Virus record (IMG/VR): IMGVR_UViG_3300020374_000001
Direction: 5' to 3' (one strand)
DNA length: 64,000 bases
From: a virus
Lineage: Duplodnaviria > Caudoviricetes
Shown here: positions 1-64,000 of the stretch, one piece after another
Numbering within the stretch: the stretch's first letter is position 1
Layout of the letters: each line of letters starts with the position of its first letter
The notes under the pieces: model-generated
The model's input: only the letters and a program-made list of their open reading frames with translations
Database searches by the model: none
What the model was told of the DNA's origin: nothing
Program-made: the position numbers and the translations under genes

Positions 1-554
1 CATTCTATAGCATATTCATCACTAGTTTGTAAAGGTATGTTAACTCTTAATAATTGACAAGTAGGTTCATCAACGTGCCAACCTTTATCGTTAGGTCCTT
101 CTCCATATCCAAAAATATATGCAACTCTACTCCTAGATATATGAAAATTAAATCTATCTAAAAAAAATCCTAGATGTTCTTGTATTGTTTCATCTATCTT
201 TCTAAAACCAAATGTATCATAATAAGTATCTTTTAATTGTGTATGATCTCCTTTGCCTTTTTCTAAACCATAGTATTGATCTAACAATGGCGATCCCCAT
301 ACTTGACTATATCTACTTTCAGATTTATCAAAAAATGTAGGGTTGTAAGTTAACCCAAAACCTTTGTATTTTTGATGAGTTTGATGTTTAGTTCTCCAAC
401 TTGTAAGACCTACTATACTTTCTATTTTTTTAACACCTTCTAGTATCTTGTCTGCTGTAGGAAGACCTAATTCTTCTAAAGTATATTCATTCCAACCAAA
501 ATCTTCTTGTTTTTCATCTACTTTTTTAAAGTAAGATTTCACTTCATTTATCAT
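1..554 (-). CDS. 2OG-Fe(II)/Asp-Asn beta-hydroxylase-like dioxygenase (runs off the window start)
   Basis: Manual minus-strand translation from ATG at 554: MINEVKSYFKKVDEKQEDFGW...SRSRVAYIFGYGEGPNDKGWHVDEPTCQLLRVNIPLQTSDEY. The HxD + RxxIPL signature fits the cupin hydroxylase family. Open to position 1; not in the ORF track. Confidence 0.7.
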   Translation of the reverse strand, partial: MINEVKSYFKKVDEKQEDFGWNEYTLEELGLPTADKILEGVKKIESIVGLTSWRTKHQTHQKYKGFGLTYNPTFFDKSESRYSQVWGSPLLDQYYGLEKGKGDHTQLKDTYYDTFGFRKIDETIQEHLGFFLDRFNFHISRSRVAYIFGYGEGPNDKGWHVDEPTCQLLRVNIPLQTSDEYAIE

Positions 555-559
555 ATCCT

Positions 560-567
560 TATTTATT
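560..567 (-). promoter_or_regulatory. Late promoter variant AATAAATA, 5 nt before the ATG at 554
   Basis: Reverse complement of tatttatt; same spacing as the other NATAAATA-N5-ATG cases. Confidence 0.5.
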
Positions 568-571
568 CTGT

Positions 572-579
572 TATAAATA
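572..579 (+). promoter_or_regulatory. T4-type late promoter TATAAATA
   Basis: Exact consensus upstream of the structural operon; gp55 is present in the window. Confidence 0.8.
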
Positions 580-609
580 TAGTATATATTATAACACGAG
601 GAGAATATA

Positions 610-834
610 ATGTCAATAGTAATAGATGGTAAAGTATATGATGAAACGAAGTTTAGTATAGGATTAAGAAATAGAATCGTTGCTAGACAAGAGATTGAGG
701 CTTCTAAAGTCAGACACAATGTTGAGTTGGAAAAAATTGAAGTTCTTACTGAATTTTATAACAAAAAAATTATAGAATTGATGAAGGAAGAGAAAGTACA
801 ACCAATAAAAGAAGACAATGGCAGCAATAGCTAA
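610..834 (+). CDS. Hypothetical coiled-coil protein
   Basis: 74 aa ORF with GAGGAG RBS. Confidence 0.7.
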   Translation: MSIVIDGKVYDETKFSIGLRNRIVARQEIEASKVRHNVELEKIEVLTEFYNKKIIELMKEEKVQPIKEDNGSNS

Positions 835-1159
835 TTTAATAATAGATCAAGGCGCTAATTTCAGTTCAGACGTAACCGTAAAAGACGCAAACGGAAACGC
901 ATTTAATCTAACTGGATATACAACAGAAGCGAAGATGGCAAAAGGTTATGCGTCAACTAGAACAAGAACGTCATTGACTTCAGTTATTGCCACAGACGCT
1001 ACTTCAGGAGTAGTTGCTCTGTCAATGACGGCTGCTCAAACTGCTGCTTTAGACGCAGAAAGATATGTGTATGATGTAGAAATTACACAGACTTCCACAG
1101 GTACGGTAACTAGAGTAATTGAGGGTTTAATCACGGTAAGACCTAACGTAACTACATAA
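818..1159 (+). CDS. Virion structural protein (BppU N-terminal-like Ig fold)
   Basis: NLIIDQGA...YVYDVE...RVIEG pattern typical of myovirus baseplate/fibre accessory proteins. Confidence 0.6.
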   Translation: MAAIANLIIDQGANFSSDVTVKDANGNAFNLTGYTTEAKMAKGYASTRTRTSLTSVIATDATSGVVALSMTAAQTAALDAERYVYDVEITQTSTGTVTRVIEGLITVRPNVTT

Positions 1160-1168
1160 TAAAAGTAT

Positions 1169-1176
1169 TATAAATA
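1169..1176 (+). promoter_or_regulatory. Late promoter TATAAATA
   Basis: Exact consensus, intergenic. Confidence 0.8.
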
Positions 1177-1195
1177 TAACAAAAGAGAGAGGTTT

Positions 1196-1444
1196 ATGGC
1201 AAGTATTACAGCAAAAATTAATGCTTCTACTGGAAGCGGACCCAAAAAAGTTTCAGTAACCCTGCCTTCAGGTACTTCACTACAAAATAGTTCTCTTTCT
1301 TTAAAATTATTAGGTGACGTTGACGTAACTTCTTTAGATGATGGTGCATTATTACAATACAGAGCTAGTGATGGTAAGTTCGTAAGTAGAAACGAAATTG
1401 TAACCACTACTGGTACTTTAACTTTTAACGGCGGATCATTTTAG
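1196..1444 (+). CDS. Small virion/fibre-associated protein
   Basis: 82 aa; L-x-D-V-D motif; C-terminal GGxF shared with the next ORF. Confidence 0.6.
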   Translation: MASITAKINASTGSGPKKVSVTLPSGTSLQNSSLSLKLLGDVDVTSLDDGALLQYRASDGKFVSRNEIVTTTGTLTFNGGSF

Positions 1445-1454
1445 AGAGTAACAT

Positions 1455-3173
1455 ATGGCAACGGTAATACAGATTAAAAGAAGTTCAGCAACTTCAGCAC
1501 CAGGAACACTTAAACTCGGTGAATTAGCATACACTTATGGAACAGGCGCACAAAACAACCTAGGAGATAGAATCTTTATAGGTGAAGGTGGCGTTGACGG
1601 TAACGGTGACGCAAATAACGTATCAGTAATTGGAGGTCAATATTTTACAGATATGTTAGATCACGTACAAGGTACGTTGACAGGAAATTCAGCTATCATT
1701 GCAGATTCAAACTTAGCAATAGATACATTAAACGTAGGTAACTCACTAACAGCAGGTGGTGAAGTTAGATTTAACGAAGGTACTAATAACGGTACTAACT
1801 ACATAGGAATTAAATCTCCTAATGCAGTAACAGCTTCTCAAACTTTTGTTTTACCTGATGGTGACGGTACTGCTGGTCAGTTCTTAAAAACTGATGGATC
1901 AGGAAATTTAGATTTTACAACCGTTAATCAATTTATTAATTTAGCAGGTGATACAGGAACAGATACTTACAATACTTCCGAAACATTAACTTTCGCAGGT
2001 ACAGGTGGTATGACACAAACGGTTACTGATAATACGGTAACGGTAACTGCTACAGCATTAACAAACGCTAACTTATCTGGTACTGCTGGAATTACAAATG
2101 CTAATATAGCAAATCCTCAAGTATTAATAGGTGGTCAAACAATTACTTTAGGTGCCGCTGCTACAACAGATATTTCAGGTTTAACTTCTTTAGTTGTAGA
2201 TGATCTTACATTAAATGGTCAAACAATAACTACAACAGCAGGTAATAAAGATATTACTTTAACACCTCACGGTACAGGTACGGTAGTTGTACCATCAGGT
2301 TATGAAGACAGAGCAGGATTTACAGATAATTCACTTGCAAACAAAATGTATGTTGACCAAGTTGCACAAGGTTTAGATACTAAACCATCTTGTAAAATTG
2401 CAACAACGGCTAACTTATCAGCAACTTATAATAACGGTACTGCTGGTGTTGGTGCAACATTAACTAATTCAGGCACACAGGCAACATTAACACTTGACTC
2501 AACTGCTGCTAATTTAAACGATAGAGTTTTAGTTAAAGATCAAACAGACGCAAGTGAAAACGGTATTTACACGGTTACAAATGTTGGTAGTGCTTCTACA
2601 AATTGGGTATTAACAAGAGCAACTCCAGAAGATCAACCTGCTGAATTATCAGGTGGTTCTTTTGTATTCGTTGAAGAAGGTGTTTTAAATGCTAACAATG
2701 GTTATACATTTACACATACAGGTGCTCCTACTTTTGGAACAACTAATTTAGATGTATCACAATTCTCTGGTGCAGGTCAAATAACTGCTGGTGCCGCTTT
2801 AACAAAAGACGGTAATCAATTAGATGTTGCAGTAGATGATAGTTCAGTTGAAGTTAGTACAGACGCATTAAGAGTTAAGGCATTAGGTATTACAAATGCT
2901 ATGTTAGGTGGTTCTATTCAAACATCTAAACTTGCAAATCCATTTATAACTTTAACAGATGAAACTTCTACAACAGGAAGAGTTTATTTAGAAGAAAATT
3001 TAGAATTTTTAGCAGGTGAAGGAGTTAACACTATTGTTGATAACAACACAATTAAAATTGAGGGTGAAGACGCTTCAAACTCAAACAAAGGTGTTGCAAA
3101 ATTTAACTCAAATAATTTTACGGTAACTTCAGGTGATGTTGAAGTTAGTACGGTTGACGGAGGTACATTCTAG
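1455..3173 (+). CDS. Tail fibre/structural protein with Mtd-N-like N-terminus
   Basis: MATVIQIKRS...GELAY N-terminus, Gly/Thr-rich body, DRVLVKDQT..ENGIY domain, C-terminal DGGTF. Confidence 0.75.
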   Translation: MATVIQIKRSSATSAPGTLKLGELAYTYGTGAQNNLGDRIFIGEGGVDGNGDANNVSVIGGQYFTDMLDHVQGTLTGNSAIIADSNLAIDTLNVGNSLTAGGEVRFNEGTNNGTNYIGIKSPNAVTASQTFVLPDGDGTAGQFLKTDGSGNLDFTTVNQFINLAGDTGTDTYNTSETLTFAGTGGMTQTVTDNTVTVTATALTNANLSGTAGITNANIANPQVLIGGQTITLGAAATTDISGLTSLVVDDLTLNGQTITTTAGNKDITLTPHGTGTVVVPSGYEDRAGFTDNSLANKMYVDQVAQGLDTKPSCKIATTANLSATYNNGTAGVGATLTNSGTQATLTLDSTAANLNDRVLVKDQTDASENGIYTVTNVGSASTNWVLTRATPEDQPAELSGGSFVFVEEGVLNANNGYTFTHTGAPTFGTTNLDVSQFSGAGQITAGAALTKDGNQLDVAVDDSSVEVSTDALRVKALGITNAMLGGSIQTSKLANPFITLTDETSTTGRVYLEENLEFLAGEGVNTIVDNNTIKIEGEDASNSNKGVAKFNSNNFTVTSGDVEVSTVDGGTF

Positions 3174-3553
3174 TGGCAACCGTAATAAAACCAAAACGAT
3201 CAGAAACACCAAGTCAAATTCCAGGTGCTGCTGCTTTACAAGTACACGAATTGGCAATGAACGTAACAGATGGTAAGTTATATACTAAAACATCTGGAGG
3301 CGTTGTAAAAGAAGTTGGTGGTGCTGGTGCTGTAACTTTACAGGCAGTTACAAATGCAGGTGCAGTTACAAGTAATGATATTACATTAAACGGTGCAAAT
3401 ATAATTTTTGAAGGTTACCAAGAAAACGCATACGAAACAACTCTAACGGTTCAGGAACCTACAGGTGATAGAACAATAACTTTTCCAGACGCAGATGGAG
3501 ATGTTGCTATGCTTGGAGACTCATTAGCGTTTTCAATAGTATTCGGTAGTTAA
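3173..3553 (+). CDS. Tail fibre-associated protein (Mtd-N-like), GTG start
   Basis: MATVIKPKRS...ELAMNVTDGKLYTK, paralogous to the N-terminus of the previous ORF. Confidence 0.7.
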   Translation: MATVIKPKRSETPSQIPGAAALQVHELAMNVTDGKLYTKTSGGVVKEVGGAGAVTLQAVTNAGAVTSNDITLNGANIIFEGYQENAYETTLTVQEPTGDRTITFPDADGDVAMLGDSLAFSIVFGS

Positions 3554-3555
3554 TA

Positions 3556-3903
3556 ATGGCAAGTACATTTAAAAATGCAGGAATAACCGTTCCAGTAGTA
3601 GATACGTCTGCTGGTAATTTATTTACAGCTGGTGCAAGTGCAACTGCTGTAATTCACGCATTATATATTTCAAATAAGAGTACAACTGCTGCTGCTACCG
3701 TAAATGTAAAAGTTACAACTGATGGTGGTTCTACTTTTTATCACATAGGTAAAAGTTTAGAAGTTCCGCCAAACAATACATTAACTTTAGACAAACCAGT
3801 TAATTTAGAGAACAACGATATTGTTAGAATAGTCGCTGACCCAAATCCTGATTCGTCTTCAGTAGATGTTGAGGCATACGCAAGTATCCTTGAATTAACA
3901 TAG
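3556..3903 (+). CDS. Virion structural protein (beta-sandwich)
   Basis: 115 aa in the structural operon; MASTFKNA...ASILE pattern. Confidence 0.6.
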   Translation: MASTFKNAGITVPVVDTSAGNLFTAGASATAVIHALYISNKSTTAAATVNVKVTTDGGSTFYHIGKSLEVPPNNTLTLDKPVNLENNDIVRIVADPNPDSSSVDVEAYASILELT

Positions 3904-3906
3904 AAA

Positions 3907-3914
3907 TATAAATA
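3907..3914 (+). promoter_or_regulatory. Late promoter TATAAATA
   Basis: Exact consensus 6 nt before ATG 3921. Confidence 0.75.
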
Positions 3915-3920
3915 GAGAAA

Positions 3921-4550
3921 ATGGCATATTTAGTAGATCACACACCCGCTGCTTCAGTAAAACAGAAATCTTTTAACGGAATTAGACGAACAAAAGATGG
4001 TATGTTATATCTAACTTCAGTAAATCCTAACAAAGGTAATGAAACAATTGAAGTATCAAAATTTTACGAAGATGGTAAGTCTGATTTTGTAGGAAGATCA
4101 GAAACAGATTATGTAGATGAAAGACTAGAGATGTTTGATGTTAACTATTTTACAACAGATGGTTCAGCATATCAATTTACAATATCAACACCAGTATTAA
4201 ATGAGTCAAGGATTGCAGTATTTTTAGACGGAGTTCAACAAGTTGCGTTTTCAGACTTTACTTTAGTCAATAATACCGTAGTAACTTTCACTCTAATTCC
4301 AAAGACTGGATTGAGTATTGTTATAGGTACGGTTAAGAAAAGATACTACAATAATGATAGTGATAGATTTCAACAAATTAACTTTTCAGTAAATCCTACC
4401 ACTACTTTTCTTATAAATAATACTAGTGGAGATTTAGTAAAAAGAGTAAATGCAGGAGTAACAAGAACCGCTGAGAGTTCAGACGATTTTGATACTTTTG
4501 AAGACACAACGGCAGTTTCTACAACTACATCATATCAAAGTGCAGTATAG
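3921..4550 (+). CDS. Virion structural protein
   Basis: 209 aa; VFLDGVQQ...DFTL beta-repeat motif seen in baseplate/fibre proteins. Confidence 0.6.
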   Translation: MAYLVDHTPAASVKQKSFNGIRRTKDGMLYLTSVNPNKGNETIEVSKFYEDGKSDFVGRSETDYVDERLEMFDVNYFTTDGSAYQFTISTPVLNESRIAVFLDGVQQVAFSDFTLVNNTVVTFTLIPKTGLSIVIGTVKKRYYNNDSDRFQQINFSVNPTTTFLINNTSGDLVKRVNAGVTRTAESSDDFDTFEDTTAVSTTTSYQSAV

Positions 4551-4572
4551 AAATGACTAATTAGGGAAACAA

Positions 4573-7500
4573 ATGGCAGATTTTAAACTAGGACGACTTA
4601 AATTTAAATGGAGAGGTGATTGGACAACTAGTACAGGCTATGTTATAGATGACATAGTTAAGTACGGTGGTAATACATATGTTTGTATATCAAACCATAC
4701 ATCGCCAAATAACGAAAACATATTTTACACATCTCCTGCAACATACACTACAAACTGGCAACTACACGGAGAATCTTTTTACTACAAAGGTGCTTACGCA
4801 AATTCAACTTGGTACAAATTAAACGACCTAGTATCTTATGGTGGTAAACAATACCGAGTTACAACTGCTCATACTTCTTCAAGTGCAGTTTTAGATCAAG
4901 CAAAATTTGAACAATATTCAGACGGTATCACTTTTAGAGGTGATTACGCTTCTTCAACTCAATACAGATTAAACGACCTAGTTAAGTATGGGGGAAGAAC
5001 ATACAGAGTCACAACTGAACACACATCTGCTTCAGGTGGTGACATTAATATAGACTTAGCTAAATTTACACTTTATAGTGAAGGTTTAGCATTTTTAGGT
5101 GATTGGACAACTACACAATATTACAGATTAGATGATATTGTTAAATTTGGTTCTTATCAATATAGATGTACAACTGCTCACACTTCAGGCGCAACTGCTG
5201 ATGATTTTGCTCAGGCAAATTTTTCAATCTATTCTGAAGGTTTACAATTTGAAGATTCTTATAACGCAAGTACCGTTTACTCAAAAGGTGACGTTGTAAC
5301 TTACGGAGGATATTCTTACGTATATGTTGCTGCTGAAGAAGCCTCAGGACAAACACCTGCTGACAATGCTACTTGGGATGTAGTAACAACTGGTTTCAAT
5401 GCAACTGGTATTTACTCTCACGGAACAGCATACAAAACTGGTGATACGGTTCAGTATGGTGGTAATTCATACGTTGCAATTTTAAATGGTACAAATCAAT
5501 ATCCTGCTGATACAGATGGTACCGTAAATTCAACTTATTGGAAAGTTGTCGTAGAAGGATTTAAATGGAGAGGTACTTATGACGCCGCTACAACTTATTA
5601 TGTTGGTGATGTTGTAAGATATTCTTCAAACTCATACATACAATTAAAAGACAGACAAGTAAATGTAACTCCTGGTTCAGACGCAACCGTTTGGACAATT
5701 CTTGCTCAAGGAGATACTGCTGCCGTATTAACTACAAGAGGAGATTTATTATTTGAAAGTTCTGGTGGTGTTGCAAGATTACCTGTCGGTATGCCAGGAT
5801 CAGTTTTAGCAACTGACGGATTAGATGTACTATGGACTGGTGAATCAGGTAAAAATATTTTATGGGTTTCTCCAAGTGGATCAGATAGTAACCCAGGTTC
5901 AGAATCTTTACCTTACAAAACAATTCAATACGCTGCTACTAGAGCAAAAGATAAATCAGTAAGAGAAGTAGAAAATGTAACTGGTGGTACAGGTGGTACT
6001 GCTAATGTTTACAATAATGTTAGAGCAATTGCTTACAAAGAATTAAAAGTTACTTCAGTTACAAATACAACAACTTTTGAAGTACAATTAGGAACATCAA
6101 CTTATACACACACTTATGTTAGTGGTGGTACAATTAAAAAATCAGATAACTCAAATTTAACGGTTACAAACGGACCTTACAATCATACAACAGGTGTTTT
6201 AACAATTACAACTTCAGGTGCTCACGGTTTATCAATCAATGATTTAATAAGAGTAAGAGGTTTAGATTACACTTGTTCTATTGGTGCAAAAACTTATCCT
6301 GCTGTTGGTGCTGACGCTTTCTTTAGAGTAGATACAAATAGTGGTGCTGTTGCTGTAGAAATACAAAATGGTACACACGATCACAATGTTGGAGACAAAT
6401 TATATATTGATGGAACATTGATCGGTAATGCGACTGCTCCTTTATTAATGGATGTTAAATCTGTTGCTGGAGATATTTTAAGAATTAAAAACGGAACATA
6501 TTCAGAAATTTTACCTTTAAGAATTAGAGCAGGTATTTCTGTAATGGGAGAAACTTTAAGAAATACAAGAGTTGGTCCTGCAAGTGGTAACGGTACACAA
6601 ATTAAAACTATGAAGGTGATTAATAATCCATCTTCAGGTAAAACTAATGGAGAGTACAAATATATTCACCCTAGTAAAACTGAAAAACAATTTGCTGTTT
6701 TAAGTACACCAGACTCAACAAATTTCACGTGTAATATCGGTACATCAAGTTTAGTACACACATATGTTAGAGGTGGTACGGTTACAAATGCTGCTTTTGG
6801 ATCATTTACTATATCAAATGTAAGTTACGACAATTCAACAGGTGTTGCTACTATTACAACATCAAGTTCTCACGGATTATCAGTAAGTGATAATGTTAAA
6901 TTAACTGGAATGGATTTCAGTACATTAGAAGGAACATTAACTCTTCCTAGTGTAGGACAAGGTGCAGTATTTAGCATATTAGTTCAAGGTAATACAGCAG
7001 TTGAGTTTAACACATACCACGGTGGTGCAGGATATAGTGTTGGTGATATACTTACTTTAGCGTCTGGAGATACAGGCGGAAGTGGTGATATTACTTTACA
7101 AGTAGGTTCAACAGAATTAAATGCTGCTTCAAATATGTGGTTATGTAATGACTCAAACAACATTAGAAACTTTACATTTACAGGATTAACAAGTAAAAAA
7201 CGTGCTGGTGGTTTATATCAAGTTACGGTTACAAGTGCAAATTCATTTACGGTTCCAACAGCAACAGATGATTTAACACACAACTATGTAAGTGGTGGTA
7301 ATGTTATTATTGAAGGTGCAGAATCAACAGATGTTTCAATTCAAAATTACGCATATGCTCACGCTGCTGGACAGATAACGGTCAATACAGACTCAAATCA
7401 CGGATTAACAACAGGTGATTATGTTACACTTGCAAAAGCAAAATTCAATATTACAGACGTAGGTGAAAGAGTAATACCAAGAGGTGTTCAAATGGCTGCG

Positions 7501-9234
7501 GTTATTTCATTAGACCCTAGTGGTAATATTGCAAAAGCTTCTCCATATATTCAAAACTGCACATCAGCAAACTCTGGTGCTTGTGGTATGCAGATTGATG
7601 GTAACTTGCATAAGAAAACCCATCCATCTTCAAACAAATCAATTTTAGGAAACGACTTTACTCAAATCAATAGTGATGGTATGGGTATTCACATCTTAGG
7701 AAATGGTCGTTGCGAGGCAGTATCAGTATTCGTTTATTATGCTGAGAAGGCCGTATTTGCAGAATCAGGCGGATTTATTAGAGGTCTAAACTGCTCACAC
7801 GCATACGGAGAACGTGCTTGTGTTGCTGCTGGTACAGACGAAGACGAAACACCAGTAAATATTCAAACTAGAGGTTTGATGTTGAAATATAATGCTGCTG
7901 CTATAATATCACCTGCAACTATTTCAGATGTTGAAAATATGATTTCAACACAAGGACAAGGTACTGCTGTTATTCAAGGAGATACTTCAGGCGCAACTGC
8001 TAAAATATTCAGATTTAACACATCTTTACAATACTTACATATAGAAAATATAAGTGGTAATTTCCAAAACGGAGAAACTTGTACAATTGAAAAAGAAGAT
8101 TCATCTACATTCCAAATTACTTTAGATGGTTCTTTTGGTTCACCTGCACAACAAGGTCAAAGAGGACCTTTACTTGCTGTTAAATCAGGTACAACTACAT
8201 TGAACGCAACAGGTTTAATTAAACTTGCTGCTAATATTAAATGTACAGGAGATACAAAATATTATAGAGTTGGGTTAGTATCTGAAGAAGATTTAACTAA
8301 TGGAACGGCAGTAATCAGATTAACTGAAGATATTACATCACTAAAAGCAAAAGGTGATAGTATAGGAACAGATGTTACAACAGGATATTCAAACATTCGT
8401 TTAACAGGCCACGATTTCTTAAATATTGGTACTGGAGATTTCATAACTACAAATTATCCAGGAACACCTACACAACCTGCTGACCAAGATGATGAGATTA
8501 TTGAAGAAGATGGCGGTCGTGTATATTGGGTGTCAACCGACCAACAAGGGGACTTTAGAGTTGGTGATCTATTCAAAATTGAACAGGCAACTGGTACTGC
8601 TACTCTTAACGCAGACGCCTTTAACCTTTCAGGATTAAGTGAATTAAAACTTGGTTCTATCGGTGCAGAATTAGGTGCTTCTGTAAACGAATTTAGTACA
8701 GACGAAACATTAGCAGGAAACTCAAACAATGCTGTTCCTACAGAAAATGCTATATTAGGATATTTAACAAGAGATAAGGCAGGTGTTGGTGCTTGGGTTC
8801 CACCAACAGGAACAACTGCACAAAGACCAATAGGTGGTGCATTGTACACAGGTGCTATAAGATACAATACATCTCTAGTTGCTTGGGAAGGTTATAACGG
8901 ATCAACTTGGACAGGTTTAGGTGGTGGTACACCATACGTAACTATTGTTGGAGATGGTTCTACAATAACCGTTGCAGAAAGTAATCAAAGATTTTTAGTT
9001 AATACTGCTGCTGCTGAGGCAACAATTCAATTACCTAGTGGTCCACTAACTGGAGACGCAGTTACATTTTTAGATTTAAACGGAACATTTGCTACAAACA
9101 AATTAACGGTTGATAGAAACGGAAACGAAATTATGAACCTTGCAGAAAATATGACTGCTGAAACAGATCACGCAGCCTTTACACTAGTTTATACTGGTGC
9201 CGCTAACGGTTGGAAATTATTAGAGGTTGCTTAA
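4573..9234 (+). CDS. Large multidomain tail fibre/depolymerase-like protein
   Basis: 1553 aa: N-terminal tandem CBM5/12-like repeats, pectin-lyase-like beta-helix start (WVSPSGSDSNPG..PYKTI), repeated HxYVxGG/HGL modules, C-terminal gp34/gp9-like domain. Confidence 0.8.
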   Translation: MADFKLGRLKFKWRGDWTTSTGYVIDDIVKYGGNTYVCISNHTSPNNENIFYTSPATYTTNWQLHGESFYYKGAYANSTWYKLNDLVSYGGKQYRVTTAHTSSSAVLDQAKFEQYSDGITFRGDYASSTQYRLNDLVKYGGRTYRVTTEHTSASGGDINIDLAKFTLYSEGLAFLGDWTTTQYYRLDDIVKFGSYQYRCTTAHTSGATADDFAQANFSIYSEGLQFEDSYNASTVYSKGDVVTYGGYSYVYVAAEEASGQTPADNATWDVVTTGFNATGIYSHGTAYKTGDTVQYGGNSYVAILNGTNQYPADTDGTVNSTYWKVVVEGFKWRGTYDAATTYYVGDVVRYSSNSYIQLKDRQVNVTPGSDATVWTILAQGDTAAVLTTRGDLLFESSGGVARLPVGMPGSVLATDGLDVLWTGESGKNILWVSPSGSDSNPGSESLPYKTIQYAATRAKDKSVREVENVTGGTGGTANVYNNVRAIAYKELKVTSVTNTTTFEVQLGTSTYTHTYVSGGTIKKSDNSNLTVTNGPYNHTTGVLTITTSGAHGLSINDLIRVRGLDYTCSIGAKTYPAVGADAFFRVDTNSGAVAVEIQNGTHDHNVGDKLYIDGTLIGNATAPLLMDVKSVAGDILRIKNGTYSEILPLRIRAGISVMGETLRNTRVGPASGNGTQIKTMKVINNPSSGKTNGEYKYIHPSKTEKQFAVLSTPDSTNFTCNIGTSSLVHTYVRGGTVTNAAFGSFTISNVSYDNSTGVATITTSSSHGLSVSDNVKLTGMDFSTLEGTLTLPSVGQGAVFSILVQGNTAVEFNTYHGGAGYSVGDILTLASGDTGGSGDITLQVGSTELNAASNMWLCNDSNNIRNFTFTGLTSKKRAGGLYQVTVTSANSFTVPTATDDLTHNYVSGGNVIIEGAESTDVSIQNYAYAHAAGQITVNTDSNHGLTTGDYVTLAKAKFNITDVGERVIPRGVQMAAVISLDPSGNIAKASPYIQNCTSANSGACGMQIDGNLHKKTHPSSNKSILGNDFTQINSDGMGIHILGNGRCEAVSVFVYYAEKAVFAESGGFIRGLNCSHAYGERACVAAGTDEDETPVNIQTRGLMLKYNAAAIISPATISDVENMISTQGQGTAVIQGDTSGATAKIFRFNTSLQYLHIENISGNFQNGETCTIEKEDSSTFQITLDGSFGSPAQQGQRGPLLAVKSGTTTLNATGLIKLAANIKCTGDTKYYRVGLVSEEDLTNGTAVIRLTEDITSLKAKGDSIGTDVTTGYSNIRLTGHDFLNIGTGDFITTNYPGTPTQPADQDDEIIEEDGGRVYWVSTDQQGDFRVGDLFKIEQATGTATLNADAFNLSGLSELKLGSIGAELGASVNEFSTDETLAGNSNNAVPTENAILGYLTRDKAGVGAWVPPTGTTAQRPIGGALYTGAIRYNTSLVAWEGYNGSTWTGLGGGTPYVTIVGDGSTITVAESNQRFLVNTAAAEATIQLPSGPLTGDAVTFLDLNGTFATNKLTVDRNGNEIMNLAENMTAETDHAAFTLVYTGAANGWKLLEVA
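4600..5715 (+). repeat. About 8 tandem ~45-55 aa carbohydrate-binding-like repeats in the large fibre gene
   Basis: Recurrent xRGxY/W...Y.L.D.V.YGG..Y; DNA-level repeat attaaacgacctag at about 4818 and 4968. Confidence 0.8.
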
Positions 9235-9239
9235 TAGGA

Positions 9240-9247
9240 TATAAATA
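9240..9247 (+). promoter_or_regulatory. Late promoter TATAAATA, 5 nt before ATG 9253
   Basis: Exact consensus. Confidence 0.8.
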
Positions 9248-9252
9248 GACAT

Positions 9253-10743
9253 ATGAGTAAATTAACACAATTCACGGTAACAGGAAAAGAAAAAGATGAT
9301 TTCTACGGTTTTCATATCGCAGGAATTAGTAATCAACAAGTAAGAAAAGTAATTACTAAACTTATTACTGGTACAAATACAAATCATAGTATTTACGAAT
9401 ATACTTTAGGTACTGCATATGATTCTAGTACGGCTACATTTTCTACTTCAACATCTTTAGTTAGAAACAATGCTGAAAACTCTACTCAATCTGGCAAATC
9501 AGACTTACACGGTATTACTTGGAATAACAACGGTACAAAATTATATGCTGTTGATAAGTTTCACGCAAGAATAATACAATACTCTTTATCAAGTGCTTAT
9601 GATGTTACATCAATAAGTTACGAAAAAGAAGTAGATATATCTGCTGAAGGTCAAAGTCCTGTTGCAATGTGTTTTAACAATGACGGTACAAAAATGTTTG
9701 TTAGTGAAATTGGCGGATCAACTGCTGAGGCTTCACCTCAAATTACTGCTGGTAATATTAACGAATATACTCTTTCAGGTGCTTATGATGTATCTACAAG
9801 AACATACTCAAAAAGATTATCTGTTGCTAGTGAAGACGCTAATATGTTAGATTTAGAATTTAATAAAGTTGCTAGAGGTGCTGTAAACCCAGGAGAATTA
9901 TTATTTACGTTAGGTGATGATGGAAATGATGTTAATGAATATCTATTAACAACTGCTTATGATCTTTCAACTGCTTCATTTGTTGACGCACATTCAATTG
10001 CTACTGAAGAATCAGATCCAAGAGGATTAGCATTTGATGATGATGGCGATAGACTTTATGTTGGTGGTAATACTGGTAATGATGTTAACCAATATCCATT
10101 AGTAACTGGTTATGACATATCTACTACACAGGCATTAACTTCAAATACTGCTTTTAGAACAAATAATATTGGTCCTAAAGGACTTTTATTTAATTCAAAT
10201 GGAACAAAAATGTATGTTATCGGTCACGGTGGAACATTATGCGTTGATAATGGTGATGACGAAAAACCAATTACACACATAACTAGAACAAGAAACGATA
10301 TTACATTATACGAAGGATTTACTTATATATTTGATGTATCAGATACTAATTTAACACAATCAGACTTTAAATTTTCAACAACTGCTGGTGGAACAAAGTC
10401 AGGTGGTACTGAATATACAACTAATGTAACAACTAACGGAACAATAGGTACTGCTGGTTCAACGGTAACTATACAAATACCTAAAAAGGGCGTAAGTACG
10501 GTTCCAGGTAGTGCTGTTGCAACATTATATTACTACGAAAGTAATTTTACTGATACTGGTGGTAAACTATACACACCAGAATGGAAAGGTGAATTACAAA
10601 TAACAAAGACCGACGGTAAAGATAACCTAGAAACACGTTTTGAAACTAAAGAACAAGAGGATATATTCAAAAATAGTTTCTTTATGAGGGCTGGTCTGAC
10701 TTTTAGTGTTGATAACGGAGACTTAAAAGTAGAATTAAATTAA
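9253..10743 (+). CDS. Beta-propeller (NHL-like repeat) virion protein
   Basis: Repeats of EY.L..AYD.ST and FN.DGTKM(Y/F)V. Confidence 0.75.
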   Translation: MSKLTQFTVTGKEKDDFYGFHIAGISNQQVRKVITKLITGTNTNHSIYEYTLGTAYDSSTATFSTSTSLVRNNAENSTQSGKSDLHGITWNNNGTKLYAVDKFHARIIQYSLSSAYDVTSISYEKEVDISAEGQSPVAMCFNNDGTKMFVSEIGGSTAEASPQITAGNINEYTLSGAYDVSTRTYSKRLSVASEDANMLDLEFNKVARGAVNPGELLFTLGDDGNDVNEYLLTTAYDLSTASFVDAHSIATEESDPRGLAFDDDGDRLYVGGNTGNDVNQYPLVTGYDISTTQALTSNTAFRTNNIGPKGLLFNSNGTKMYVIGHGGTLCVDNGDDEKPITHITRTRNDITLYEGFTYIFDVSDTNLTQSDFKFSTTAGGTKSGGTEYTTNVTTNGTIGTAGSTVTIQIPKKGVSTVPGSAVATLYYYESNFTDTGGKLYTPEWKGELQITKTDGKDNLETRFETKEQEDIFKNSFFMRAGLTFSVDNGDLKVELN

Positions 10744-10773
10744 AAATTTTTTATAATTGAAGGTATAAACGAT

Positions 10774-10787
10774 TATAAATATAAATA
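10774..10787 (+). promoter_or_regulatory. Two overlapping late promoter boxes TATAAATATAAATA
   Basis: Consensus twice, offset by 6 nt. Confidence 0.8.
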
Positions 10788-10808
10788 GAAATAAGGAAAA
10801 TTAGAATT

Positions 10809-11435
10809 ATGGCAACAATAAATTTAGGTAGAATTAAACCAGTATTTCAAGGTGCTTATAACGCTTCAACTGCTTATGTTGTTGACGATATAGTAACTTT
10901 TGGTGGTGAATCATTCATCTGTATTTTAGCTTCAACTGGTAATGCAACTTCAAACGCAACTTACTGGTCAAAAATCGCTAAAAAAGGTGATGATGTAACA
11001 CAATTAACAACACACGGAGATTTCTTATTTAGAGATGCTACTGGTGTACAAAGACTTGCCGCTGGAACAAGTGGACAAGTATTACAAACTAAAGGTGCTG
11101 GTCAGGATCCTATATGGGCAGACGCAACTTCCATAAATTGGTCTACAAAGACTGCTAATTTTACTGCTGTATCTGGTGGTGCTTACATAGGTAACACAAC
11201 AGACGGTGCTTTTACAATGACTTTACCTGCAAACCCTAATGATAATGATTATGTAATTATTGCTGATGGTTTCGGTAAGTGGGATATTGCAAATTTAACA
11301 ATTGCAAGAAACGGAAACAACATCGCTGGAGAGGCTGCTGATCTAATCGGTGACGCTAAATATGCAAGTGTTAGACTTGTATTTAAAACAACTCCAGACG
11401 TAACATCTTCTTTTATTGGTTGGGTAATAACGTAA
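10809..11435 (+). CDS. Short tail fibre adaptor, miniature paralog of the 1553-aa fibre
   Basis: N-terminal LGRIK..F.GAY repeat, LTT.GD.LF..GV.RL..G..G.VL linker and C-terminal LP..P...D.V...D..G.....L...RNG..I domain all match the 1553-aa protein. Confidence 0.75.
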   Translation: MATINLGRIKPVFQGAYNASTAYVVDDIVTFGGESFICILASTGNATSNATYWSKIAKKGDDVTQLTTHGDFLFRDATGVQRLAAGTSGQVLQTKGAGQDPIWADATSINWSTKTANFTAVSGGAYIGNTTDGAFTMTLPANPNDNDYVIIADGFGKWDIANLTIARNGNNIAGEAADLIGDAKYASVRLVFKTTPDVTSSFIGWVIT

Positions 11436-11453
11436 TATGAAGAAGATAAATAA

Positions 11454-11461
11454 TATAAATA
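11454..11461 (+). promoter_or_regulatory. Late promoter TATAAATA
   Basis: Exact consensus, intergenic. Confidence 0.8.
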
Positions 11462-11491
11462 ATTTAATAGAAAATTCAGGAGATCAATTCA

Positions 11492-12985
11492 ATGGCTAGT
11501 TTATCAAATTTACTTGGCGGATCAAGTGGTGGTGCTGACCACAGAAAAGAGGGACTTCCATTATTCGGAATATGGGGAGATAACTCTGACCAAAACCACA
11601 ACGTCAACTATCGTATTTACGATTCAGGTTTCAATAATGTAGGGTCACCTTGGGCTGCAGTATGTAACTCAACAACTAACTACCGATTCGGTATGTTATC
11701 AGACGCTTCACACTCATATTCTTACAATGACCACGGTACCGATGTATCGCATTGTAATTTAACATCACAAGACTATACGACTTGGACTTGTTACAACAAA
11801 TCAATTTATCAATGTGACCAATATCCTTGGGCACAATATTACACATCATCTAAAGATGGTTTTATATCTTGGCACTCATATCACCAAATGTCCACTTCAT
11901 TTGAATTTACATCTGCTTGGACAAAATTAAATCACGTCCTACCTGAAGGGATCAGACCAAGAAGATTATTTACAAATAGATTACAGACTATGAGAGAAAT
12001 GAACCCAGGACAGGCTGCAGGAAATGGTCAAATAGACTATTACGATTATTCTGCTAAAATGTTAGATACAACTAACACATACTCTACAGGTACTGGATAT
12101 AACGAGAAAAACAAAATGCTTGTTATGGTTCACTCTGCTGATGAAACTAGTGGCACTGCTAAAACAATTCACATTTTCAAATCAAGTAAGTGTTTAAACA
12201 AAGTTGACAGAATTAAAGATTACTTTGACGCTGTAACTTCAACTGAATACTTTACTGACACTTGGACAATTAACAACAACAAAAACATTTGTGTTGCTGT
12301 TGGTAATAACGAGTGGGTTGGTTTTGGATACAAACACGGTAACTCAATGAAATACGTTGCTTACAATTGTAAGAACGGACAATCATTGGGAACTACTGCT
12401 GCTGCTAGAGTTTATATCGGCTTCCAAGATTTTGCTGGTTCAACTACAACATCTTATAGTGCTGAAAACTCTAACTATCTTTACACTAAATTTAATCACA
12501 CTTGGGACGGTACTTGGGGAATGATTTACGGTTCTTATTACTACTACGGAGTTGGTATTAACGGATTCTGTATGAGTTTAGAAAATCCTAGAAAATTCAT
12601 AAGTATTAACCAAACTAAATCAAGTAGGGGAAATCCTTATATGGCTTGGGGTAAAACAGGATTCCACGGTGGTTATTCTGATAACACAGACGGAGAATCT
12701 TGGAGAACATATTGTTGGTCATTTGATCCTAAAGACTCAGATCACACGGTAGATACTAGAGTTTACTACGGAAATGACAATAGTAATACTACAAACCCTG
12801 CTACTAACGGTGCTTCTACATCTACAACGGTTACAAACAAAACAGGTAACTACGGATTAACTTCATCTTACAACTACTTACACGGTGGCTTCTACTCTAC
12901 GGTATATCCTCTAATGTGTCAAATTGATTGGTGGGGTAATTTTGGTAATGGTGATAGTAGATACGGTGGAAAACACGGCGAATAA
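11492..12985 (+). CDS. Putative receptor-binding/adhesin tip protein
   Basis: MASLSNLLGG N-terminus, Tyr/Trp/Asn/Ser-rich, at the end of the fibre module. Confidence 0.55.
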   Translation: MASLSNLLGGSSGGADHRKEGLPLFGIWGDNSDQNHNVNYRIYDSGFNNVGSPWAAVCNSTTNYRFGMLSDASHSYSYNDHGTDVSHCNLTSQDYTTWTCYNKSIYQCDQYPWAQYYTSSKDGFISWHSYHQMSTSFEFTSAWTKLNHVLPEGIRPRRLFTNRLQTMREMNPGQAAGNGQIDYYDYSAKMLDTTNTYSTGTGYNEKNKMLVMVHSADETSGTAKTIHIFKSSKCLNKVDRIKDYFDAVTSTEYFTDTWTINNNKNICVAVGNNEWVGFGYKHGNSMKYVAYNCKNGQSLGTTAAARVYIGFQDFAGSTTTSYSAENSNYLYTKFNHTWDGTWGMIYGSYYYYGVGINGFCMSLENPRKFISINQTKSSRGNPYMAWGKTGFHGGYSDNTDGESWRTYCWSFDPKDSDHTVDTRVYYGNDNSNTTNPATNGASTSTTVTNKTGNYGLTSSYNYLHGGFYSTVYPLMCQIDWWGNFGNGDSRYGGKHGE

Positions 12986-13008
12986 TTAACATAGAAGGAA
13001 CATAAAAA

Positions 13009-13287
13009 ATGGATTATTATTTTAATATTGCAACTAAAGAACCTTTTACTGGTAATACGGTTGCTGGTGATGACGCAGTTGCAAAAGGTATCGCAGTTAA
13101 AAAGACTGGTATTGCTGATGTTGAGTCTTGGAGATTATCTTTAGACGATAGTGGCAATGTAGTTATATTTGCTGAAGGTAAAAACGAAACAGACGCTCAG
13201 ACTCAAAAAGAAGAAGAAAGAGCTGCTGCTACTGCTGCTGACAAGACAAAAGAAACAGAATTAGAAGCTGCAAGAGCGGCAGAATAA
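13009..13287 (+). CDS. Hypothetical protein, possible fibre chaperone
   Basis: 92 aa after the adhesin; charged helical C-terminus. Confidence 0.55.
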   Translation: MDYYFNIATKEPFTGNTVAGDDAVAKGIAVKKTGIADVESWRLSLDDSGNVVIFAEGKNETDAQTQKEEERAAATAADKTKETELEAARAAE

Positions 13288-13317
13288 TTCTAACTTTTAA
13301 ATTGCTGGTTTTATATT

Positions 13318-13980
13318 ATGGCTTATGACATCAAAGAGCTCACAAAAGAGATTCATCAAAACGCAGAGCGACAAGAGTTTGTAAAAACTTTAATGAGTGG
13401 TACGATTCGTCCAGAATTGTACGCTATCTATCTCTATAATCAATTACAATGTTATTCTGTACTAGAAAAGTATGGAATGGCAAATGATTTGTTTAGACAA
13501 ACACCTGGTCTACAAAGAGCAGAAAACATACATAGAGATTACAAAAAGTTGTGGCCTGATCTATCAAATCCACCACAAATAACTCCTAGTACACAAGCAT
13601 ACGTTAAACACATAGAAACTATACAAGACGATCCTGAAAAACTATACGGACATATTTACGTTAGACATTTAGGTGATCTATCTGGTGGTCAAATGATTTC
13701 TAAAAAAGTACCTGTAAAAGGTTATTATGATTTTTTAGGTAAAGGACAAGAATATAAAAGAATAGTTAAAGAAATCATCAATGAATATTTAAACACTTAT
13801 CAAATTAATGTGATGGCTGAAGTAACTTATTGTTTTGAATCTGCTACAGAATTGTTTAAAGAGATGAATGAAATTAATAAACCTTTAGTATTAACTAATG
13901 AAGTTTTTGAATTTACAAGTGATAATAGAGATACCGAAAATGATCCTTTCAAAGGAACAGACATTGAAGGTAAAGATTAA
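13318..13980 (+). CDS. hemO: Heme oxygenase
   Basis: IKELTKEIHQNAE (proximal His) and HIYVRHLGDLSGGQMI distal-helix signature. Confidence 0.93.
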   Translation: MAYDIKELTKEIHQNAERQEFVKTLMSGTIRPELYAIYLYNQLQCYSVLEKYGMANDLFRQTPGLQRAENIHRDYKKLWPDLSNPPQITPSTQAYVKHIETIQDDPEKLYGHIYVRHLGDLSGGQMISKKVPVKGYYDFLGKGQEYKRIVKEIINEYLNTYQINVMAEVTYCFESATELFKEMNEINKPLVLTNEVFEFTSDNRDTENDPFKGTDIEGKD

Positions 13981-14660
13981 TGATTTGGGAAAGATTAATT
14001 AAACTAGAAAAAGAAATCATAGAAGTTTTAGACAAACATTTAACAGAATACAAAGAACCAGGTATGGATAGATTTAATAAACCTGGTTGGACAAATCGTA
14101 CTTGGTCTAATATGAGTATCAGACGAGCACACGTTGATGTAGTTGACGCCAGAGAAACTAAAGGATTATGGATGGCACATATATGTTTATTTCCTATGAA
14201 AAAAAATGGCGGACCTATTTACGGTTTTGATATTATTGCAGGTAAGAATAAAATTACAGGTGCGTTCCACGATTTTTCTCCATTACTAAAGAAAGAACAC
14301 CCATTAACAAGATGGTTTATAGAAGAAAACAAATGGTTTAAACCATCAAAAGTAAGAGAATTACCTGATTGGGCAAAAGCAATCTTTAGTGAAGGTATGA
14401 TTGCTGCTGGTAATGTAAGAGAAGAAAAAGAATTAGAACAAATTTGTACTTTAGCATTATCTAATTTAAACGCATATATTGATAAAATAGGACATTTTAA
14501 TAGTGATTCTAACGAGGAAGATGTCATAAGAGCACAAAATTTTTATTGTGAAAATCAACAAAAGAATCCTCACACCCCTAAAACTATGCAATCACTAGGG
14601 TTACCTGAAGAAGATATTAAGTTGTTTTGTGCTGATAATCTCTTTCCTACCATTAAATAA
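13980..14660 (+). CDS. pcyX: Ferredoxin-dependent bilin reductase, PcyX type
   Basis: RRAHVD, MAHICLFP, PIYGFD, RELPDWAKAIFS, QQKNPHT motifs; Asp53/His67/Asp84 arrangement as in phage PcyX; coupled to heme oxygenase. Confidence 0.85.
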   Translation: MIWERLIKLEKEIIEVLDKHLTEYKEPGMDRFNKPGWTNRTWSNMSIRRAHVDVVDARETKGLWMAHICLFPMKKNGGPIYGFDIIAGKNKITGAFHDFSPLLKKEHPLTRWFIEENKWFKPSKVRELPDWAKAIFSEGMIAAGNVREEKELEQICTLALSNLNAYIDKIGHFNSDSNEEDVIRAQNFYCENQQKNPHTPKTMQSLGLPEEDIKLFCADNLFPTIK

Positions 14661-14664
14661 ATCT

Positions 14665-14672
14665 TATAAATA
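14665..14672 (+). promoter_or_regulatory. Late promoter TATAAATA
   Basis: Exact consensus upstream of gp13. Confidence 0.85.
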
Positions 14673-14693
14673 GTATAAAAGATAAGGATTTTT

Positions 14694-15515
14694 ATGGCAG
14701 TACCAGCTACAAGAGAAACATTAAAGCAATACGCATTAAGAGCATTGGGTAAACCAGTAATTGAAATTAATGCTGATGACGACCAATTAGAAGATAGAAT
14801 AGACGAAGCAGTACAATACTTTCAGCAATTTCATTCTGATGGTATTAGAAGAACATATCTAAAATACAAATTAACTGCTGCTGACAAAGCTCGTTTGTCA
14901 GGTTTAAATCAGGAAAGTGAAACAAAGACAGATTTAAAAGATTCAAGTGTTTCAACAACTTGGTACGAAGATAAGAATTATCTCGTTGTTCCTGAAACCG
15001 TTTTATCTGTAATTAATATATTTCCATTCTCAAATAAAGGTAATATGAATCTATTTGATGTTAGGTATCAATTAAGATTAAATGACCTTTATGATTTTTC
15101 TTCTACATCTATAATCAACTATGATGTTGTATTAAGACATTTAGATTTTTTAGACCATATATTAGTAGGTGAAAAACCTATGAGATTTAATCAACACGAT
15201 AATAGATTATATATTGATATGGATTGGAAAAATGATTTAGACGAAGATGAATGGTTAGTAATAGAATGTTATAGAAGATTAGACCCTAACACTTATACAG
15301 ATATTTTTAATGACATATATTTAAAAAGATATGTAACTGCTTTATTTAAAAAACAATGGGGTGCTAACTTATCTAAATTCAATGGAGTTGCAATGGTTGG
15401 TGGCGTAACTTTAAATGGACAACAAATATATTCTGAAGCACTTACTGATATAGAAAAATTAGAAACAGAAATAAGAACTACTTACGAATTAAACCCAGCC
15501 TTTATGATAGGATAA
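14694..15515 (+). CDS. gp13: Neck protein gp13
   Basis: LRALGKPVIEIN...KKQWGANLSKF..GGVTLNG. Confidence 0.92.
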   Translation: MAVPATRETLKQYALRALGKPVIEINADDDQLEDRIDEAVQYFQQFHSDGIRRTYLKYKLTAADKARLSGLNQESETKTDLKDSSVSTTWYEDKNYLVVPETVLSVINIFPFSNKGNMNLFDVRYQLRLNDLYDFSSTSIINYDVVLRHLDFLDHILVGEKPMRFNQHDNRLYIDMDWKNDLDEDEWLVIECYRRLDPNTYTDIFNDIYLKRYVTALFKKQWGANLSKFNGVAMVGGVTLNGQQIYSEALTDIEKLETEIRTTYELNPAFMIG

Positions 15516-15519
15516 TACT

Positions 15520-16335
15520 ATGCCAGTTAATCATTACTTTCAAGGTGGCAACGGTATAGGTAATCAAAACGAAAAAAGACTTTACGAAGATTTAATTGTA
15601 GAGGGTCTTAAAATTTACGGCCACGATGTTTATTACCTACCGAGAACACTAGTCAATAGAGATTTAATTCTAGGAGAAGATACTACTTCTAGGTTTGATG
15701 ACTCTTGGATGGTTGAAATGTATGTTGAATCAACTGAAGGTTTTGCAGGTCAACAAGAAATAGTTTCAAAATTTGGTTTAGAGATTAGAGAAGATACTAC
15801 ATTTATGGTATCTAAAAGAGCGTGGGAATATCACGTTGGTTTAAAAGATAGTTTAATTGCTACAGGTAGACCAAACGAAGGTGATATAATTTACTATCCT
15901 TTAATGAACTCATTTTTTGAGATTCAATTTGTTGAAGATCAGGAACCTTTCTTTGCATTAGGTCAATTACCAGTTTACAAATTAAGAGTAACACGTTGGG
16001 AATACTCTAGTGAAAAACTAGATACAGGTTTAGAAGTTATAGATGGTGCTGAAGACAAATACACTTTAGATCAATTAAATTATAAGTTTAGTTTAGAAAG
16101 TGGTCAAGTTGCTTTAGATGGTGAAGGATCAATAAGATTAGAACAAGACTTACCTACAGGTGAACCACAATTTTTAATGAACGAAGACTTTACAGCATCC
16201 GTATTACAAACACAATCAGCATATGCGTCTAATACAGATTTAGATACTGAAGCAGGATTTGATACATCATCAGCATTAGATGATATATTAGACTTTACTG
16301 AAAGAAATCCTTTTGGAGATGAGGACTCAGCATAA
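15520..16335 (+). CDS. gp14: Neck protein gp14
   Basis: YYLPR..GED, SKFGLEIRE, RPNEGDIIY, terminal DFTERNPFG. Confidence 0.92.
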   Translation: MPVNHYFQGGNGIGNQNEKRLYEDLIVEGLKIYGHDVYYLPRTLVNRDLILGEDTTSRFDDSWMVEMYVESTEGFAGQQEIVSKFGLEIREDTTFMVSKRAWEYHVGLKDSLIATGRPNEGDIIYYPLMNSFFEIQFVEDQEPFFALGQLPVYKLRVTRWEYSSEKLDTGLEVIDGAEDKYTLDQLNYKFSLESGQVALDGEGSIRLEQDLPTGEPQFLMNEDFTASVLQTQSAYASNTDLDTEAGFDTSSALDDILDFTERNPFGDEDSA

Positions 16336-17138
16336 TGTTAGGTAATAGATTTTATAATCAAAGTTTAAGAAAACTTATTATTGCATTTGGACAAGTGTTT
16401 AATAATATAGTTATACAAAGAACTAATAGTACAGGTGGTGTAACTGCTAGAATAAAAGTACCTCTTGCATATGCACCCAAAGAAAAGTTTATGGTAAGAT
16501 TAGATCAACAAGCAAATTTAAATAGTAGAGAATTTGCAACATCTTTACCTCGTATGGGTTTTGAGATTACAGGTCTTAATTATGACCCTACTAGAAAATT
16601 AACTCGTGTTCAAAAATATTCACAAGTGAAATCAGGTGAAGATGGTAAGAAAGTAAACTTTAATTATACACCTGTGCCATACAATATTAATTTACAATTA
16701 TATCTTTTTACAGCAACTGCTGAAGATGGATTACAAATAGTTGAACAGATTTTACCATACTTTCAACCTGACTATACGGTAACGGTAAATATGGTTCCTA
16801 ATTTAGATATTAAAAGAGATATACCTATTGTATTAGGCAATATTAATTATGAGGATAGTTATGACGGAGATTTTACCACTCGTAGAGCCGTTATATATAC
16901 TATTAACTTTACTGCTAAAACATACTTGTTTGGTCCTATGAACAATCAAGGTGTTATTAAAAAAACACAAGCAGATTTGGGGACAGATACAGAACCTCAA
17001 TTAACAAGGGAAGAAAGAGTTGTAATATTACCTAATCCAACAACTGCTGACGCAGATGATGATTTTGGATTTACAACTACAATTAGTTTCTTTAATGATG
17101 GTAAGAGATATGATCCATCAAGTGGAAGTGATACGTAA
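16335..17138 (+). CDS. gp15: Tail terminator/sheath stabiliser gp15
   Basis: FG..FN.I.I.R, VPLAYAPK, LPRMGFE, QIVEQILPYFQP. Confidence 0.92.
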   Translation: MLGNRFYNQSLRKLIIAFGQVFNNIVIQRTNSTGGVTARIKVPLAYAPKEKFMVRLDQQANLNSREFATSLPRMGFEITGLNYDPTRKLTRVQKYSQVKSGEDGKKVNFNYTPVPYNINLQLYLFTATAEDGLQIVEQILPYFQPDYTVTVNMVPNLDIKRDIPIVLGNINYEDSYDGDFTTRRAVIYTINFTAKTYLFGPMNNQGVIKKTQADLGTDTEPQLTREERVVILPNPTTADADDDFGFTTTISFFNDGKRYDPSSGSDT

Positions 17139-17623
17139 TGAATAAACTTGAAGAAAAAGTAAATGAAATATTAGGTGTTGATACACCTACAAATATACAA
17201 AAAGAATTTAGTCCTCCTGTTGAAAGAAAAGAAGGTCAGTTAGAATTAGCAGTTGAAAAAGATATTAATACAGATTATGATTATAGTAGAGAAAGTTATT
17301 ATAGTCTAATAGAAAAAGGACAAGAGGCAATACAAGGTATACTTGATATTGCAAAAGAAGGTCAACATCCTAGAGCATACGAAGTTGCAGGACAATTAAT
17401 TGGTCAAGTAGGACAAACGGTTGACAAGTTACAAGACTTACAAAAAAAATTAAAAGACCTAAAAGAAGTACCTAATAAAACAAATGCCAATATAAAAAAT
17501 GCTTTATTTGTAGGTTCAACAACTGAACTACAAAAGATGTTAAATAAAAAAACTATTGAAACAAATAGTGAGAGGAAAAGTGAAAATGAAAAATTTGAAG
17601 GTAAAGACATCACACCCAAATAA
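17138..17623 (+). CDS. gp16: Terminase small subunit gp16
   Basis: DYDYSR, HPRAYEV, ALFVGSTTELQK. Confidence 0.92.
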   Translation: MNKLEEKVNEILGVDTPTNIQKEFSPPVERKEGQLELAVEKDINTDYDYSRESYYSLIEKGQEAIQGILDIAKEGQHPRAYEVAGQLIGQVGQTVDKLQDLQKKLKDLKEVPNKTNANIKNALFVGSTTELQKMLNKKTIETNSERKSENEKFEGKDITPK

Positions 17624-17638
17624 CACTTTTAAAACTCT

Positions 17639-17646
17639 TATAAGTA
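17639..17646 (+). promoter_or_regulatory. Late promoter variant TATAAGTA
   Basis: One mismatch; the same variant in the same aaaactWtta context precedes gp20 (23159). Confidence 0.55.
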
Positions 17647-17663
17647 ATAATAAGGAGTTTTAA

Positions 17664-18254
17664 ATGATTGAAGTTAGAGAAATAGATTTACTTTTAGCAA
17701 AGAGTTATCTAAAAGATGAAAAAGGTTTTAGTGATGCTAAAGTACAACAAGAATTGAATAGATTACAATTTGAATTAAATACAAGTGTACTATTAAAAAA
17801 TAAAGATGGTTCACAATCAACTGGTAAAATATTTGAAAAATTTAGAATAGGTGCCTTTCGTTGGTTAGGTGCTTTTGATGGAAATAAATTTGCAGGTATA
17901 CATTGGCATTCCCAAAATTGGCACGCTAATAATTTTGAAAGTGAAAAAAAAGATATTATGGATGGCAACTTACACGCAGATAATGAAGAAGTTGCTATAG
18001 CATTAGATAATAAATTTAAAGAATTAATTAAAGATAAGTTTGTAGTTAATTATGCGTATTGTTTTCCACAAGATCAATTCAATTTAGATTTCAGAAAAAA
18101 ATTAGGATATGTAGTTTGGGCACAATCTAATATAGATGGAGGTATTTTACATTTTCTAAAAAGACTTCCTAATTCTAAAGTCTTATCTCCTGAAGAAGAA
18201 AAACAGGCGAAGATTGACAAATTGAAAAAACAATTGGAGGAGTTAAATGCTTGA
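17664..18254 (+). CDS. Hypothetical protein, possible GNAT-like fold
   Basis: WLGAFDGNKFAG and NLDFRKKLGY resemble GNAT motifs; AAGGAG RBS. Confidence 0.5.
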   Translation: MIEVREIDLLLAKSYLKDEKGFSDAKVQQELNRLQFELNTSVLLKNKDGSQSTGKIFEKFRIGAFRWLGAFDGNKFAGIHWHSQNWHANNFESEKKDIMDGNLHADNEEVAIALDNKFKELIKDKFVVNYAYCFPQDQFNLDFRKKLGYVVWAQSNIDGGILHFLKRLPNSKVLSPEEEKQAKIDKLKKQLEELNA

Positions 18255-18879
18255 AGAACATAAATTTCCATTAGAAAGTTTTATAGGTGGTTGGTATATT
18301 AATCCAAATATATGCTCTGCTCTTATAGATTTATTTCATAAAAATCCTAAACATCATAAACAAGGTGTTATAGGTGGTCCATATAATGTTAATATAGAAA
18401 ATAAAGATTCAATTGATTTAGGAATACATCCAAATTATACTGATCCTGCATTTAAAAATTATAAAAAATCATTAAAACAATGTGTTGAATTATATGAAAA
18501 TAAGTATCCTGAATTAAAAGAATGGAACGCATACGGAATGACCGAAGGTGCTAACATACAATATTATAGACCAGGTGCTGGTTATTTTGCTGAACATTGT
18601 GAGAGAACATCTAAAAATGAAAATCGTTGTCTTGTATGGATGACATATCTAACTGATACTCCAGACGCAGGTACGCATTTTAAATATCAAAATATAACAA
18701 CGCCTTGTAAAAAAGGTTTGACTTTAATTTGGCCAACAGATTTTACACATACACATAGCGGTCAAATATCTGATAAGCACGAAAAATATATTATAACAGG
18801 TTGGTTTGGAGGAAACGGACACACGTATAAAGGATACGATAAACCAAGCGATTATAAAGATCAAGTGTACAATGGCTAA
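18247..18879 (+). CDS. 2OG-Fe(II) oxygenase (prolyl-hydroxylase-like)
   Basis: IQYYRPG.GY..EHCE, WMTYL, LIWP..FTHTH.G, KYIITGW. Confidence 0.88.
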   Translation: MLEEHKFPLESFIGGWYINPNICSALIDLFHKNPKHHKQGVIGGPYNVNIENKDSIDLGIHPNYTDPAFKNYKKSLKQCVELYENKYPELKEWNAYGMTEGANIQYYRPGAGYFAEHCERTSKNENRCLVWMTYLTDTPDAGTHFKYQNITTPCKKGLTLIWPTDFTHTHSGQISDKHEKYIITGWFGGNGHTYKGYDKPSDYKDQVYNG

Positions 18880-20512
18880 TGTAAATGACGCATATTTAGG
18901 TAACCCTAATTTAAAGAAAGTTAACACACCAGTTAGTTTTACTAAAGAACAAATAGTAGAATATCAAAAGTGTGCTAATAATCCTATATATTTTATGGAA
19001 ACCTATATGCAAATTGTTTCCTTAGATGAAGGACTTGTTCCTTTTAAAATGTATGACTTTCAAAAGAAGATAGTTAATACTATTCATAATAACAGATTTA
19101 CAATTTGCAAACTACCTAGACAATCAGGTAAATCAACTACAACGGTTGCTTATCTAATGCACTATGCAATGTTTAATCCAAATACAAATGTTGCTATACT
19201 TGCCAATAAATCTTCTACTGCTAGAGATATATTAGGAAGACTTCAACTTGCATATGAAAATTTACCAAAATGGATGCAACAAGGTGTTATCAATTGGAAC
19301 AAAGGTAATATAGAATTAGAAAACAAATCAACTATTGTTGCCGCTGCTACATCTTCAAGTGCTATTAGGGGTGGTTCATATAATATAATATTCCTTGATG
19401 AGTTTGCTTTCGTACCTACAAACATTGCTGAAATGTTTTTTAGTTCCGTTTATCCTACAATATCTTCAGGACAAAAAACAAAAATGATTATAGTATCAAC
19501 ACCTTATGGTATGAATCAATTTTATAAACTATGGATAGACGCAGAAAAGAAAAGAAACGATTACATACCTATTGATGTACATTGGTCAGAGGTACCAGGT
19601 AGAGATGATGAGTGGAAAGAACAAACAATTAGAAATACATCACCTGAGCAATTTCAACAAGAGTTTGAGTGTGAGTTTTTAGGTTCTGTTAATACACTTA
19701 TTAGTCCTTCTAAAATTAAATCTTTAGTTTATGATACACCTAAAAGATCAAAACAAAGTGTAGAACAATTTGAAGAACCTATTAAAGGTCGTACATATGT
19801 TGTAACCGTAGATGTCGCAAGAGGTGTAGATAAAGATTACTCGGCGTTTGTTGTATTTGATGTAACTAAAATGCCATTTAGAGTAGTTGCAATATATAAA
19901 AATAATGAAGTAAAACCTTTTGTATTTCCTAATATTATATCTGAAATTGCAAAAAGATATAATCAAGCACACATATTAACTGAAGTAAACGATATAGGTC
20001 AACAGATAGCAGAAGCACTACAATATGAGATAGAATATCCTAATGTATTAATGTGTACTCAAAAAGGTCGTGCTGGTCAAATATTAGGTGCTATGTATAG
20101 TGGTCGTGGTTCATCTCTAGGTGTTCGTATGACAAAACAGATTAAACGAGTAGGATGTGCTAATTTAAAGACATTAATTGAAGGAGATAAGTTAATTATT
20201 AACTCTTTCAAAATCATAGAGGAAATGTCAACTTTTGCTAAAAGAGGTCAATCCTGGCAGGCTGAGGACGGTAGCAATGATGATTTGATGATGTGCTTAG
20301 TTATCTTTGGTTGGGTATCAAATCAAGGATACTTCAAAGAATTGACTAATCAAAATGCTCGTATGCAAATGTATGCTGAACAACAAAATTTAATAGAACA
20401 AGATATGGCACCGTTTGGTTTTGTAGATGACGGTGTTAATACTGAAGAAAATGAAGAAACAATAGACGAATATGGAGATAGATGGATACCTGTGGTGCGT
20501 AAAAACCATTAG
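18872..20512 (+). CDS. gp17: Terminase large subunit gp17
   Basis: YLGNPNLKK, PRQSGKST Walker A, FLDEFAF Walker B, DDLMM nuclease motif; start set at ATG 18872. Confidence 0.96.
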   Translation: MANVNDAYLGNPNLKKVNTPVSFTKEQIVEYQKCANNPIYFMETYMQIVSLDEGLVPFKMYDFQKKIVNTIHNNRFTICKLPRQSGKSTTTVAYLMHYAMFNPNTNVAILANKSSTARDILGRLQLAYENLPKWMQQGVINWNKGNIELENKSTIVAAATSSSAIRGGSYNIIFLDEFAFVPTNIAEMFFSSVYPTISSGQKTKMIIVSTPYGMNQFYKLWIDAEKKRNDYIPIDVHWSEVPGRDDEWKEQTIRNTSPEQFQQEFECEFLGSVNTLISPSKIKSLVYDTPKRSKQSVEQFEEPIKGRTYVVTVDVARGVDKDYSAFVVFDVTKMPFRVVAIYKNNEVKPFVFPNIISEIAKRYNQAHILTEVNDIGQQIAEALQYEIEYPNVLMCTQKGRAGQILGAMYSGRGSSLGVRMTKQIKRVGCANLKTLIEGDKLIINSFKIIEEMSTFAKRGQSWQAEDGSNDDLMMCLVIFGWVSNQGYFKELTNQNARMQMYAEQQNLIEQDMAPFGFVDDGVNTEENEETIDEYGDRWIPVVRKNH

Positions 20513-20524
20513 GTTTGTGTTTAT

Positions 20525-20532
20525 TATAAATA
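20525..20532 (+). promoter_or_regulatory. Late promoter TATAAATA
   Basis: Exact consensus upstream of gp18. Confidence 0.85.
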
Positions 20533-20624
20533 TCAGTAAGAATGAAATTTAACTATGGGCGTATGAATAATACGAGTTTTGAATAAAATGACAACTAAAT
20601 TAGCTAATTAGAGGAGAATAACTT

Positions 20625-22562
20625 ATGGCATTTCAAGTATCACCTGGTGTTCTCGTACAGGAAAGAGATTTAACAAGAATCATTCCTGCAGTATCAACTT
20701 CAATCGGTGCAGTTGCTGGACAATTCAGCAAAGGTCCGTTAGATGAGATAGTTTCTATTTCTAGTGAACAAGAACTTGTAGATACGTTTGGTAAACCTGA
20801 TAGTACGAACTTTGAGTATTTTTTCAGCGCTGCTAACTTCTTACAATATTCTAACTCATTAAGAGTAGTACGAGCTACCCAAACAAGTTTAGTCAACGCT
20901 ACCGCTGGTGGCTCTGGTTTGCTTGTAAAAAATAAACAAGACTACGAAGATAATTACTCAACTGGACAAGGTTCAGTAGGTACTTTTGCTGCTAGATCAG
21001 CAGGTGCTTGGGGTAATAGTCTTTCAGTAGCAACTTGTCCAAGTGCTAACGCATTTGAACAAACAACAACTACATCTCAACAAGTAGATGGAGGCGCTTC
21101 TGTTGGTGCAACTACAATAACGGTTGACTCAGACGCAACAAGTTACCTTAATATCGGAGACGTTATTGAGTTTTCTTCAACTGCTTCAGGTGTAGATTTT
21201 ACTACTGGTGAAAAATATAGAGTAACTAACCTTACTTCAACGGTCGTAACAATTGTACAACATCCTAGAGGCGAAGGCGGTTTAATAACTGCTGTTGTAG
21301 ATAACGCAAGAATCAAAAGAAAATGGAGATACGCAGATCAAGTTGATGGCGCTCCAGGAACTTCTGCTTGGACTTCTACAAGATCAGGTTCTGGCGATGA
21401 AATACACGTAGTTGTAATAGATGAAGACGGAGGAGTTTCAGGAGTACCTGGAACGGTTTTAGAATCTTATTCTAAATTATCAAAAGCTTCAGACGCAAAA
21501 TCACCACAAGGAGATGTTAACTACTATCCAAGTGTAATTAGTAACAAATCTAGTTACGTATTTTGGATGGATCATAACACTTCTGGAACCAATTGGGGTA
21601 ACGCAGCCGCAGGAACAACATTTACTGCTGTTGATGTACCTACAAGTGAATCATTATCTGGCGGAGTAGATGGTTCTGCTGCTACTGACGGTCAATTAAA
21701 AACTGCTTACGAGAAGTTTAATGACGCCGACACGGTAGATGTAGGATTATTAATCGCTGGACCAAGTGGTTCTGCTTCACACGTTGAAAGTATGATTACA
21801 ATTGCAGAAAATAGAAAAGATGTAGTTGTATTCGCTTCACCGCAAAGAAGTGATGTGGTTAATGTATCAAACTCAAATACACAAACAAGTAATGTAACTG
21901 GTTTCTTTGATGGAATTAGATCATCTTCTTATGTTGTATTTGATAGTGGTTACAAATATTGCTACGATAGATACAATGATGTGTACAGATATGTACCATT
22001 AAACGGAGACATTGCTGGATTGGCTGCTAGAACAGACATATTAGCGGATTCTTGGTTCTCACCTGCAGGATTAAACCGAGGTGTAATTAGAGGCGCTGCT
22101 AAATTAGCATATAATCCTACAAAATCACAAAGAGATGATCTTTACACAAGTAGAGTAAATCCAGTTGCAACTTTCTCAGGACAAGGAACAATCTTGTTTG
22201 GAGATAAAACTGGTTTATCATCACCGAGTGCATTTGATAGAATCAATGTTAGACGATTGTTCATCACTTTAGAGAAGGCAGTATCAACTGCTTCTAAATT
22301 CCAACTCTTTGAATTTAATGACGAATTTACAAGAGCGAACTTTAGAAACATTGTAGAACCTTTTTTAAGAGAAGTACAAGGTAGACGTGGTATCACAGAC
22401 TTTTTAGTAGTGTGTGATGAAACTAACAACACAGGCGAAGTAATTGATAGAAATGAATTTGTTGCAGAAATTTTTGTAAAACCTGCAAGAAGTATCAACT
22501 TTATCACATTATCTTTTGTCGCAACCAGAACTGGCGTTTCTTTTGAAGAAGTCGCTGGGTAA
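20625..22562 (+). CDS. gp18: Tail sheath protein gp18
   Basis: SPGVLVQERD, WFSPAGLNRG, FDRINVRRLF, KPARSINFI. Confidence 0.97.
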   Translation: MAFQVSPGVLVQERDLTRIIPAVSTSIGAVAGQFSKGPLDEIVSISSEQELVDTFGKPDSTNFEYFFSAANFLQYSNSLRVVRATQTSLVNATAGGSGLLVKNKQDYEDNYSTGQGSVGTFAARSAGAWGNSLSVATCPSANAFEQTTTTSQQVDGGASVGATTITVDSDATSYLNIGDVIEFSSTASGVDFTTGEKYRVTNLTSTVVTIVQHPRGEGGLITAVVDNARIKRKWRYADQVDGAPGTSAWTSTRSGSGDEIHVVVIDEDGGVSGVPGTVLESYSKLSKASDAKSPQGDVNYYPSVISNKSSYVFWMDHNTSGTNWGNAAAGTTFTAVDVPTSESLSGGVDGSAATDGQLKTAYEKFNDADTVDVGLLIAGPSGSASHVESMITIAENRKDVVVFASPQRSDVVNVSNSNTQTSNVTGFFDGIRSSSYVVFDSGYKYCYDRYNDVYRYVPLNGDIAGLAARTDILADSWFSPAGLNRGVIRGAAKLAYNPTKSQRDDLYTSRVNPVATFSGQGTILFGDKTGLSSPSAFDRINVRRLFITLEKAVSTASKFQLFEFNDEFTRANFRNIVEPFLREVQGRRGITDFLVVCDETNNTGEVIDRNEFVAEIFVKPARSINFITLSFVATRTGVSFEEVAG

Positions 22563-22584
22563 TTAGTAGAGGAGAAAAAATAAA

Positions 22585-23112
22585 ATGGCAAACATAAATG
22601 ACTTCAAAGCTAAACTTGCTGGTGGTGGCGCAAGAGCCAATCAGTTTAAGGTAACTATGCCTTTTCCTGGTTACGCACAAGTTGGTGGAGAAATAGAAGA
22701 CTTAGCGTTTCTATGTACAAGTACAACAATACCTGCTATGACGGTAGGTAATGTTAATGTTCCTTTTAGAGGTAGACAGATCAAAGTTGCAGGTGATAGA
22801 ACATTTGCAGATTGGTCAATTACGGTTCTTAACGATACGAACTTTAAGTTAAGAAATGCTTTTGAAAGATGGCAAAATGGTATCAACAATATGTCAGACA
22901 ACGAAGGATTATCAAATCCTGTTGACTATCAAGTTGACGCTTTTGTTGACCAGTTGGACAGAAACGGTAATACATTAAAATCTTATACTTTAAGAGGCGC
23001 TTATCCTGTGGATATAGCGGCTATTGATTTGAATTTTGCAACGAATGACGAAGTTGAAACATTTGGTGTAACTTTCCAATATCAATATTTTGAAACAAAC
23101 ACTACTACATAG
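22585..23112 (+). CDS. gp19: Tail tube protein gp19
   Basis: GGARANQF, FRGR.IK.AGDRTF..W. Confidence 0.96.
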   Translation: MANINDFKAKLAGGGARANQFKVTMPFPGYAQVGGEIEDLAFLCTSTTIPAMTVGNVNVPFRGRQIKVAGDRTFADWSITVLNDTNFKLRNAFERWQNGINNMSDNEGLSNPVDYQVDAFVDQLDRNGNTLKSYTLRGAYPVDIAAIDLNFATNDEVETFGVTFQYQYFETNTTT

Positions 23113-23123
23113 TAGATAAATTT

Positions 23124-23150
23124 AAAGGGCGCCGTCAAAAGCGCCCTTTT
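23124..23150 (+). terminator. Intrinsic terminator after gp19
   Basis: AAAGGGCGC-cgtcaaaa-GCGCCCTTT followed by T. Confidence 0.85.
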
Positions 23151-23158
23151 AAAACTAT

Positions 23159-23166
23159 TATAAGTA
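23159..23166 (+). promoter_or_regulatory. Late promoter variant TATAAGTA
   Basis: Directly after the terminator, upstream of gp20. Confidence 0.6.
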
Positions 23167-23189
23167 TTAGGAGAAACAAAGGATAAATT

Positions 23190-24716
23190 ATGGCAGAGTT
23201 ATTTGGTTTTAATATAACTAGAGTTAAACCACAAACAGATCCAAAACAACAATTCAGTCAACCTCAAGCGGAAGACGGCACACAGGTAGTTGCCGCTGGT
23301 GGTTTCTTTGGTAGTTACCTTGATATGGAAGGTACTGCTAAAACTGAGCAGGACTTAATTAGAAGATATAGAGAAATTGCTTTACATCCAGAATGTGATA
23401 TGGCAATTGAGGATATTGTTAATGAGGCAATTACTTCTAATGAAAATAGACAATCTGTAAAAGTTGTAACTGATGGTTTAGATTATTCTTCAGCTATTAA
23501 ACAAAAAATAGAACAAGAATTTGCTGAAGTATTAAGACTATTACAATTTAACACAAGAGGACACGACCTCTTTAGAAGATGGTATGTTGATGGAAGAATC
23601 TTTTTCCAAAAGGTTATTGACGCTGAAAACACAAAGAACGGTATAACAGAATTAAAGTACCTTGATCCTAGAAAGATTAAGAAGATTAGAGAAGTTAGAA
23701 AGAGAAGACCTGAAGGTATGGTTTCTCCTACTAACATTAATATTGCAGACGAAACGGTAGAATATTTTGTATATAATGAAAGAGGTATACAAGGATCGGC
23801 TGCTATTCAAGGAATTAAAATTGCTGTGGACACTATTGCATTTTGTCCATCAGGAATGATAGATCAGAATAAGAATGGTTTAATATTATCTTATTTACAT
23901 AAGGCAATTAAACCTGTCAATCAGTTAAGAATGATTGAAGACGCTGCTGTGATTTACAGAATCGCAAGAGCACCTGAAAGAAGAATATTTAAGATTGATG
24001 TAGGTAATTTACCTAAGGCAAAAGCAGAATCTTATTTAAGAGATGTTATGGCAAGATATAGAAACAAACTTGTTTATGACGCTTCAACAGGAGAAATAAG
24101 AGATGACAGAAATTATATGTCAATGCTTGAAGACTTTTGGTTGCCAAGTAGAGAAGGTGGTAGAGGAACAGATATTACTACACTTCCAGGTGGTGCTAAT
24201 TTAGGTGAAATAGCAGACATAGAATATTTTAGAGCAAAATTATATAGATCATTAAACGTACCTGTAAGTAGATTAGAGGCAAGTCAAGGTTTCAATCTAG
24301 GTAGATCATCTGAAATTAGTAGAGATGAATTGAAATTTACTAAATTTGTAGGTAGATTAAGAAAGAAATTTACAGAATTGTTTAATGATTTATTAAGAAC
24401 ACAATTAATAATCAAAGGTGTAATTTCTGAAACAGAATGGCCAATGGTTAGAGATAGTATCTTCTACGACTTTTTACAAGACGGTCACTTTGCAGAATTA
24501 AAGAATACTGAAATGTTAAGAGAAAGACTAAACTTGGCAAGAGAAGTAAGAGATTATGTTGGTAAATATTTTTCTGTTAATTATGTTAGAAGAAACATAT
24601 TAAAACAAACAGAATCAGAAATTAAGAAAATGGATGCTGAAATCAAAAAAGAAATTGATGACGGCATAATTTCATCACCTGAAGTACAAACAACAGGTAA
24701 TGATGAATTAATATAG
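23190..24716 (+). CDS. gp20: Portal protein gp20
   Basis: WYVDGR, IYRIARAPERRIFKIDVG, MLEDFWLPSREGGRGT. Confidence 0.97.
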   Translation: MAELFGFNITRVKPQTDPKQQFSQPQAEDGTQVVAAGGFFGSYLDMEGTAKTEQDLIRRYREIALHPECDMAIEDIVNEAITSNENRQSVKVVTDGLDYSSAIKQKIEQEFAEVLRLLQFNTRGHDLFRRWYVDGRIFFQKVIDAENTKNGITELKYLDPRKIKKIREVRKRRPEGMVSPTNINIADETVEYFVYNERGIQGSAAIQGIKIAVDTIAFCPSGMIDQNKNGLILSYLHKAIKPVNQLRMIEDAAVIYRIARAPERRIFKIDVGNLPKAKAESYLRDVMARYRNKLVYDASTGEIRDDRNYMSMLEDFWLPSREGGRGTDITTLPGGANLGEIADIEYFRAKLYRSLNVPVSRLEASQGFNLGRSSEISRDELKFTKFVGRLRKKFTELFNDLLRTQLIIKGVISETEWPMVRDSIFYDFLQDGHFAELKNTEMLRERLNLAREVRDYVGKYFSVNYVRRNILKQTESEIKKMDAEIKKEIDDGIISSPEVQTTGNDELI

Positions 24717-24724
24717 GAGAAAAA

Positions 24725-25039
24725 ATGAGCGAAGAAGTAAAACAATTTATAGATAAGATGGCAAAAAACGATATGGTCGGTGCTGGCGATGCTTTTAAAG
24801 ACGCTTTAAGAGCAAAAGTTGGGGATCAATTAGATGTGAAAAGACAAGATGTTGCTGGAAATATGTTTCAGGCACAACCTCATAGTGATCCAAAACCAGA
24901 GATCGCAGGTACAGGTACTTTTACACAAGATGGACAAGTTGAACCTACAGGTGCAAACGCACAAGAAACACAACCAGAAACACCAGAGGTATCGGATGCA
25001 GAAAGTCAGCCAGCTAATACAGACGCAACAGGCGTTTAA
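24725..25039 (+). CDS. Prohead core-associated protein (gp67-like position)
   Basis: Acidic 104 aa ORF directly after the portal; GGAG RBS. Confidence 0.55.
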   Translation: MSEEVKQFIDKMAKNDMVGAGDAFKDALRAKVGDQLDVKRQDVAGNMFQAQPHSDPKPEIAGTGTFTQDGQVEPTGANAQETQPETPEVSDAESQPANTDATGV

Positions 25040-25235
25040 TAGTAAATCTTATAACGATTTGTCGCCAGTTTTAAAAGAGGCGATTAACGACACAATGAAA
25101 TTAGTTAAGAGTGATGGTAATTTATTATTTAACTTTGAAAATGCAATTAATAAAGTTGCAGAATTTCATAATGTCAACAAAGACGATATTGAAGAATACT
25201 TTGATAACGAATTAAAAGAACAAGTGGGAGAATAA
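24996..25235 (+). CDS. Hypothetical head-module protein
   Basis: Start moved to ATG 24996 (GAGGT RBS): MQKVSQLIQT...; overlaps the previous gene by 44 nt. Confidence 0.55.
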   Translation: MQKVSQLIQTQQAFNSKSYNDLSPVLKEAINDTMKLVKSDGNLLFNFENAINKVAEFHNVNKDDIEEYFDNELKEQVGE

Positions 25236-25236
25236 A

Positions 25237-25470
25237 ATGGCGTGGGTAGATGTACCAGGATCAAATAGTATTTGGCAGTATGATAATGCTGCTACTATTT
25301 CTAATACTTACAAAGATTCAGCAGATGGCAGTAATGTTGCTATCTCTGGTGGTATTAGAACTTTTACTAAACCAGGTGGTGGATCGACTCAAGTTTACAT
25401 AAGAACTAGAAAGAAAGGCGAAACGGTAGAACGAGGCGAACTTTCTAAAACTTTTTATGACGCACAATAG
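25237..25470 (+). CDS. Hypothetical virion protein
   Basis: 77 aa, GGAG RBS. Confidence 0.6.
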   Translation: MAWVDVPGSNSIWQYDNAATISNTYKDSADGSNVAISGGIRTFTKPGGGSTQVYIRTRKKGETVERGELSKTFYDAQ

Positions 25471-25479
25471 GAAATAGAA

Positions 25480-25872
25480 ATGGCAGATATAGTATCAACA
25501 CAAGTATTATCAGACACATCTGGAGTTAAGTACGTTGCAAAATTGACTAACATATCAGATGGTTCTGGTGAATCTTTAGTTAAAAAAATAGACGCTTCAA
25601 GTGCAACTTTTATGACCGAAGATGGTAGTAGAAAGATTGCAAAAATATGGTGGTCTGTTAATACAACAAAATCTAATGCAAGTGTAGAGTTAGTATGGGG
25701 TGGTGAAACAAACGCAACAGCAATGTTATTAAATGGTCAAGGTTATTGGGATTTAAGAACTGCTGGTAATGAGATTGTTAACAATGCTACTACACCTACA
25801 GGTGATGTTTTACTATCTACAAGGGACTTTGTAGTAGGGGATAATTACACGATTTTAGTAGAGTTTAGATAA
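25480..25872 (+). CDS. Hypothetical virion protein
   Basis: 130 aa, TGDVLLST motif, in the head module. Confidence 0.6.
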   Translation: MADIVSTQVLSDTSGVKYVAKLTNISDGSGESLVKKIDASSATFMTEDGSRKIAKIWWSVNTTKSNASVELVWGGETNATAMLLNGQGYWDLRTAGNEIVNNATTPTGDVLLSTRDFVVGDNYTILVEFR

Positions 25873-25879
25873 AAAAAGT

Positions 25880-25887
25880 TATAAATA
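25880..25887 (+). promoter_or_regulatory. Late promoter TATAAATA
   Basis: Exact consensus upstream of gp21. Confidence 0.85.
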
Positions 25888-25904
25888 TACAAGAGAGAGA
25901 ATAA

Positions 25905-26549
25905 ATGAAGTTAATATCCGAAGAAATCACAAACGCAGAATACCTAGTTGAAGAAACTAACGGTAAGAAGAATTATAAAATTAGAGGCGTTTTTCTACAA
26001 TCAGACTTAAAAAATAGAAATGGACGTGTCTATCCCAAAGACATATTGAATAATGAGGTAGAAAGATACAATAGAGAATTTATCAACAAAAAACGTGCAT
26101 TTGGTGAGTTAGGACATCCTGACGGACCAACGGTAAATCTGGAAAGAGTTAGTCATATGATTACTAAACTTGCACCAGATGGACAGAATTTTGTAGGTGA
26201 AGCAAAGATAATGAACACACCATACGGTAAGATTGTAAAAGGTCTTATTGACGAAGGTGCTCAACTAGGAGTATCTAGTAGAGGTATGGGTTCGTTAGAA
26301 ACAAGAGGTGGCGCAAACTATGTAAAAGATGACTTTTACTTGGCAACCGCTGCTGATATAGTCGCAGATCCAAGTGCTCCAGACGCTTTCGTAGAAGGTA
26401 TTATGGAGAGTAAAGAGTGGGTTTGGGACAACGGAGTACTCGTAGAAAAGAGCATAGAATCTTGGAAACGAGAGATAGAAAGTGCGAAAAGACACGCTTT
26501 AGCAGAAGCTAAAATAAAAGTCTTTAAAAACTTTCTTTCAAATCTCTAG
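25905..26549 (+). CDS. gp21: Prohead protease gp21
   Basis: NRNGRVYP, GELGHP, GVSSRGMGS, DIVADPSAP. Confidence 0.96.
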   Translation: MKLISEEITNAEYLVEETNGKKNYKIRGVFLQSDLKNRNGRVYPKDILNNEVERYNREFINKKRAFGELGHPDGPTVNLERVSHMITKLAPDGQNFVGEAKIMNTPYGKIVKGLIDEGAQLGVSSRGMGSLETRGGANYVKDDFYLATAADIVADPSAPDAFVEGIMESKEWVWDNGVLVEKSIESWKREIESAKRHALAEAKIKVFKNFLSNL

Positions 26550-26552
26550 TTT

Positions 26553-26560
26553 TATAAATA
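26553..26560 (+). promoter_or_regulatory. Late promoter TATAAATA
   Basis: Exact consensus upstream of gp22. Confidence 0.85.
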
Positions 26561-26611
26561 TTAACAATTAATTAATTAAAACTAGTTTTAACTATTAAAG
26601 AGGAGATTTCA

Positions 26612-27841
26612 ATGGCCGAAACAGACAAAACACTTGTTGAAGCAGGAAAAGAAGTAATGGAAGCAACAGCTCCAGATGCTCCTAAAAAGAACGCTGTACC
26701 CGCTGAGCCTTCACCGTTAAAAAATGACGCTGAAGATTTAGGCGCAGCTGTAGTAAAACCTACAGACAGCAATCCTGACGCAACAAAAAAAGTTAAAGAA
26801 GTTTCTGGGCAAGCACCTCAAAAATCAGAAGGTGCTCCTGATCCAATGCCAAAAATGGATTCAAAACATCCAGGTAAAGCAATGGAAGCAAAAGAAACTG
26901 ACAAAGATTCGGAAGATAAAGAAATCAAAGAAGGCGAAATGCCTGCAGGTCTTAAAAAGTACCTTGACAAAAAAGACGATAAAAAAGAGTCTATGGACGA
27001 CAAGGAAAAAGAGAAAGTGAATGCTTCATATAAAAAAGAAGACGCAGACGCTGACAAGAAAAAAGAAGAACCTAAGGCAGAAGAAAAAGAAGAAAAGAAA
27101 GATATTGACGTAAAAGAACACGTTGATGCTCTTGTCGCTGGAGAAGATTCATTATCTGAAGAATTTAAAACTAAAGCTGCTACCGTATTTGAAGCTGCGA
27201 TTAAATCTAAAGTAAAAGAAATCGCTGAAGAAATGCAGGCAGATTACGACAAGAAATTAACCGAAGAAACTTCTAAATCTAAAGATGAGTTAGTAGAAAA
27301 AGTTGACTCTTACCTTGCTTACGTAGTGGAAGAGTGGATGAAAGAAAACGAACTTGCTTTAGAAAGAGGAATCAAAGGTGAAATCGCTGAGGACTTTATT
27401 AGTGGTCTTAAAAAATTATTTGAAGATCATTATATTGATGTTCCAGACGAAAAATACAATGTATTAGAAGATCAATCTTCTAAAATTGAGGAGTTAGAAA
27501 AGAAACTTAACGAATCAATTGAAAAGAATGTTGAATTAACTAAAGAGAATGGCGAACACAAAAGACAAGACATCATTGATGAGGCGTCTAAAGAGTTAGC
27601 TGATACTCAAAAAGAAAAATTCAATAAACTTGCCGAAGAAGTTGAATATTCAAACGAAGAAGATTTTAAAACTAAAGTAGCAACTATTAAAGAGAGTTAC
27701 TTTGGTAAAAAAGAATCAACTAGTGAGATAGATGATGTGGCGGCAGAGTCGAATGCTGAGCAACCTCAGGATTTAACTAATGCAATGGCTGCTTATAGTG
27801 CCGCTATAAGTAAAACAAAAGACATTAAGTTGTCTAACTAA
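26612..27841 (+). CDS. gp22: Prohead core scaffold gp22
   Basis: LSEEFK.KA.TVFEAA, VDSYL.YVVEEW..EN, low-complexity acidic N-terminus. Confidence 0.93.
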   Translation: MAETDKTLVEAGKEVMEATAPDAPKKNAVPAEPSPLKNDAEDLGAAVVKPTDSNPDATKKVKEVSGQAPQKSEGAPDPMPKMDSKHPGKAMEAKETDKDSEDKEIKEGEMPAGLKKYLDKKDDKKESMDDKEKEKVNASYKKEDADADKKKEEPKAEEKEEKKDIDVKEHVDALVAGEDSLSEEFKTKAATVFEAAIKSKVKEIAEEMQADYDKKLTEETSKSKDELVEKVDSYLAYVVEEWMKENELALERGIKGEIAEDFISGLKKLFEDHYIDVPDEKYNVLEDQSSKIEELEKKLNESIEKNVELTKENGEHKRQDIIDEASKELADTQKEKFNKLAEEVEYSNEEDFKTKVATIKESYFGKKESTSEIDDVAAESNAEQPQDLTNAMAAYSAAISKTKDIKLSN

Positions 27842-27858
27842 TAGGGAGATAAAAACAA

Positions 27859-29214
27859 ATGTATTTATCAGAACAATACGAAAAAAAATGGCAGCCTGTC
27901 CTAGAACACCCTGACTTACCAAAAGTTACGGATTCTTACAGACGAGCCGTTACAGCTACTATCTTGGAAAACCAAGAAAGAGCTATGAAAGAGGACGCTG
28001 GTTTCTTAAACGAAGCAGCTCCTACAAACTCTACTGGTTCTTCAGTAGCAAATTGGGATCCAATCCTAATTTCACTAGTTAGAAGAGCTATGCCAAATCT
28101 TATCGCATACGATATTGCTGGTGTTCAGCCAATGACTGGACCAACTGGTCTTATCTTTGCAATGAGAAGTAGATACACTTCACAAACAGGAAACGAAGCA
28201 TTATTTGATGAAGCAGATACAGACTTCTCTAGCAGAAACGCTGCTGGTGACTCAAGTCAAGGTGCTGATTCAGGTGCTACTCCTACAGATCATTCAGGAA
28301 CAAACCCAAGCGTATTAAATGACGCTGCTGCTGGTTCAACAGATTATAGTAGAGGTCAAGGTATGACAACTGCTGCTGCTGAAGCACTAGGGGATGCTAC
28401 TGGAAATCAGTTTGCTGAGATGGCTTTCTCAATTGAGAAATCTACGGTTACTGCTAGAAGCAGAGCGTTAAAGGCAGAATACACTATGGAACTTGCTCAA
28501 GACTTAAAAGCAATCCACGGTTTAGATGCTGAAACGGAATTGGCAAACATCTTATCTGCTGAAATCCTTGCGGAAATCAATAGAGAAGTTGTAAGAACAA
28601 TTTACATCAATGCAGAAAAAGGTGCTGCTGTTAACACAACTACAGCTGGTATCTTTGATTTAGACACAGACTCAAACGGAAGATGGTCAGTTGAGAGATT
28701 CAAAGGACTAATGTTCCAATTAGAGAGAGATGCTAATAGAATTGCACAAAGAACAAGAAGAGGAAAAGGTAATATGATTATCTGTTCTGCTGACGTTGCT
28801 AGTGCTCTTCAAATGGCTGGTGTTTTAGATTACACTCCTGCATTAAACAACAATCTATCTGTTGACGATACTGGTAATACTTTTGCTGGTACTCTAAACG
28901 GAAGATACAAAGTATATATTGATCCATACTCAGCTAATTCAGCTGCGAAACAATACTACGTTGTCGGTTACAAAGGTACTTCACCTTATGACGCTGGTAT
29001 TTTCTACTGCCCATATGTACCATTACAAATGGTAAGAGCAGTTGGACAAGATACTTTCCAACCAAAAATTGGTTTCAAAACTAGATACGGTTTAGTTGCG
29101 AACCCATTTGCTGAAACTGGTGCTCAATCAGGTGCTGCTACTGCTGTAAACCACTCTGGTTCTGCAAATAGTAACAGATACTACCAAAGAGTACAAGTTG
29201 CTAACATAATGTAA
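27859..29214 (+). CDS. gp23: Major capsid protein gp23
   Basis: GVQPMTGPTGLIFAMR, ELAQDLKAIHGLDAE, FYCPYVPL, GFKTRYG. Confidence 0.98.
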   Translation: MYLSEQYEKKWQPVLEHPDLPKVTDSYRRAVTATILENQERAMKEDAGFLNEAAPTNSTGSSVANWDPILISLVRRAMPNLIAYDIAGVQPMTGPTGLIFAMRSRYTSQTGNEALFDEADTDFSSRNAAGDSSQGADSGATPTDHSGTNPSVLNDAAAGSTDYSRGQGMTTAAAEALGDATGNQFAEMAFSIEKSTVTARSRALKAEYTMELAQDLKAIHGLDAETELANILSAEILAEINREVVRTIYINAEKGAAVNTTTAGIFDLDTDSNGRWSVERFKGLMFQLERDANRIAQRTRRGKGNMIICSADVASALQMAGVLDYTPALNNNLSVDDTGNTFAGTLNGRYKVYIDPYSANSAAKQYYVVGYKGTSPYDAGIFYCPYVPLQMVRAVGQDTFQPKIGFKTRYGLVANPFAETGAQSGAATAVNHSGSANSNRYYQRVQVANIM

Positions 29215-29246
29215 TATTGGTTGATCGTTGTTTGACGATTACTTTA

Positions 29247-29278
29247 AAGGGGCGGCCTCAAAACCGCCCCTTTTTTTT
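29247..29278 (+). terminator. Intrinsic terminator after gp23
   Basis: AAGGGGCGG-cctcaaaa-CCGCCCCTT plus T tract. Confidence 0.92.
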
Positions 29279-29293
29279 GGCATAAATAAATGT

Positions 29294-29524
29294 ATGATTG
29301 AACAAATTAAGAAGATTGTTATTGGATTGATTGCAATATCTTTGTTTATAGGATGTTTAGCAATTACATTAAACCACTTAAACCCAAAACCCACACTAGA
29401 AGATAACATAAATCAGAAACTAGAAGAGGCAGAAAGCAATCCTCTTACTGATAAAGAGCGTGAATTAGCAACAGAATCACAGACAAAAGAGTGGGAAGAA
29501 GTAGATAAAGAAACAGATAAATAG
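29294..29524 (+). CDS. Small single-pass membrane protein
   Basis: Start at ATG 29294, 5 nt after CATAAATA (29281-29288); hydrophobic IVIGLIAISLFIGCLAITL. Confidence 0.6.
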   Translation: MIEQIKKIVIGLIAISLFIGCLAITLNHLNPKPTLEDNINQKLEEAESNPLTDKERELATESQTKEWEEVDKETDK

Positions 29525-29528
29525 TAGT

Positions 29529-30155
29529 ATGACTACTACAAACTCATATAGAAGGCAACCTACTAAACAGGATTATGCCGATCCTACAAAGTTTAAATTT
29601 AGTATAATTAAACTTCCTAAAGTAGAATATTTTTGTACACAGGTAAATCTACCTGGTATTAGTCTAGCAGATAACTATACACAACCTACACCATTTAGAA
29701 ACATACCTTTACCTGGTGAAAAACTACAATACGAACCTTTGTCTATGACATTTCTAGTAGATGAAAATTTAGAAAACTACCAAGAAATACACGGTTGGTT
29801 AAGAGGTTTAGGTTTTCCTGGTGGACACGAAGAATTTAAGAAACTATTAGATAGTGGGGCAGACAGGTTTCCTACATCTAAAAGTAGTGTATTGCCTGAC
29901 GCTGGAAGATCAAAGTTTGGCGCTCCTAATACTGGTGCTATATTTTCAGACGCAACACTAAACATTTTAACAAGTAAAAACAATCCTGTTACTGAAGTTA
30001 GATTTAGTGATTTGTTTCCTATATCACTATCTGCTTTACAATACAATCAACAAGCAACTGATACTGATTACCTAACAGCAACGGTAACCTTTGAATACAA
30101 ACTATACGATTTTGCGACATCAAACGCAAGTAGAACTACAATAACAACCTCATAA
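29529..30155 (+). CDS. gp3: Tail completion/sheath stabiliser gp3
   Basis: FKFSIIKLPKVEYFC, FLVDENLENYQEIHGW, SDATL.IL; GATAAATA box at 29516-29523. Confidence 0.88.
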   Translation: MTTTNSYRRQPTKQDYADPTKFKFSIIKLPKVEYFCTQVNLPGISLADNYTQPTPFRNIPLPGEKLQYEPLSMTFLVDENLENYQEIHGWLRGLGFPGGHEEFKKLLDSGADRFPTSKSSVLPDAGRSKFGAPNTGAIFSDATLNILTSKNNPVTEVRFSDLFPISLSALQYNQQATDTDYLTATVTFEYKLYDFATSNASRTTITTS

Positions 30156-30158
30156 ACA

Positions 30159-30187
30159 TTGACTTTTTAGTCGGTTTGTGTTATTAT
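30159..30187 (+). promoter_or_regulatory. Sigma70-like promoter of uvsY-uvsW
   Basis: TTGACT-17nt-TATTAT with extended TG. Confidence 0.8.
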
Positions 30188-30196
30188 GGATATATT

Positions 30197-30625
30197 ATGG
30201 ATTTAGAACAATTACAAGAATTAGCAGACAAAGATTTAAAAATTAATGATACTGAATTAGATTTAGAATCATTAAAAACACCTCAACTACATAACAAATA
30301 TTTAAAACATTTAACAAAGTTTAAGTTGTTATTAACTAGAGCGCAAGACGATTTTACTAGAATAAAAAAAGATAAGTGGGAATACTATACTGGTAAGGCA
30401 GACCCAGCAGTATATCAATTAAAACCTTTTAACTTAAAAATATTAAAAGCAGATGTACAGCAATATATCGAATCAGATGAAGAATGGATCAAAGCGAATC
30501 AAAAAGTTAAATACTTGGAAACTATTGTAGATTTTTTAGATAGAACAATAAGACAAATTAGTAATAGAACATTTACTATTAAGAACGCCATTGACTGGAG
30601 AAAGTTTACTAGTGGCGCTATCTAA
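30197..30625 (+). CDS. uvsY: Recombination mediator UvsY
   Basis: LDLESLKTPQLHNKY, KWEYYTGKA, IKNAIDWRKFTSG; start at ATG 30197. Confidence 0.92.
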   Translation: MDLEQLQELADKDLKINDTELDLESLKTPQLHNKYLKHLTKFKLLLTRAQDDFTRIKKDKWEYYTGKADPAVYQLKPFNLKILKADVQQYIESDEEWIKANQKVKYLETIVDFLDRTIRQISNRTFTIKNAIDWRKFTSGAI

Positions 30626-32106
30626 TGACAACCACACGATACCTCATCATAGATAAGAAGAACGAAGTCTATTTAAAGATAGAAGCGGACGCTGATATTC
30701 GTAGAGAATTAGGCGAATACTTTACCTTTGAAGTGCCTGGTTTTAAGTTTATGCCCCAATATAGAAATAGAGTTTGGGACGGTAAAATTAGATTATTCAG
30801 TTATGCAACTGGTCAAATATATGCAGGATTATATCCTTACATAGTAGATTGGTGTAATAAAAATGATATTCAAATAGTAGATGGAACTAAAATAAAAGAT
30901 GTTCCAATGAGTGCTGAAGATACAAATAGATTTCTAAAAGCATTAAAGATACCTAAATTACAAATAAGAGATTATCAAGCAGAAGCATTTGTACACGCAA
31001 TTAAAAAGAGTAGATGTTTATTGTTATCACCAACTGCCTCTGGTAAATCATTAATAGTTTATCTTATATTAATATACAATCTATTGAGATTAAAAGAAAA
31101 GAAACAAGATAAGATATTAATTATAGTACCTACAACATCTTTAGTAGAACAATTATATAAAGATTTTAAAGACTACGGTTATAATAGTGATCGTAATGTA
31201 CATAGAATATATCAAGGACACGATAAAGATACTAATAAAAGAGTAATAATATCTACTTGGCAGTCAATATATAACTTACCTAAAAAATGGTTTAAACAAT
31301 TCGGTATGGTTATTGGTGATGAGGCACATTTATTTAAAGCAGTTTCATTAACAAAGATAATGACAAAACTAGAAAATTGTAAGTATAGAGTAGGACTTAC
31401 AGGTACTTTAGATGGCACTAAAACACATAAACTTGTACTAGAAGGATTGTTTGGTACGGTAAATAAGGTAGTATCTACAAGTGAATTACAAGAAAAGAAA
31501 CAACTTGCTAATCTAAAAATTTTCTGTTTAATTTTACAACACGATAAACACGCAAGAGATTTTATGTTTGGTAAAACTTACCAAGAAGAAATGGATTATT
31601 TGGTTAAGAATGAAAAGAGAAACAAGTATATACGTAATTTAGTTTCATCTTTACAAGGTAATACTTTAGTTTTGTTTCAGTACGTGGAAAAGCACGGTAT
31701 GGAATTAAAGAAACTAATAGAAGAAAAGAATCCTGATAAAAAAGTATTCTTTGTATATGGTGGTGTAGAAGCGGAAGAAAGAGAAAAGATTAGATTTATA
31801 ACTGAAAAATCTGATGGTGCTATCATAGTTGCTAGTTATGGTACTTTTTCAACAGGTATTAATATCAGAAACTTACATAACATAGTTTTTGCAAGTCCTA
31901 GTAAAAGTAGAATAAGAAATTTACAATCTATTGGTCGTGGTTTAAGATTAAAAGATAATGATTCTAATGCTACTTTATATGATATATCAGATGATTTAAC
32001 GCACAATGAAAAAGAAAATTATACTCTTTCTCACTTTAGAGAAAGGATAAATATTTACAACGAAGAGGATTTTGAATATGAAATCCATAATGTGGAGTTA
32101 AAATAA
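30625..32106 (+). CDS. uvsW: RNA-DNA/DNA helicase UvsW
   Basis: WDGKIRLF, SPTASGKS, DEAH, LQSIGRGLR. Confidence 0.96.
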   Translation: MTTTRYLIIDKKNEVYLKIEADADIRRELGEYFTFEVPGFKFMPQYRNRVWDGKIRLFSYATGQIYAGLYPYIVDWCNKNDIQIVDGTKIKDVPMSAEDTNRFLKALKIPKLQIRDYQAEAFVHAIKKSRCLLLSPTASGKSLIVYLILIYNLLRLKEKKQDKILIIVPTTSLVEQLYKDFKDYGYNSDRNVHRIYQGHDKDTNKRVIISTWQSIYNLPKKWFKQFGMVIGDEAHLFKAVSLTKIMTKLENCKYRVGLTGTLDGTKTHKLVLEGLFGTVNKVVSTSELQEKKQLANLKIFCLILQHDKHARDFMFGKTYQEEMDYLVKNEKRNKYIRNLVSSLQGNTLVLFQYVEKHGMELKKLIEEKNPDKKVFFVYGGVEAEEREKIRFITEKSDGAIIVASYGTFSTGINIRNLHNIVFASPSKSRIRNLQSIGRGLRLKDNDSNATLYDISDDLTHNEKENYTLSHFRERINIYNEEDFEYEIHNVELK

Positions 32107-32550
32107 ATGCACCAAAACCAACCACTAATAGGCGTAAAAATCATCAAGTTAATCAATGGCGAGGATGTGGTAACCGTTATACCATCAGGTAAAGATCAGT
32201 TACCAGAAAACTCTCAATTAGTAAGAATACATAAACCTTTACTAATTAAGTATGTTCCTCAAATGACATTAACTGGATTCAAAGATTATATTGCTTTAAT
32301 TAAATGGTGTTCTTATACTTCAGATAAAGTGATTACTATTCCAAAAAATAAGATAATGACAATAACAAATGCGTCACCTGAAATGGTTAAAAGTTATGAA
32401 GGTATTGCTGTGAATTACGACCAAAAACCGATTCCAGTCAGACAACAAAACTATAAACAACATAAGTTTACAGACGCTGAAAGTGAAAAGATACGTGAGA
32501 TATTTGATGATTTTGAAGATGAAGACGAAGGCAACACAACTATACATTAA
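32107..32550 (+). CDS. Conserved T4-like hypothetical protein (Sm-like fold candidate)
   Basis: KIIKLINGEDVV N-terminus shared with ORF 49963; usual position between uvsW and gp55. Confidence 0.6.
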   Translation: MHQNQPLIGVKIIKLINGEDVVTVIPSGKDQLPENSQLVRIHKPLLIKYVPQMTLTGFKDYIALIKWCSYTSDKVITIPKNKIMTITNASPEMVKSYEGIAVNYDQKPIPVRQQNYKQHKFTDAESEKIREIFDDFEDEDEGNTTIH

Positions 32551-32607
32551 TTTATATAATATATTATTTACTATAGCTATATCTCTCGGCAACCCGCTAC
32601 ACGCTCC

Positions 32608-32635
32608 ATTATACACAAAAAAGATAAAAAGTCAA
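32608..32635 (-). promoter_or_regulatory. Orphan antisense sigma70-like promoter
   Basis: Minus strand reads TTGACT-16nt-TATAAT; no convincing ORF downstream. Confidence 0.65.
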
Positions 32636-32679
32636 TGCTCATTTAGAGCAAAAAATGAAACCGAAATTTCGGGATAACA

Positions 32680-32708
32680 TTGACTTTTTTGAAGAAAGAT
32701 GTTATATT
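32680..32708 (+). promoter_or_regulatory. Sigma70-like promoter of gp55
   Basis: TTGACT-17nt-TATATT with extended TG; predicted +1 falls on ATG 32715. Confidence 0.8.
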
Positions 32709-32714
32709 AATATT

Positions 32715-33293
32715 ATGAGAAAAACTACAAAAAAAGAACATTATGTAAACAATAAAGAATTTTTAGCTGCAATGACTGAATATACAAAGAATGTAAATAG
32801 AGCGAAAAGAAACAAACAACCGAAACCGCCTGTTACAGATTACATTGGTAGTTGTTTTTTAAAGATAGCGAATCATCTATCTTACAGACCAAACTTTATT
32901 AATTATACTTTTAGAGATGATATGATTAGTGATGGTATAGAAAACTGCCTACAATACCTAGACAATTTTAATCCTAGAAAATCAAAGAATCCCTTTGCAT
33001 ATTTTACGCAAATTATATATTACGCCTTCATAAGAAGAATACAGAAAGAGAAAAAACAAGTAACTATTAAGAATAGACTTATAACAGAATCTAATTATGA
33101 TGATATGACCTTGCAACCAGGTGAAGACAAAGAGTTTAAAAATCAATTTACAGAATTTCTTAAAAAGAATATGCCAGTTGAAGAACAACAAAAAATTGCT
33201 GATGATTTAGCAAAGAAAAAGAAAAAGAGGAAGAAGAAAAAAAAGAGTAGTTTAGATTACTTTTTGAGTTATGAAGATAGCGCTACTGAATGA
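32715..33293 (+). CDS. gp55: Late transcription sigma factor gp55
   Basis: HYVNNKEFL, IANHLSYRPNFINY, NPFAYFTQIIYYAF.RRI.KEKKQ; start at ATG 32715. Confidence 0.96.
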   Translation: MRKTTKKEHYVNNKEFLAAMTEYTKNVNRAKRNKQPKPPVTDYIGSCFLKIANHLSYRPNFINYTFRDDMISDGIENCLQYLDNFNPRKSKNPFAYFTQIIYYAFIRRIQKEKKQVTIKNRLITESNYDDMTLQPGEDKEFKNQFTEFLKKNMPVEEQQKIADDLAKKKKKRKKKKKSSLDYFLSYEDSATE

Positions 33294-34329
33294 TACACAC
33301 TTCGGATGCCGTAATGACTCACCTGCTTTTATAAATTATCAAAATCGTTTTTATGATGAATTGTTTTTTCCGTACATTATAGAAAATAAGATAGATACAT
33401 TAATACATTTAGGTGATGTGGTTGATAGAAGAAAGTTTATTAACTTTAATACTGCCCACAATTTCCAAAAAAAGTTTTGGAAAAGACTATGGGATTTAAA
33501 AATAGATACACATATTATATTAGGTAACCACGATACTTATTATAAGAACACAAACAAAGTAAACTCTATTCAACAACTATGTACATCTTTTGATGGCATA
33601 AACGAACCTTGGATATATGATGGTCCTAAAGAAGTAGAATTAGGTGGTTGTCGTATGTTATTTTTACCTTGGATATGTGATGATAATTATGATGATTCAA
33701 TACACGCAATAGATCACTCTACTGCTGATATATGTTTTGGTCATTTAGAGATTAAAGGTTTTGAAATGCACAAAGGACATATGAACGAACACGGTTTAGA
33801 TAGAGAACAATTTAAACGATTTGAAAAAGTTATGTCTGGACACTTTCATAAAAAATCAGATGACGGACTTATTTACTATCTTGGTACACAATATCAAATA
33901 ATGTGGTCAGACTACAATTGTCCTAAAGGATTCCATATCTTTGATACAGAAACAAGAGAGTTAGAAAGAATACCTAATGATCTTGCTATATTCAAAAAGA
34001 TAATATATGATGATAGAACAACTGATTATACTAACTTTGATCTTTCACCTTATGAAAATTGTTTTGTTAAAATGTTTGTATCATTTAAAACAAACGAAGA
34101 AATGTACAATAAACTTGTAGAAAGATTTTATACTAATACAAACGTACACGAATTACAAATAATAGAGGATCCAGTAGATATAAAACAAACCGTAAAAGCA
34201 AATATACTAGATCAAGGAGAGGATACTATGACTTTCCTAAATAACTATATTGACCAGATTGATACAGATTTAGATAGAAAAAAATTAAAAGACTTTACTA
34301 AAGAATTATATGTAGAGGCAAATGAATGA
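33271..34329 (+). CDS. gp47: Recombination endonuclease subunit gp47 (Mre11-like)
   Basis: DTHFG, GDVVDRR, GNHD, SGHFH. Confidence 0.95.
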   Translation: MKIALLNDTHFGCRNDSPAFINYQNRFYDELFFPYIIENKIDTLIHLGDVVDRRKFINFNTAHNFQKKFWKRLWDLKIDTHIILGNHDTYYKNTNKVNSIQQLCTSFDGINEPWIYDGPKEVELGGCRMLFLPWICDDNYDDSIHAIDHSTADICFGHLEIKGFEMHKGHMNEHGLDREQFKRFEKVMSGHFHKKSDDGLIYYLGTQYQIMWSDYNCPKGFHIFDTETRELERIPNDLAIFKKIIYDDRTTDYTNFDLSPYENCFVKMFVSFKTNEEMYNKLVERFYTNTNVHELQIIEDPVDIKQTVKANILDQGEDTMTFLNNYIDQIDTDLDRKKLKDFTKELYVEANE

Positions 34330-36041
34330 TAATCTTTAAAAAGATAAAATATAAAAACTTTCTATCAACAGGAAATCAACCAATAGAAATAGAATTAGGT
34401 AAATCACCTACAACACTTATCATAGGACAAAATGGTTCTGGTAAATCAACTTTACTTGACGCATTGTGTTGGGCATTGTTTAATAAACCTTTTAGAATAA
34501 TTAAAAAAGAACAAATGATAAACACTATTAACAATAGTGAATGTGAAGTAGAGATAGATTTTGATGTAGGTACAAAACAATATAAAGTTAAACGAAGTGT
34601 TAAACCTAATCTATTTGAGATATATGAAAACGGACAATTGTTAAATCAAAATGCCTCTAGTATTGACTATCAAAAATATTTAGAACATAATATTATGAAG
34701 TTAAATTACAGATCATTTATTCAAGTTGTTATATTAGGGTCTTCTTCATATGAACCATTTATGAAAATGAAGGCAAGATATAGAAGGGATGTAGTTGAAG
34801 AAATATTAGATGTAAAAGTATTTACACAAATGGATTTAATATTAAGAGATCAACAAGGTCAGTTATCAAAAGAAGTTTTAGAAATTAGACATAAAGGTGA
34901 TCTAATACAAACAAAATATGAAACTGAAATGAAACATTTTAAATCATTATCAGAATTGAATACAAGTGGTATTGATGATAAGAAAGCACAATTAGAAAGT
35001 CATAATAAAGCAAAACAAGAATACACCACAAAGATAGAAAATATAAACAAGTCAATAGAAGAATATAAAAAAGAATTAGAAGGTAAAGAAGAAGCAGATA
35101 GTAAATTAAAACAACTAGAAAAACTAGAAACTAAAATAGAACAAAACATAGACACACATAATAAATCAATAAAGTTTTTTGCTGATAATGATACCTGTCC
35201 TGTGTGTACACAATCTATTGACAAATCATTTAGAGAACAAAAAGGTGAACAACTACATAAAAAATGTGCTGAATTAGAAACAGGCATTAAAAAATTAACA
35301 GGTGAAATTAATAAAGTAGAAGAAAGAATTAATCACTTTGGTGCTATATCTCAAAAGTTATCAGAATTAAAAGTTGATGTTGCAAAAGTAAATACCTCAC
35401 TATGGGAACTGAATAGTTATTGTGATAAAATACACGAAGATATAAAACAACTAGAAAACAAACAAACAGATAGTAAACAAATTGCTACAGATTTACAACA
35501 ATTAAAAGAAGAATTAGAAACAACAAAATTAGAAACAGAAAAATTAACTAATCAAAAGAAATACGTAGATATATTAAGAGAAGTATTAAGTGATAAAGGT
35601 GCTAGAGGACATATAATTAAAAAGTATATACCTATTATAAACAATCTAATTAATCAATACTTACAAGCAATGGACTTCTTTGTATCATTTCATTTAGATG
35701 AAGAATTTAACGAAACGGTAAAGAGTAGGCATAGAGATACATTTAATTATAATAGTTTTAGTGAAGGTGAAAAATTAAGAATAGACCTTGCATTATTATT
35801 TACTTGGAGAACTATTGCTAAAATGAAAAATAGTGTAAACACAAACTTATTAATACTAGATGAGATATTTGATTCTAGTTTAGATCAACAAGGAACAGAT
35901 GATTTCTTTAAGATAGTTAATAAATTAAAAAATGAAAACGTCTTTATTATATCACACAAAGGAGATATACTATTTGATAAGTTTACCAACATATTAAAAT
36001 TTGAGAAATATAAAAACTTTACGAGGTTACAAAATACATAA
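34326..36041 (+). CDS. gp46: Recombination endonuclease subunit gp46 (Rad50-like)
   Basis: GQNGSGKST, CPVC zinc hook, FSEGEK, LDEIFD. Confidence 0.95.
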   Translation: MIIFKKIKYKNFLSTGNQPIEIELGKSPTTLIIGQNGSGKSTLLDALCWALFNKPFRIIKKEQMINTINNSECEVEIDFDVGTKQYKVKRSVKPNLFEIYENGQLLNQNASSIDYQKYLEHNIMKLNYRSFIQVVILGSSSYEPFMKMKARYRRDVVEEILDVKVFTQMDLILRDQQGQLSKEVLEIRHKGDLIQTKYETEMKHFKSLSELNTSGIDDKKAQLESHNKAKQEYTTKIENINKSIEEYKKELEGKEEADSKLKQLEKLETKIEQNIDTHNKSIKFFADNDTCPVCTQSIDKSFREQKGEQLHKKCAELETGIKKLTGEINKVEERINHFGAISQKLSELKVDVAKVNTSLWELNSYCDKIHEDIKQLENKQTDSKQIATDLQQLKEELETTKLETEKLTNQKKYVDILREVLSDKGARGHIIKKYIPIINNLINQYLQAMDFFVSFHLDEEFNETVKSRHRDTFNYNSFSEGEKLRIDLALLFTWRTIAKMKNSVNTNLLILDEIFDSSLDQQGTDDFFKIVNKLKNENVFIISHKGDILFDKFTNILKFEKYKNFTRLQNT

Positions 36042-36694
36042 TGGAAGTTAAAATAACAAAAATGAAAAGTGATCCAAAGAGAACTTTTTTTGCACCTGAA
36101 TATGATTACACTATATTTGAAATGGTTAACAAAGAAGTTAATTTTGAAGAACTAGCAAAGTTTATATTAAGTAAAGAAAAAGAAATAGTAAGTTTACCTG
36201 TAACAGGTGACGCATATACAGGAATGAGAGAAGATAGTACAACTGCTAGATTTGACAAATACAATGTTTTTAAATGGGAAAACAAAAATATAGAAATGTT
36301 AAAACATTTTATTTGTAACTTCCACGATAATATTGTAGGAAAATATTACAAACAAGAACTTCCTAAAGAATTATACATACAATGCTGGGCAAATATAATG
36401 AGAAAAGGAGATCAAATAAAACCTCATTTACACGATATAGGACCAACTTGTTATTTAGGAGGCCATATTTGTGTACAATGTGATGATACATCTACTCATT
36501 ATATTAATCCAATAAATCAAATTAATGACCCTATGACATATGAAAGTAAAAATGATGTAGGTAAAGTATCTATATTTCCAAATAATATACCACACTATAC
36601 AGATATACAAAAATCAGATAAAGAAAGAATAACAATTGCTTTTGATTTAATGATAGAGAATCCAAACAAAGATAATTATATAAGGTTAATATGA
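36041..36694 (+). CDS. 2OG-Fe(II) oxygenase-like protein (HxH type)
   Basis: WANIMRKGDQIKPHLH, IFP....H, RITIAFD. Confidence 0.8.
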   Translation: MEVKITKMKSDPKRTFFAPEYDYTIFEMVNKEVNFEELAKFILSKEKEIVSLPVTGDAYTGMREDSTTARFDKYNVFKWENKNIEMLKHFICNFHDNIVGKYYKQELPKELYIQCWANIMRKGDQIKPHLHDIGPTCYLGGHICVQCDDTSTHYINPINQINDPMTYESKNDVGKVSIFPNNIPHYTDIQKSDKERITIAFDLMIENPNKDNYIRLI

Positions 36695-37230
36695 AAGAAC
36701 TAAAATTAATACCACCAACTGATCCTAGAGTACAATCCGCAATCGCACCTTTTAATAACGATATGTTAAAAGACGAAGGATTTAAAGATAGAAAAGAATT
36801 GTCAGAAGCAATGTTTGACACAATGAAAAAATATGGTGGCATAGGTTTGTCTGCTAATCAAGTAGGATTACCTTTTAATATGTTTGTAGTAGGCGATCAT
36901 CCTGAAATAGAAAAAGGTTTAAAGATGACTTGTTTTAATCCTATGATTATATCAAGTAGTGTAGAGGAAGAAACAATGAAAGAAGGTTGTTTAACTTTTC
37001 CTTTTGTATTTTTAAACATAACAAGACCTCGTAAAGTAGTTGTAAAATATGAAGATGAAAACGGTGATCTAAAAGAAGGTAGTTTAGATGGTATGATTAG
37101 TAGAGTCTTTCAACACGAATACGACCATATGTTAGGCAAAACATTTGTTGACGGTATAAGTAAAATGAAATTAGATATGGCATATAAAAAAGCAGAAAAG
37201 ATGATGAAAAAATATAAAAGGCAAAAATGA
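36691..37230 (+). CDS. def: Peptide deformylase
   Basis: GIGLSANQVG, EGCLT, QHEYDH. Confidence 0.96.
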   Translation: MKELKLIPPTDPRVQSAIAPFNNDMLKDEGFKDRKELSEAMFDTMKKYGGIGLSANQVGLPFNMFVVGDHPEIEKGLKMTCFNPMIISSSVEEETMKEGCLTFPFVFLNITRPRKVVVKYEDENGDLKEGSLDGMISRVFQHEYDHMLGKTFVDGISKMKLDMAYKKAEKMMKKYKRQK

Positions 37231-38042
37231 TAGATAGTGTTCCTTATAGATTTCCTACTGCTGAAGAAAGATGGCCTAGACAAGGTTCAACTATGCCTTA
37301 TAGTTTTCCTAAATTAGTAATAGAAGAACACGAAGGTTTTTATATAGTACGTGATGATTTATTAGAAGGTGGTTCTAAAAGAAGATTTGTAGATAGAATG
37401 ATTAGAGAAGAAATTGCTGAAGGCGCTGAAGAATTTGTTTATGGTGGTTGTCCTGCAAACGGTTATGCTCAACTATCTTTAACACTACAAGCAAAAGAGT
37501 ATGGTAAAAAAGCAGTATTCTTTATGGCAAAAAGATCAATGAATAATTTACACCCTTATCAAAAACAAGCATTAGAATATGGTGCAGATATACGTTGGGT
37601 ACCAAATGGTATGTTATCAGTTACTAAAAAAAGAGCAAGAGATTATTTTTATGAAGACCCAAAAAGAAGAAGATTATTGCCATTAGGTTTAGAAGAAAAA
37701 AGAGTATTTGAAGATATAAGAGATTTAGCAAAAGATATAGAAAAAGATTACAATATTAATATAAGTGAAATATGGTCAGTAGGATCAAGTGGTACATTAA
37801 CAAGAGGATTACAGATGGCATTTCCTGATAAAGATGTTAATGTAGTTTCAGTAGGACACAAAATGAAACAACACGAAATAGGTAGAGCAAAATTATATCT
37901 AACAAAATATAAATTTATGCAAGAGGTAAAAGAAGAAGACAAACCACCTTTTCCATCTGTGCCTACATATGACGCAAAGGCGTGGTCAATAATGAAAAAA
38001 TACGCAAAGAAAGGTAGTCTATTTTGGAATGTAGGAAAATAA
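37227..38042 (+). CDS. PLP-dependent enzyme (fold type II, TrpB/ACC-deaminase-like)
   Basis: VRDDLLEGGSKRR (Schiff-base Lys), VGSSGT phosphate-binding loop, YDAKAW. Confidence 0.8.
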   Translation: MIDSVPYRFPTAEERWPRQGSTMPYSFPKLVIEEHEGFYIVRDDLLEGGSKRRFVDRMIREEIAEGAEEFVYGGCPANGYAQLSLTLQAKEYGKKAVFFMAKRSMNNLHPYQKQALEYGADIRWVPNGMLSVTKKRARDYFYEDPKRRRLLPLGLEEKRVFEDIRDLAKDIEKDYNINISEIWSVGSSGTLTRGLQMAFPDKDVNVVSVGHKMKQHEIGRAKLYLTKYKFMQEVKEEDKPPFPSVPTYDAKAWSIMKKYAKKGSLFWNVGK

Positions 38043-39022
38043 CAATTGCTAGATTAAGAAGTGGTGTCAATTATAAACGACCACTAGATCATATTATAGA
38101 TTCATTTTGTTATCTATTAAAAAGATTTCAAATTAAGAATAGTGAATTTAGATATGGCGTATATAACTATGGTTATGACAAAGCACATAGAAGAATAGCA
38201 GATGATATACCTGATAGTGATATAATTATTATACCTAGTGAGAATGAATTTCATTACCATATACCTAATTATATTGATCCTAAAAATTTAGAAAAATCTA
38301 ATACTGCAATTAAAGAACACTTTAAAGATTTAAAAAATAAACACATTATAATATTAAGATCAGATAGAGGAGATGATGAAGACTTATATAGAAATCATAC
38401 ATTTAGAGATAAACCTATTGGCAAAGTATCTATATTAGATGAAACAGATATACCAGGAAATATACATCAATTAAAATATCATTTTATAAAAGATGAGATA
38501 CCAGATAATGAAACTAATAGACCTTATCTATTTTCATATTGGGGAACAGAAAAAAGACGAGATGTAGGTGGCATAACTAGTGGCGATAACAGACACGAAA
38601 TATTAAAAGAACTACAAGTTGGTATGGGTAAATTTAATACAAGATTCATTGGTAGATTTTCTACGGTTAAAAGAGATATGAAACCAGATAGTATGAGAAA
38701 CATACTACCTATATTAAACAAATCAAAATATACATTATGTTTTAATTGGAAAGATAATAAGGCAACCACAAGTAGATACCACGAGGCACTTGCCTGTGGC
38801 ATTATACCTATGGTTTATAAAGATTATGATTCGACAGGAATACTCGTAAAAGACGAATGGCAAAGAGTAGAAAGTGCTGAAGAATTACATCAAAAGATAA
38901 TGAATAGTGATTATTTTACAAAATATACACAAATCCACAATGCTTATAAGCAATCACTATTGACAAAGGATCAAATATATGATACCTTTGAATCTACATT
39001 ATTCAGAATAATAGGAGAATAA
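38024..39022 (+). CDS. T4 beta-glucosyltransferase-like GT-B enzyme
   Basis: YWG..R, TTSRYHEALACGIIPMVYKDYD...RVESAEELHQKI aligns by eye with T4 BGT TLRVWETMAS...DEEFD...VNNRAELIDRV; TTG start. Confidence 0.7.
   Translation: MECRKITIARLRSGVNYKRPLDHIIDSFCYLLKRFQIKNSEFRYGVYNYGYDKAHRRIADDIPDSDIIIIPSENEFHYHIPNYIDPKNLEKSNTAIKEHFKDLKNKHIIILRSDRGDDEDLYRNHTFRDKPIGKVSILDETDIPGNIHQLKYHFIKDEIPDNETNRPYLFSYWGTEKRRDVGGITSGDNRHEILKELQVGMGKFNTRFIGRFSTVKRDMKPDSMRNILPILNKSKYTLCFNWKDNKATTSRYHEALACGIIPMVYKDYDSTGILVKDEWQRVESAEELHQKIMNSDYFTKYTQIHNAYKQSLLTKDQIYDTFESTLFRIIGE
38960..38988 (+). promoter_or_regulatory. Possible internal sigma70-like promoter
   Basis: TTGACA-17nt-TACCTT with TG extension. Confidence 0.4.
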
Positions 39023-39023
39023 A

Positions 39024-39734
39024 ATGGCGTTAACAGACAAATATCAAAAGATAGAACAAGACGAAGTAAGGTTACAAGGTAATTTAAACTTTGGACCGTT
39101 TTGTGCTTACTTTAGAATACCTCAAAATTTTAGAGAAGGATTACTAAAAAAAGGCAAAGAATTAGAACCAGGAAGTGCTAATCCAAAACTTGTAGGTTTA
39201 ATTGGAGATCAAAGAAGTTATAATATGGAAGATAGAGAATGGTTTATAAAAAAGTTTCAACCTTTTTTAACTGAATATGTACACGGTAAATGCCGATTTG
39301 ATGGTCAGCAGTTTGATCCTAATAACCACTCTACATCATTTACATTAATTAACTTATGGATTAACTATATGAAAGGTGGTGAGTTTAATCCTGAACATAC
39401 TCACTCTGGACAACTTACCTGGGTTATATATTTAAAAGTACCAGATTTAAAAAAAGAACAAAGTGAATTTAAAGGAACTGGTCTTGGACCAGGTTCTATT
39501 GGATTTCATTATGGAGAAGGTGCAACTGGCGATTGGGCACAACATACTTATCAATATCAACCTGAATTAGATGGTATGTGGATATTTCCTGCACAATTAA
39601 GACATAGAGTAAATCCTTTCTATTCAAAAGAACAAGAAAGAATTAGTGTGTCAGGTAATATATTTTTCAATAGACCTAATACACCTTGTTTACCAGAACC
39701 ACCAAAAACACCACCTCCAGGTTGGCAATTTTAA
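39024..39734 (+). CDS. 2OG-Fe(II) oxygenase-like protein (HxH type)
   Basis: WINYMKGGEFNPEHTHSG, FPAQLRHRV.PF, RISVSGN. Confidence 0.85.
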   Translation: MALTDKYQKIEQDEVRLQGNLNFGPFCAYFRIPQNFREGLLKKGKELEPGSANPKLVGLIGDQRSYNMEDREWFIKKFQPFLTEYVHGKCRFDGQQFDPNNHSTSFTLINLWINYMKGGEFNPEHTHSGQLTWVIYLKVPDLKKEQSEFKGTGLGPGSIGFHYGEGATGDWAQHTYQYQPELDGMWIFPAQLRHRVNPFYSKEQERISVSGNIFFNRPNTPCLPEPPKTPPPGWQF

Positions 39735-39739
39735 TTTGA

Positions 39740-40813
39740 ATGGAACTAAAAGAAGTACACGATCTAATAAAGTCTAAAGGGTTTCCCTATTATCCCAAAG
39801 ATGAGAAATGGAGAAACAACATCTATAATATGTTGTTATCATTTAGACGTGATACTATGGTTGACCATAAGAATAAAGTCATAGGACAATCAACACACGG
39901 ATTAAATCTTGCGTGGTCTTTTATGGAACACGCTTGGGGTATTAAGTGTGGTAAGATGAAGACACCTATGGAAATATGGAATGACGAAGAACATTTAAGT
40001 AAAGGTATTAATAAGATACTTACAGGTACTTTCTTCAAAAAGAAACCAGCACACGATATAACAGATTCAGATATGAGATCAATGTTAAGAAGATACTCTG
40101 GCACTCAAATGGTTTCTAACTTTAGACCTACTGCTGCCGCTGCCTTATATGATATTTTTGTAGATAAAGATAGTCCATTAGAAGGTACATCTGCTGGTAC
40201 GGTATGGGATCCTAGTATGGGTTATGGTGGTAGATTACTAGGGGCAATTGCCGCTGGGGTTAATTATATAGGTACTGATCCTTGTATTCCTACATTTAAA
40301 GGTTTAGAACAAATAAGAGATAAGTACGGACATAAACATAAATCATATACACTATTAAGACAAGGTAGTGAAACATACGATCCTGAAGAAGAAAGTTTAG
40401 ACTTTGTATTTACTAGTCCACCTTACTTTGGTTGGGAAGCATATGGTGATGAACCTGAACAATCAAGTATTAAGTTTAATACAAGTGATATGTGGAAAGA
40501 GAAGTTTTTAAAACAGACTATTGCTAACGCATTTAAAGGTCTTAAAAAAGGTAAGAAACTAGCATTGAATGTTGCAAATACAAAACAATATAAAACATTT
40601 GAAGAAGACACGGTACAACTAGCACTAGATGTAGGATTTGAACATACAGATACTTGGTGGTTATCACTATCTACACAACAAGGTGGATCAACTACAACTA
40701 CATTAGACGGTGAATCAGTAGATAAGAAACAAGAGAATCGTTATCTAGGTAAGTTTAAAAGACCGAATCTAACAGGAAGAAAGTTTGAACCTACGTTTAT
40801 TTTTACGAAATAA
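39740..40813 (+). CDS. SAM-dependent amino-methyltransferase-fold DNA modification enzyme
   Basis: Motif I WDPSMGYGGRLLG and motif IV FTSPPY. Confidence 0.85.
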   Translation: MELKEVHDLIKSKGFPYYPKDEKWRNNIYNMLLSFRRDTMVDHKNKVIGQSTHGLNLAWSFMEHAWGIKCGKMKTPMEIWNDEEHLSKGINKILTGTFFKKKPAHDITDSDMRSMLRRYSGTQMVSNFRPTAAAALYDIFVDKDSPLEGTSAGTVWDPSMGYGGRLLGAIAAGVNYIGTDPCIPTFKGLEQIRDKYGHKHKSYTLLRQGSETYDPEEESLDFVFTSPPYFGWEAYGDEPEQSSIKFNTSDMWKEKFLKQTIANAFKGLKKGKKLALNVANTKQYKTFEEDTVQLALDVGFEHTDTWWLSLSTQQGGSTTTTLDGESVDKKQENRYLGKFKRPNLTGRKFEPTFIFTK

Positions 40814-40828
40814 GAACAAAAAGAGAAC
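40814..40828 (+). promoter_or_regulatory. Alphaproteobacterial LexA (SOS) box-like site GAAC-N7-GAAC
   Basis: gaacAAAAAGAgaac in intergenic DNA upstream of an early promoter. Confidence 0.5.
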
Positions 40829-40870
40829 ATTTATCTTCAAAAACCTAGTAAAATCAAGGAAAATTAACGC

Positions 40871-40899
40871 TTGACTTTTAAGTGAAAATGTCCTAGCAT
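40871..40899 (+). promoter_or_regulatory. Sigma70-like early promoter
   Basis: TTGACT-17nt-TAGCAT; predicted +1 at about 40906, next to ATG 40907. Confidence 0.7.
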
Positions 40900-40906
40900 A
40901 TAGAAT

Positions 40907-43192
40907 ATGGACAAAGATACACTTAATATAGATTCAAAATCACAACTAGCAAAACTACTTGCAACCGAAAACATTACGGTTCAACAAAATAATGTTAAAA
41001 CTGCTTCGTTTGATGTAGTTAATAGAATACTTACATTACCAATATTTAAAACAGATTCAAAAGATGTAACTGATATGTTAGTGGCACACGAATGTGCTCA
41101 CGCTTTATTTACACCGACTAATGGTTGGAAAAGAATTGCTGATGATGATGAGTTAAGAGGATATGTTAATGTATTAGAAGATTGCAGAATTGACGCAAAA
41201 GTACAAAAGAAATATCCAGGTGTTATTACTAACTACTTGAATGGTTTTGAAATACTTAACAGACAAAATTTCTTTGGTCTAAAAGATAAAGACTATGATA
41301 AAGACTTAATGTTAATTGATAAAATTAATATATTCTATAAGTCTTCAAAAAAATTATTATTTAACTTTTCAACTGCTGATAGTATATGGTTAAAAAGAGT
41401 TGACGCATTAAAAACTTTTAATGATGTAGTTAAACTTGCTAAAGAGTTATTAGAGTGGCAGAAAAAAGAAGTTAAGAAGATGAAAAAATTACCTGATTTT
41501 GACAATCACATATTAGTTGAAAACTACAATCTAAAGAATAATGAAAACGATTCAAAAGATAGTAAAGATATTGATGGTGATGGTAACAAAGATGATAATA
41601 AAGATAGTGAGTCTAAAGATAAACAAGACGCAACTGAAGGTAAAACAGAATCAGAATCAAAACAAGATAAACCTGCTGTAGGTGATAAGACTGCCAAAGA
41701 TGAAAACTCTAGTGGCGGTGGTGCTGTAGGTTCTGGTGGTGATATGCCACTTACTTCTATTACTAACAATTGGTTTGAAGGTCATAAAGAAAAATTATTA
41801 GATACTAATACAAGTTATTATTATAGATCAATACCAGAACCTATATTAAATAAAGTTATCCATTCAAATAAAGATTTCGTTAATGATATGAAAGCAGCAT
41901 TTATGGCTGATAAGGCAACTGCTAGTAAGTATTTACCTTATCTTAAAAAAGAATATAAAAAGTTTATGAATGATTCTAAAAAAACTATAATGTATCTAGT
42001 TAAAGAATTTGAAATGAAAAAAGCAGCAACTGCTTATAAGAGATCAACTTTAGATAAAACAGGAACTATTGATCCTCTTAAATTACATAGTTATAAATTT
42101 AATGAAGATATATTTAAAAGATTAACTATATTACCAGACGCTAAAAACCACGGTATGATGATGTTGTTAGATTGGTCAGGTAGTATGAGTGATACCATTT
42201 TTAAAACGGTACAACAAACAATTCAGTTAGTATCATTTTGTCAAAAAACAAATATACCTTTTGAGTTATATTTCTTTAGTAGTGAAATGGATAAAAAAGA
42301 TGAAGACTATTCATACAAAAGAAGTAAAAATTTTAAATATAAACCTGGCGATATGGGTATTGATAGAATTAAATTAGTTAATGTTGCAAGTCATAAGTTA
42401 AAGAAAAACAAATTAGAAGAATCTCTAATGTATCTATACCACTTAGCAATGTATTATGAACATAGATATTGTTGGAGAAGTAATAGAGATCCGTATGCTT
42501 TTGATAGACCTGATTCAGTACATATACCTAGTGAGTATTATCTAGGTTCTACACCTTTAAATGAGGCATTAATTGTTATGTTAAAATTAGTACCTTTATT
42601 TAAAAACAAATATAAAATTGAAAAAATGAATTTAATTACTTTAACTGATGGCGGTGGTAACTATGGTTGTTCAGAAACAATGGCAATTGATCCAGAGTCA
42701 AAACAACTTATAGGTACACATCCAGAAAATCAAGGTAATACAGATGTTATGATATATAAAAAGAAATATCATTCCGTTAAAGATGAATTTTATGGTTATA
42801 GATCAACTGGTATAACAGGTACTCTATTGAATATGTTAAGAGATTACCACAATATTACAACTATCGGTTTCTATCTAGTTAAAAGAATAAGAAGGTGGGA
42901 AACTGATATGTATTTCAGACCTCAACACATAAGAGATTATGCTAAAAGAGATCAAATATACTTAAAGAATAGAAGTAAATTTAATAAAGAGAAGGTATGT
43001 GCTGTACCTCAAAAAGGTTATGATGATTATTATATTGTTAATGCTAAAGATATGAAAGTTGAGAATACTGATTTAGATGGTATTAATGATACTATGAAAA
43101 CTGGTAAGATTAAATCTTTATTCAGTAAGAGTATGAAAGGAAGAATCACTTCCAGAGTGCTTTTAAACAAGTTTATTGAGAAGGTTGCATAA
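40907..43192 (+). CDS. Metallopeptidase-like (HExxH) plus vWA domain protein (CobT-like partner)
   Basis: VAHECAHAL, NVLEDCRI, acidic linker, MIDAS LDWSGSM, GSTPL, LTDG. Confidence 0.85.
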   Translation: MDKDTLNIDSKSQLAKLLATENITVQQNNVKTASFDVVNRILTLPIFKTDSKDVTDMLVAHECAHALFTPTNGWKRIADDDELRGYVNVLEDCRIDAKVQKKYPGVITNYLNGFEILNRQNFFGLKDKDYDKDLMLIDKINIFYKSSKKLLFNFSTADSIWLKRVDALKTFNDVVKLAKELLEWQKKEVKKMKKLPDFDNHILVENYNLKNNENDSKDSKDIDGDGNKDDNKDSESKDKQDATEGKTESESKQDKPAVGDKTAKDENSSGGGAVGSGGDMPLTSITNNWFEGHKEKLLDTNTSYYYRSIPEPILNKVIHSNKDFVNDMKAAFMADKATASKYLPYLKKEYKKFMNDSKKTIMYLVKEFEMKKAATAYKRSTLDKTGTIDPLKLHSYKFNEDIFKRLTILPDAKNHGMMMLLDWSGSMSDTIFKTVQQTIQLVSFCQKTNIPFELYFFSSEMDKKDEDYSYKRSKNFKYKPGDMGIDRIKLVNVASHKLKKNKLEESLMYLYHLAMYYEHRYCWRSNRDPYAFDRPDSVHIPSEYYLGSTPLNEALIVMLKLVPLFKNKYKIEKMNLITLTDGGGNYGCSETMAIDPESKQLIGTHPENQGNTDVMIYKKKYHSVKDEFYGYRSTGITGTLLNMLRDYHNITTIGFYLVKRIRRWETDMYFRPQHIRDYAKRDQIYLKNRSKFNKEKVCAVPQKGYDDYYIVNAKDMKVENTDLDGINDTMKTGKIKSLFSKSMKGRITSRVLLNKFIEKVA

Positions 43193-43232
43193 TATGGATC
43201 AAAACATCAATAAAAACAAGGGTTATTACTGC

Positions 43233-43261
43233 TTGACTTTTGAGTCGAATTATGATAGCCT
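43233..43261 (+). promoter_or_regulatory. Sigma70-like early promoter
   Basis: TTGACT-17nt-TAGCCT with TG extension; upstream TAAAAWCAAGG element shared with the 40871 promoter. Confidence 0.65.
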
Positions 43262-43294
43262 ATATGTATATTTAATAAAAGAAAGGACTAATAA

Positions 43295-44500
43295 ATGTTA
43301 TTAAATGATAAACAAAGAAACTTTATAGAACTATGCTATAAAGAGTTTGGTGATATAAAAGAAATCACTAGAACACAACTAGTCAAGGTTGAGAAGAAAC
43401 ACAAAGTTTCTTTTCCACAATGGTTAGTGTCAAATAAAGACCTTAAATTAAAAAAAGGTCTATTCAAAATGCCATCTGGTTCAGATACAGATGTGGAAAA
43501 ACCAAATACTATGGAGAAAGTTGTAAAACCTACAACTGAAAAAGAGGCGGCTTATATCGTTTCTACTCTAACGGACAATGTTGTTCCTAATAAGGATAAA
43601 AACTTTGTAAGTTTTGGTAACTATCCAGACGTAAAATCAATTATTAAATCTAATAGATTTTATCCTGTGTTTATAACAGGTCTTTCTGGTAACGGTAAAA
43701 CTCTTGCCGTGACTCAGGCGTGTGCTGATTTGAAAAGAGAATTAATTAGAGTTAATATAACAATTGAAACAGACGAGGACGATTTGCTTGGTGGTTTCAG
43801 ACTTAAAGACGGACAAACGGTCTGGTCTAATGGTCCGATCATTGAGGCAATGGAGAGAGGTGCTGTTCTTTTACTTGACGAGATTGACCTTGCAAGTAAT
43901 AAGATAATGTGTTTACAACCTGTCCTTGAAGGTTCAGGTATCTTTGTTAAGAAGATTAACAAATGGGTAACACCTAAATCTGGTTTCAATGTAATTGCTA
44001 CTGCAAATACTAAAGGTCAAGGATCCGAAGACGGTAAGTTTATCGGTACTAATGTTCTTAACGAGGCATTCCTTGAAAGATTTCCAGTAACTTTTGAACA
44101 GAAATATCCATCTGTTGCTATAGAAAAAAAGATTTTAAATAATACTTTAAAGTCTTATGGTAAATCAGATGTTAAATTCATTGACAAGTTAACTACTTGG
44201 GCAGATGTAATTAGAAAAACCTACTTTGATGGTGGTGTTGACGAAATTATATCTACAAGAAGACTTGTACATATTACACAGGCATATTCAATCTTTGCTA
44301 ATAAGATGAAGGCAATTCAAATGTGTACAAATAGATTTGATGATGATACAAAAAATTCTTTTGTGGAGTTATATACTAAAGTTGACGCTGGTGCTTCTGC
44401 TGATCAAATTATAGATCAACAGAAAAAGGCAGAACTTGAATCACAAATAGAAGACAACGATAGTGAGTCGGATGAGGAGGATGATTCTGAATCAATCTAA
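43295..44500 (+). CDS. cobS: CobS-like MoxR AAA+ ATPase
   Basis: GLSGNGKT, ETDEDDLLGGFRL, LLDEID, NEAFLERF, ISTRRL. Confidence 0.9.
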   Translation: MLLNDKQRNFIELCYKEFGDIKEITRTQLVKVEKKHKVSFPQWLVSNKDLKLKKGLFKMPSGSDTDVEKPNTMEKVVKPTTEKEAAYIVSTLTDNVVPNKDKNFVSFGNYPDVKSIIKSNRFYPVFITGLSGNGKTLAVTQACADLKRELIRVNITIETDEDDLLGGFRLKDGQTVWSNGPIIEAMERGAVLLLDEIDLASNKIMCLQPVLEGSGIFVKKINKWVTPKSGFNVIATANTKGQGSEDGKFIGTNVLNEAFLERFPVTFEQKYPSVAIEKKILNNTLKSYGKSDVKFIDKLTTWADVIRKTYFDGGVDEIISTRRLVHITQAYSIFANKMKAIQMCTNRFDDDTKNSFVELYTKVDAGASADQIIDQQKKAELESQIEDNDSESDEEDDSESI

Positions 44501-44816
44501 ATCTATCAATCATAGTGTTAGTCCAAAGGAGGCGACTTCGGTCGCCTCTCTAAAAGGTACGGTAACACTAGAACTAAAAAAGAAAACATTACACCAAGTT
44601 TATAATCAAGTTATGATGTGTGAAGAATTAGGGTTTCCAAATTTTGCAAAAGGTGAACCTATCAATAATTTAATGAGAGAGATAAAAAAACAAGTGAAAA
44701 AAAGAAGTAAACAAGATAAAATGGGTTGGAAAGAATTACTAGATTTCTGGCCGTTGAGTATAGTAGTACCTGGTATGTTAATATTAATTATGATGGCGAA
44801 TGTATTTCAATGGTAA
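44463..44816 (+). CDS. Hypothetical protein with C-terminal membrane anchor (start uncertain)
   Basis: Hydrophobic FWPLSIVVPGMLILIMMANVF tail. Confidence 0.5.
   Translation: MSRMRRMILNQSKSINHSVSPKEATSVASLKGTVTLELKKKTLHQVYNQVMMCEELGFPNFAKGEPINNLMREIKKQVKKRSKQDKMGWKELLDFWPLSIVVPGMLILIMMANVFQW
44529..44548 (+). other. C(UUCG)G extra-stable RNA hairpin downstream of cobS
   Basis: GAGGCGAC-TTCG-GTCGCCTC, no U tract. Confidence 0.75.
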
Positions 44817-44835
44817 ATGAAGGGAGGTGTAAGAG

Positions 44836-45045
44836 TTGAGTATTACGATAGAAGTTAGAAGAGGAAATGTTGAACAGGCTATGCGTGTTTTAAAACGTAA
44901 AGTACAAAAGGAAGGCATAGTAAAAGAATTAAGACAAAGACAATATTACGAAAAACCGTCTGCTAAAAAGAGAAGAAAAAGAAAAGAAAATATAGCAAAT
45001 TGTAAAAAATTAAAGAAAAAATTAGAACGATTAAGAGGATATTAA
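44836..45045 (+). CDS. rpsU: Phage-encoded ribosomal protein bS21
   Basis: V..GNVEQAMRVLKRK..KEG....LR.RQYYEKPS.K.R; TTG start with GGAGGT RBS. Confidence 0.93.
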   Translation: MSITIEVRRGNVEQAMRVLKRKVQKEGIVKELRQRQYYEKPSAKKRRKRKENIANCKKLKKKLERLRGY

Positions 45046-45053
45046 GTTTGAAA

Positions 45054-45185
45054 GTTTTGCGTTGGTGATAGATAAATATATAATGTTGGGGCTATTCGTA
45101 AGTCCCCACGCAGAAACCCGATTAAGGAATTAGTCGGTGTCGCAAAACGCAGGTTTGCCACTTACTGCGTGAACAAAAAAGTGGC
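45054..45185 (+). ncRNA. Putative structured RNA: two hairpins plus an H-type pseudoknot
   Basis: Hairpin 45085-45109 (UUCG loop), hairpin 45118-45137 (GGAA tetraloop), pseudoknot ACGCAG/CTGCGT + GCCACTT/AAGTGGC; GATAAATA late box at 45071. Confidence 0.65.
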
Positions 45186-45217
45186 TTGACATTTATATAA
45201 TAATGATTATATAAATA
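45186..45217 (+). promoter_or_regulatory. hsp20 promoter: TTGACA -35 plus an overlapping late box TATAAATA (45210-45217)
   Basis: Both consensus elements are present. Confidence 0.7.
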
Positions 45218-45220
45218 TTA

Positions 45221-45279
45221 GTAGAACGCCATAATGGGTTCTACAAAATGAAACTCGCTTAACAAAGGAGGTTTAAATG
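45221..45279 (+). promoter_or_regulatory. ROSE-like RNA thermometer in the hsp20 5' UTR
   Basis: 5' hairpin GTAGAAC/GTTCTAC, then AAACTCGCTT-aaca-AAGGAGGTTT pairing the SD with a UCGCU motif. Confidence 0.7.
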
Positions 45280-45726
45280 ACCAATAAAGCAATTTCAATT
45301 TTTAATCAGTTAAGACCATTATCAGTAGGATTTGATGATGTATTTGACCACTTTGAGTCAATGTTTAATCATCAATATGATTCTATAAATGTTCCTAACT
45401 ATCCACCATACAACATAATTAAGACAGGTAAGTACACTTATGATATACAAGTGGCACTTGCAGGGTATGGTAAAAAAGATGTAGATGTATCGTTTGAGAA
45501 TAGCATCCTAACAATCAAGTCTGTAAAGGACGAAGATGAAAAAGAAGTATCTGATAATGACGGTGTACTTCATAAGGGTATTGCTAAACGTATGTTTACC
45601 AAGTCTTTCACAATCGCTGATGAGGTAGAAATCAAAGGTGCTGAACTGAAAGATGGTCTTTTATGTGTATCTATGGAAAGAGTTATTCCAGATCACAAGA
45701 AGGCTAGAACTATTAAAATTAAGTAG
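45277..45726 (+). CDS. hsp20: Small heat shock protein Hsp20 (IbpA-like)
   Basis: NYPPYNI, ALAG, HKGIAKR.F..SF, A.LKDGLL. Confidence 0.96.
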   Translation: MTNKAISIFNQLRPLSVGFDDVFDHFESMFNHQYDSINVPNYPPYNIIKTGKYTYDIQVALAGYGKKDVDVSFENSILTIKSVKDEDEKEVSDNDGVLHKGIAKRMFTKSFTIADEVEIKGAELKDGLLCVSMERVIPDHKKARTIKIK

Positions 45727-45739
45727 TTTAAGAGACCAG

Positions 45740-45771
45740 AGGCGAGGCAGCATTGACTTCCTCGCCTTTTT
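45740..45771 (+). terminator. Intrinsic terminator after hsp20, with the next -35 box in its loop
   Basis: AGGCGAGG...CCTCGCCT plus T tract. Confidence 0.85.
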
Positions 45772-45781
45772 AGTATATACT
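45753..45781 (+). promoter_or_regulatory. Sigma70-like promoter of gp45-gp44-gp62-regA
   Basis: TTGACT-17nt-TATACT. Confidence 0.8.
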
Positions 45782-45815
45782 GACACTATATAAATTATGA
45801 AGGAGTGAATATATT

Positions 45816-46481
45816 ATGAACATAAGTACAGACACTTTATCGGTGTTAAAAAACTTTTCAGATATTAACCAGAATATTCTAGTTAAACCTGGAAATAAGA
45901 TTCAGACTATCTCTACAATGAAAAACATCTTGGCAGAAGCAGAGGTGACGGAGAAGTTTGATAGTGAGTTTGCTATATATGACTTGCCAGAATTTTTAAG
46001 AGCAGTTGAGTTATTTGAAAAACCTGCATTAAAATTTAATGGTGGATCAAATGTAACTATAGCATCCGCAAATAATAAACAAGCAATCAAATATTTCTTT
46101 GCTGATAAATCAGTTATTGTTGCACCAACAAAAGCAATCAATATGCCAGATCAGTATGTATCTTTTACTTTAAAGAAAGATGATTTTGCTAGATTACAAA
46201 GAGCAATTACTACATTGAATTTACCAGATGTTGCCGTAGTAGGTGATGGTAAAAACATTAAGTTAGTTGCTACTGATAAGAAAAACAAATCTTCAAATGA
46301 CTATTCTGAAATCATAGGAGAAACTGATAAGAAGTTTAATGCTTACTTTAAAGCAGAAAACTTAAAAGTTATTGGTGACGATTATGATGTAGAAATCTCA
46401 CAACAAAAGATAAGTCATTTTGTTAACAGGAACAAACCTGTACAATACTGGATCGCATTAGAACCTGACTCTGAATTTTAA
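45816..46481 (+). CDS. gp45: Sliding clamp gp45
   Basis: LKNFSDINQNI, FAIYDL..FL, YWIALE. Confidence 0.95.
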   Translation: MNISTDTLSVLKNFSDINQNILVKPGNKIQTISTMKNILAEAEVTEKFDSEFAIYDLPEFLRAVELFEKPALKFNGGSNVTIASANNKQAIKYFFADKSVIVAPTKAINMPDQYVSFTLKKDDFARLQRAITTLNLPDVAVVGDGKNIKLVATDKKNKSSNDYSEIIGETDKKFNAYFKAENLKVIGDDYDVEISQQKISHFVNRNKPVQYWIALEPDSEF

Positions 46482-46492
46482 GGAGTTAGACT

Positions 46493-47437
46493 ATGGCAGA
46501 TTTTTTATGGGTTGAACAATACCGACCTAGAACAATACAGGATTGTATTTTACCAGATCAGACTAAAAAGACATTTTTAGAATTTCTAAAGAAAAAAGAA
46601 ATACCTAATATGTTGTTGTCAGGTACAGCAGGAACAGGTAAGACTACCGTTGCTCGTGCTATATGTGAACAACTAAATGCTGATTATATAGTAATCAATG
46701 GTTCAGATGAAGGTAGACAAATTGATACGTTAAGAAACAAGATTAAGAATTTTGCGTCAACCGTATCTTTCAATAGTGAATCTAAACATAAAGTAGTCAT
46801 AATTGACGAGGCAGACTATATGAATGCTGAGTCAGTACAACCTGCTTTACGTAATTTCATTGAAACATTTTTTGAAAATTGTAGATTTATATTAACTTGT
46901 AATTATCCTTATAAGTTTATTGAACCATTAAGAAGTAGATTTACTCAAATAGATTTTAAGATAGTCAATGGTCAAAAAGTAAAGACAGCAACTGCTTTAC
47001 TTAAAAGACTAGGTGTTATACTTGATGAAAACAAGGTTCCTTATGATAAAAAGGTACTTGCCGAGTTAATCCAGAAGTATTATCCAGACTTTAGAAAGAC
47101 TATTAATGAACTACAAAGATATTCAGTAAATGGTAAAATAGATAGTGGAATCTTTTATAATCAAAAAGAAGCAGATATAAAGAGTTTATTTGCGTCTTTG
47201 AAGAAAAAAGACTTTAACGAAACTAGAAAATGGGTCGTAAACAATTTGAGTTTACAACCAACAGACTTGTTTAGAATGATCTATAACTCATCAAAAGATT
47301 ATCTACAACCTCAATCAGTACCTCAGGCAATACTTTTATTAGCAGGATATCAATATAAATCCGCTTTTGTCGCCGATCAGGAGATAAATATGGTCGCTTG
47401 TTTGACTGAAATAATGGCGACTTGCAAATTTAAATAA
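46493..47437 (+). CDS. gp44: Clamp loader large subunit gp44
   Basis: LWVEQYRP, GTAGTGKTT, IIDEAD, PLRSR. Confidence 0.96.
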   Translation: MADFLWVEQYRPRTIQDCILPDQTKKTFLEFLKKKEIPNMLLSGTAGTGKTTVARAICEQLNADYIVINGSDEGRQIDTLRNKIKNFASTVSFNSESKHKVVIIDEADYMNAESVQPALRNFIETFFENCRFILTCNYPYKFIEPLRSRFTQIDFKIVNGQKVKTATALLKRLGVILDENKVPYDKKVLAELIQKYYPDFRKTINELQRYSVNGKIDSGIFYNQKEADIKSLFASLKKKDFNETRKWVVNNLSLQPTDLFRMIYNSSKDYLQPQSVPQAILLLAGYQYKSAFVADQEINMVACLTEIMATCKFK

Positions 47438-47456
47438 CATAATTAACGAGGATACA

Positions 47457-47597
47457 ATGGCACGAAGAACATTTTGGCGAACTTGCATAGTCAAATTGCG
47501 AATGTGGTATGCTGACATAAGAGGACATCACGGTAAACGATACAATTACGAACCAGGTGATTGGTATATGGGCAGACACAACAGACGCAACAAATAA
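47457..47597 (+). CDS. Small basic protein (46 aa), below the ORF-track cutoff
   Basis: MARRTFWRTCIVKLRMWYADIRGHHGKRYNYEPGDWYMGRHNRRNK; GAGG RBS; stop overlaps the gp62 start (TAATG). Confidence 0.65.
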   Translation: MARRTFWRTCIVKLRMWYADIRGHHGKRYNYEPGDWYMGRHNRRNK

Positions 47598-47989
47598 TGG
47601 CATACGAATTAAAAGATTACTTAAAAGCGATAAATGAGTCTAAACAAGACTTGATGAAATCAGATGAAACCTGGATAAAAAAATATCCAGCATACATAAT
47701 TAATCGTTGTTTATCTATGTTTTGGGATACTCTTCCACAAGCAAATGAAATGAACGGTTATCACTTCCTAGACAATCAGGTCCAATTTCAGTTTTTACTA
47801 AATAGTGTTAGAAGAAAAAAACGGTTTGGTGGCAAATGGTTAAAACAATCCAAATTGAAAGACATAGAGTATATTAAAGAGTATTTTGGTTATAGTAATG
47901 AAAAAGCAAGAGAGGCTTTGAACATACTCACAAAGAAACAAATTGAACATATTAAAGAAACCTTATATAAAGGTGGGAGAAGAAAATGA
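47597..47989 (+). CDS. gp62: Clamp loader small subunit gp62
   Basis: YPAYIINRCLS, ANEMN, YFGYSNEKA; start at ATG 47597. Confidence 0.92.
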   Translation: MAYELKDYLKAINESKQDLMKSDETWIKKYPAYIINRCLSMFWDTLPQANEMNGYHFLDNQVQFQFLLNSVRRKKRFGGKWLKQSKLKDIEYIKEYFGYSNEKAREALNILTKKQIEHIKETLYKGGRRK

Positions 47990-48429
47990 GTGAAGAAATA
48001 CAATGGTCGCCAGAGAGTATGTTAGAGGTCACCATAAAACAACCTGACGATTTCCTAAAAGTTAGAGAAACCCTTACAAGAATTGGTGTGGCAAGTAGAA
48101 AAGATAAGACGTTATTTCAATCTTGTCATATATTACACAAACAAGGTAAATACTATATCGTACATTTTAAAGAACTTTTTGCTTTAGATGGCAAGAAGGC
48201 GACTTTAGTTGAAAATGATATACAAAGAAGAAACACAATCGCTATTTTATTACAAGACTGGAACCTAATTGATATAGTTAAAAAAGAGGATGCGAATAAT
48301 AAAGCACCTTTAAGTCAGATAAAAGTTTTACCATTCAAAGAGAAAAAAGAATGGAATTTATCTGCTAAATATAACATAGGAAAAAAGGTCACAACCGAGA
48401 ATAGCGAAAATGCAAATACCAAAGTTTAA
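47986..48429 (+). CDS. regA: Translational repressor RegA
   Basis: DDFLKVRETLTRIG, QSCHILHKQGKYYIVHFKELF.LDG. Confidence 0.97.
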   Translation: MSEEIQWSPESMLEVTIKQPDDFLKVRETLTRIGVASRKDKTLFQSCHILHKQGKYYIVHFKELFALDGKKATLVENDIQRRNTIAILLQDWNLIDIVKKEDANNKAPLSQIKVLPFKEKKEWNLSAKYNIGKKVTTENSENANTKV

Positions 48430-49906
48430 AGAATTTTTTGTAGAACAAGATTTAGAACGTAAGAAGAAACCTATTACGGTTGCTATTATTACAATAGCAG
48501 ATTCAGACGACCCTAAAGAAAATACAACTGCTGATCTTATATCAAAAGCGTGTAAGAAAAAAGGCATAAAGTGTATTATAGTAAATACAAAAACTTCAAT
48601 CATAACAGATAAAGACGAAGATAAAAATACGTTAACGGTGTATAACTATGATGGTGAAGGTGCTAAACACACTTTCATAGGTAAAGATACCGTTTGTATT
48701 TGTAGAGGTGGTGCTTTACAAGATGAAGGTGGTTTATCTTTAATATCTGCCTTTCAAAACTCACAATCATTTATGTTAAACACAAGAGCGGCAATGCTTA
48801 CTTGTGATAACAAATTAACTTCAGCATTATTATTTGAAAAGTTTGGTATACCTACACCTAGAACAGCGTATGTATCAAACGAAAAGAATTTAAAAACTGC
48901 ATTAGATAAAATCGGTGGTAAGTTTCCTGTCATATTAAAAACATTAACAGGTACACAAGGTGTCGGTGTAATCAAAGTTGAAAGTTATGAAGGTCTTGTT
49001 GCAACCGTTCAGGCAATGTGGAAACTAGAAGCAGAAATGTTAATACAAGAATATATGAAAACTGATTTTGATGTAAGAACTTTTGTAGTAGATAATAAAA
49101 TATTTGCAAGTACAAAAAGAACTCATAGTAGTTATGACTTTAGATCAAATACACATAGAGGTGCTGAGGCAGAACCATATAAGTTAAGTGAAGAAGAAAT
49201 AGAATTAGTTTTAAAAACTGCTAGATTATCCAGAGCATATATGTGTGGCGTAGATCACATAGTTTATAAAAATAAACCATACGTATTAGAAATAAACGGA
49301 AGTCCAGGATCAGGTGCTGACTATGAAGGTTATCAGTACAAAGATTATTATTCTGATCCAGAACCATCAGGCAGAATAGATGGTGAAACTATGATGTCTT
49401 ATGTAATTGATTGGATTGAAGATAGAACTCATTGGGATAGACAATCACTTATAGAATGTGGTTGGTTAGAAACTATGGACGTAGATGAAATAGGAAAAGT
49501 TAGAGTTAAGTTTGATACAGGTAATGGTTCTCAAGCGTGTGCTTTACACGCAGATGAAATTATAGAATCAAAAGGTAAAATTGTAAAATGGAAATACGAT
49601 GGTAAAGTTTATAGTAAACCTAAATTTGGTGTAAGTAAAGTATTCAGATCAAATGCAACTAACGAACCATCTGAAACAAGACCTACCGTAAAAATGGCAC
49701 TTACATTTAATGGATTTACATATCCAGATATAGAAGTAGGATTAGATAGTAGACCTAGATCAGGTTCAGACTTATTAGTTAATAGAGATTTAATGCGACA
49801 GATGAATGTTGCCGTTAATCCTAATAGAACTTTTGTATTAAGTAAACGATTAAGACCTATTGAAAAAGAAGGAAAACAAGACAAAGTTGGATTTGAAAAG
49901 AAATAG
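48410..49906 (+). CDS. RimK-like ATP-grasp ligase fused to a RimK-associated aspartyl-protease-like domain
   Basis: FPVILK...GTQG.GV, QEY...DFDVR, FRSNTH.G, VLEINGSPG; C-terminal KFDTG. Confidence 0.85.
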   Translation: MQIPKFKEFFVEQDLERKKKPITVAIITIADSDDPKENTTADLISKACKKKGIKCIIVNTKTSIITDKDEDKNTLTVYNYDGEGAKHTFIGKDTVCICRGGALQDEGGLSLISAFQNSQSFMLNTRAAMLTCDNKLTSALLFEKFGIPTPRTAYVSNEKNLKTALDKIGGKFPVILKTLTGTQGVGVIKVESYEGLVATVQAMWKLEAEMLIQEYMKTDFDVRTFVVDNKIFASTKRTHSSYDFRSNTHRGAEAEPYKLSEEEIELVLKTARLSRAYMCGVDHIVYKNKPYVLEINGSPGSGADYEGYQYKDYYSDPEPSGRIDGETMMSYVIDWIEDRTHWDRQSLIECGWLETMDVDEIGKVRVKFDTGNGSQACALHADEIIESKGKIVKWKYDGKVYSKPKFGVSKVFRSNATNEPSETRPTVKMALTFNGFTYPDIEVGLDSRPRSGSDLLVNRDLMRQMNVAVNPNRTFVLSKRLRPIEKEGKQDKVGFEKK

Positions 49907-49908
49907 CA

Positions 49909-49937
49909 TTGACATTGGCGTCAATGTGTGATATATT
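49909..49937 (+). promoter_or_regulatory. Sigma70-like promoter overlapped by an inverted repeat CATTGAC-N6-GTCAATG
   Basis: TTGACA-17nt-TATATT with TG extension. Confidence 0.8.
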
Positions 49938-49962
49938 ATAATTACTAATAAGGAGAAATATA

Positions 49963-50286
49963 ATGCAAGAAGTGAAAATAATAAGACTCTCTACTGGCGA
50001 AGATGTAATTGCTAAAGTCGGAGAGAACGATCAAGGATATAGTCTAAAAAATCCTTTCGTAATCATACCTCAACAATCAGCACCAGGACAACCAATATCT
50101 TTAATGATGTCATTGTATAATGCGTATGGCAAAAAAGATACGGTTACTTTGTCCAAGGATAAGATTGTTTTTATGACAGAACCTAAAGACGAAATATTAA
50201 AATCTTACGAACAAAATACAAGTAAGATATTAACACCTAAATCAAGTTTAATAACGGAAACAAATATACCTACATTAAAAAAGTGA
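49963..50286 (+). CDS. Conserved T4-like hypothetical protein (Sm-like fold candidate)
   Basis: KIIRLSTGEDVIA; AAGGAG RBS. Confidence 0.65.
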   Translation: MQEVKIIRLSTGEDVIAKVGENDQGYSLKNPFVIIPQQSAPGQPISLMMSLYNAYGKKDTVTLSKDKIVFMTEPKDEILKSYEQNTSKILTPKSSLITETNIPTLKK

Positions 50287-50612
50287 TAACGGTAAACTTT
50301 ATACGGACAAATAATGATAAAGTCTGTGTTGAAGTAGAAGAAGGAACCACTTTAATGCAGGCAGCAAAACAGGCAGAATTAAAAGAAATCCCTGCTGATT
50401 GTGGTGGTAATATGGCGTGTGCTACTTGTCATATACATTTAAGTAATGCTTGGACACATATTCTTCCTATAAAAGAAAATGGTTTAGAACAATCATTATT
50501 AGAATATGAAAGAGGTTATATTCCAGGTGTAAGTAGATTAAGTTGTCAGATACAATTGACAAAAGAATTAGATAATTTAACGGTGAGATTAAGAGATAAT
50601 GAACTTTTATAA
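50283..50612 (+). CDS. fdx: 2Fe-2S ferredoxin (adrenodoxin/ISC type)
   Basis: CGGNMACATCH...SRLSCQ. Confidence 0.93.
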   Translation: MITVNFIRTNNDKVCVEVEEGTTLMQAAKQAELKEIPADCGGNMACATCHIHLSNAWTHILPIKENGLEQSLLEYERGYIPGVSRLSCQIQLTKELDNLTVRLRDNELL

Positions 50613-53085
50613 AAGTGTAATAGAACATCACGGCAAACTTCTTGTTAGAGGTATACACGAAGGACAAGAATTTAAAGAGAAGATTGATTATAGTCCTACT
50701 CTTTATGCTATCTCACAACAACAAACAGAATTTAAAACACTAACAGGTCAATCTTTAAAACCAATTCAATTCGGTAGTATTAAAAAAGCAAGAGATTTTA
50801 AAAGAAATTACAATACAGAAAATGCACCTATTTTTGGTATGGATCGTTATCAATATCAATATATTGCTGATAATTATTCTGAAGATATACAATGGTCAAA
50901 AGATCATATAAAAATATTCACACTTGATATAGAATGTACTGCTGAAAACGGTTTTCCAGATGTACAAAATCCAATAGAAGAATTACTTTGTATTACGGTT
51001 AAGAATCAATCTAACAAACAGATTATAACTTGGGGTACAGGTGATTTTAAAACTGATAGAACAGATGTAACTTATATAAAATGTAGAAACGAAAAGTCTT
51101 TGATTATGGAGTTTATGAAGTTTTGGATGAAAAACTATCCAGATGTAATCACAGGTTGGAATACAAAGTTTTTTGATTTACCTTATCTATGTAATAGAAT
51201 TAAATTACTTACAGATGAAAAAGTTGTAAGAAGATTATCGCCTTGGAATCTAGTAGGCACCGAAGAAATAACGGTAAGAGGTAGATCGCAATTGTATTAT
51301 GATCTATATGGTATTGCAATGCTAGATTACCTTGACTTATATAAAAAGTTTATACCAGTAAGACAAGAAAGTTATAAGTTAGATCATATAGGTAAAGTTG
51401 AATTGAATTTAGCAAAAGACTCTAACCCTTATGATACATTTAGAGAATGGTATACAAAAGACTTTCAATCGTTTGTAGATTACAATATTAAAGATGTTGA
51501 GATAGTTGACCAACTAGAAGACAAATTAAAACTAATTGAATTAATCTTAAATATGTCCTATGAGGCAAAGATTAATTATCAGGATGTATTTTCACAAGTT
51601 AGATTTTGGGATACATTAATCTATAACTTCTTGCGTAAAGATAACATTGTTATCCCACCAAAAGAAGATAATATAAAAGATGAAAAGTATCCTGGTGCAT
51701 ATGTAAAAGATCCACTCGTAGGTATGCACAACTGGATTGTTTCGTTTGACATTAACTCACTATACCCACATTTGATTATGCAGTATAATATTTCTCCCGA
51801 AAAAATTATTGGTATGAAATCAAATGGTATTACGGTGAATAAAATGTTGAATGAATCAACGCCTCTAACATATCTTAAAACTGAAGGTGCAACGATAACA
51901 CCCAATGGCGCATTATTCAAAACTGATAGTGAAGGTTTTTTACCTAAAGTATTAAGTAAGATGTATAATGATCGTGTATATTATAAGAAAAAAATGTTAG
52001 AGGCGAAAAAAGAATACAACAAATCAAAGGATCCTAAATTACAAAATGAAATATCACGTTGTCATAATATACAATGGGCAAAGAAGATCGCATTGAATAG
52101 TGCTTACGGTGCCATCGGCAATCAATACTTTAGATATTATGATGTAAGACAGGCAATGGCAATCACACTTGCAGGTCAATTTGTTATTCGTTTTATTGAG
52201 AAGAATGTAAATGAATATATGAATAAGATATTAAAGACACACGATAAGATAGATTATATTGTAGCATCCGATACAGATTCAATTTATCTTACAATGGATA
52301 AACTTGTTGAACAAGTATGTAAAGATAAAACAAAAGATCAAACATTAAAGTTTCTAAACAAAGTTGTTGAAAGTAGAATAGAACCTTTCCTAGATAAGTG
52401 TTTCAAACAATTAGCAGAATATACTAACGCATTTGAAAACAAAATGGTAATGAAACGAGAAATTATTGCTGACAAAGGTATATGGACTGCTAAAAAAAGA
52501 TATATGTTAAACGTATTAGATGAAGAAGGTATTACATTTGACGAACCTAAATTAAAGATTATGGGTATTGAGGCAGTTAAATCATCAACACCTGAATATT
52601 GTAGAGGTAAAATTAAAGGGGCAATCAAAATTATAATGTCTAAACAAGAAAGTGATTTACATAAATTTGTTAAAGAAACTAAAGAAGAATTTTTAAAACT
52701 ACCTGCTGAGTCAGTATCATTTCCTAGAAGTTGTAATAATATGAAAAAATATTATAGTAGTAGTAGTGTCTTTATTAAAGGTACACCTATTCACGTTAAA
52801 GGTGCGTTGATATATAATAATCAGATAAAAGAGTTTGGATTAGAAAAGAAATATCCTTTGATACAAGAAGGTGATAAAATTAAATTTGTTAAATTACTAG
52901 AGGCAAATCCATTTAAGTTTGATGTAATTAGTTATGTATCTGAATTACCTAAAGAATTTAAATTAAAAAATTATATTGATTATGAATTACAATTTGAAAA
53001 AACATTCCTTGATCCTATTAGATTTATATTACAACCTATAGGATGGTCACCTGAACCAAAGGCAAGTTTAGAGGCATTTTTTTAA
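50599..53085 (+). CDS. gp43: Family B DNA polymerase gp43
   Basis: LDIE exonuclease motif, SFDINSLYP, KIALNSAYG, SDTDS. Confidence 0.98.
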   Translation: MNFYKSVIEHHGKLLVRGIHEGQEFKEKIDYSPTLYAISQQQTEFKTLTGQSLKPIQFGSIKKARDFKRNYNTENAPIFGMDRYQYQYIADNYSEDIQWSKDHIKIFTLDIECTAENGFPDVQNPIEELLCITVKNQSNKQIITWGTGDFKTDRTDVTYIKCRNEKSLIMEFMKFWMKNYPDVITGWNTKFFDLPYLCNRIKLLTDEKVVRRLSPWNLVGTEEITVRGRSQLYYDLYGIAMLDYLDLYKKFIPVRQESYKLDHIGKVELNLAKDSNPYDTFREWYTKDFQSFVDYNIKDVEIVDQLEDKLKLIELILNMSYEAKINYQDVFSQVRFWDTLIYNFLRKDNIVIPPKEDNIKDEKYPGAYVKDPLVGMHNWIVSFDINSLYPHLIMQYNISPEKIIGMKSNGITVNKMLNESTPLTYLKTEGATITPNGALFKTDSEGFLPKVLSKMYNDRVYYKKKMLEAKKEYNKSKDPKLQNEISRCHNIQWAKKIALNSAYGAIGNQYFRYYDVRQAMAITLAGQFVIRFIEKNVNEYMNKILKTHDKIDYIVASDTDSIYLTMDKLVEQVCKDKTKDQTLKFLNKVVESRIEPFLDKCFKQLAEYTNAFENKMVMKREIIADKGIWTAKKRYMLNVLDEEGITFDEPKLKIMGIEAVKSSTPEYCRGKIKGAIKIIMSKQESDLHKFVKETKEEFLKLPAESVSFPRSCNNMKKYYSSSSVFIKGTPIHVKGALIYNNQIKEFGLEKKYPLIQEGDKIKFVKLLEANPFKFDVISYVSELPKEFKLKNYIDYELQFEKTFLDPIRFILQPIGWSPEPKASLEAFF

Positions 53086-53240
53086 TGAATATAATAGAAG
53101 TAACATTGATAATTGCAATAAGTTTACATTGGGGATTTGCAACAGGTGGATTTTTAGCAATGAAAACTGACTGGTCAATACCTAGATTTATAATTATATG
53201 TTTATTAATGAGATATTTTGTGATGAGTTATGGATACTAA
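53085..53240 (+). CDS. Small two-helix membrane protein (51 aa)
   Basis: MNIIEVTLIIAISLHWGFATGGFLAMKTDWSIPRFIIICLLMRYFVMSYGY; coupled to the gp43 stop (TAATG). Confidence 0.6.
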   Translation: MNIIEVTLIIAISLHWGFATGGFLAMKTDWSIPRFIIICLLMRYFVMSYGY

Positions 53241-53772
53241 TAAAAAATATAATGTAATATATGCTGACCCACCTTGGTCATTTAAAACTTATTCAGATAA
53301 AGGTAAAGATAGAAGTCCTGAAAAACATTATAGTGTTATGAATTTTAAAGATATATGTAATATGCCTATTGATAAAATAGCAAACGATAATTCAGTATTA
53401 TTAATGTGGGTTATTGATCCTTTACTTGACAAAGCATTTGAAGTAATTAATGCTTGGGGTTTCAAGTACAAGACCGTTGCATTTACTTGGGCGAAGACGA
53501 ATAAAACTAAACCTGGTTTCTTTACAGGTCTTGGATACTGGACTAGAGGTAATCCTGAAATGTGTTTACTTGCAACAAAAGGTAAACCTAAACGAATCAG
53601 TAAATCAGTACCTCAATTAGTAGTAGAACAACGTAGAGAACATAGTAGAAAACCTGATATAATGTATAAACATATAGAAGATTTACTAGAAGGACCTTAT
53701 ATAGAATTGTTTGCTAGACAACAAAAAGAAGGTTGGGATAGTTTTGGAAATGAGGTAACAAAGTGGAATTGA
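53230..53772 (+). CDS. MT-A70 family adenine methyltransferase
   Basis: IYADPPW, WGFKY, HSRKP, ELFAR..GW..GNE. Confidence 0.92.
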   Translation: MDTNKKYNVIYADPPWSFKTYSDKGKDRSPEKHYSVMNFKDICNMPIDKIANDNSVLLMWVIDPLLDKAFEVINAWGFKYKTVAFTWAKTNKTKPGFFTGLGYWTRGNPEMCLLATKGKPKRISKSVPQLVVEQRREHSRKPDIMYKHIEDLLEGPYIELFARQQKEGWDSFGNEVTKWN

Positions 53773-53858
53773 CATTAGCAATATTTTATGTTATAATGAT
53801 ATACGCATTTATAGTATGGTTATTACGAAAGTGGAACAATGAAGATATTAAAAGATAG
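53763..53858 (+). CDS. Small single-pass membrane peptide (31 aa)
   Basis: GTG start with GAGGT RBS: MELTLAIFYVIMIYAFIVWLLRKWNNEDIKR. Confidence 0.5.
   Translation: MELTLAIFYVIMIYAFIVWLLRKWNNEDIKR
53769..53797 (+). promoter_or_regulatory. Perfect sigma70 promoter
   Basis: TTGACA-17nt-TATAAT with TGn extension. Confidence 0.85.
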
Positions 53859-54312
53859 TGTAAACGATTTTTTTAAATGGGTAAAAGGTACCGAGTTAGT
53901 AGAACTTGACAACATAGATGTATCTGAGGATCCTGTTAGACCTGAATTAACTCTAGGTTTTAGAATTACAAACGGTAGAAAAATCTTTGGATTAAAATAT
54001 GAAAATGAGATAGAAGCAATTATTTGCGTTGCGTTTTGTCCTGAAGTACCTTACACGGTTAGAGAAATGGATTATATGTCCAGAGTAAAAGATGGCAAAT
54101 GTGCCATTGCATATACGGTATGGTCTCGTAAAAGAGGTGCAGGTAAAGAGATAGTAAAAAAATTAGGTGAGTGGGCAAAGAAACGTAAGATGGAAAGACT
54201 TGTAACTCTATCACCATTAACACCTATGGCAACACACTTTCATATTAAGAACGGTGCTAAACAAGTACATATAAATGATGAAACACAAAACTTTGAATAT
54301 GACATTAAGTAA
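53839..54312 (+). CDS. GNAT-fold protein (malonyl-CoA-decarboxylase-like TLSP motif)
   Basis: YTVWSRKRGAGKEIV (acyl-CoA loop) and LVTLSP. Confidence 0.6.
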   Translation: MKILKDSVNDFFKWVKGTELVELDNIDVSEDPVRPELTLGFRITNGRKIFGLKYENEIEAIICVAFCPEVPYTVREMDYMSRVKDGKCAIAYTVWSRKRGAGKEIVKKLGEWAKKRKMERLVTLSPLTPMATHFHIKNGAKQVHINDETQNFEYDIK

Positions 54313-55561
54313 TTACGCTGACGAAAATGGATTGCCTATTATGGATCAACTCTCTTTTGAGAGAATGACAAATGATATTGGCAAAGAACAATTTAGATTA
54401 GACTTAGCAGAATACATAGAGAAGAATAGACCTAAATTTCCTCTAAAGAAAATAACTTTAGATGATGTAAGAAACTCTTTTTATGATTTACAAAAACAAG
54501 ATATTACAAAGTATTGTAAACTTAATGACAATAATGTTATGGAAAAATATAATGATTACAAATATAATTATAAAGATTATGGTCTAGGTATTATAGACGC
54601 ACCATCAACTTATAATAATGTATCTAATTATTTTCACCAAGAATTAAGATTAAATTGTTCTAGTTATAGTTTCAAAGCACCTTTAGATGTATGGTACAAT
54701 GGTACTGCAAAAGATATATGGCGTTGTCTAGGTCCTATCTGGCGAGGTATCAACAATATGAAGAAGGTTATGGTTGACGGTAAAGAAGAATTAAGAGGTG
54801 GTCAACTATCTGAAGCAAGTTATTTAAGTGCATTTAGATTAGGTACATATATTGCAACTCAATTTAAACCTAATGTTGCTAAAACAATTTACCATTTAAC
54901 CAATGCAAAAAGAGTTTTAGATACAAGTTGTGGATGGGGAGATAGACTTGCTGGTTTCTTTGCCTCAGACGCTGAGGAATATATAGGATGTGATCCTAAC
55001 CCTAATACATATAAACAATATATGAAACAGATAGAAGTATATAATAGTTTTCTATCTAAACCTAAAAAAGTTAAAATATATAATTGTGGTGCTGAAGATT
55101 TACCTTGGGATGAAATAAAAGATATTGATTGTTCATTTACAAGTCCACCATATTTTTCTACTGAAGAATATAATAAAGGTGGTGAGAAAGAAGAAAATCA
55201 ATCGTGGTTTAAATTTAATGAGTATGAAAAATGGCGTGATGATTTCTTTTTACCTGTATCTAAAAAATGTTTTGAAAGATCAAAACATACTATAATTAAT
55301 ATTATGGATCCACAAGTAAAAGGTAAAAGATATAGAAGTTGTGATGAAGTTGTTGATATGTTAAAAGATAATTTTGTAGGTCAAATAGGTATGAGAATTA
55401 TGCAAAGACCTAAATCAGATAAACTATTTGAAACAGAAAAAGATAAGCAAGAGTTTATGAATAAAACATTTATAGAAAATGTATGGTGTTTTTCTAAAGA
55501 TAAAAATGTAGATTTATTTAGCACAGCAAGGAAAGGAACACTTGATAGTTTCTTTTCATAA
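54299..55561 (+). CDS. Second SPPY amino-methyltransferase-fold DNA modification enzyme
   Basis: LDTSCGWGDRLAG motif I, FTSPPY motif IV; start at 54275 or 54299. Confidence 0.85.
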   Translation: MTLSNYADENGLPIMDQLSFERMTNDIGKEQFRLDLAEYIEKNRPKFPLKKITLDDVRNSFYDLQKQDITKYCKLNDNNVMEKYNDYKYNYKDYGLGIIDAPSTYNNVSNYFHQELRLNCSSYSFKAPLDVWYNGTAKDIWRCLGPIWRGINNMKKVMVDGKEELRGGQLSEASYLSAFRLGTYIATQFKPNVAKTIYHLTNAKRVLDTSCGWGDRLAGFFASDAEEYIGCDPNPNTYKQYMKQIEVYNSFLSKPKKVKIYNCGAEDLPWDEIKDIDCSFTSPPYFSTEEYNKGGEKEENQSWFKFNEYEKWRDDFFLPVSKKCFERSKHTIINIMDPQVKGKRYRSCDEVVDMLKDNFVGQIGMRIMQRPKSDKLFETEKDKQEFMNKTFIENVWCFSKDKNVDLFSTARKGTLDSFFS

Positions 55562-55566
55562 ATATT

Positions 55567-55923
55567 ATGATGGCAATAACACAATCAGATTACAACAATC
55601 TAAAAGAGTATTGGGACTATCAAAGAAAAGTTGAGTATAATAAAGAACAAATCTTTATGATGGCAGAAAAGTTTGAAGGTAGAGCATATAATGATTTTGG
55701 TCCTGTACACATAGATGAAATAAAAGAACTCTTATGGAACAAAATAAAACCAGATGAATTTGAAGAACCACCTAGTGATTGGGTTCCTAAAAATGAGAAG
55801 TATAGATTGTGGAATGAAAATGAACCATTGAGGATTTCACCTAAAGCGAGAAAAGTTGTATTGAGAGCAAGAAATACAATAGACAAAGTGCCAAATATAT
55901 TAAATGATGATAACAATATTTAA
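55567..55923 (+). CDS. Hypothetical protein
   Basis: 118 aa; CATAAATA box at 55557-55564 is 5 nt before the second ATG (55570). Confidence 0.6.
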   Translation: MMAITQSDYNNLKEYWDYQRKVEYNKEQIFMMAEKFEGRAYNDFGPVHIDEIKELLWNKIKPDEFEEPPSDWVPKNEKYRLWNENEPLRISPKARKVVLRARNTIDKVPNILNDDNNI

Positions 55924-56077
55924 AGGATATAATAATTACCTAACACATAGTTTTCCTGCTACGGAGCTTGACAATATTAAGAAAGTGTGTTATGATCTAG
56001 GTATCAAATGGTATACAATATCTTATAATGATGAGGAGATGAAAGAATATGAACAATTTTCTAAAAGACATAATTAA
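55904..56077 (+). CDS. Small hypothetical protein (57 aa)
   Basis: [41 protein letters not shown]...; fills the gap before uvsX and overlaps both neighbours. Confidence 0.45.
55968..55996 (+). promoter_or_regulatory. Sigma70-like promoter of uvsX
   Basis: TTGACA-17nt-TATGAT with TGn extension. Confidence 0.8.
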
Positions 56078-57074
56078 AGAAACAGGAAATGAATACGCAG
56101 GACTAGTAAGTGAAGGCGTTGATTCGGCAGATGTAACAAGTTTTATTGATACAGGATCATATTCATTTAATGCTTTACTATCAGGCAGTATATATGGTGG
56201 TATGCCAGGTAATAAAATAACTGCTATTGCAGGTGAGGCCGCTACAGGTAAAACTTTCTTTGCATTAGGTATCTGTAAACATTTTTTAGATACAGATAAA
56301 GACGCAGGAGTTATTTACTTTGAGTCAGAAAGTGCTATTTCAAAATCAATGATTGAGAGTAGAGGTGTTGACTCAACTAGAATGGTCGTAGTGCCTGTTG
56401 CAACCGTACAAGAATTTAGAACACAATCAATAAAAATTTTAGACAAGTATCTGGAACAACCAGAGGATAAAAGAAAACCTTTAATGTTTGTATTAGATAG
56501 TTTAGGTATGTTATCTACAACTAAAGAAATGACAGATACAGCAGAAGGTAAAGAAACAAGAGATATGACTAGATCACAAATAGTCAAATCTACATTTAGA
56601 GTTTTAACACTCAAACTAGGCAAGGCGAATGTGCCTATGATTATGACCAATCACACTTATGATGTTATTGGTTCTATGTTCCCACAAAAAGAAATGGGTG
56701 GCGGTTCAGGTTTGAAATACGCTGCCTCATCAATCATCTATCTAGGTAAGAGAAAAGAAAAAGACGGTACCGAAGTAGTTGGTAATATCATTCATTGTAA
56801 AAATTATAAATCACGGATAACAAAAGAAAATGCTCAAATAGATGTAAGACTTACATACAAACAAGGACTAGATAAACATTATGGTTTATTAGAACTTGGT
56901 GAACAAGCAGGTGTATTTAAAAAAGTATCTACAAGATACGAAATGCCTGATGGTTCTAAAGTATTTGGTAAGTCAATCAATGAGAATCCTGAGAAGTATT
57001 ATACAAAGGAAACATTAGATAAGATTGATGAATATGCCAAAAGAAAATTTACCTACGGATCAGACGAAGAATAG
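56049..57074 (+). CDS. uvsX: RecA-like recombinase UvsX
   Basis: [36 protein letters not shown]. Confidence 0.96.
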
Positions 57075-57351
57075 CAAATACGCTTTTGTACAAAGAGAAG
57101 GTGATGACTTTACTTGTATAAAGTTATTACAAGGTAAGTACAAAGGTGTCATATACAAATACGGTAAAGTCGGTTTTGCAAAAGAAGAAGACGACAAAGG
57201 TAATTTACCTATGAAATTTGATTATGATATTGTATTTAATCCACACGAAGAAACCAGCATTGACAAACAAGAGTTTATAGATTATATTGGTGACATACTA
57301 GTAGAACAATTAGAAAAACAAATACAAGGTGGTAAAGTAGTATATGAATAA
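57034..57351 (+). CDS. Hypothetical protein between uvsX and gp41 (gp40 position)
   Basis: [11 protein letters not shown]...F.Y motif; synteny. Confidence 0.55.
57260..57288 (+). promoter_or_regulatory. Internal sigma70-like promoter for gp41
   Basis: TTGACA-17nt-TATATT. Confidence 0.6.
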
Positions 57352-58714
57352 TGAAAGAATAGAATATACAATATTAAGAAATCTTATATTCAATGAAGAT
57401 TATACTAGAAAAGTTTTACCTTTTATAAACGAAATCTTTTTTCCTAAAAGAGAAGAACAAATTTTATTCCAAGAGATTAATACTTTTGTATTGAAGTATA
57501 AAAATCTGCCATCAAAAGAATCAATATTAATTGAACTAGGCAATCGTAAAGATATAAACGAAGAAGAAAATAGAATAGTAAAAGAGTTAATCAACTCATT
57601 AAATCCTGAAGAAATAGATCAACAATGGTTGTTAGATACAACAGAAAAGTTTTGTAAAGATCGTGCTGTTCATAATGCAGTATTAGACGGTATAAAAATT
57701 TTAGATGGTAAAGATAAAAAGAGAACACAAGAGGCAATACCTAGTATTCTTGCAGACGCATTAGCAGTTAGTTTTGATAAACATATAGGGCACGATTATA
57801 TAGAAGACGCAGACGACAGATTTAAATTTTATCATACAAAAGAGAAGAAGTATCAATTTGATTTATCTTACTTCAACAGAATTACAAAAGGCGGTGTACC
57901 AAGTAAAACATTAAATATTGCTCTTGCAGGTACGGGTGTAGGTAAGTCTTTGTTTATGTGTCATTGTGCTAGTGCTTATTTGGCACAAGGTTTAAATGTA
58001 TTGTATATTACTTTAGAAATGGCGGAAGAAAGAATTGCTGAAAGAATTGACGCAAATTTATTAGATGTATCTATGGATGACTTACATCATTTACCAAAAG
58101 ACTTATATGATTCTAAAATATTAAAAGTAAAAAACAGATCAACTGGTAAATTAATTATCAAAGAATATCCAACTGCGTCTGCTCACGCAGGTCATTTTAG
58201 AGCATTGTTTAATGAACTATCATTAAAGAAAAGTTTTAGACCAGATGTTGTCTTTATAGATTATCTTAATATATGTACTAGTGCTAGATTTAAAGGTGGT
58301 AATGTAGGATCATATTTCTTTATCAAGGCAATTGCTGAAGAATTAAGAGGTCTTGCTGTTGAGTTTAATGTACCAATCTTTAGTGCAACACAAACAACTA
58401 GAACTGGTTATGTATCAACTGATATTGGTTTAGAAGATACGGCAGAGTCTTTTGGTTTACCTGCAACTGCTGACTTTATGTTTGCTTTACAATCAAATGA
58501 GGAACTAGAACAACTAGGTCAAATGAAAGTTAAACAATTAAAGAATAGATACAATGATCCAGGTATTAATAGATCATTTATTATAGGTGTTGATAGGGCA
58601 AAAATGAAATTATATGATGTTGAAAACTCAGCACAAAACATAGTAGATAAAGGAAAGGAACCTGAACTTAAATTAGAAGACCCTTACGATAAGTTTTCAG
58701 ATTTCAAAGTATAA
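57344..58714 (+). CDS. gp41: Replicative helicase gp41
   Basis: AGTGVGKS, LEMAEERIAERIDAN, IDYLNI, ESFGLPATAD, QLKNRY. Confidence 0.97.
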   Translation: MNNERIEYTILRNLIFNEDYTRKVLPFINEIFFPKREEQILFQEINTFVLKYKNLPSKESILIELGNRKDINEEENRIVKELINSLNPEEIDQQWLLDTTEKFCKDRAVHNAVLDGIKILDGKDKKRTQEAIPSILADALAVSFDKHIGHDYIEDADDRFKFYHTKEKKYQFDLSYFNRITKGGVPSKTLNIALAGTGVGKSLFMCHCASAYLAQGLNVLYITLEMAEERIAERIDANLLDVSMDDLHHLPKDLYDSKILKVKNRSTGKLIIKEYPTASAHAGHFRALFNELSLKKSFRPDVVFIDYLNICTSARFKGGNVGSYFFIKAIAEELRGLAVEFNVPIFSATQTTRTGYVSTDIGLEDTAESFGLPATADFMFALQSNEELEQLGQMKVKQLKNRYNDPGINRSFIIGVDRAKMKLYDVENSAQNIVDKGKEPELKLEDPYDKFSDFKV

Positions 58715-58715
58715 T

Positions 58716-58979
58716 ATGCCTAAAAAACAAAGAGTTAGATTTCATAGAGGTGATAGAAAACCTAAATCGGATAAAGAATATGATACTCTATCTTACAAAG
58801 TTAAGATGAAGAAAAAAGGTCGTAAATTTATATGGCAAGTTATAGAAAAACCTAATAACAATGCTGTTGCAGAATACTTTTTTGAAGAAGACGCACAAAA
58901 ACTCGCAGACTTTCAAAACAAACATAGAGTCTGGCAAATGAACGGCGGAATACCACAATTTCTTTGGACCAGGGCTTGA
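58716..58979 (+). CDS. Basic hypothetical protein
   Basis: 87 aa; FEEDA..L..F......GG.PQFL. Confidence 0.6.
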   Translation: MPKKQRVRFHRGDRKPKSDKEYDTLSYKVKMKKKGRKFIWQVIEKPNNNAVAEYFFEEDAQKLADFQNKHRVWQMNGGIPQFLWTRA

Positions 58980-58987
58980 CACTCCCT

Positions 58988-58995
58988 TATAAATA
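58988..58995 (+). promoter_or_regulatory. Late promoter TATAAATA
   Basis: Exact consensus upstream of ORF 59014. Confidence 0.8.
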
Positions 58996-59013
58996 TGTTA
59001 TAGAGAGAGAACT

Positions 59014-60084
59014 ATGGCAGATTATTTACAAGGAGGAGCACAAACAACTATAACAGCAACTATAACGGAGCTGTTTCCAGCATTGTGGTTCAACACTAAA
59101 AACAAAAAACCCACCAACGTAAAAGAACTACAAGATTTCATTTACGATTACGACAATAAAAACAACAAAGCATACATAGACGCACAAGATAATAAAGCAG
59201 GCAAAGATAATATCTCTCTAGCATTTTCTAGGATTAATCCTACATTGTTTAATGAAAAAATGCAAAATGCTTTTGCTATTACTTGTTATCTATTTCATAC
59301 TCACGCAGATAATCCTATTAGTTATGTTGTATGGGGATATAGAAAAAAACCTAAAGGTGTTCCTGAAAATCATTCAGGTGATGTATTCATTATGCACAAG
59401 AATGGAGAGATTACAGGAGTTAGTTTAAAAGCAGGTAAAGAGAAATCTATGGAACCTAAATTAAACACTTATGTAGGAACAACTTTAAGACAACCTTATT
59501 ATAAAGCACTTGACTCTCAAGCAGAAAATAAGTTGAAAAGAAGATTGTGGAATGAAGTATATTCTAAAATTAAAGTACCTAAAACGGTAAATGAAAACAA
59601 TTATTATATGCAAAGTAATGATAGAACAAAACCTAATCCAGATATGGTTTTAAGTTTAGTAGCATTTTTTAAGAGAGATTTTAATAAGTTTGACCAAGGT
59701 TATGGTGTAATGAATAAAGTTTGTAGAGAAGAGGTTGCTAAGATGGTAAATAAAAATGTCAAAGCAACAAAAGAATGGATTACAAAAGAATTTAGATTAC
59801 AGAAAGCACAAAAAGTACCTTTAATAGTTGTTAAAGCAATTAAAGATACATACAAAGAACTAGGTGATCCATTGCCTAATTTTTTACCTAAAGTAACTAA
59901 AGTTAAAGCATACTTAAATACGTCTTCAGTACAAGAATGGTTTATAGATTTAATGAGTAATAAGAAAAAATTAACTTTAAAAATGACTATTAGATCGGAT
60001 GCTGGGTTTAGACCTGAAAAACCTAAAGGTAAATTAGGTAAATTTAATATGTTAAAATTGCAGTATAATGGAGTAAAAAAATAA
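59014..60084 (+). CDS. PD-(D/E)xK-superfamily nuclease-like protein
   Basis: N-terminal helix TE, then SGDVFI..NGEITGVSLK (D...SxK variant). Confidence 0.55.
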   Translation: MADYLQGGAQTTITATITELFPALWFNTKNKKPTNVKELQDFIYDYDNKNNKAYIDAQDNKAGKDNISLAFSRINPTLFNEKMQNAFAITCYLFHTHADNPISYVVWGYRKKPKGVPENHSGDVFIMHKNGEITGVSLKAGKEKSMEPKLNTYVGTTLRQPYYKALDSQAENKLKRRLWNEVYSKIKVPKTVNENNYYMQSNDRTKPNPDMVLSLVAFFKRDFNKFDQGYGVMNKVCREEVAKMVNKNVKATKEWITKEFRLQKAQKVPLIVVKAIKDTYKELGDPLPNFLPKVTKVKAYLNTSSVQEWFIDLMSNKKKLTLKMTIRSDAGFRPEKPKGKLGKFNMLKLQYNGVKK

Positions 60085-60092
60085 CATAAATA
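60085..60092 (+). promoter_or_regulatory. Late promoter variant CATAAATA
   Basis: Intergenic, upstream of ORF 60149. Confidence 0.65.
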
Positions 60093-60148
60093 GTATTATT
60101 GATTTATATGGAAAATGTGATTATATTAATGGAACAAATTGGAGAGAA

Positions 60149-61372
60149 ATGTTTAGTTTTAAAGGTTTTATTACCACAGAAAAGAATACACACCTTGAAC
60201 ATTTAGAAGACGATATAATTAATCGTGGTTCAGATGGTGGACGTAATGCAATAAGTTTTTTAAAGTCAGTAAGAAATATGCTGGCAGGTTCTTCAAGCGG
60301 ACGAGTTAATATGTCTGTTAAGTGGGACGGCGCACCTGCTATTATCGCAGGTAAAAATCCTGAGAACGGCAAATTTTTTGTCGGCACAAAATCAGTCTTC
60401 AACAAAACACCTAAAATCAATTACACACCTGGCGATATTGCAAGAAATCATAGTGGTCCTGTTGCTGCTAAATTACTTGTATGTTTAAGAGAATTAAAAA
60501 GACTAGGTATCAATGGTATCTATCAAGGCGATTTATTATTTACAAAAGGTGATACTAAACTTGCAGGTATAGATGGTCAAAAAATGATAACCTTTACACC
60601 TAATACTATCACATATGCAGTACCAATAAACTCTAGTTTAGGAAGAAGAATTAGCAGAGCAAGATTAGGTATTGTATTTCACACTTACTACACAGGCAAA
60701 AGTATGTCATCACTAACAGCAGGGTTTGGAAGTATTAGTGGTAAGACAGGTTCAACAGCAGTTTATTTAGCAAGTGCAGGATATACTGATACGTCTGGTT
60801 CATCTACATTTACGTCTAGTGAGTTAGCAAGATTTGATGGACTAATAAGAATGGCAGAAGGTTCTTTACTAAAGGCGGCACCATTATTAAATGTTATGAA
60901 ATCAAATGATAGTTTATCAGTAGGGTTTAGATTAAAGTCATTTTTTAATTACTATATAAAATCTTCTAAAGGTAACTCTATGGCAAAAGTTAAAGTATTA
61001 CAAGATATGTTTAGAGAGTATTACGATCAAATTTTAACAGCAGAAATTTCTGATAGAAAAACTGCTAGAGGTAAAGAAAAATATATTAAAGCAAAAGCAG
61101 ATGGTTTAAAATTTATAGATAGAAATAGAAGTGCATTATATTTTGCTATTGCTTCTCACGTAAGTTTAGGTAATGCAAAGAATTATTTAATACAAAAACT
61201 ATCGCAAATACAAAGTATAGGTCATTTTATTAGAACACCTAATGGTTATAGAGTAACTAATCCAGAAGGATTTGTTGCAGTAGATAAAAAAGCAGGTGCA
61301 GTTAAACTTGTAGATAGATTAGAATTTAGTAGAGCAAACTTTACGATTGCTAAAGATTGGGTAAAAGGATAA
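60149..61372 (+). CDS. Conserved marine-myovirus protein with ligase-type covalent nucleotidyltransferase motifs
   Basis: KNTHLEHLED; SVKWDG (motif I KxDG), QGDLLF (III), PEGFV (IV), VKLV (V). Confidence 0.65.
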   Translation: MFSFKGFITTEKNTHLEHLEDDIINRGSDGGRNAISFLKSVRNMLAGSSSGRVNMSVKWDGAPAIIAGKNPENGKFFVGTKSVFNKTPKINYTPGDIARNHSGPVAAKLLVCLRELKRLGINGIYQGDLLFTKGDTKLAGIDGQKMITFTPNTITYAVPINSSLGRRISRARLGIVFHTYYTGKSMSSLTAGFGSISGKTGSTAVYLASAGYTDTSGSSTFTSSELARFDGLIRMAEGSLLKAAPLLNVMKSNDSLSVGFRLKSFFNYYIKSSKGNSMAKVKVLQDMFREYYDQILTAEISDRKTARGKEKYIKAKADGLKFIDRNRSALYFAIASHVSLGNAKNYLIQKLSQIQSIGHFIRTPNGYRVTNPEGFVAVDKKAGAVKLVDRLEFSRANFTIAKDWVKG

Positions 61373-62067
61373 TGAAAAGAACTTTACAAGAAGTTAGAGA
61401 ATACATTAACGAAGGTGTTTACGATCCTGGTATATTCAAAGCATTTTTTCTTGCAGGTGGACCTGGGTCAGGTAAAACTTTTGTAACTTCAAGTGCGTTT
61501 GCAGGTACAGGTTTAAAACTAGTTAATTCAGATGTTAAGTTTGAAAGAGATTTAAGAAAAGCAAATCTATCATTAAAAATGCCAGATGAAGAAAAATATT
61601 TTAGAGATAGAATTAGACAAGGTGCAAAGGCATTTGTAGGTAAACAATTAGATCAATACTTACAAGGTAGATTAGGTATGATTATAGATAGTACAGCAAG
61701 AGATTATTCAGTTATACAAAGACAATATAATTTATTAAGAAACATTGGATACGATTGTTATATGGTATTTGTTAATACAAGTTTAGATGTTGCAATAGAA
61801 AGAAATAGAACTAGAAGTAGATCAATACCTGAATACATAGTACAAAAAAGTTGGAAAGGTGTTCAAGCAAATATGGGTGCGTTTCAAAAAGTATTTGGAC
61901 ATAGTAAAATGTTAATAGTAGATAACAATAGAGATGATAAAGAATTAGTTACACAAACTTTAAATACTGCTTCAAGGTTTATTAGAAGTAGATTAAGAAC
62001 TAAACCAGAAAATGGAATTGCAATGTCTTGGATTAAAAGAGAATTAGAGGCAAAGAAAAGAATATGA
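61372..62067 (+). CDS. P-loop kinase (zeta-toxin/polynucleotide-kinase-like)
   Basis: FLAGGPGSGKT, NSD, IIDST, RNRTRSR lid; start at ATG 61372. Confidence 0.85.
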   Translation: MKRTLQEVREYINEGVYDPGIFKAFFLAGGPGSGKTFVTSSAFAGTGLKLVNSDVKFERDLRKANLSLKMPDEEKYFRDRIRQGAKAFVGKQLDQYLQGRLGMIIDSTARDYSVIQRQYNLLRNIGYDCYMVFVNTSLDVAIERNRTRSRSIPEYIVQKSWKGVQANMGAFQKVFGHSKMLIVDNNRDDKELVTQTLNTASRFIRSRLRTKPENGIAMSWIKRELEAKKRI

Positions 62068-64000
62068 GCATAGGATTTAAAGATTACTTATTTAAATATT
62101 TAAAAGATAAGCAACAAGATGAGGCAGTCATAGATATACCTAGACAGACTTATGCTACAGGTGTGTTCTCTAATCCTGAAGATAAGGATCCAAAAATTAA
62201 ACCTGAAATTATCGGTCAGATAATGAAACAATTTACAGAATTTAAAAAAGAATATCCTATATTAGATTATTCTTTAATAGGTTCTATCTTAACTAAAAGA
62301 TATAGAGATGACGCTGATTTAGATATAAATGTTTTGTTTGATGTACCTAAAGAGAAACAAGAAGAAGAAAGATTAAGATTATCGCAAAAGTTTTTATCTG
62401 CTAAAAATCCTGATAACATACAAGGTAAATTAATACCTGGTACAAGACACCCTATTAATTATTATTTTATTACAGACAAAGAAACTTATGACGATCAGAA
62501 TAAAAAGGCAGACGCAGTATTTGATATAGGTAAAAATAAATTTATTAAACGACCTGAGGATTTTGAATTTGATCCTGCGTTATATGTAAAAGATTTTGAG
62601 AAGAAAGTACAAGAGATAGATGTAATCAAAGGCGAATTAAAAAGAGATATAATAGATTACAAAGAATTAAAAGGACTAAAAACAAATGATGTTTTGAATT
62701 TACAAGATAAAGTAAAAGACAAGTTAGAAGAAATAGAAGATAGTATAGAAGACATTATAAAAATAGGTGATATGGTTGACGCTGAAAGAAGAAAAGCGTT
62801 TGATAGTGATATGTCGCCTGAAGAAATAAGACAATACGGTATAAAAAATAGATTACCTAAAGCAGTAATCTATAAGATGTTAGAGAAATACCATTACATA
62901 ACTTTCTACAAATATTGTAAGAAGATATTAGATGATGGTGTAGTAACTGATAAAGAGATTGACGATTTAGATATAAACGAGGCAAGAAGAAAGTCAATTG
63001 CATTTACATTTGGTAGATTTAATCCACCAACATCTGGACACGAAAAACTAATTAAGAAAGTTGCAAGTGTTAGAGCAGATACTTTTAAAATATATTTAAG
63101 TAGAAGTAATGATCCTAAAAAGAATCCATTATCGCCTAGAACAAAACTAACTCATATGAAAATGATGTTTCCTAGATATAGTAGAAACATTGAAATCAAT
63201 AACACTAATATGATTTTAGATATAGCAAGTAAATTACATAGACAAGGATTTACTGAAATCTTTATGGTCGTAGGTAGTGATAGAGTTAGAGAATTTGAAA
63301 CAATACTTAACAAGTATAATGATGTAAGAAGTAGGCACGGATATTATAACTTTGCTAATATTAATGTATTATCAGCAGGTGAAAGAGATCCAGATTCAGA
63401 AGGTGTATCAGGTATGTCAGCAAGTAAGATGAGGGACGCTGCTACTAAAGATGATTATAACACATTTAAGAAAGGTGTACCTACAGGATATAGAAATGCA
63501 GATGATTTATTTAAAGATGTAAGAAAAGGAATGAGATTAGTAGCAAGTATGGAATACGATACTAACTTTAGACCGATAAAAACTTTACAAGAATTTGAAC
63601 AAAATCAAATAAGAGATTTATATATTAGAGAAATGATCTTTAATATAGGAGACAAAATTAAATATATCAAAGAAGATATTGATGGTAAAGTGATTAGAAA
63701 AGGTACAAATTATATTGTACTAGAAGATAACAACAACAATTTACACAAAGCGTGGATATGGGATTGTTTACCAAATCCAGCAGATAGAGAGGCACAAGTG
63801 AGAGAACACAATTTAGATGTAGATTACGGCTTTACAGCAGTTTCTACTAAAGAAGATATGGATAGGTTGCCACAAGATAAAGACGTTAAGAAAAAAGACG
63901 GAACACAACCTAAAAAGTATTACAAAGATATGTCAAAAGACACAAAATCAAAAAGAGCAGATCATTTTAAAAAGACAGATACTACTAAAAATGACAATGA
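62064..64000 (+). CDS. Fusion protein: Pol-beta-type nucleotidyltransferase + HIGH-superfamily cytidylyl/adenylyltransferase + further domains (runs off the window end)
   Basis: Manual translation: IGSILTKRYRDDADLDINV (GS...DxD), then FGRFNPPTSGH, VGSDR, MSASKMR; open to 64000; not in the ORF track. Confidence 0.85.
   Translation, partial: MSIGFKDYLFKYLKDKQQDEAVIDIPRQTYATGVFSNPEDKDPKIKPEIIGQIMKQFTEFKKEYPILDYSLIGSILTKRYRDDADLDINVLFDVPKEKQEEERLRLSQKFLSAKNPDNIQGKLIPGTRHPINYYFITDKETYDDQNKKADAVFDIGKNKFIKRPEDFEFDPALYVKDFEKKVQEIDVIKGELKRDIIDYKELKGLKTNDVLNLQDKVKDKLEEIEDSIEDIIKIGDMVDAERRKAFDSDMSPEEIRQYGIKNRLPKAVIYKMLEKYHYITFYKYCKKILDDGVVTDKEIDDLDINEARRKSIAFTFGRFNPPTSGHEKLIKKVASVRADTFKIYLSRSNDPKKNPLSPRTKLTHMKMMFPRYSRNIEINNTNMILDIASKLHRQGFTEIFMVVGSDRVREFETILNKYNDVRSRHGYYNFANINVLSAGERDPDSEGVSGMSASKMRDAATKDDYNTFKKGVPTGYRNADDLFKDVRKGMRLVASMEYDTNFRPIKTLQEFEQNQIRDLYIREMIFNIGDKIKYIKEDIDGKVIRKGTNYIVLEDNNNNLHKAWIWDCLPNPADREAQVREHNLDVDYGFTAVSTKEDMDRLPQDKDVKKKDGTQPKKYYKDMSKDTKSKRADHFKKTDTTKNDN

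Follow-up and report, generated by a model that had tools for sequence, protein, structure and literature searches.

Why does a long stretch of marine phage DNA lack a five-base word that its codons would lead one to expect about 110 times? The window analysed here, by which we mean the whole stretch of 64,000 nucleotides, belongs to a T4-like pelagimyophage from the ocean, kin to the phages Mosig and HTVC008M. A sequence-only reading had claimed that ACWGT (ACAGT or ACTGT) is completely avoided in it, and had proposed either the footprint of a host restriction or defence system or self-avoidance of a phage nuclease, with ORF 59014 as the candidate. We investigated whether the avoidance is real, how it is distributed among related phages, and which of these causes best accounts for it.

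Silent removal of ACWGT from the window

An exact count over the whole window found neither ACAGT nor ACTGT on either strand. A Markov model of maximal order expected 62 occurrences (38.0 + 24.4), and a shuffle within genes that kept amino acids and codon usage expected 110.1 ± 6.9, with a minimum of 93 in 300 shuffles (z = −16). The sequence-only reading had staked its claim of total absence on such a count not coming out near expectation, and the count of zero lies far below both values. None of the 118 CAGT and 83 CTGT sites follows an A, as a manual pass over part of them had indicated. The words with C or G in the centre are used freely, also as claimed: ACCGT was counted 26 times and ACGGT 129 times, and the codon-preserving shuffle expected 78 ACSGT against the 155 observed (ratio 2.0, z = +10.6), while the Markov observed/expected values were 26/22 and 129/119. 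Since ACSGT is present at double its expected number, the agent would accept just A or T in the centre, and the argument for a specificity other than ACNGT holds. The 13 word pairs that differ from ACWGT by one base had ratios of 0.86–1.4, with the sole exception of ACAGC/GCTGT, which is under-represented at 0.64. Among ACWGT and its one-base neighbours, the purge is limited to ACWGT itself.

Inspection of the codons revealed how the word is avoided. All 83 Thr-Val pairs in the window are spelled with ACC (22) or ACG (61) and none with ACA or ACT, although ACA and ACT make up 87% of all Thr codons (ACA 719, ACT 590, ACC 77, ACG 112). This agrees with the spelling that had been claimed, and the example that had been given for it is as described (Table 1). 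Likewise, NAC-AGT is absent against 84 cases of NAT-AGT, NAC-TGT is absent against 25 of NAT-TGT, and CAG is absent between A and T, a context in which CAA is found 90 times. The removal of ACWGT is silent and extends across all three reading frames.

Table 1. Positions of the features discussed, in window coordinates
Feature	Position	Strand	Details
ACWGT-free stretch	1..64000	.	68 called genes, 95.7% coding
ACG-GTN spelling of three Thr-Val pairs	2019..2046	+	ACGGT at 2019, 2034 and 2040; in tail-fibre-like gene 1455-3173
Five remaining TCGA sites	25384..43248	.	25384, 27749, 30468, 38831, 43245; each overlapping a GANTC site
Third DNA methyltransferase-like gene	39740..40813	+	phrog_12517, E 3e-10; phrog_498, phrog_6025 (DNA methyltransferase)
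MT-A70-type DNA methyltransferase gene	53230..53772	+	PF05063, E 4.7e-29; phrog_359 DNA methyltransferase, E 4.5e-82
Second DNA methyltransferase-like gene, weak match	54275..55561	+	PF01555, E 6e-4 (below cut-off); phrog_67, phrog_12517
ORF 59014, accessory gene of marine T4-like phages	59014..60084	+	356 aa; phrog_2496, E 1.7e-62

Related phages and other purged words

The proposed test of the depletion in related phages found both ACWGT-free and ACWGT-normal lineages. Mosig and HTVC008M contain the word at normal frequency (259 observed against 255 expected, and 361 against 329). Among the relatives at 88–90% nucleotide identity, two are ACWGT-free (observed/expected 0/6 in L006 and 0/7 in L007), whereas four are normal (8/8, 11/12, 20/17 and 22/19 in L008 to L011). 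ACWGT is thus at its usual frequency in a sister lineage at 88% identity. At places where ACWGT is present in the 88–90% relatives, the window mostly reads a word one base away from it (ACGGT, ACCGT, ATAGT, ATTGT or ACAAT); these variants are of the kind that the synonymous codon choices of the window produce. A second ACWGT-free clade was also observed (L022, 0/5; L040, 0/5; L029, 0/3), and a capsid tree required at least three changes of ACWGT status, with at least three separate ACWGT-free places. The ACWGT-free state is patchy and recurrent among close relatives, free and normal lineages being 10–12% apart. Near-identical DNA was present in marine metagenomes from at least eight studies dated 2013–2025, which indicates a natural and widespread phage; an exact 35-mer search matched two short IMG/VR contigs only.

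The k-mer counts against the codon-preserving shuffle also revealed that ACWGT is one among about 15 short words purged from the window. The others include (observed/expected) AGCT 36/218, CATG 0/94, TCGA 5/75, CTWAG 11/76, CASTG 1/36, GATGC/GCATC 18/88, CCGG 0/17, TGATCA 1/19, TCTAGA 0/23, GATATC 1/14, GAGAC/GTCTC 9/42 and TCAAGA/TCTTGA 1/45, as well as CGCG, and several of them coincide with textbook Type II sites. The sequence-only reading had not mentioned this purge of many words.

Each of the five TCGA sites left in the window overlaps a GANTC site, an overlap seen for 11% in shuffles (P about 1.7e-5). GANTC seems to protect the TCGA sites that it overlaps, and since all five survivors are of this kind, we take them as a sign that methylation-sensitive restriction may act on the DNA of the window. 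Depletion of GANTC itself has been described in pelagiphages, mainly podoviruses, where it divides the phage phylogeny (Seong et al. 2022, PMC9516812). The ACWGT purge resembles that case in being the depletion of a motif in SAR11 phages that splits the phylogeny. It differs in the word and in the phage group, and GANTC is not depleted in the window (142 against about 130 expected).

ORF 59014, methyltransferase genes and candidate hosts

To assess ORF 59014 as the nuclease proposed, we examined its sequence, predicted structure and homologues. No Pfam match was obtained at E up to 10, and a PDB sequence search gave zero matches; its neighbours in the ESM Atlas include RE_HaeIII clusters. With a predicted model of pLDDT 84, Foldseek matched HinP1I at E 1.4e-4 and probability 1.0, yet with a TM score of just 0.29–0.38. 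The best VIA-align matches were nuclease domains of Dna2 (Z 6.4) and a Cas4-like protein (Z 6.0), followed by HinP1I and MspI (Z 4.5 and 4.3, with 187 and 188 residues aligned), every Z being below 8. D123 and S137-L138-K139 are invariant across 13 homologues and may correspond to the HinP1I/MspI active site. The predicted fold of the product is that of a HinP1I/MspI-like PD-(D/E)XK nuclease, which makes the proposal of a nuclease reasonable. The gene is flanked by genes for a gp41-like helicase and a DUF6267 protein, with no adjacent methylase gene, and lies in a variable slot downstream of the helicase gene, the position also occupied by its homologues in S-RIM2, where it is SWTG_00142, and in S-SSM7.

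Contigs that carry homologues at 75–77% identity had ACWGT observed/expected values of 0/5, 2/7, 1/5, 0/11 and 5/8, and those with homologues at 58% identity or less had 15/21, 12/18, 26/27 and 21/26; the family carriers S-RIM2 and S-SSM7 had 88/101 and 77/79. Because homologues are also found in phages with normal ACWGT, ORF 59014 is probably not the ACWGT agent, and self-avoidance of this word, the other half of the proposal, is not sustained. A link of ORF 59014 to CCGG was also considered and rejected: almost all carriers lack CCGG, but so do the non-carriers P-HM2 and G880 (177 kb complete relative, 16 kb sampled; no positive control).

The window contains three genes with matches to DNA methyltransferases (Table 1). 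The MT-A70-type gene adjoins the DNA polymerase gene. For the second gene, tblastn against the Mosig record and HTVC008M gave no homologue. The third, possibly a paralogue of the second, has a 90% identical homologue in a contig (L016) whose ACWGT content is normal.

In the literature searched, REBASE not included, no described enzyme or methylase turned up that is specific for ACWGT. The suggested look at candidate hosts gave no comparable depletion: among 401 genomes of a SAR11-like order, recognised by a signature of GAWTC but not GASTC depletion, none had WWACWGTW below 0.55 of its reversed control, and the 16 lowest showed a mild ACNGT effect and no more. ACWGT-specific depletion was observed in two bacterial genomes rich in methyltransferase genes (8/79 in G376 and 7/39 in G153). 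Each has 20–24 N6_N4 methylase matches in 1.4 Mb, and with that many candidates and about five depleted words in common, the assignment of a single ACWGT methylase was given up. The raw ratio of pattern to reversed control proved misleading as a screen outside AT-rich genomes, and ten seemingly depleted genomes were normal by Markov observed/expected values. Two other routes to SAR11 genomes were abandoned: the S21 gene of the phage returned other Alphaproteobacteria, the first centre belonging to another order, and the SAM-V riboswitch gave one borderline match, in an order with just 25 genomes. The SAR11 genomes of a marine methylome study were stated to be without restriction-modification systems (PMC9516812), and strain-specific genes of Pelagibacter have been reported to be enriched in restriction-modification genes (bioRxiv 10.64898/2026.04.03.716430). 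SAR11 is probably the host group, judging solely from the kinship of the phage with cultured SAR11 phages.

Probable restriction-site avoidance and its alternatives

We consider it probable that the loss of ACWGT is restriction-site avoidance, under selection by an endonuclease of the host population with ACWGT (or ACAGT) specificity. The bacteria that this phage lineage infects would possess a site-specific enzyme that cleaves ACWGT wherever it is unmodified; it could equally well read the asymmetric word ACAGT on both strands, since the two descriptions formally cover identical words. Because each new ACWGT site would make the phage DNA cleavable, variants with a synonymous alternative would take over, with ACC or ACG before Val, NAT before AGT or TGT, and CAA for CAG between A and T. 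Other enzymes would have removed about fourteen more words by the same process. The restriction or defence footprint that had been suggested fits the sharp specificity, the silence, the co-purged words and the patchiness, and its cognate enzyme or host was not found. We infer both the nature of the agent, a restriction enzyme, and its seat in the host population, probably SAR11.

It is unlikely that the target is properly the asymmetric pentamer ACAGT, read by a Type IIS, IIG or III enzyme, which would still amount to restriction avoidance. ACWGT is exactly ACAGT and its reverse complement, double-stranded counts cannot separate the two readings, and the purged words include other asymmetric ones (GATGC/GCATC, GAGAC/GTCTC and TCAAGA/TCTTGA). 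However, both orientations of ACAGT are wholly missing. Since a genome that keeps its sites in a single orientation can escape classical Type III enzymes, this complete loss agrees better with Type II. Somewhat more doubtful still is self-avoidance, in which a phage nuclease without a partner methylase would cut ACWGT in host DNA. The predicted restriction-enzyme-like fold of ORF 59014, its lack of an adjacent methylase gene and its place in a variable slot shared with S-RIM2 and S-SSM7 speak for this, and SAR11-like genomes have ACWGT at normal frequency and would therefore be cuttable. Against it stand the normal ACWGT of the carriers of homologues at 58% identity or less and of the family carriers S-RIM2 and S-SSM7, the presence of other checkable lineage-specific genes of the window in ACWGT-normal phages, and the many phage nucleases that about fifteen purged words would need. 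Since the window covers 64 kb of a genome of roughly 140–180 kb, a phage-borne cause elsewhere in the genome is possible. A cause outside defence, whether a signal for packaging, replication, transcription or a homing enzyme of the phage, or a bias of mutation or repair, is very improbable. A signal word would persist at a few functional places, whereas the window has none; Mosig and HTVC008M, which have hundreds of ACWGT, share with it the core genes of replication, packaging and transcription; a mutation bias would not spare one-base neighbours while doubling ACSGT; and ACWGT status differs between lineages just 10–12% apart.

Restriction-site avoidance, the reading we prefer, has classic cases in phages. 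The avoidance of such short palindromes in virulent dsDNA phages has been surveyed (Rusinov et al. 2018, PMC6286503). The window resembles these phages in strong under-representation, synonymous removal, the many words affected and sets of words that differ between relatives. It differs in that no described cognate enzyme was found for its central word, that the purge is complete, with 0 of about 110 sites left, and that the presumed host group, SAR11, is described as poor in restriction-modification (PMC9516812). The ACNGT enzymes Tsp4CI, TaaI and HpyCH4III share with ACWGT the outer AC and GT and the length of five bases, but ACCGT and ACGGT are unavoided in the window, so not all four ACNGT words are targeted. 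Chloroviruses encode restriction-modification systems that degrade host DNA and protect themselves by methylation. The predicted nuclease ORF 59014 may be an analogue in being virus-borne and Type II-like; unlike them, it lacks an adjacent methylase, and a link to any one purged word was not found.

Tentatively, ACWGT, perhaps with CTWAG and TCAAGA, could represent undescribed restriction specificities common in the sea, carried at the strain level in SAR11 and other marine bacteria. If so, purged phage genomes would be a readout of undescribed marine restriction specificities, and a widespread defence enzyme would have been missed by reference genomes and methylome surveys. It is less likely that a restriction-type nuclease without a methylase (the ORF 59014 family) is encoded by marine T4-like phages themselves, which would be site-free for self-protection. 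ACWGT is a concrete word to seek in marine methylomes and enzyme screens, and the prediction is testable in the laboratory because ACWGT is present hundreds of times in the cultured phages Mosig and HTVC008M. As a reagent, too, a new five-base cutter would be useful. No bacterial group in the ocean is more abundant than SAR11, which is often said to have almost no restriction defences. The erasure of about fifteen restriction-type words by codon rewriting would mean that such nucleases act strongly on a phage of the SAR11 group.

Absence of ACWGT and the codon choices behind it

Exact counting found no ACAGT and no ACTGT (together ACWGT) in the 64,000 bases, and A never preceded any of the 118 CAGT or 83 CTGT. 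A maximal-order Markov model predicted 38.0 + 24.4 = 62 sites. The window is 95.7% coding, with 68 called genes that lie on the plus strand except one. When synonymous codons were shuffled within each gene 300 times, with every protein and the per-gene codon usage preserved, 110.1 ± 6.9 sites were expected (minimum 93; z = −16). In the same shuffles 78 ACSGT were expected, versus 155 observed (26 ACCGT and 129 ACGGT). Since none was seen against 62 or 110.1 expected, the absence is real and far beyond chance. The sequence-only reading, which had noted an apparent total avoidance of ACWGT with free use of ACSGT and had taken the ACGGT at 2019, 2034 and 2040 as its example, was thus borne out. 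ACWGT was the sole missing word among its single-base neighbours and all NCWGN words; observed/expected ratios of neighbouring words ranged from 0.86 to 1.4, with ACSGT at 2.0 and ACAGC/GCTGT at 0.64.

Codon choice accounts for the purge, whichever of the three frames the word would fall in. Although ACA or ACT supplies 1309 of the 1498 threonine codons, threonine ahead of valine was written ACC (22) or ACG (61) and never ACA or ACT, as had been noticed by eye. Ahead of other codons starting with G, the counts were 187 ACA, 178 ACT, 15 ACG and 14 ACC. Asn, Asp, His and Tyr took the NAT form without exception before Ser-AGT (84 vs 0) and before Cys-TGT (25 vs 0), and glutamine flanked by a codon-final A and a codon-initial T was CAA 90 times and CAG 0 times.

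Patchy distribution among pelagimyophages

By sequence similarity, the window (32% GC) can be assigned to a T4-like pelagimyophage. In the structural region it shares 78% DNA identity with the Pelagibacter phages Mosig (EXVC030M) and HTVC008M, and most core genes have a homologue in Mosig (60–87% protein identity) and/or HTVC008M (40–71%), in preserved order. A ribosomal protein S21 gene is common to all three. The only minus-strand ORF (3-719; 238 aa, running off the window edge) matched nothing in Pfam or PHROG, and neither Mosig nor HTVC008M nor any of the contigs compared has a homologue. At least eight marine metagenome studies (2013–2025) contained near-identical DNA, so the window represents a natural, persistent marine lineage and no artefact.

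ACWGT occurred 259 times in Mosig (255 expected) and 361 times in HTVC008M (329 expected). The purged set of Mosig comprised ACGT (0/166, observed/expected, as in all fractions below unless worded otherwise), GATC (19/366) and CGCG (0/45), and that of HTVC008M TCGA (2/95), GATC (83/379) and CGCG (1/68); both avoided CASTG and TCTAGA. GATC, purged in both, is not purged in the window. CGCG was absent or nearly so in these two phages and in essentially all pelagimyophage-like contigs examined (L006-L085, L141-L158), and the other purged words varied by lineage.

Among 80 IMG/VR contigs found via the capsid protein, the closest two (L006 and L007, 88–90% DNA identity) were free of ACWGT (0/6, 0/7), whereas an equally close sister group (L008-L011, 86–89%) was normal (8/8, 11/12, 20/17, 22/19). 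At the ACWGT positions of this sister group, the window mostly carries a one-base variant (ACGGT, ACCGT, ATAGT, ATTGT or ACAAT). A second free clade lay near Mosig (L022 0/5, L040 0/5, L029 0/3, L019 0/2, L025 0/3), and L060 was nearly free (1/6). Well-supported branches of the capsid protein tree force at least three changes of ACWGT state. Because free and normal relatives are equally close and the tree requires these changes, the free state is acquired or lost rapidly and repeatedly. Exactly such patchiness would arise from a selective agent present in only some host strains.

Other purged words and their surviving sites

Besides ACWGT, many other words are purged in the window (table below). 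TGCA, ACGT and AGCC/GGCT were partly reduced; GATC, GTAC, CTAG and GANTC were also inspected in the window and showed no reduction. We know of no enzyme for either of the strongly purged words CTWAG and TCAAGA/TCTTGA.

Purged words and DNA methyltransferase-like genes of the window (expectations from the codon-preserving shuffle unless marked)
Feature	Coordinates	Observed/expected	Remark
AGCT		36/218	
CATG		0/94	
TCGA		5/75	
CTWAG		11/76	
CASTG		1/36	
GATGC/GCATC		18/88	
GAGAC/GTCTC		9/42	
TCAAGA/TCTTGA		1/45	
CCGG		0/17	
CGCG		0/8	0/23 by Markov model
TGATCA		1/19	
TCTAGA		0/23	
GATATC		1/14	
Methyltransferase-like gene	53230-53772		MT-A70 type
Methyltransferase-like gene	54275-55561		weak match, phrog_12517; possible paralogue of 39740-40813
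Methyltransferase-like gene	39740-40813		weak match, phrog_12517; possible paralogue of 54275-55561

All five surviving TCGA sites (25384, 27749, 30468, 38831, 43245) overlap GANTC, as TCGANTC or GANTCGA. Such overlap occurred at 11% of TCGA sites in codon-preserving shuffles (P about 1.7e-5 for five of five), and the one TCGA of the relative L010 likewise overlaps GANTC. On the simplest reading, these survivors point to N6-methyladenine at GANTC in the phage DNA. Either a CcrM-like enzyme of the host or the product of one of the three methylase-like genes would add the mark, which would block a TCGA-cutting enzyme at the overlapping sites. Given such methylation, the exception is of the kind predicted by restriction and by no other cause.

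Survivors of GATGC/GCATC were mostly GGATGC/GCATCC (11 of 18; for example GCATC at 16195, 45503, 46062 and 52264), those of GAGAC were GGAGAC in 7 of 8 cases, and 17 of 21 GCGC were preceded by G. That partly purged asymmetric words survive mainly beside one flanking base may reflect protection by a phage methylase whose site overlaps theirs. The two weakly matching methyltransferase-like genes had no homologue in the Mosig record or HTVC008M.

Phage nuclease or host restriction

The sequence-only reading had offered two agents, a host defence system or a phage nuclease such as ORF 59014 (59014-60084, 356 aa) whose sites the phage itself avoids. The ORF 59014 protein had no Pfam match and no PDB sequence match, and belongs to phrog_2496, of unknown function. 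Its protein-language-model neighbours include HaeIII-family restriction enzyme clusters. An AlphaFold model built from 13 homologues (pLDDT 84) matched HinP1I (Foldseek E 1.4e-4) and MspI; structural Z scores were all modest (Dna2 6.4, Cas4-like 6.0, AddA 4.9, HinP1I 4.5, MspI 4.3), the Dna2, Cas4-like and AddA matches being to nuclease domains and all matches to PD-(D/E)XK nucleases. D123 and S137-L-K139 are invariant among homologues, a pattern that we take to resemble the Asp ... (Gln/Asn)-x-Lys sites of HinP1I and MspI. The family lies downstream of the gp41 helicase gene in the window and in cyanophages S-RIM2 and S-SSM7, and no methylase gene adjoins ORF 59014; ACG-2014b also has a homologue. 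That ORF 59014 is a nuclease is thus a fair guess from the predicted fold.

Its proposed role as the ACWGT agent fared worse. The contigs retrieved through ORF 59014 brought L141 (0/3), L142 (0/5), L143 (0/5) and L146 (0/11) into the free group. Contigs with homologues 75–77% identical ranged from 0/11 to 5/8 (L147, near normal), more distant homologues lie in contigs with ACWGT at expectation, and S-RIM2 (88/101) and S-SSM7 (77/79) keep the word despite carrying the family. Phages with normal ACWGT also carry the window's other lineage-specific genes, so far as these were checkable. Self-avoidance of a phage nuclease is therefore quite improbable as the cause of the ACWGT loss. L144 (2/7) and L145 (1/5), with ORF 59014 homologues 77% identical and copies of the methylase-like gene at 54275 that are 93–94% identical, may be intermediate, as lineages caught while acquiring or shedding the purge. 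Around nearly all ORF 59014 carriers CCGG is missing, but no link could be shown: P-HM2, which gave no tblastn match, lacks CCGG as well. In G880, a complete 177-kb relative, CCGG was absent in the sampled 16 kb and a family-profile search, run without a positive control, gave no match.

In SAR11, GAWTC is reported to be both methylated and specifically depleted (Hiraoka et al. 2022, PMC8919816), and SAR11-like genomes were recognised by this signature of depleted GAWTC with undepleted GASTC (25/58 and 22/22 in G176; 20/55 and 12/12 in G448). Among 401 genomes of the SAR11-like order (0.7–1.5 Mb), the ratio of WWACWGTW to its reversed control ranged from 0.55 to about 1.3, and none approached the zero of the phage. 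The 16 lowest (G580, G617, G619, G640, G648, G651, G661 and nine more) formed a group at 0.55–0.68, with about 40% fewer sites than the control. An ACWGT purge was rejected for them, as six of them were low in both ACWGT (275/377, 0.73) and ACSGT (47/83, 0.57) under the Markov model; this looks like a mild, clade-level ACNGT effect. The enzyme, if in SAR11, is therefore rare, recent or strain-level. SAR11 genomes in one study were stated to be without restriction-modification systems, and GANTC depletion was reported there for some pelagiphages (Seong et al. 2022, PMC9516812). In 135 complete Pelagibacter genomes, the strain-specific gene set is reported to be enriched in restriction-modification genes (2026 preprint, bioRxiv 10.64898/2026.04.03.716430). 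For marine myovirus-like genomes, several m4C motifs are reported, along with roughly two genes for methylases in each genome (Hiraoka et al. 2022, PMC8919816).

When 401 genomes sampled at class level were screened for ACWGT depletion, most apparent outliers proved to be composition artefacts. Both 401-genome tallies include the unpublished G101, G300, G588 and G794, on which no specific claim rests. Two 1.4-Mb bacterial genomes with ACWGT-specific depletion, G376 (L181-L184; GC 0.52; ACWGT 8/79, ACSGT 42/85) and G153 (L190-L192; GC 0.39; 7/39, 55/71), had 20 and 24 N6_N4 DNA methylase family matches and several other depleted palindromes. They show that selection against ACWGT occurs in restriction-rich bacteria too, and may themselves carry an ACWGT system.

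In the papers searched, ACWGT appeared only inside degenerate primers and never as a word with a methyltransferase, and we could not find the specificity described in them. As a set of sites, ACWGT equals ACAGT on either strand, so that the counts fit a Type IIS or Type III enzyme with an asymmetric target as well as they fit a degenerate palindrome, and likewise for CTWAG and CASTG. The best explanation, and probably the correct one, is ordinary restriction-site avoidance, in extreme form, against this specificity. Phenomena of this kind are familiar; what makes this case moderately interesting and testable is the word itself, the host group and how many words have been purged.

What the first reader, a model, noticed from the sequence alone, without database searches (positions are those of the whole stretch)
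36041..40813. Putative DNA hypermodification pathway: 2OG oxygenases + PLP enzyme + BGT-like glycosyltransferase + SPPY methylase-fold enzyme
Seen: a tightly coupled run after gp46 of oxygenase, PDF, fold-II PLP enzyme, T4-BGT-like GT, second oxygenase and an SPPY SAM enzyme. Established: T4 BGT glucosylates 5hmC in DNA, and phage PLP enzymes act in thymidine hypermodification on amino-acid adducts. No dCMP hydroxymethylase, C5 methylase or 5hmU kinase is visible in this window. Inference: a non-canonical route, for example SAM-dependent transfer of a methyl or aminocarboxypropyl group to an exocyclic amine, PLP-dependent trimming or oxidation, then glycosylation. This would give an uncharacterised base.
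Basis: partly seen in the sequence, partly recalled or inferred. Interest (0 to 1): 0.8.

Follow-up and report, generated by a model that had tools for sequence, protein, structure and literature searches.

The report
Candidate DNA hypermodification module in pelagiphage
Three of the six genes (a vitamin-B6 enzyme, a T4-like DNA sugar transferase and a SAM-dependent "methylase-type" enzyme) belong to an enzyme set that recurs, often fused together and to a DNA-targeting ParB domain, in unrelated phages, so this abundant ocean phage probably puts an undescribed bulky group on its DNA.

Summary
Six translationally coupled ORFs follow gp46: a 2OG oxygenase, peptide deformylase, a fold-II PLP enzyme (O3), a GT-B protein whose nearest folds are T4 BGT and AGT (O4), a second oxygenase, and an SPPY SAM enzyme (O6). 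The window is a pelagimyophage (relatives HTVC008M and Mosig).

O3, O4 and O6 form a real module.
- O3 is a full-length homologue of Pseudomonas phage M6 gp52, which decarboxylates amino acids tethered to DNA.
- In Erythrobacter phage R6L, an O3-like domain is inserted inside a ParB-fused O6-like enzyme.
- Elsewhere, O4-like transferases are fused to ParB-methylase or to an AspH-like hydroxylase, and usually directly follow an O3-like gene.
- In 40 pelagimyophage islands O6 is constant. It is preceded by O3 (19) or a GNAT acetyltransferase (19), never both.

This looks like a constant installer with variable tailoring enzymes that need a primary amine. PDF and the first oxygenase look like bystanders. 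No hydroxymethylase, TET/JBP, 5-hmdU kinase or aGPT-Pplase was found.

The chemistry is inferred, not shown; the best guess is transfer of SAM's aminocarboxypropyl group. The scan had noted the ParB-methylase-PLP module and the BGT-like gene separately on other DNA. This work links them.

The parts
36041..36694 (+). O1, 2OG-Fe(II) oxygenase (217 aa); probably a bystander
   Evidence: PF13759 E 1e-9 and phrog_81 E 9e-28. Found in only 2 of 42 unique islands.
36691..37230 (+). O2, peptide deformylase (179 aa); auxiliary gene, not part of the module
   Evidence: PF01327 E 4e-38. Present in 35 of 42 islands whichever cassette follows, including Mosig, which lacks O3, O4 and O6.
37227..38042 (+). 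O3, fold-II PLP enzyme of the M6 gp52 family. Most relatives start at the equivalent of Met23 (37293).
   Evidence: phrog_7093. hhalign to M6 gp52: probability 98.4%, E 6e-15, end to end, with Lys51 aligned to gp52 Lys36. Profile hits to 9jqf and 1j0a. Relatives are about 250 aa.
38024..39022 (+). O4, compact GT-B glycosyltransferase nearest to T4 BGT and AGT. TTG start overlaps the end of O3.
   Evidence: Model pLDDT 82. T4 BGT Z 17.7, AGT Z 15.5, generic GT-B 14.4 or lower. Invariant D114-R115-G116 and R251/E254. R251/E254 pair with BGT R269/E272 in the only hhalign segment.
39024..39734 (+). O5, 2OG-Fe(II) oxygenase (236 aa) between O4 and O6; possible hydroxylase of the pathway in this lineage (inference)
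   Evidence: PF13759 E 2.5e-13. Sits at this position only in the closest relatives: 5 of 42 islands. Not BLAST-related to the AspH-like f2 family.
39740..40813 (+). O6, class-I SAM-dependent transferase with SPPY motif IV: the constant 'installer' of the island
   Evidence: Motif order is X (NFRPTAAAALY), I (DPSMGYGG), II (YIGTDP), III (GSE), IV (FTSPPYF). The nearest solved fold is the m2G methyltransferase Trm11. The motif IV region is homologous to R6L gp1 (hhalign probability 92%). Present in 40 of 42 islands at 59-94% identity.

Best explanation
O3, O4 and O6, together with a double-stranded-beta-helix 2OG oxygenase (here probably O5), are a post-replicative DNA hypermodification module.

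Proposed order (every step is inferred; none is shown):
1. O6, a SAM-dependent (S)PPY enzyme of the base-amine methylase type, flips a base at specific sites and puts a group carrying a primary amine / alpha-amino acid on its exocyclic nitrogen. The best guess is the 3-amino-3-carboxypropyl part of SAM rather than the methyl group.
2. O3 forms a Schiff base with that amino acid and decarboxylates it, as its homologue M6 gp52 does on DNA-tethered amino acids.
3. An oxygenase hydroxylates the side chain.
4. O4 transfers a sugar from a UDP-sugar to that hydroxyl.

In sister phages the tailoring step is swapped. A GNAT acetyltransferase with an AspH-like hydroxylase replaces O3 and O4.

PDF and O1 are ordinary auxiliary genes that share the hyperplastic slot between gp46 and the CobT-like peptidase.

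My confidence of 0.5 applies to 'O3, O4 and O6 jointly modify DNA'. The specific aminocarboxypropyl chemistry is about 0.2.
For: 1. O3 is homologous to an enzyme proven to act on DNA-tethered amino acids. hhalign to M6 gp52 gives probability 98.4%, E 6e-15 over 220 columns, including the C-terminal PFPxxPxYDxKAW...FWN(V/I)G signature and the Schiff-base lysine. The gp52 activity is described in PMC8989533.

2. Fusions link the parts.
- Erythrobacter phage R6L gp1 is ParB-N, then O6-like motifs X/I/II, then an inserted O3-like PALP domain (residues 399-625, E 4e-40), then O6-like motif III/IV FSCPPYGDLEVY.
- P0198 is an O4-like GT (probability 99.7%) fused to ParB-MTase. It is followed by overlapping AspH-like and O3-like genes.
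- P0174 is an O4-like GT fused to the AspH-like N-terminal domain.
- The P0205 contig carries a ParB + MTase + AspH fusion, then PALP, then a 292-aa gene, then an O4-like GT, between terminase and portal.

3. Distant O4 relatives P0166 and P0158 are each directly preceded by an O3-like gene (E 7e-56 and 4e-90).

4. In 42 unique pelagimyophage islands:
- O3 always occurs with O6 (19 of 19).
- O4 occurs with O3 in 13 of 14.
- O6 is preceded by O3 (19) or by the GNAT family f4 (19), never both.
Both partners need a primary amine. f4 is confirmed as a GNAT, nearest to N-alpha-acetyltransferases.

5. Other island genes suit an amino-acid side chain and heavy SAM use: a D-2-hydroxyacid dehydrogenase, AspH-like hydroxylases, and an MTA/SAH-nucleosidase-like gene.

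6. The fold of O4 is nearest to the two T4 DNA glucosyltransferases.

7. O3 and O6 are 70-93% identical in contigs whose gp46 is only 43-60% identical.
Against: - No modified base has been observed.
- O6 also occurs without O3 or O4: the complete 170-kb genome G001 has O6 but no O3 or O4. O6 orthologues are about 80% identical whether or not O3 is present. O6 may therefore simply methylate, with the neighbours doing something else.
- HTVC008M has the O4 homologue without O3 or O6.
- Four O3-O4-O6 islands carry no oxygenase, which leaves O4 without an obvious hydroxyl acceptor.
- The oxygenases in this window (PF13759) are not the family conserved with the module elsewhere.
- O6 itself has no ParB domain and no Pfam hit at E 0.01. 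Its nearest solved fold is a tRNA methyltransferase.
- O4 shows no significant sequence similarity to BGT (hhalign probability 1.4%), and GT-B folds act on many acceptors.
- Strong avoidance of CATG, CCGG, CGCG and TCGA in the window argues against a global base replacement that would shield all sites.
Confidence: 0.5

Rival explanations
1. O6 is an ordinary sequence-specific DNA N4-cytosine or N6-adenine methyltransferase. O3, O4 and the oxygenases are helpers or act on separate targets. For example, O3 might remove a SAM-derived by-product and O4 might glycosylate something else.
For: - O6 occurs alone in many genomes, with about 80% identity regardless of partners.
- The Vibrio phage homologue (36% identity) is annotated as an N4-cytosine methylase.
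- SPPY is the usual N4-C motif (established knowledge).
- A later check recorded in the scan's earlier notes priced the bolder reading at 15/100 because most family members have no PLP partner.
Against: - A PLP domain inserted between motifs II and III of the methylase fold (R6L gp1) is hard to explain as a loose helper.
- The characterised relative of O3 works on DNA-bound amino acids, not on free metabolites.
- The strict either/or of PLP enzyme versus GNAT upstream of O6 suggests that both act on the product of O6.
Confidence: 0.2
2. Base-J-like route. An oxygenase (O5 here, JmjC in HTVC008M, AspH-like elsewhere) hydroxylates a methyl group on DNA, either thymine or an N-methyl group made by O6. 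O4 then glycosylates the hydroxymethyl. O3 belongs to a separate step or pathway.
For: - O4 sits next to an oxygenase in 10 of 14 islands, and is fused to one in P0174.
- HTVC008M has O4 and JmjC without O3 or O6.
- Post-replicative T-dioxygenases with ParB partners exist in phages (PMC13229309).
- Phage GT-B enzymes that resemble T4 BGT glycosylate 5hmC made in situ (bioRxiv 10.1101/2023.12.21.572611).
Against: - No TET/JBP-family protein in HTVC008M, Mosig or three IMG/VR relatives. O1 and O5 do not hit PF12851.
- This route leaves the most constant partner of O4, the PLP enzyme directly upstream, without a substrate.
- N-hydroxymethyl hemiaminals are unstable (established chemistry).
Confidence: 0.12
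3. The island modifies proteins of the translation apparatus, or builds a small amino-acid-derived glycoside, and does not act on DNA.
For: - Neighbours and island genes have a translation or protein flavour: PDF, bS21 and a RimK-like gene nearby.
- JmjC_2/ROX-type and AspH-type hydroxylases are present, and the GNAT is nearest to RimI/Naa50.
- (N/S)PPY enzymes include the protein glutamine methylase PrmC (established knowledge).
- The nearest fold of O6 is the tRNA methyltransferase Trm11.
- Cyanophage clusters of 2OG oxygenases, cupins and a HemK-like methylase have been read as secondary-metabolite systems (PMC7824862).
Against: - ParB-N fusions of both the O6-like enzyme and the O4-like GT.
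- Location between terminase and portal, or within replication modules.
- O3 is homologous to a DNA-acting enzyme.
- The fold of O4 is nearest to DNA glucosyltransferases.
Confidence: 0.1
4. Unrelated accessory genes lie together only because the gp46-peptidase junction is a hyperplastic slot.
For: - The slot holds very different gene sets in HTVC008M, Mosig and the IMG/VR contigs.
- Genes of the island (f11, f8) sit at another locus in this window.
Against: The same families recur together, and fused, in phages that share nothing else with this one.
Confidence: 0.05

Closest known systems
Thymidine hypermodification pathways of phages M6, ViI and PaMx11 (Lee et al. 2021, PMC8989533)
   Same: O3 is a full-length homologue of the PLP decarboxylase M6 gp52. 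The logic is the same: an amino-acid-bearing group is installed on DNA after replication, then sculpted by interchangeable PLP, acetyltransferase and redox enzymes. The combinatorial cassettes seen among relatives also match.
   Different: No dUMP hydroxymethylase, 5-hmdU DNA kinase or aGPT-Pplase. The putative installer is a SAM-dependent methylase-fold enzyme. A glycosyltransferase and 2OG hydroxylases are added. The target base is probably an exocyclic amine, not C5 of thymine.
T4 beta- and alpha-glucosyltransferases (BGT GT63 / AGT), and the phage GT-B enzymes that glycosylate 5hmC made by C5-MT plus TET (bioRxiv 10.1101/2023.12.21.572611)
   Same: Compact GT-B fold of about 330 aa. BGT and AGT are the top structural matches (Z 17.7 and 15.5). 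There is an R-x-x-E motif at the position of BGT R269/E272. The enzyme is encoded in the replication module of a T4-like phage.
   Different: No sequence-level membership: no Pfam hit, and hhalign probability 1.4%. No route to 5hmC or 5hmU: no gp42/ThyA or TET/JBP. The conserved partners are a PLP enzyme, an AspH-like hydroxylase and an amino-methylase-type enzyme.
ParB-fused phage DNA 'modification methylases' carrying an inserted PLP domain, e.g. Erythrobacter phage vB_EliS-R6L gp1 (annotated only as a CcrM-like methylase in PMC5463345)
   Same: O6 matches the motif III/IV half and O3 matches the inserted domain of this single protein. This is the same two-enzyme unit, split into two genes.
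   Different: O6 has no ParB domain. The pelagimyophage form adds the BGT-like transferase and an oxygenase. No member of the family has been characterised.
SAM-dependent transferases that move a group other than methyl (TYW2 and Tsr3 aminocarboxypropyl transferases; CmoB carboxymethyl transferase)
   Same: They show that methylase-type folds can transfer the amino-acid part of SAM, or an altered SAM, to a nucleobase. This is the precedent for the proposed first step. This point rests on my own knowledge.
   Different: All of them act on RNA. O6 shows no specific similarity to any of them; there is only a weak generic CmoB hit for the paralogue.

Membership tests
M6 gp52 / ViI gp226 PLP-dependent decarboxylases of DNA-tethered amino acids (phrog_7093) | Full-length sequence homology, including the C-terminal signature | tested here: met
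   phrog_7093 E 2.7e-32. hhalign to M6 gp52: probability 98.4%, E 6e-15, 220 columns.
M6 gp52 / ViI gp226 PLP-dependent decarboxylases of DNA-tethered amino acids (phrog_7093) | Schiff-base lysine | tested here: met
   O3 Lys51 is invariant in 15 relatives. It aligns with gp52 Lys36, the residue named in PMC8989533.
M6 gp52 / ViI gp226 PLP-dependent decarboxylases of DNA-tethered amino acids (phrog_7093) | Accompanied by 5-hmdU kinase, aGPT-Pplase and a ThyA-type hydroxymethylase | tested here: not met
   tblastn of the window gave nothing. No PF00303 in HTVC008M, Mosig or three IMG/VR relatives.
M6 gp52 / ViI gp226 PLP-dependent decarboxylases of DNA-tethered amino acids (phrog_7093) | Decarboxylates an amino acid attached to a base in DNA | not testable with these tools
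   Needs an enzyme assay.
T4 beta-glucosyltransferase family (GT63) | Compact two-domain GT-B fold closest to BGT | tested here: met
   VIA Z 17.7, rmsd 3.7, 286 residues aligned. Next non-T4 fold Z 14.4. Foldseek E 1.5e-8.
T4 beta-glucosyltransferase family (GT63) | Sequence membership (family profile or significant alignment) | tested here: not met
   No Pfam family at E 0.01. hhalign versus T4 BGT: probability 1.4%. No PDB sequence hit.
T4 beta-glucosyltransferase family (GT63) | UDP-binding Arg/Glu and a catalytic Asp | tested here: inconclusive
   Invariant R251/E254 pair with BGT R269/E272 in a non-significant alignment. The invariant D114-R115 is a candidate for the D100 role, by position only.
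T4 beta-glucosyltransferase family (GT63) | 5-hydroxymethylcytosine made by a dCMP hydroxymethylase as acceptor | tested here: not met
N6/N4 amino-methyltransferases (PF01555 and relatives) | Motif IV (D/N/S)PP(Y/F) and SAM motif I | tested here: met
   FTSPPYF and DPSMGYGG, invariant in 15 relatives.
N6/N4 amino-methyltransferases (PF01555 and relatives) | Reaches the Pfam family threshold | tested here: not met
   O6 has no hit at E 0.01. Homologues reach 27-30 bits against a cut-off of 26.7, over the motif IV part only.
N6/N4 amino-methyltransferases (PF01555 and relatives) | Transfers a methyl group to DNA | not testable with these tools
   Needs an assay with labelled SAM.
ParB-methylase-PLP fusion module (R6L gp1 type) | Methylase-type part and PLP part both homologous to the fusion protein | tested here: met
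   hhalign A3: E 4e-40, residues 399-625. hhalign A2: probability 92%, residues 654-738.
ParB-methylase-PLP fusion module (R6L gp1 type) | N-terminal ParB domain | tested here: not met
   No ParB_N hit in O6 or O3. The 125-aa N-terminal region of O6 is helical and unassigned.
TET/JBP 5-methylpyrimidine dioxygenases | PF12851 domain | tested here: not met
   O1 and O5 hit only PF13759. No PF12851 in five related records.
Peptide deformylase | PF01327 domain above threshold | tested here: met
   130.9 bits against a cut-off of 22.8.

The most novel reading that the evidence does not exclude
Pelagimyophages, and many other phages with the ParB-methylase-PLP unit, make a new class of DNA base. A methylase-fold enzyme transfers the 3-amino-3-carboxypropyl group of SAM (by-product MTA) to an exocyclic amine of A, C or G. 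The appended amino acid is then decarboxylated, or in sister cassettes acetylated. It is then hydroxylated and O-glycosylated. The result is a family of glycosylated aminoalkyl bases built without any 5-hydroxymethylpyrimidine precursor.
Probability: 0.2. Interest if true: 0.9.

Novelty: new variant of a known kind. Interest (0 to 1): 0.7.

Why it matters
All known phage hypermodified bases start from a hydroxymethylpyrimidine, from 7-deazaguanine, from Mom-type acylation or from altered purine synthesis. An installer with a methylase fold, followed by PLP, hydroxylase and sugar-transferase tailoring, would be a further route.

It would sit in viruses of SAR11, among the most abundant viruses in the sea, and also in freshwater, soil and cyanobacterial phages.

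Possible consequences:
- It could affect how these genomes are sequenced, cut and counted.
- It could explain resistance to host restriction.
- It could supply new enzymes for labelling DNA.

The comparative result is also useful on its own. It names four gene families that should be looked for together, and it names culturable carriers in which the product can be measured: Erythrobacter phage R6L and Microcystis phage Mae-JY30.

Tried and rejected
- Complex prediction on O6 + O3 gave no verdict (score 0.01, controls not run). It is not used either way.
- Sequence searches of O4 and O6 against PDB chains found nothing useful.
- The search for homologous proteins with O4 listed only close relatives (81% identity or more among the 120 shown), none with a Pfam domain, and the few source names given were 'hypothetical protein'.
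- No whole genome is held for the window, so the rest of this phage could not be searched for ThyA or ThyX. An earlier first-reader note places an AspH-like / radical SAM / GNAT operon just upstream of the window, but I could not read it.
- O1 and O5 were tested for kinship with the AspH-like f2 family by BLAST, and none was found.
- The promoter and terminator scan of 33000-41200 found fewer promoter-like sites than in shuffled sequence (39 against a mean of 49.9) and no convincing terminator inside the run.
- Literature searches for aminocarboxypropyl DNA modification, for ParB-methylase-PLP, and for entry 9JQF found no description of this system.
- Iyer et al. 2013 could not be opened under the two ids I tried.
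- No genomic context is on record for P0174.
- The 483-aa gene next to the O4-like GT in L138 matched none of my profiles.

Full report
WHAT IS THERE

The window is a T4-like pelagimyophage. The finding region matches Pelagibacter phages HTVC008M and Mosig. In those genomes the same slot lies between the gp47/gp46 recombination nuclease and a CobT-like 'peptidase' followed by CobS, and it holds quite different genes.

One search confirms six + strand ORFs that overlap or are at most 5 nt apart:
- O1, 36041-36694
- O2, 36691-37230
- O3, 37227-38042
- O4, 38024-39022
- O5, 39024-39734
- O6, 39740-40813

O1 and O5 are PF13759 2OG-Fe(II) oxygenases and O2 is a peptide deformylase.

O3 matches phrog_7093. 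A profile of 15 relatives hits the ACC-deaminase / D-cysteine-desulfhydrase structures 9jqf and 1j0a. It has an invariant lysine in RDDLxxGGSKxR and a GSSGT phosphate loop.

O4 has no family hit. Its AlphaFold model (pLDDT 82) is a compact GT-B fold. Its best matches are T4 beta-glucosyltransferase (Foldseek E 1.5e-8; VIA Z 17.7 over 286 residues) and T4 alpha-glucosyltransferase (Z 15.5). Generic GT-B enzymes score 14.4 or lower.

O6 has the motif order X, I, II, III, IV, with DPSMGYGG and FTSPPYF. Its model is nearest to the m2G tRNA methyltransferase Trm11.

DO THE GENES BELONG TOGETHER?

I fetched 128 related loci from IMG/VR and laid the ten window proteins on them. I then clustered all proteins of 42 distinct gp46-to-peptidase islands.

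O6 is the constant: it is in 40 of 42 islands. It is also unusually conserved, at 70-93% identity where gp46 is 43-60% identical. What lies upstream of O6 comes as alternative cassettes:
- O3-O4-O6: 13 islands, 5 of which also carry a long AspH-like hydroxylase and a D-2-hydroxyacid dehydrogenase
- O3-O6 without O4: 6 islands
- a short AspH-like hydroxylase (PF05118) plus a small GNAT, then O6: 19 islands
- an extra PF01555 methylase, then O6: 2 islands

(Families.)

O3 never occurs without O6. O4 occurs with O3 in 13 of 14 islands. O3 and the GNAT never occur together. The GNAT assignment was checked with a profile; its best hits are RimI and N-alpha-acetyltransferases.

PDF is present whichever cassette follows. 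O1 is in 2 islands and O5 in 5. I read PDF and O1 as bystanders, and O5 as only a possible member.

FUSIONS IN UNRELATED PHAGES

O3 has 40%-identical homologues in Erythrobacter phage vB_EliS-R6L and Microcystis phage Mae-JY30.

In R6L the homologue is not a separate gene. gp1 (807 aa read) has four parts:
- a ParB N-domain
- a methylase-type segment with motifs X, I and II (SIFDPVLCELAYRWF...VLDPFAGGSVRG...YTGVDL)
- a complete O3-like PALP domain at residues 399-625 (hhalign E 4e-40)
- a segment homologous to the motif III/IV half of O6 (FSCPPYGDLEVYSDD; probability 92%)

 The published description of R6L calls this protein a CcrM-like methylase and does not mention the PLP part (PMC5463345).

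In Mae-JY30 a PF01555 gene is followed by an overlapping PALP gene.

Other T4-like contigs pair O3 relatives with two further O6-like forms. One is 547 aa (L046-L049) and the other 426 aa (L026).

A HMMER profile search with the O4 alignment against 1.8 billion cluster representatives shows a small family: 237 representatives at E 0.001 or better. Among the seven distant members I examined:
- P0198 (808 aa) is an O4-like GT (hhalign probability 99.7%) fused to ParB-N and a methylase that is 40-49% identical to the two halves of R6L gp1. It is followed by overlapping genes for a full-length homologue of the long AspH-like protein (E 7e-50) and an O3-like PALP (probability 99.9%).
- P0174 is an O4-like GT fused to the N-terminal domain of the same hydroxylase.
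- P0166 and P0158 are each directly preceded by an O3-like gene (E 7e-56 and 4e-90).
- P0180 follows a 258-aa gene and lies 1.5 kb from a PF01555 protein.
- P0205 lies in a 31-kb phage contig, between the terminase and portal genes. The local order is a 997-aa ParB + methylase + AspH fusion, PALP, a 292-aa gene, then the GT.
- P0168 lies downstream of an AspH-like gene.

All seven sit with at least one of the partners. Four families therefore travel together, fused in several different ways: the (S/C)PPY methylase-type enzyme, the gp52-like PLP enzyme, the AspH-like hydroxylase and the BGT-like transferase. A ParB domain is frequently attached.

WHAT DOES IT DO?

The firmest functional anchor is O3. 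It aligns end to end with Pseudomonas phage M6 gp52 (probability 98.4%, E 6e-15), including the lysine proposed for the internal aldimine. Lee et al. showed that purified gp52 and ViI gp226 decarboxylate amino acids already attached to thymine in DNA, and that they need a free alpha-amine (PMC8989533).

The genes that make that substrate in M6 and ViI are absent here. These are the ThyA-type hydroxymethylase, the 5-hmdU kinase and the aGPT-Pplase. They were found neither in the window nor, for ThyA, in HTVC008M, Mosig or three IMG/VR relatives including a complete 170-kb genome. TET/JBP is absent from those records as well.

The only candidate installer that is always present is O6. Its interchangeable partners all need, or suit, a primary amine or alpha-amino-acid group:
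- a PLP decarboxylase or an N-acetyltransferase
- amino-acid-type hydroxylases
- a 2-hydroxyacid dehydrogenase
- in some islands, an MTA/SAH-nucleosidase-like gene

The simplest chemistry that fits is transfer of the aminocarboxypropyl part of SAM by O6, decarboxylation by O3, hydroxylation, and O-glycosylation by O4. Every step is inference. I put 'O3, O4 and O6 jointly modify DNA' at about 0.5 and the specific chemistry at about 0.2.

WHAT SPEAKS AGAINST IT

- O6 often stands without O3 or O4, and it does not diverge with its partners. It may be a plain methylase.
- HTVC008M keeps the O4 homologue with a JmjC protein and a DruA-family protein, but without O3 or O6.
- Four O3-O4-O6 islands have no oxygenase.
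- The oxygenases of this window are a different family from the conserved AspH-like one.
- O4 has no significant sequence similarity to BGT. The one aligned segment does pair the invariant R251/E254 with BGT R269/E272.
- The window completely lacks CATG (141 expected), CCGG and CGCG, and is poor in TCGA and AGCT. This suggests that restriction still selects on these sites, so any modification is probably site-specific rather than global.

RIVALS

The rivals are plain methylation with unrelated neighbours, a base-J-like hydroxylase-plus-GT route, protein or small-molecule targets, and chance clustering. They are weighed in the Rival explanations section. The protein-modification reading draws on PDF, bS21, RimK-like, JmjC/ROX and RimI-like themes. 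The small-molecule reading draws on a published interpretation of cyanophage clusters (PMC7824862). Neither explains the ParB fusions or the kinship of O3.

RELATION TO EARLIER NOTES OF THIS SCAN

The ParB-methylase with an inserted PLP domain had been noted several times on other DNA, and its bold reading was later priced at 15/100. A BGT-like gene in marine T4-like phages had been noted separately.

Those notes gave me the gp52 lead, which I tested. New here are:
- the physical links between the two themes: GT fused to ParB-methylase, GT fused to the hydroxylase, and PLP-GT as a conserved gene pair
- the cassette logic in pelagimyophages

NOVELTY AND VERDICT

The searches of the paper library that I ran found no description of the system. 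It is a new variant of a known kind of system, post-replicative phage DNA hypermodification. It has a different putative installer and an added sugar step. Interest is 0.7.

Noticed in passing
window 1-64000: CATG is absent (0 observed, about 141 expected from a Markov estimate). CCGG is 0 (27 expected), CGCG 0 (23), TCGA 5 (44) and AGCT 36 (112). GATC, GTAC and CTAG are close to expectation. This is strong restriction-site avoidance. It agrees with first-reader note e1-5821959.
   Followed up: partly
window 53230-55923: A second module. It holds an MT-A70 methylase (53230-53772) and a 157-aa protein of the island family f11 (53839-54312; Pfam MCD C-terminal, GNAT-type fold). The latter overlaps a 428-aa SPPY paralogue of O6 (54275-55561), which is followed by an f8-family ORF (55567-55923). 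In contig L026 the same SPPY paralogue type is followed by an O3-like PLP gene instead. The paralogue therefore also pairs with either a GNAT-fold protein or a PLP enzyme.
   Followed up: partly
L001 (HTVC008M) 8054-10764; L002 (Mosig) 7599-8897: The cultured relatives carry a DruA-family (PF14236) protein where O6 sits in the window. HTVC008M has an O4 homologue, then JmjC, then DruA. Mosig has PDF, DruA, then MazG, and none of O3, O4 or O6.
   Followed up: partly
L088 5070-5621, and the same family in L077, L078, L085: Some islands carry a short (about 183 aa) MTA/SAH-nucleosidase-like gene (NCBIfam PRK05634 E 2.5e-19, below the cut-off), next to a gene with an MCD C-terminal (GNAT-type) fold (family f11). 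It may clear SAM by-products.
   Followed up: no
L045 8795-10741: In an 84-kb IMG/VR fragment, an O3-like gene (52% identity) follows ThyX and a YunG-like gene. No O6-like gene was found in that fragment.
   Followed up: no
window 37227-37293 and 38024: O3 has a 22-residue N-terminal extension that most relatives lack (they start at the equivalent of Met23, 37293). The only in-frame start of O4 is a TTG inside the end of O3, whereas relatives begin MKI(T/S).
   Followed up: partly
loci L016-L021, L072-L092: O3 and O6 are far better conserved (about 80% identity) than the flanking core genes gp46, gp47 and the peptidase (33-57%) in the same contigs. This points to strong constraint or recent exchange of the cassette.
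   Followed up: no

Follow-up and report, generated by a model that had tools for sequence, protein, structure and literature searches.

Positions 45054–45185 (+ strand) of the window, by which we mean the whole 64,000-nucleotide stretch analysed here, encode an RNA of about 135 bases that folds with a true pseudoknot and whose structure is supported by evolution. The element belongs to the gene of the ribosomal protein bS21, stays with it when other genes part S21 from hsp20, is kept by nearly every related phage and matches no catalogued RNA family (Rfam 15). Overall, we interpret it as a phage-specific structured RNA that pelagimyophages encode immediately after bS21 and that would occur in two forms and have a protein partner, and we hold this explanation as a whole to be about evenly balanced between right and wrong.

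The source phage is a T4-like pelagimyophage (SAR11-type ocean phage) related to HTVC008M and Mosig. Its hsp20 region shares 68–73% DNA identity with these two Pelagibacter phages, and clamp and clamp-loader genes are found downstream of hsp20. The hosts of pelagimyophages, SAR11, are the most abundant bacteria of the ocean, and S21 is among the pelagimyophage core genes (PMC7029224). In the window, the bS21 gene (rpsU; 44836–45045, + strand, stop codon at 45043–45) comes from the ORF list and was identified by Pfam (Ribosomal_S21, E 2e-18), as was the hsp20 gene (45277–45726, + strand; HSP20, E 2.9e-13). The gap between them, 231 nt in length, houses the RNA element. A preliminary description had placed a structured, pseudoknotted RNA between these two genes, and all of its features were found at the positions it gave, with both flanking genes confirmed by Pfam. 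Farther upstream, a GC-rich hairpin (GGAGGCGAC-UUCG-GUCGCCUC; 44524–44545) is located just 3' of a CobS-like gene (43295–44500) and may be a terminator or stabiliser; it sits within a called ORF of 117 aa (44463–44816), whose start it makes somewhat doubtful.

The element consists of three helices (P1, P2 and P3) and an H-type pseudoknot (S1 and S2). The 5' arm of P1, GUUUUGCGU (45054–45062, + strand as for all parts below), begins 8 nt past the S21 stop codon and pairs with ACGCAGAAAC (45108–45117), in which G45113 is bulged. The 5' arm of P1 is followed by an AT-rich bulge of 24 nt (45063–45086), which contains the boxes GATAAATA (45071–78) and AATATATA (45075–82). Next comes the P2 hairpin (45087–45108; stem 45088–91/45104–07), whose conserved apical loop is GGCUAUUCGUAAGUCC. 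The hairpin is real and UUCG is present in it, as described before, but the loop is a conserved one of 12 nt (GGCnnYUCRUAAGNCC, with UUCG contained) and no UUCG tetraloop; it fits GGYNNYTCRTAARNCC, a sequence with a single occurrence in the window. The P3 hairpin (45118–45137; 45118–25 with 45130–37) carries a GGAA loop. Its reading as a GNRA-capped hairpin holds for this loop and for the helix, which covaries; in relatives, however, a GNRA loop is not a conserved feature. P3 runs into the junction GGUGUCGCAAAAC (45136–45148), which is nearly invariant in most groups and swapped in some divergent ones.

The 3' part of the element consists of two supported helices which interleave, as in an H-type pseudoknot: S1 (45147–45170) pairs 45147–52 with 45165–70, and S2 (45157–45185), whose 5' arm lies within the S1 loop, pairs 45157–63 with 45179–85. 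The pseudoknot loops are 4, 1 and 8 nt long (L1 GUUU, L2 A and an A-rich L3, GAACAAAA, at 45171–78), and the 3' end at 45185 abuts the -35 box of the next promoter. This arrangement is exactly the one proposed in the preliminary description. The intergenic fold has a z of -4.5, with none of 200 shuffles equally stable. A scan of the 64-kb window for this pseudoknot geometry returned a single site, and 20 shuffles gave none. A phage-wide terminator motif was ruled out, since the window contains only this single site.

In Rfam 15, the whole window gave no matches at gathering thresholds, which agrees with the earlier statement that no known family could be recognised. At E<=10, the region 44950–45350 yielded only matches that fall far short of the thresholds, to S15-Flavobacteria, nos_TCE, a snoRNA and, beyond the limits of the element, ROSE_3. 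The larger relatives of the element have no Rfam matches either, ARAGORN found no tRNA or tmRNA genes in the window, and two published surveys of pelagimyophages do not mention the element. The Rfam families GEMM, manA, wcaG, SAM-II, SAM-V and preQ1 did not match the element, so the loose resemblance to GEMM and manA/wcaG RNAs suggested earlier found no support. A coding reading was also rejected: the small ORFs over the element (from an ATG before P2 and a GUG at 45138) vary in length and frame between groups, and a 39-aa ORF on the minus strand overlaps the helices.

For the comparison with relatives, we used 80 viral contigs retrieved via hsp20 and later 80 retrieved via S21. Blastn of the intergenic region against cultured phages gave chance matches only; the divergence of the copies in HTVC008M and Mosig is beyond the reach of blastn, and these copies were located by reading and with a covariance model. 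A single-sequence nhmmer search already revealed about 40 loci with the element. The covariance model was built from 16 diverse copies and covers P1, P2, P3 and S2 of the pseudoknot. Its matches are never more than one per source and all lie on the + strand: 69 of 83 sources have one in the first (hsp20-derived) set and 79 of 80 in the S21-derived set, where the sole miss is a contig that ends inside S21. The + strand of the element follows from these one-sided matches together with the frequent G-U pairs. A loose pattern scan of viral contigs returned mostly chance matches, yet 7 of the first 100 stretches scored with the model, 4 of which are additional loci, all in the S21 context where the contig allowed.

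All five helices covary among 49–63 distinct homologues, with 94–96% of the cells paired compared with 35–52% in slid controls. In structure alignments fitted to the covariance model, where S1 alone is outside the model, 49 distinct sequences have standard pairs in 94.4% of the cells, against 35–47% when the partners are slid by 1–3 columns, and 30 of the 35 pairs are changed on both sides. The S21-derived retrieval gave a similar picture (63 distinct sequences; 96.1% paired; both-side changes in 26 of 29 pairs). Helix by helix, both sides changed in 9 of 9 pairs of P1 (96–99% of cells paired), in all 6 modelled pairs of P3, whose loop sequence is variable, and in 7 of 8 pairs of S2 (96–98% of cells paired). 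The lower stem of P2 covaries as well, while its two top G-C pairs are fixed in 60 of 60. S1, although unmodelled, has both-side changes in 4 of 6 pairs, for example CGCAG/CUGCG, CGGAG/CUCCG, CGCUG/CAGCG and CCGUG/CUCGG.

The fact that the preliminary description lacked is the tie of the element to the bS21 stop codon: of 80 S21 loci in phages, 79 have the element starting 0–16 nt past this codon. Likewise, in the 49-locus set the bS21 gene ends 0–16 nt upstream of the element (64 nt in two cases) in 46 of the 47 loci with a called upstream ORF; HTVC008M is the exception, and two contigs begin too near the element to show the upstream gene. Among the best 54 cellular rpsU loci (the closest bacterial ones), none has the element beside it; a cellular origin was ruled out on this ground, and the element appears to be phage-specific as far as these loci can tell.

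The linkage to hsp20 is looser. Among 67 informative loci on the hsp20 side, the element is within 260 nt in 53 and about 1–1.2 kb off behind another gene in 13, and one locus has no element in 978 nt. In Mosig, the element trails S21, and hsp20 is 1.4 kb further downstream. The genes that intervene before hsp20 (a DNA methylase and two families of unknown function) are unrelated to each other. An alternative, which we consider unlikely, is that the element is a regulatory leader of the downstream gene, usually hsp20, in the form of a riboswitch or a protein-controlled attenuator whose pseudoknot and terminator set the read-through. It would account for the 53 of 67 informative loci where the element abuts the hsp20 promoter, for HTVC008M and L326, where it stays beside hsp20, and for the U-tract that some copies have after stem 2. 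However, no riboswitch family matches, the next gene is unrelated in 13 loci (a DNA methylase or a gene of unknown function), and hsp20 has a conserved promoter and a ROSE-like leader of its own downstream of the element, which is why we do not regard the element as the hsp20 leader.

This promoter (45186–45217, + strand) lies outside the element and marks its 3' border. It consists of TTGACA (45186–91), a spacer of 18 nt and TATAAA, which overlaps a late box TATAAATA (45210–17), and it is conserved in relatives in the form TTGACA or TTGTAA, 17–18 nt and TATATAAATA. The ROSE-like leader (45220–45276, + strand) reaches 26.5 bits with Rfam ROSE_3, under the gathering score of 43; it contains a hairpin (GUAGAACGCC...GGGUUCUAC) that covaries by eye in relatives, and the leader pattern is UUGCU...AGGAG. 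In the region 45186–45282, CUCGCU lies opposite the AGGAG Shine-Dalgarno sequence. A riboswitch for hsp20 is not supported: the conserved promoter intervenes between the element and hsp20, and the downstream genes (hsp20, an N6_N4 DNA methylase and two unknown-function families) have no common function. Nor does the element overlap or control a translation start in the manner of an autogenous ribosomal-protein operator, as it lies past the S21 stop codon. In several unrelated element groups (L018:2090-2160, L043, L034, L068, L050, L019, L061, L065, L028 and L103), a near-perfect palindromic hairpin of about 62 nt (ACTTATAGATATTCACTAGGG...CCTAGTGAATTTCTATAAGT) is inserted ahead of the hsp20 promoter, on the 3' side of the element. 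The window lacks this insertion, which looks like a mobile or processing hairpin.

Across the family, the partner of 45054–62 is 45108–17, which together form P1. The preliminary description had paired this 5' arm differently: GTTTTGCG (45054–61) is a perfect 8-bp complement of CGCAAAAC (45141–48) in the window, so that a read-through transcript could fold differently. As a switch, the arm would alternate between two partners, and pairing with CGCAAAAC would break the pseudoknot in read-through transcripts. The complement does exist, and in the window itself it is the choice of minimum free energy. RNAfold prefers it for this sequence; its duplex has -11.1 kcal/mol, compared with -9.2 kcal/mol for P1, and the whole fold has -37.1 to -40.5 with the 45141–48 pairing versus -33.3 with P1. 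Partial complementarity (5–6 of 8) is also kept in two other groups. But the pairing is 8/8 only in the clade of the window (13 of 49 distinct sequences), shows no compensatory changes and is missing from divergent groups, in which P1 has by far the greater stability; outside this clade the 45141–48 duplex reaches -4.8 to -6.8 kcal/mol and P1 -9.6 to -15.9. The 5' arm differs across the family (UUUUACAC, UUUUACGCC, AUUUAACGCU, CCUAUAAG, CCAUGCC, UUUGUCCUC), and its complement is always directly 3' of P2, whether GUCGCAAAAC is unchanged or replaced. A switch of this kind is very improbable as an explanation of the element; it is clade-specific at most and is not a family property.

The bulge between P1 and P2 contains a NATA(A/T)ATA box in all 87 distinct copies, and the distance from the box end to the first P2 pair is 5 nt in 61 and 4–6 nt in 80 of these 87. 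Most copies carry TATATATA, not the consensus TATAAATA, while L287 and L326 have a perfect TATAAATA box. All 14 copies of TATAAATA in the window are on the + (gene) strand, although about 7 per strand would be expected, a bias that agrees with a late promoter of the T4 type. Among AT-only 8-mers, avoidance in the window is strongest for ATATATAT (0 vs 12.6 expected), AATAAATA (1 vs 15.4) and TATATATA (2 vs 13), which also suits a promoter. For three NATAAATA boxes ((C/G)ATAAATA; window 29281, 29516 and 55557), an ATG stands exactly at the sixth base after the box and opens an ORF (76, 208 and 117 aa, respectively) with in-frame stops 24–72 nt upstream. These ORFs may be leaderless late mRNAs, a point of note in a phage that encodes bS21. 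In addition, the distance from the hsp20 late box to the first leader hairpin is the same as that from the element box to P2. Both the ATG positions and this hairpin spacing fit a transcript start six bases after the box, and in the element this position is the foot of P2.

Judging from these box positions, we slightly favour the view that the AT-rich bulge is a T4-type late promoter and that a late RNA of about 100 nt starts at the P2 foot (about 45084–88). The GATAAATA box, which the preliminary description had read as a late box, is plausibly a late promoter, and two transcript forms are likely. A sigma-70 promoter with its -35 box in the P1 arm was rejected because the bulge is just about 10–15 nt in L304, L301 and L126. 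Published attempts at predicting pelagimyophage late promoters failed (PMC7029224), and the element would offer a first sequence-level hold on them.

The same region can be explained in a simpler way, as a pure 3' untranslated region of the S21 mRNA with a protective or processing structure and no internal promoter, which we regard as possible but not probable. The bulge would then act as a signal at the RNA level, for instance a single-stranded site for RNase E or S1 between two helices, and the role of the pseudoknot would be to stop 3' exonucleases or to terminate transcription. P1 begins so close to the stop codon (0–16 nt) that it must be co-transcribed with S21, the boxes are mostly TATATATA instead of TATAAATA, and a U-tract follows the last stem in L308, L326 and L314, all of which suit this explanation. 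Against it, the fixed 5-nt distance between box and P2 and the perfect late boxes of L287 and L326 fit a promoter. Moreover, a simple hairpin would suffice for protection, while the invariant loops suggest a specific partner, and in HTVC008M and L326 the core persists without P1 and away from S21.

The variant forms in relatives indicate that the element is modular. In L326, where an inserted gene parts S21 from the element, P1 is lost, while the perfect TATAAATA, the 5-nt distance, P2, P3 and the pseudoknot are retained, with a U7 tract after them. HTVC008M has a reduced copy without P1 (L001:2391-2488) that adjoins hsp20, with gp110 between S21 and the copy; it consists of the box CATAAATA, two hairpins that share a CUCGUAAAU loop and a small pseudoknot (GAG/CUC, GGCAGU/ACUGCC). 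Both arrangements, that of L326 and the reduced one of HTVC008M, have the look of a small-RNA gene that is complete in itself. As the core is kept in both phages although it does not adjoin S21, the RNA need not be in cis to S21. The U-tract after the last stem is a feature of some lineages (L308, L326, L314), and most copies have a weak one after the pseudoknot, with 4–5 U in 10 nt, so that a discrete 3' end is only putative in the window.

At the other extreme, phages of the Mosig type and several uncultured ones have versions of 230–400 nt with extra pseudoknots and no Rfam matches. Such longer versions with extra conserved modules were observed at L002:968-1340 (Mosig) and L333:313-700 and in L287, L321, L329, L062 and L067. 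One extra module consists of GGUGGAUUGUUUCAGCAUUUGCGCUUAGUUUCGCACCACC, an A-rich linker and GCUGCGG and resembles a second pseudoknot; another is a GGGCUCAUUGGUCUUCGUAGCAC... domain. The longer RNA versions overlap the annotated Mosig_00015 and Mosig_00014, which makes these small ORFs doubtful, and the element suggests that both are really RNA.

Returning to the explanation with two RNA forms and a protein partner, the first form is the S21 mRNA, which continues past the stop codon into the element and forms P1. Co-transcription with the end of S21 is shown by P1 itself, which could not otherwise be selected. P1 closes over the AT-rich bulge and P2, followed by P3, the junction and the pseudoknot, and since it abuts the stop codon, terminating ribosomes would melt it, which would fit a coupling to S21. 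The second form would be the late transcript starting from P2, whose 5' domain, without the 5' arm of P1, would be another one.

Mere protection of the mRNA end would not call for an invariant loop, fixed G-C pairs and a conserved junction, which point to a specific partner instead. In OLE RNA, bS21 is known to bind a helix whose conserved G-C pairs are essential (Wencker, Lyon and Breaker 2025, PMC12054373). Because of this binding and because its gene is the constant neighbour of the element, bS21 is the obvious candidate. We therefore propose only tentatively that the invariant surfaces (the two fixed G-C pairs, the 12-nt P2 loop and the junction GGUGUCGC) could be protein-recognition sites and that their partner could be bS21, in which case the RNA would buffer phage S21 or feed back on it. 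An RNA that travels with almost all phage S21 genes offers a testable handle on what a virus gains by having a ribosomal protein, namely a defined fold of 135 nt, invariant surfaces to mutate and a candidate protein.

On the ribosome, bS21 touches the Shine-Dalgarno/anti-Shine-Dalgarno helix. By analogy, the RNA might be a bS21 partner made by the phage, in which P2, with its fixed G-C pairs and its CCU strand, imitates this helix; this is a speculative and rather improbable extension. If it were true, the phage could hold, deliver or titrate S21, its own or that of the host, and retune host ribosomes, while the promoter inside the helix would serve as a timer, turning an RNA that is masked within the early S21 mRNA into one that is free late in infection.

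Several known systems share some of these properties, and the nearest analogies (the promoter-in-hairpin control of T4, the bS21 site of OLE RNA, the pseudoknotted ribosomal-protein operators and the small RNAs of T4) are functional. The manA, wcaG and GEMM RNAs (Rfam RF01745, RF01761, RF01051) are structured and have marine-phage sources or similarly spaced helices, but the element gives no match to any of them even at E<=10. The species 1 and 2 RNAs of T4 (rnaC and rnaD), which have no known function, are also small structured RNAs of T4-like phages; their sequence and structure are unrelated to those of the element and their genomic context is different. The operators of E. coli S15 (rpsO) and S4 (alpha operon) are autogenous ribosomal-protein operators with pseudoknots. 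Like the element, they are pseudoknotted RNAs adjoining a ribosomal-protein gene, but they are located in the 5' leader over the start site, whereas the element is 3' of its gene and overlaps no start site.

A closer parallel for the promoter comes from T4 itself, in which the genes e, soc, 49 and I-TevI have late promoters inside hairpins of read-through transcripts. In these hairpins, as would be the case in the element, the helix arms flank the late box, and only transcripts started upstream form the helix, which late transcripts lack. The T4 helix hides a ribosome-binding site, while the element has no conserved ORF or start site and its product would be the folded RNA. For the partner protein, the parallel is the bS21 site of OLE RNA, which differs from the element in that the RNA around it measures 600 nt and comes from Bacillota; the two are not homologous in sequence, and the link to bS21 is here one of genomic adjacency alone. 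The P2 helix of the element carries AGG/CCU, a partial look-alike of the Shine-Dalgarno/anti-Shine-Dalgarno duplex. Both OLE RNA and the element are structured non-coding RNAs tied to bS21, and each has a short helix in which it matters that the conserved pairs are G-C.
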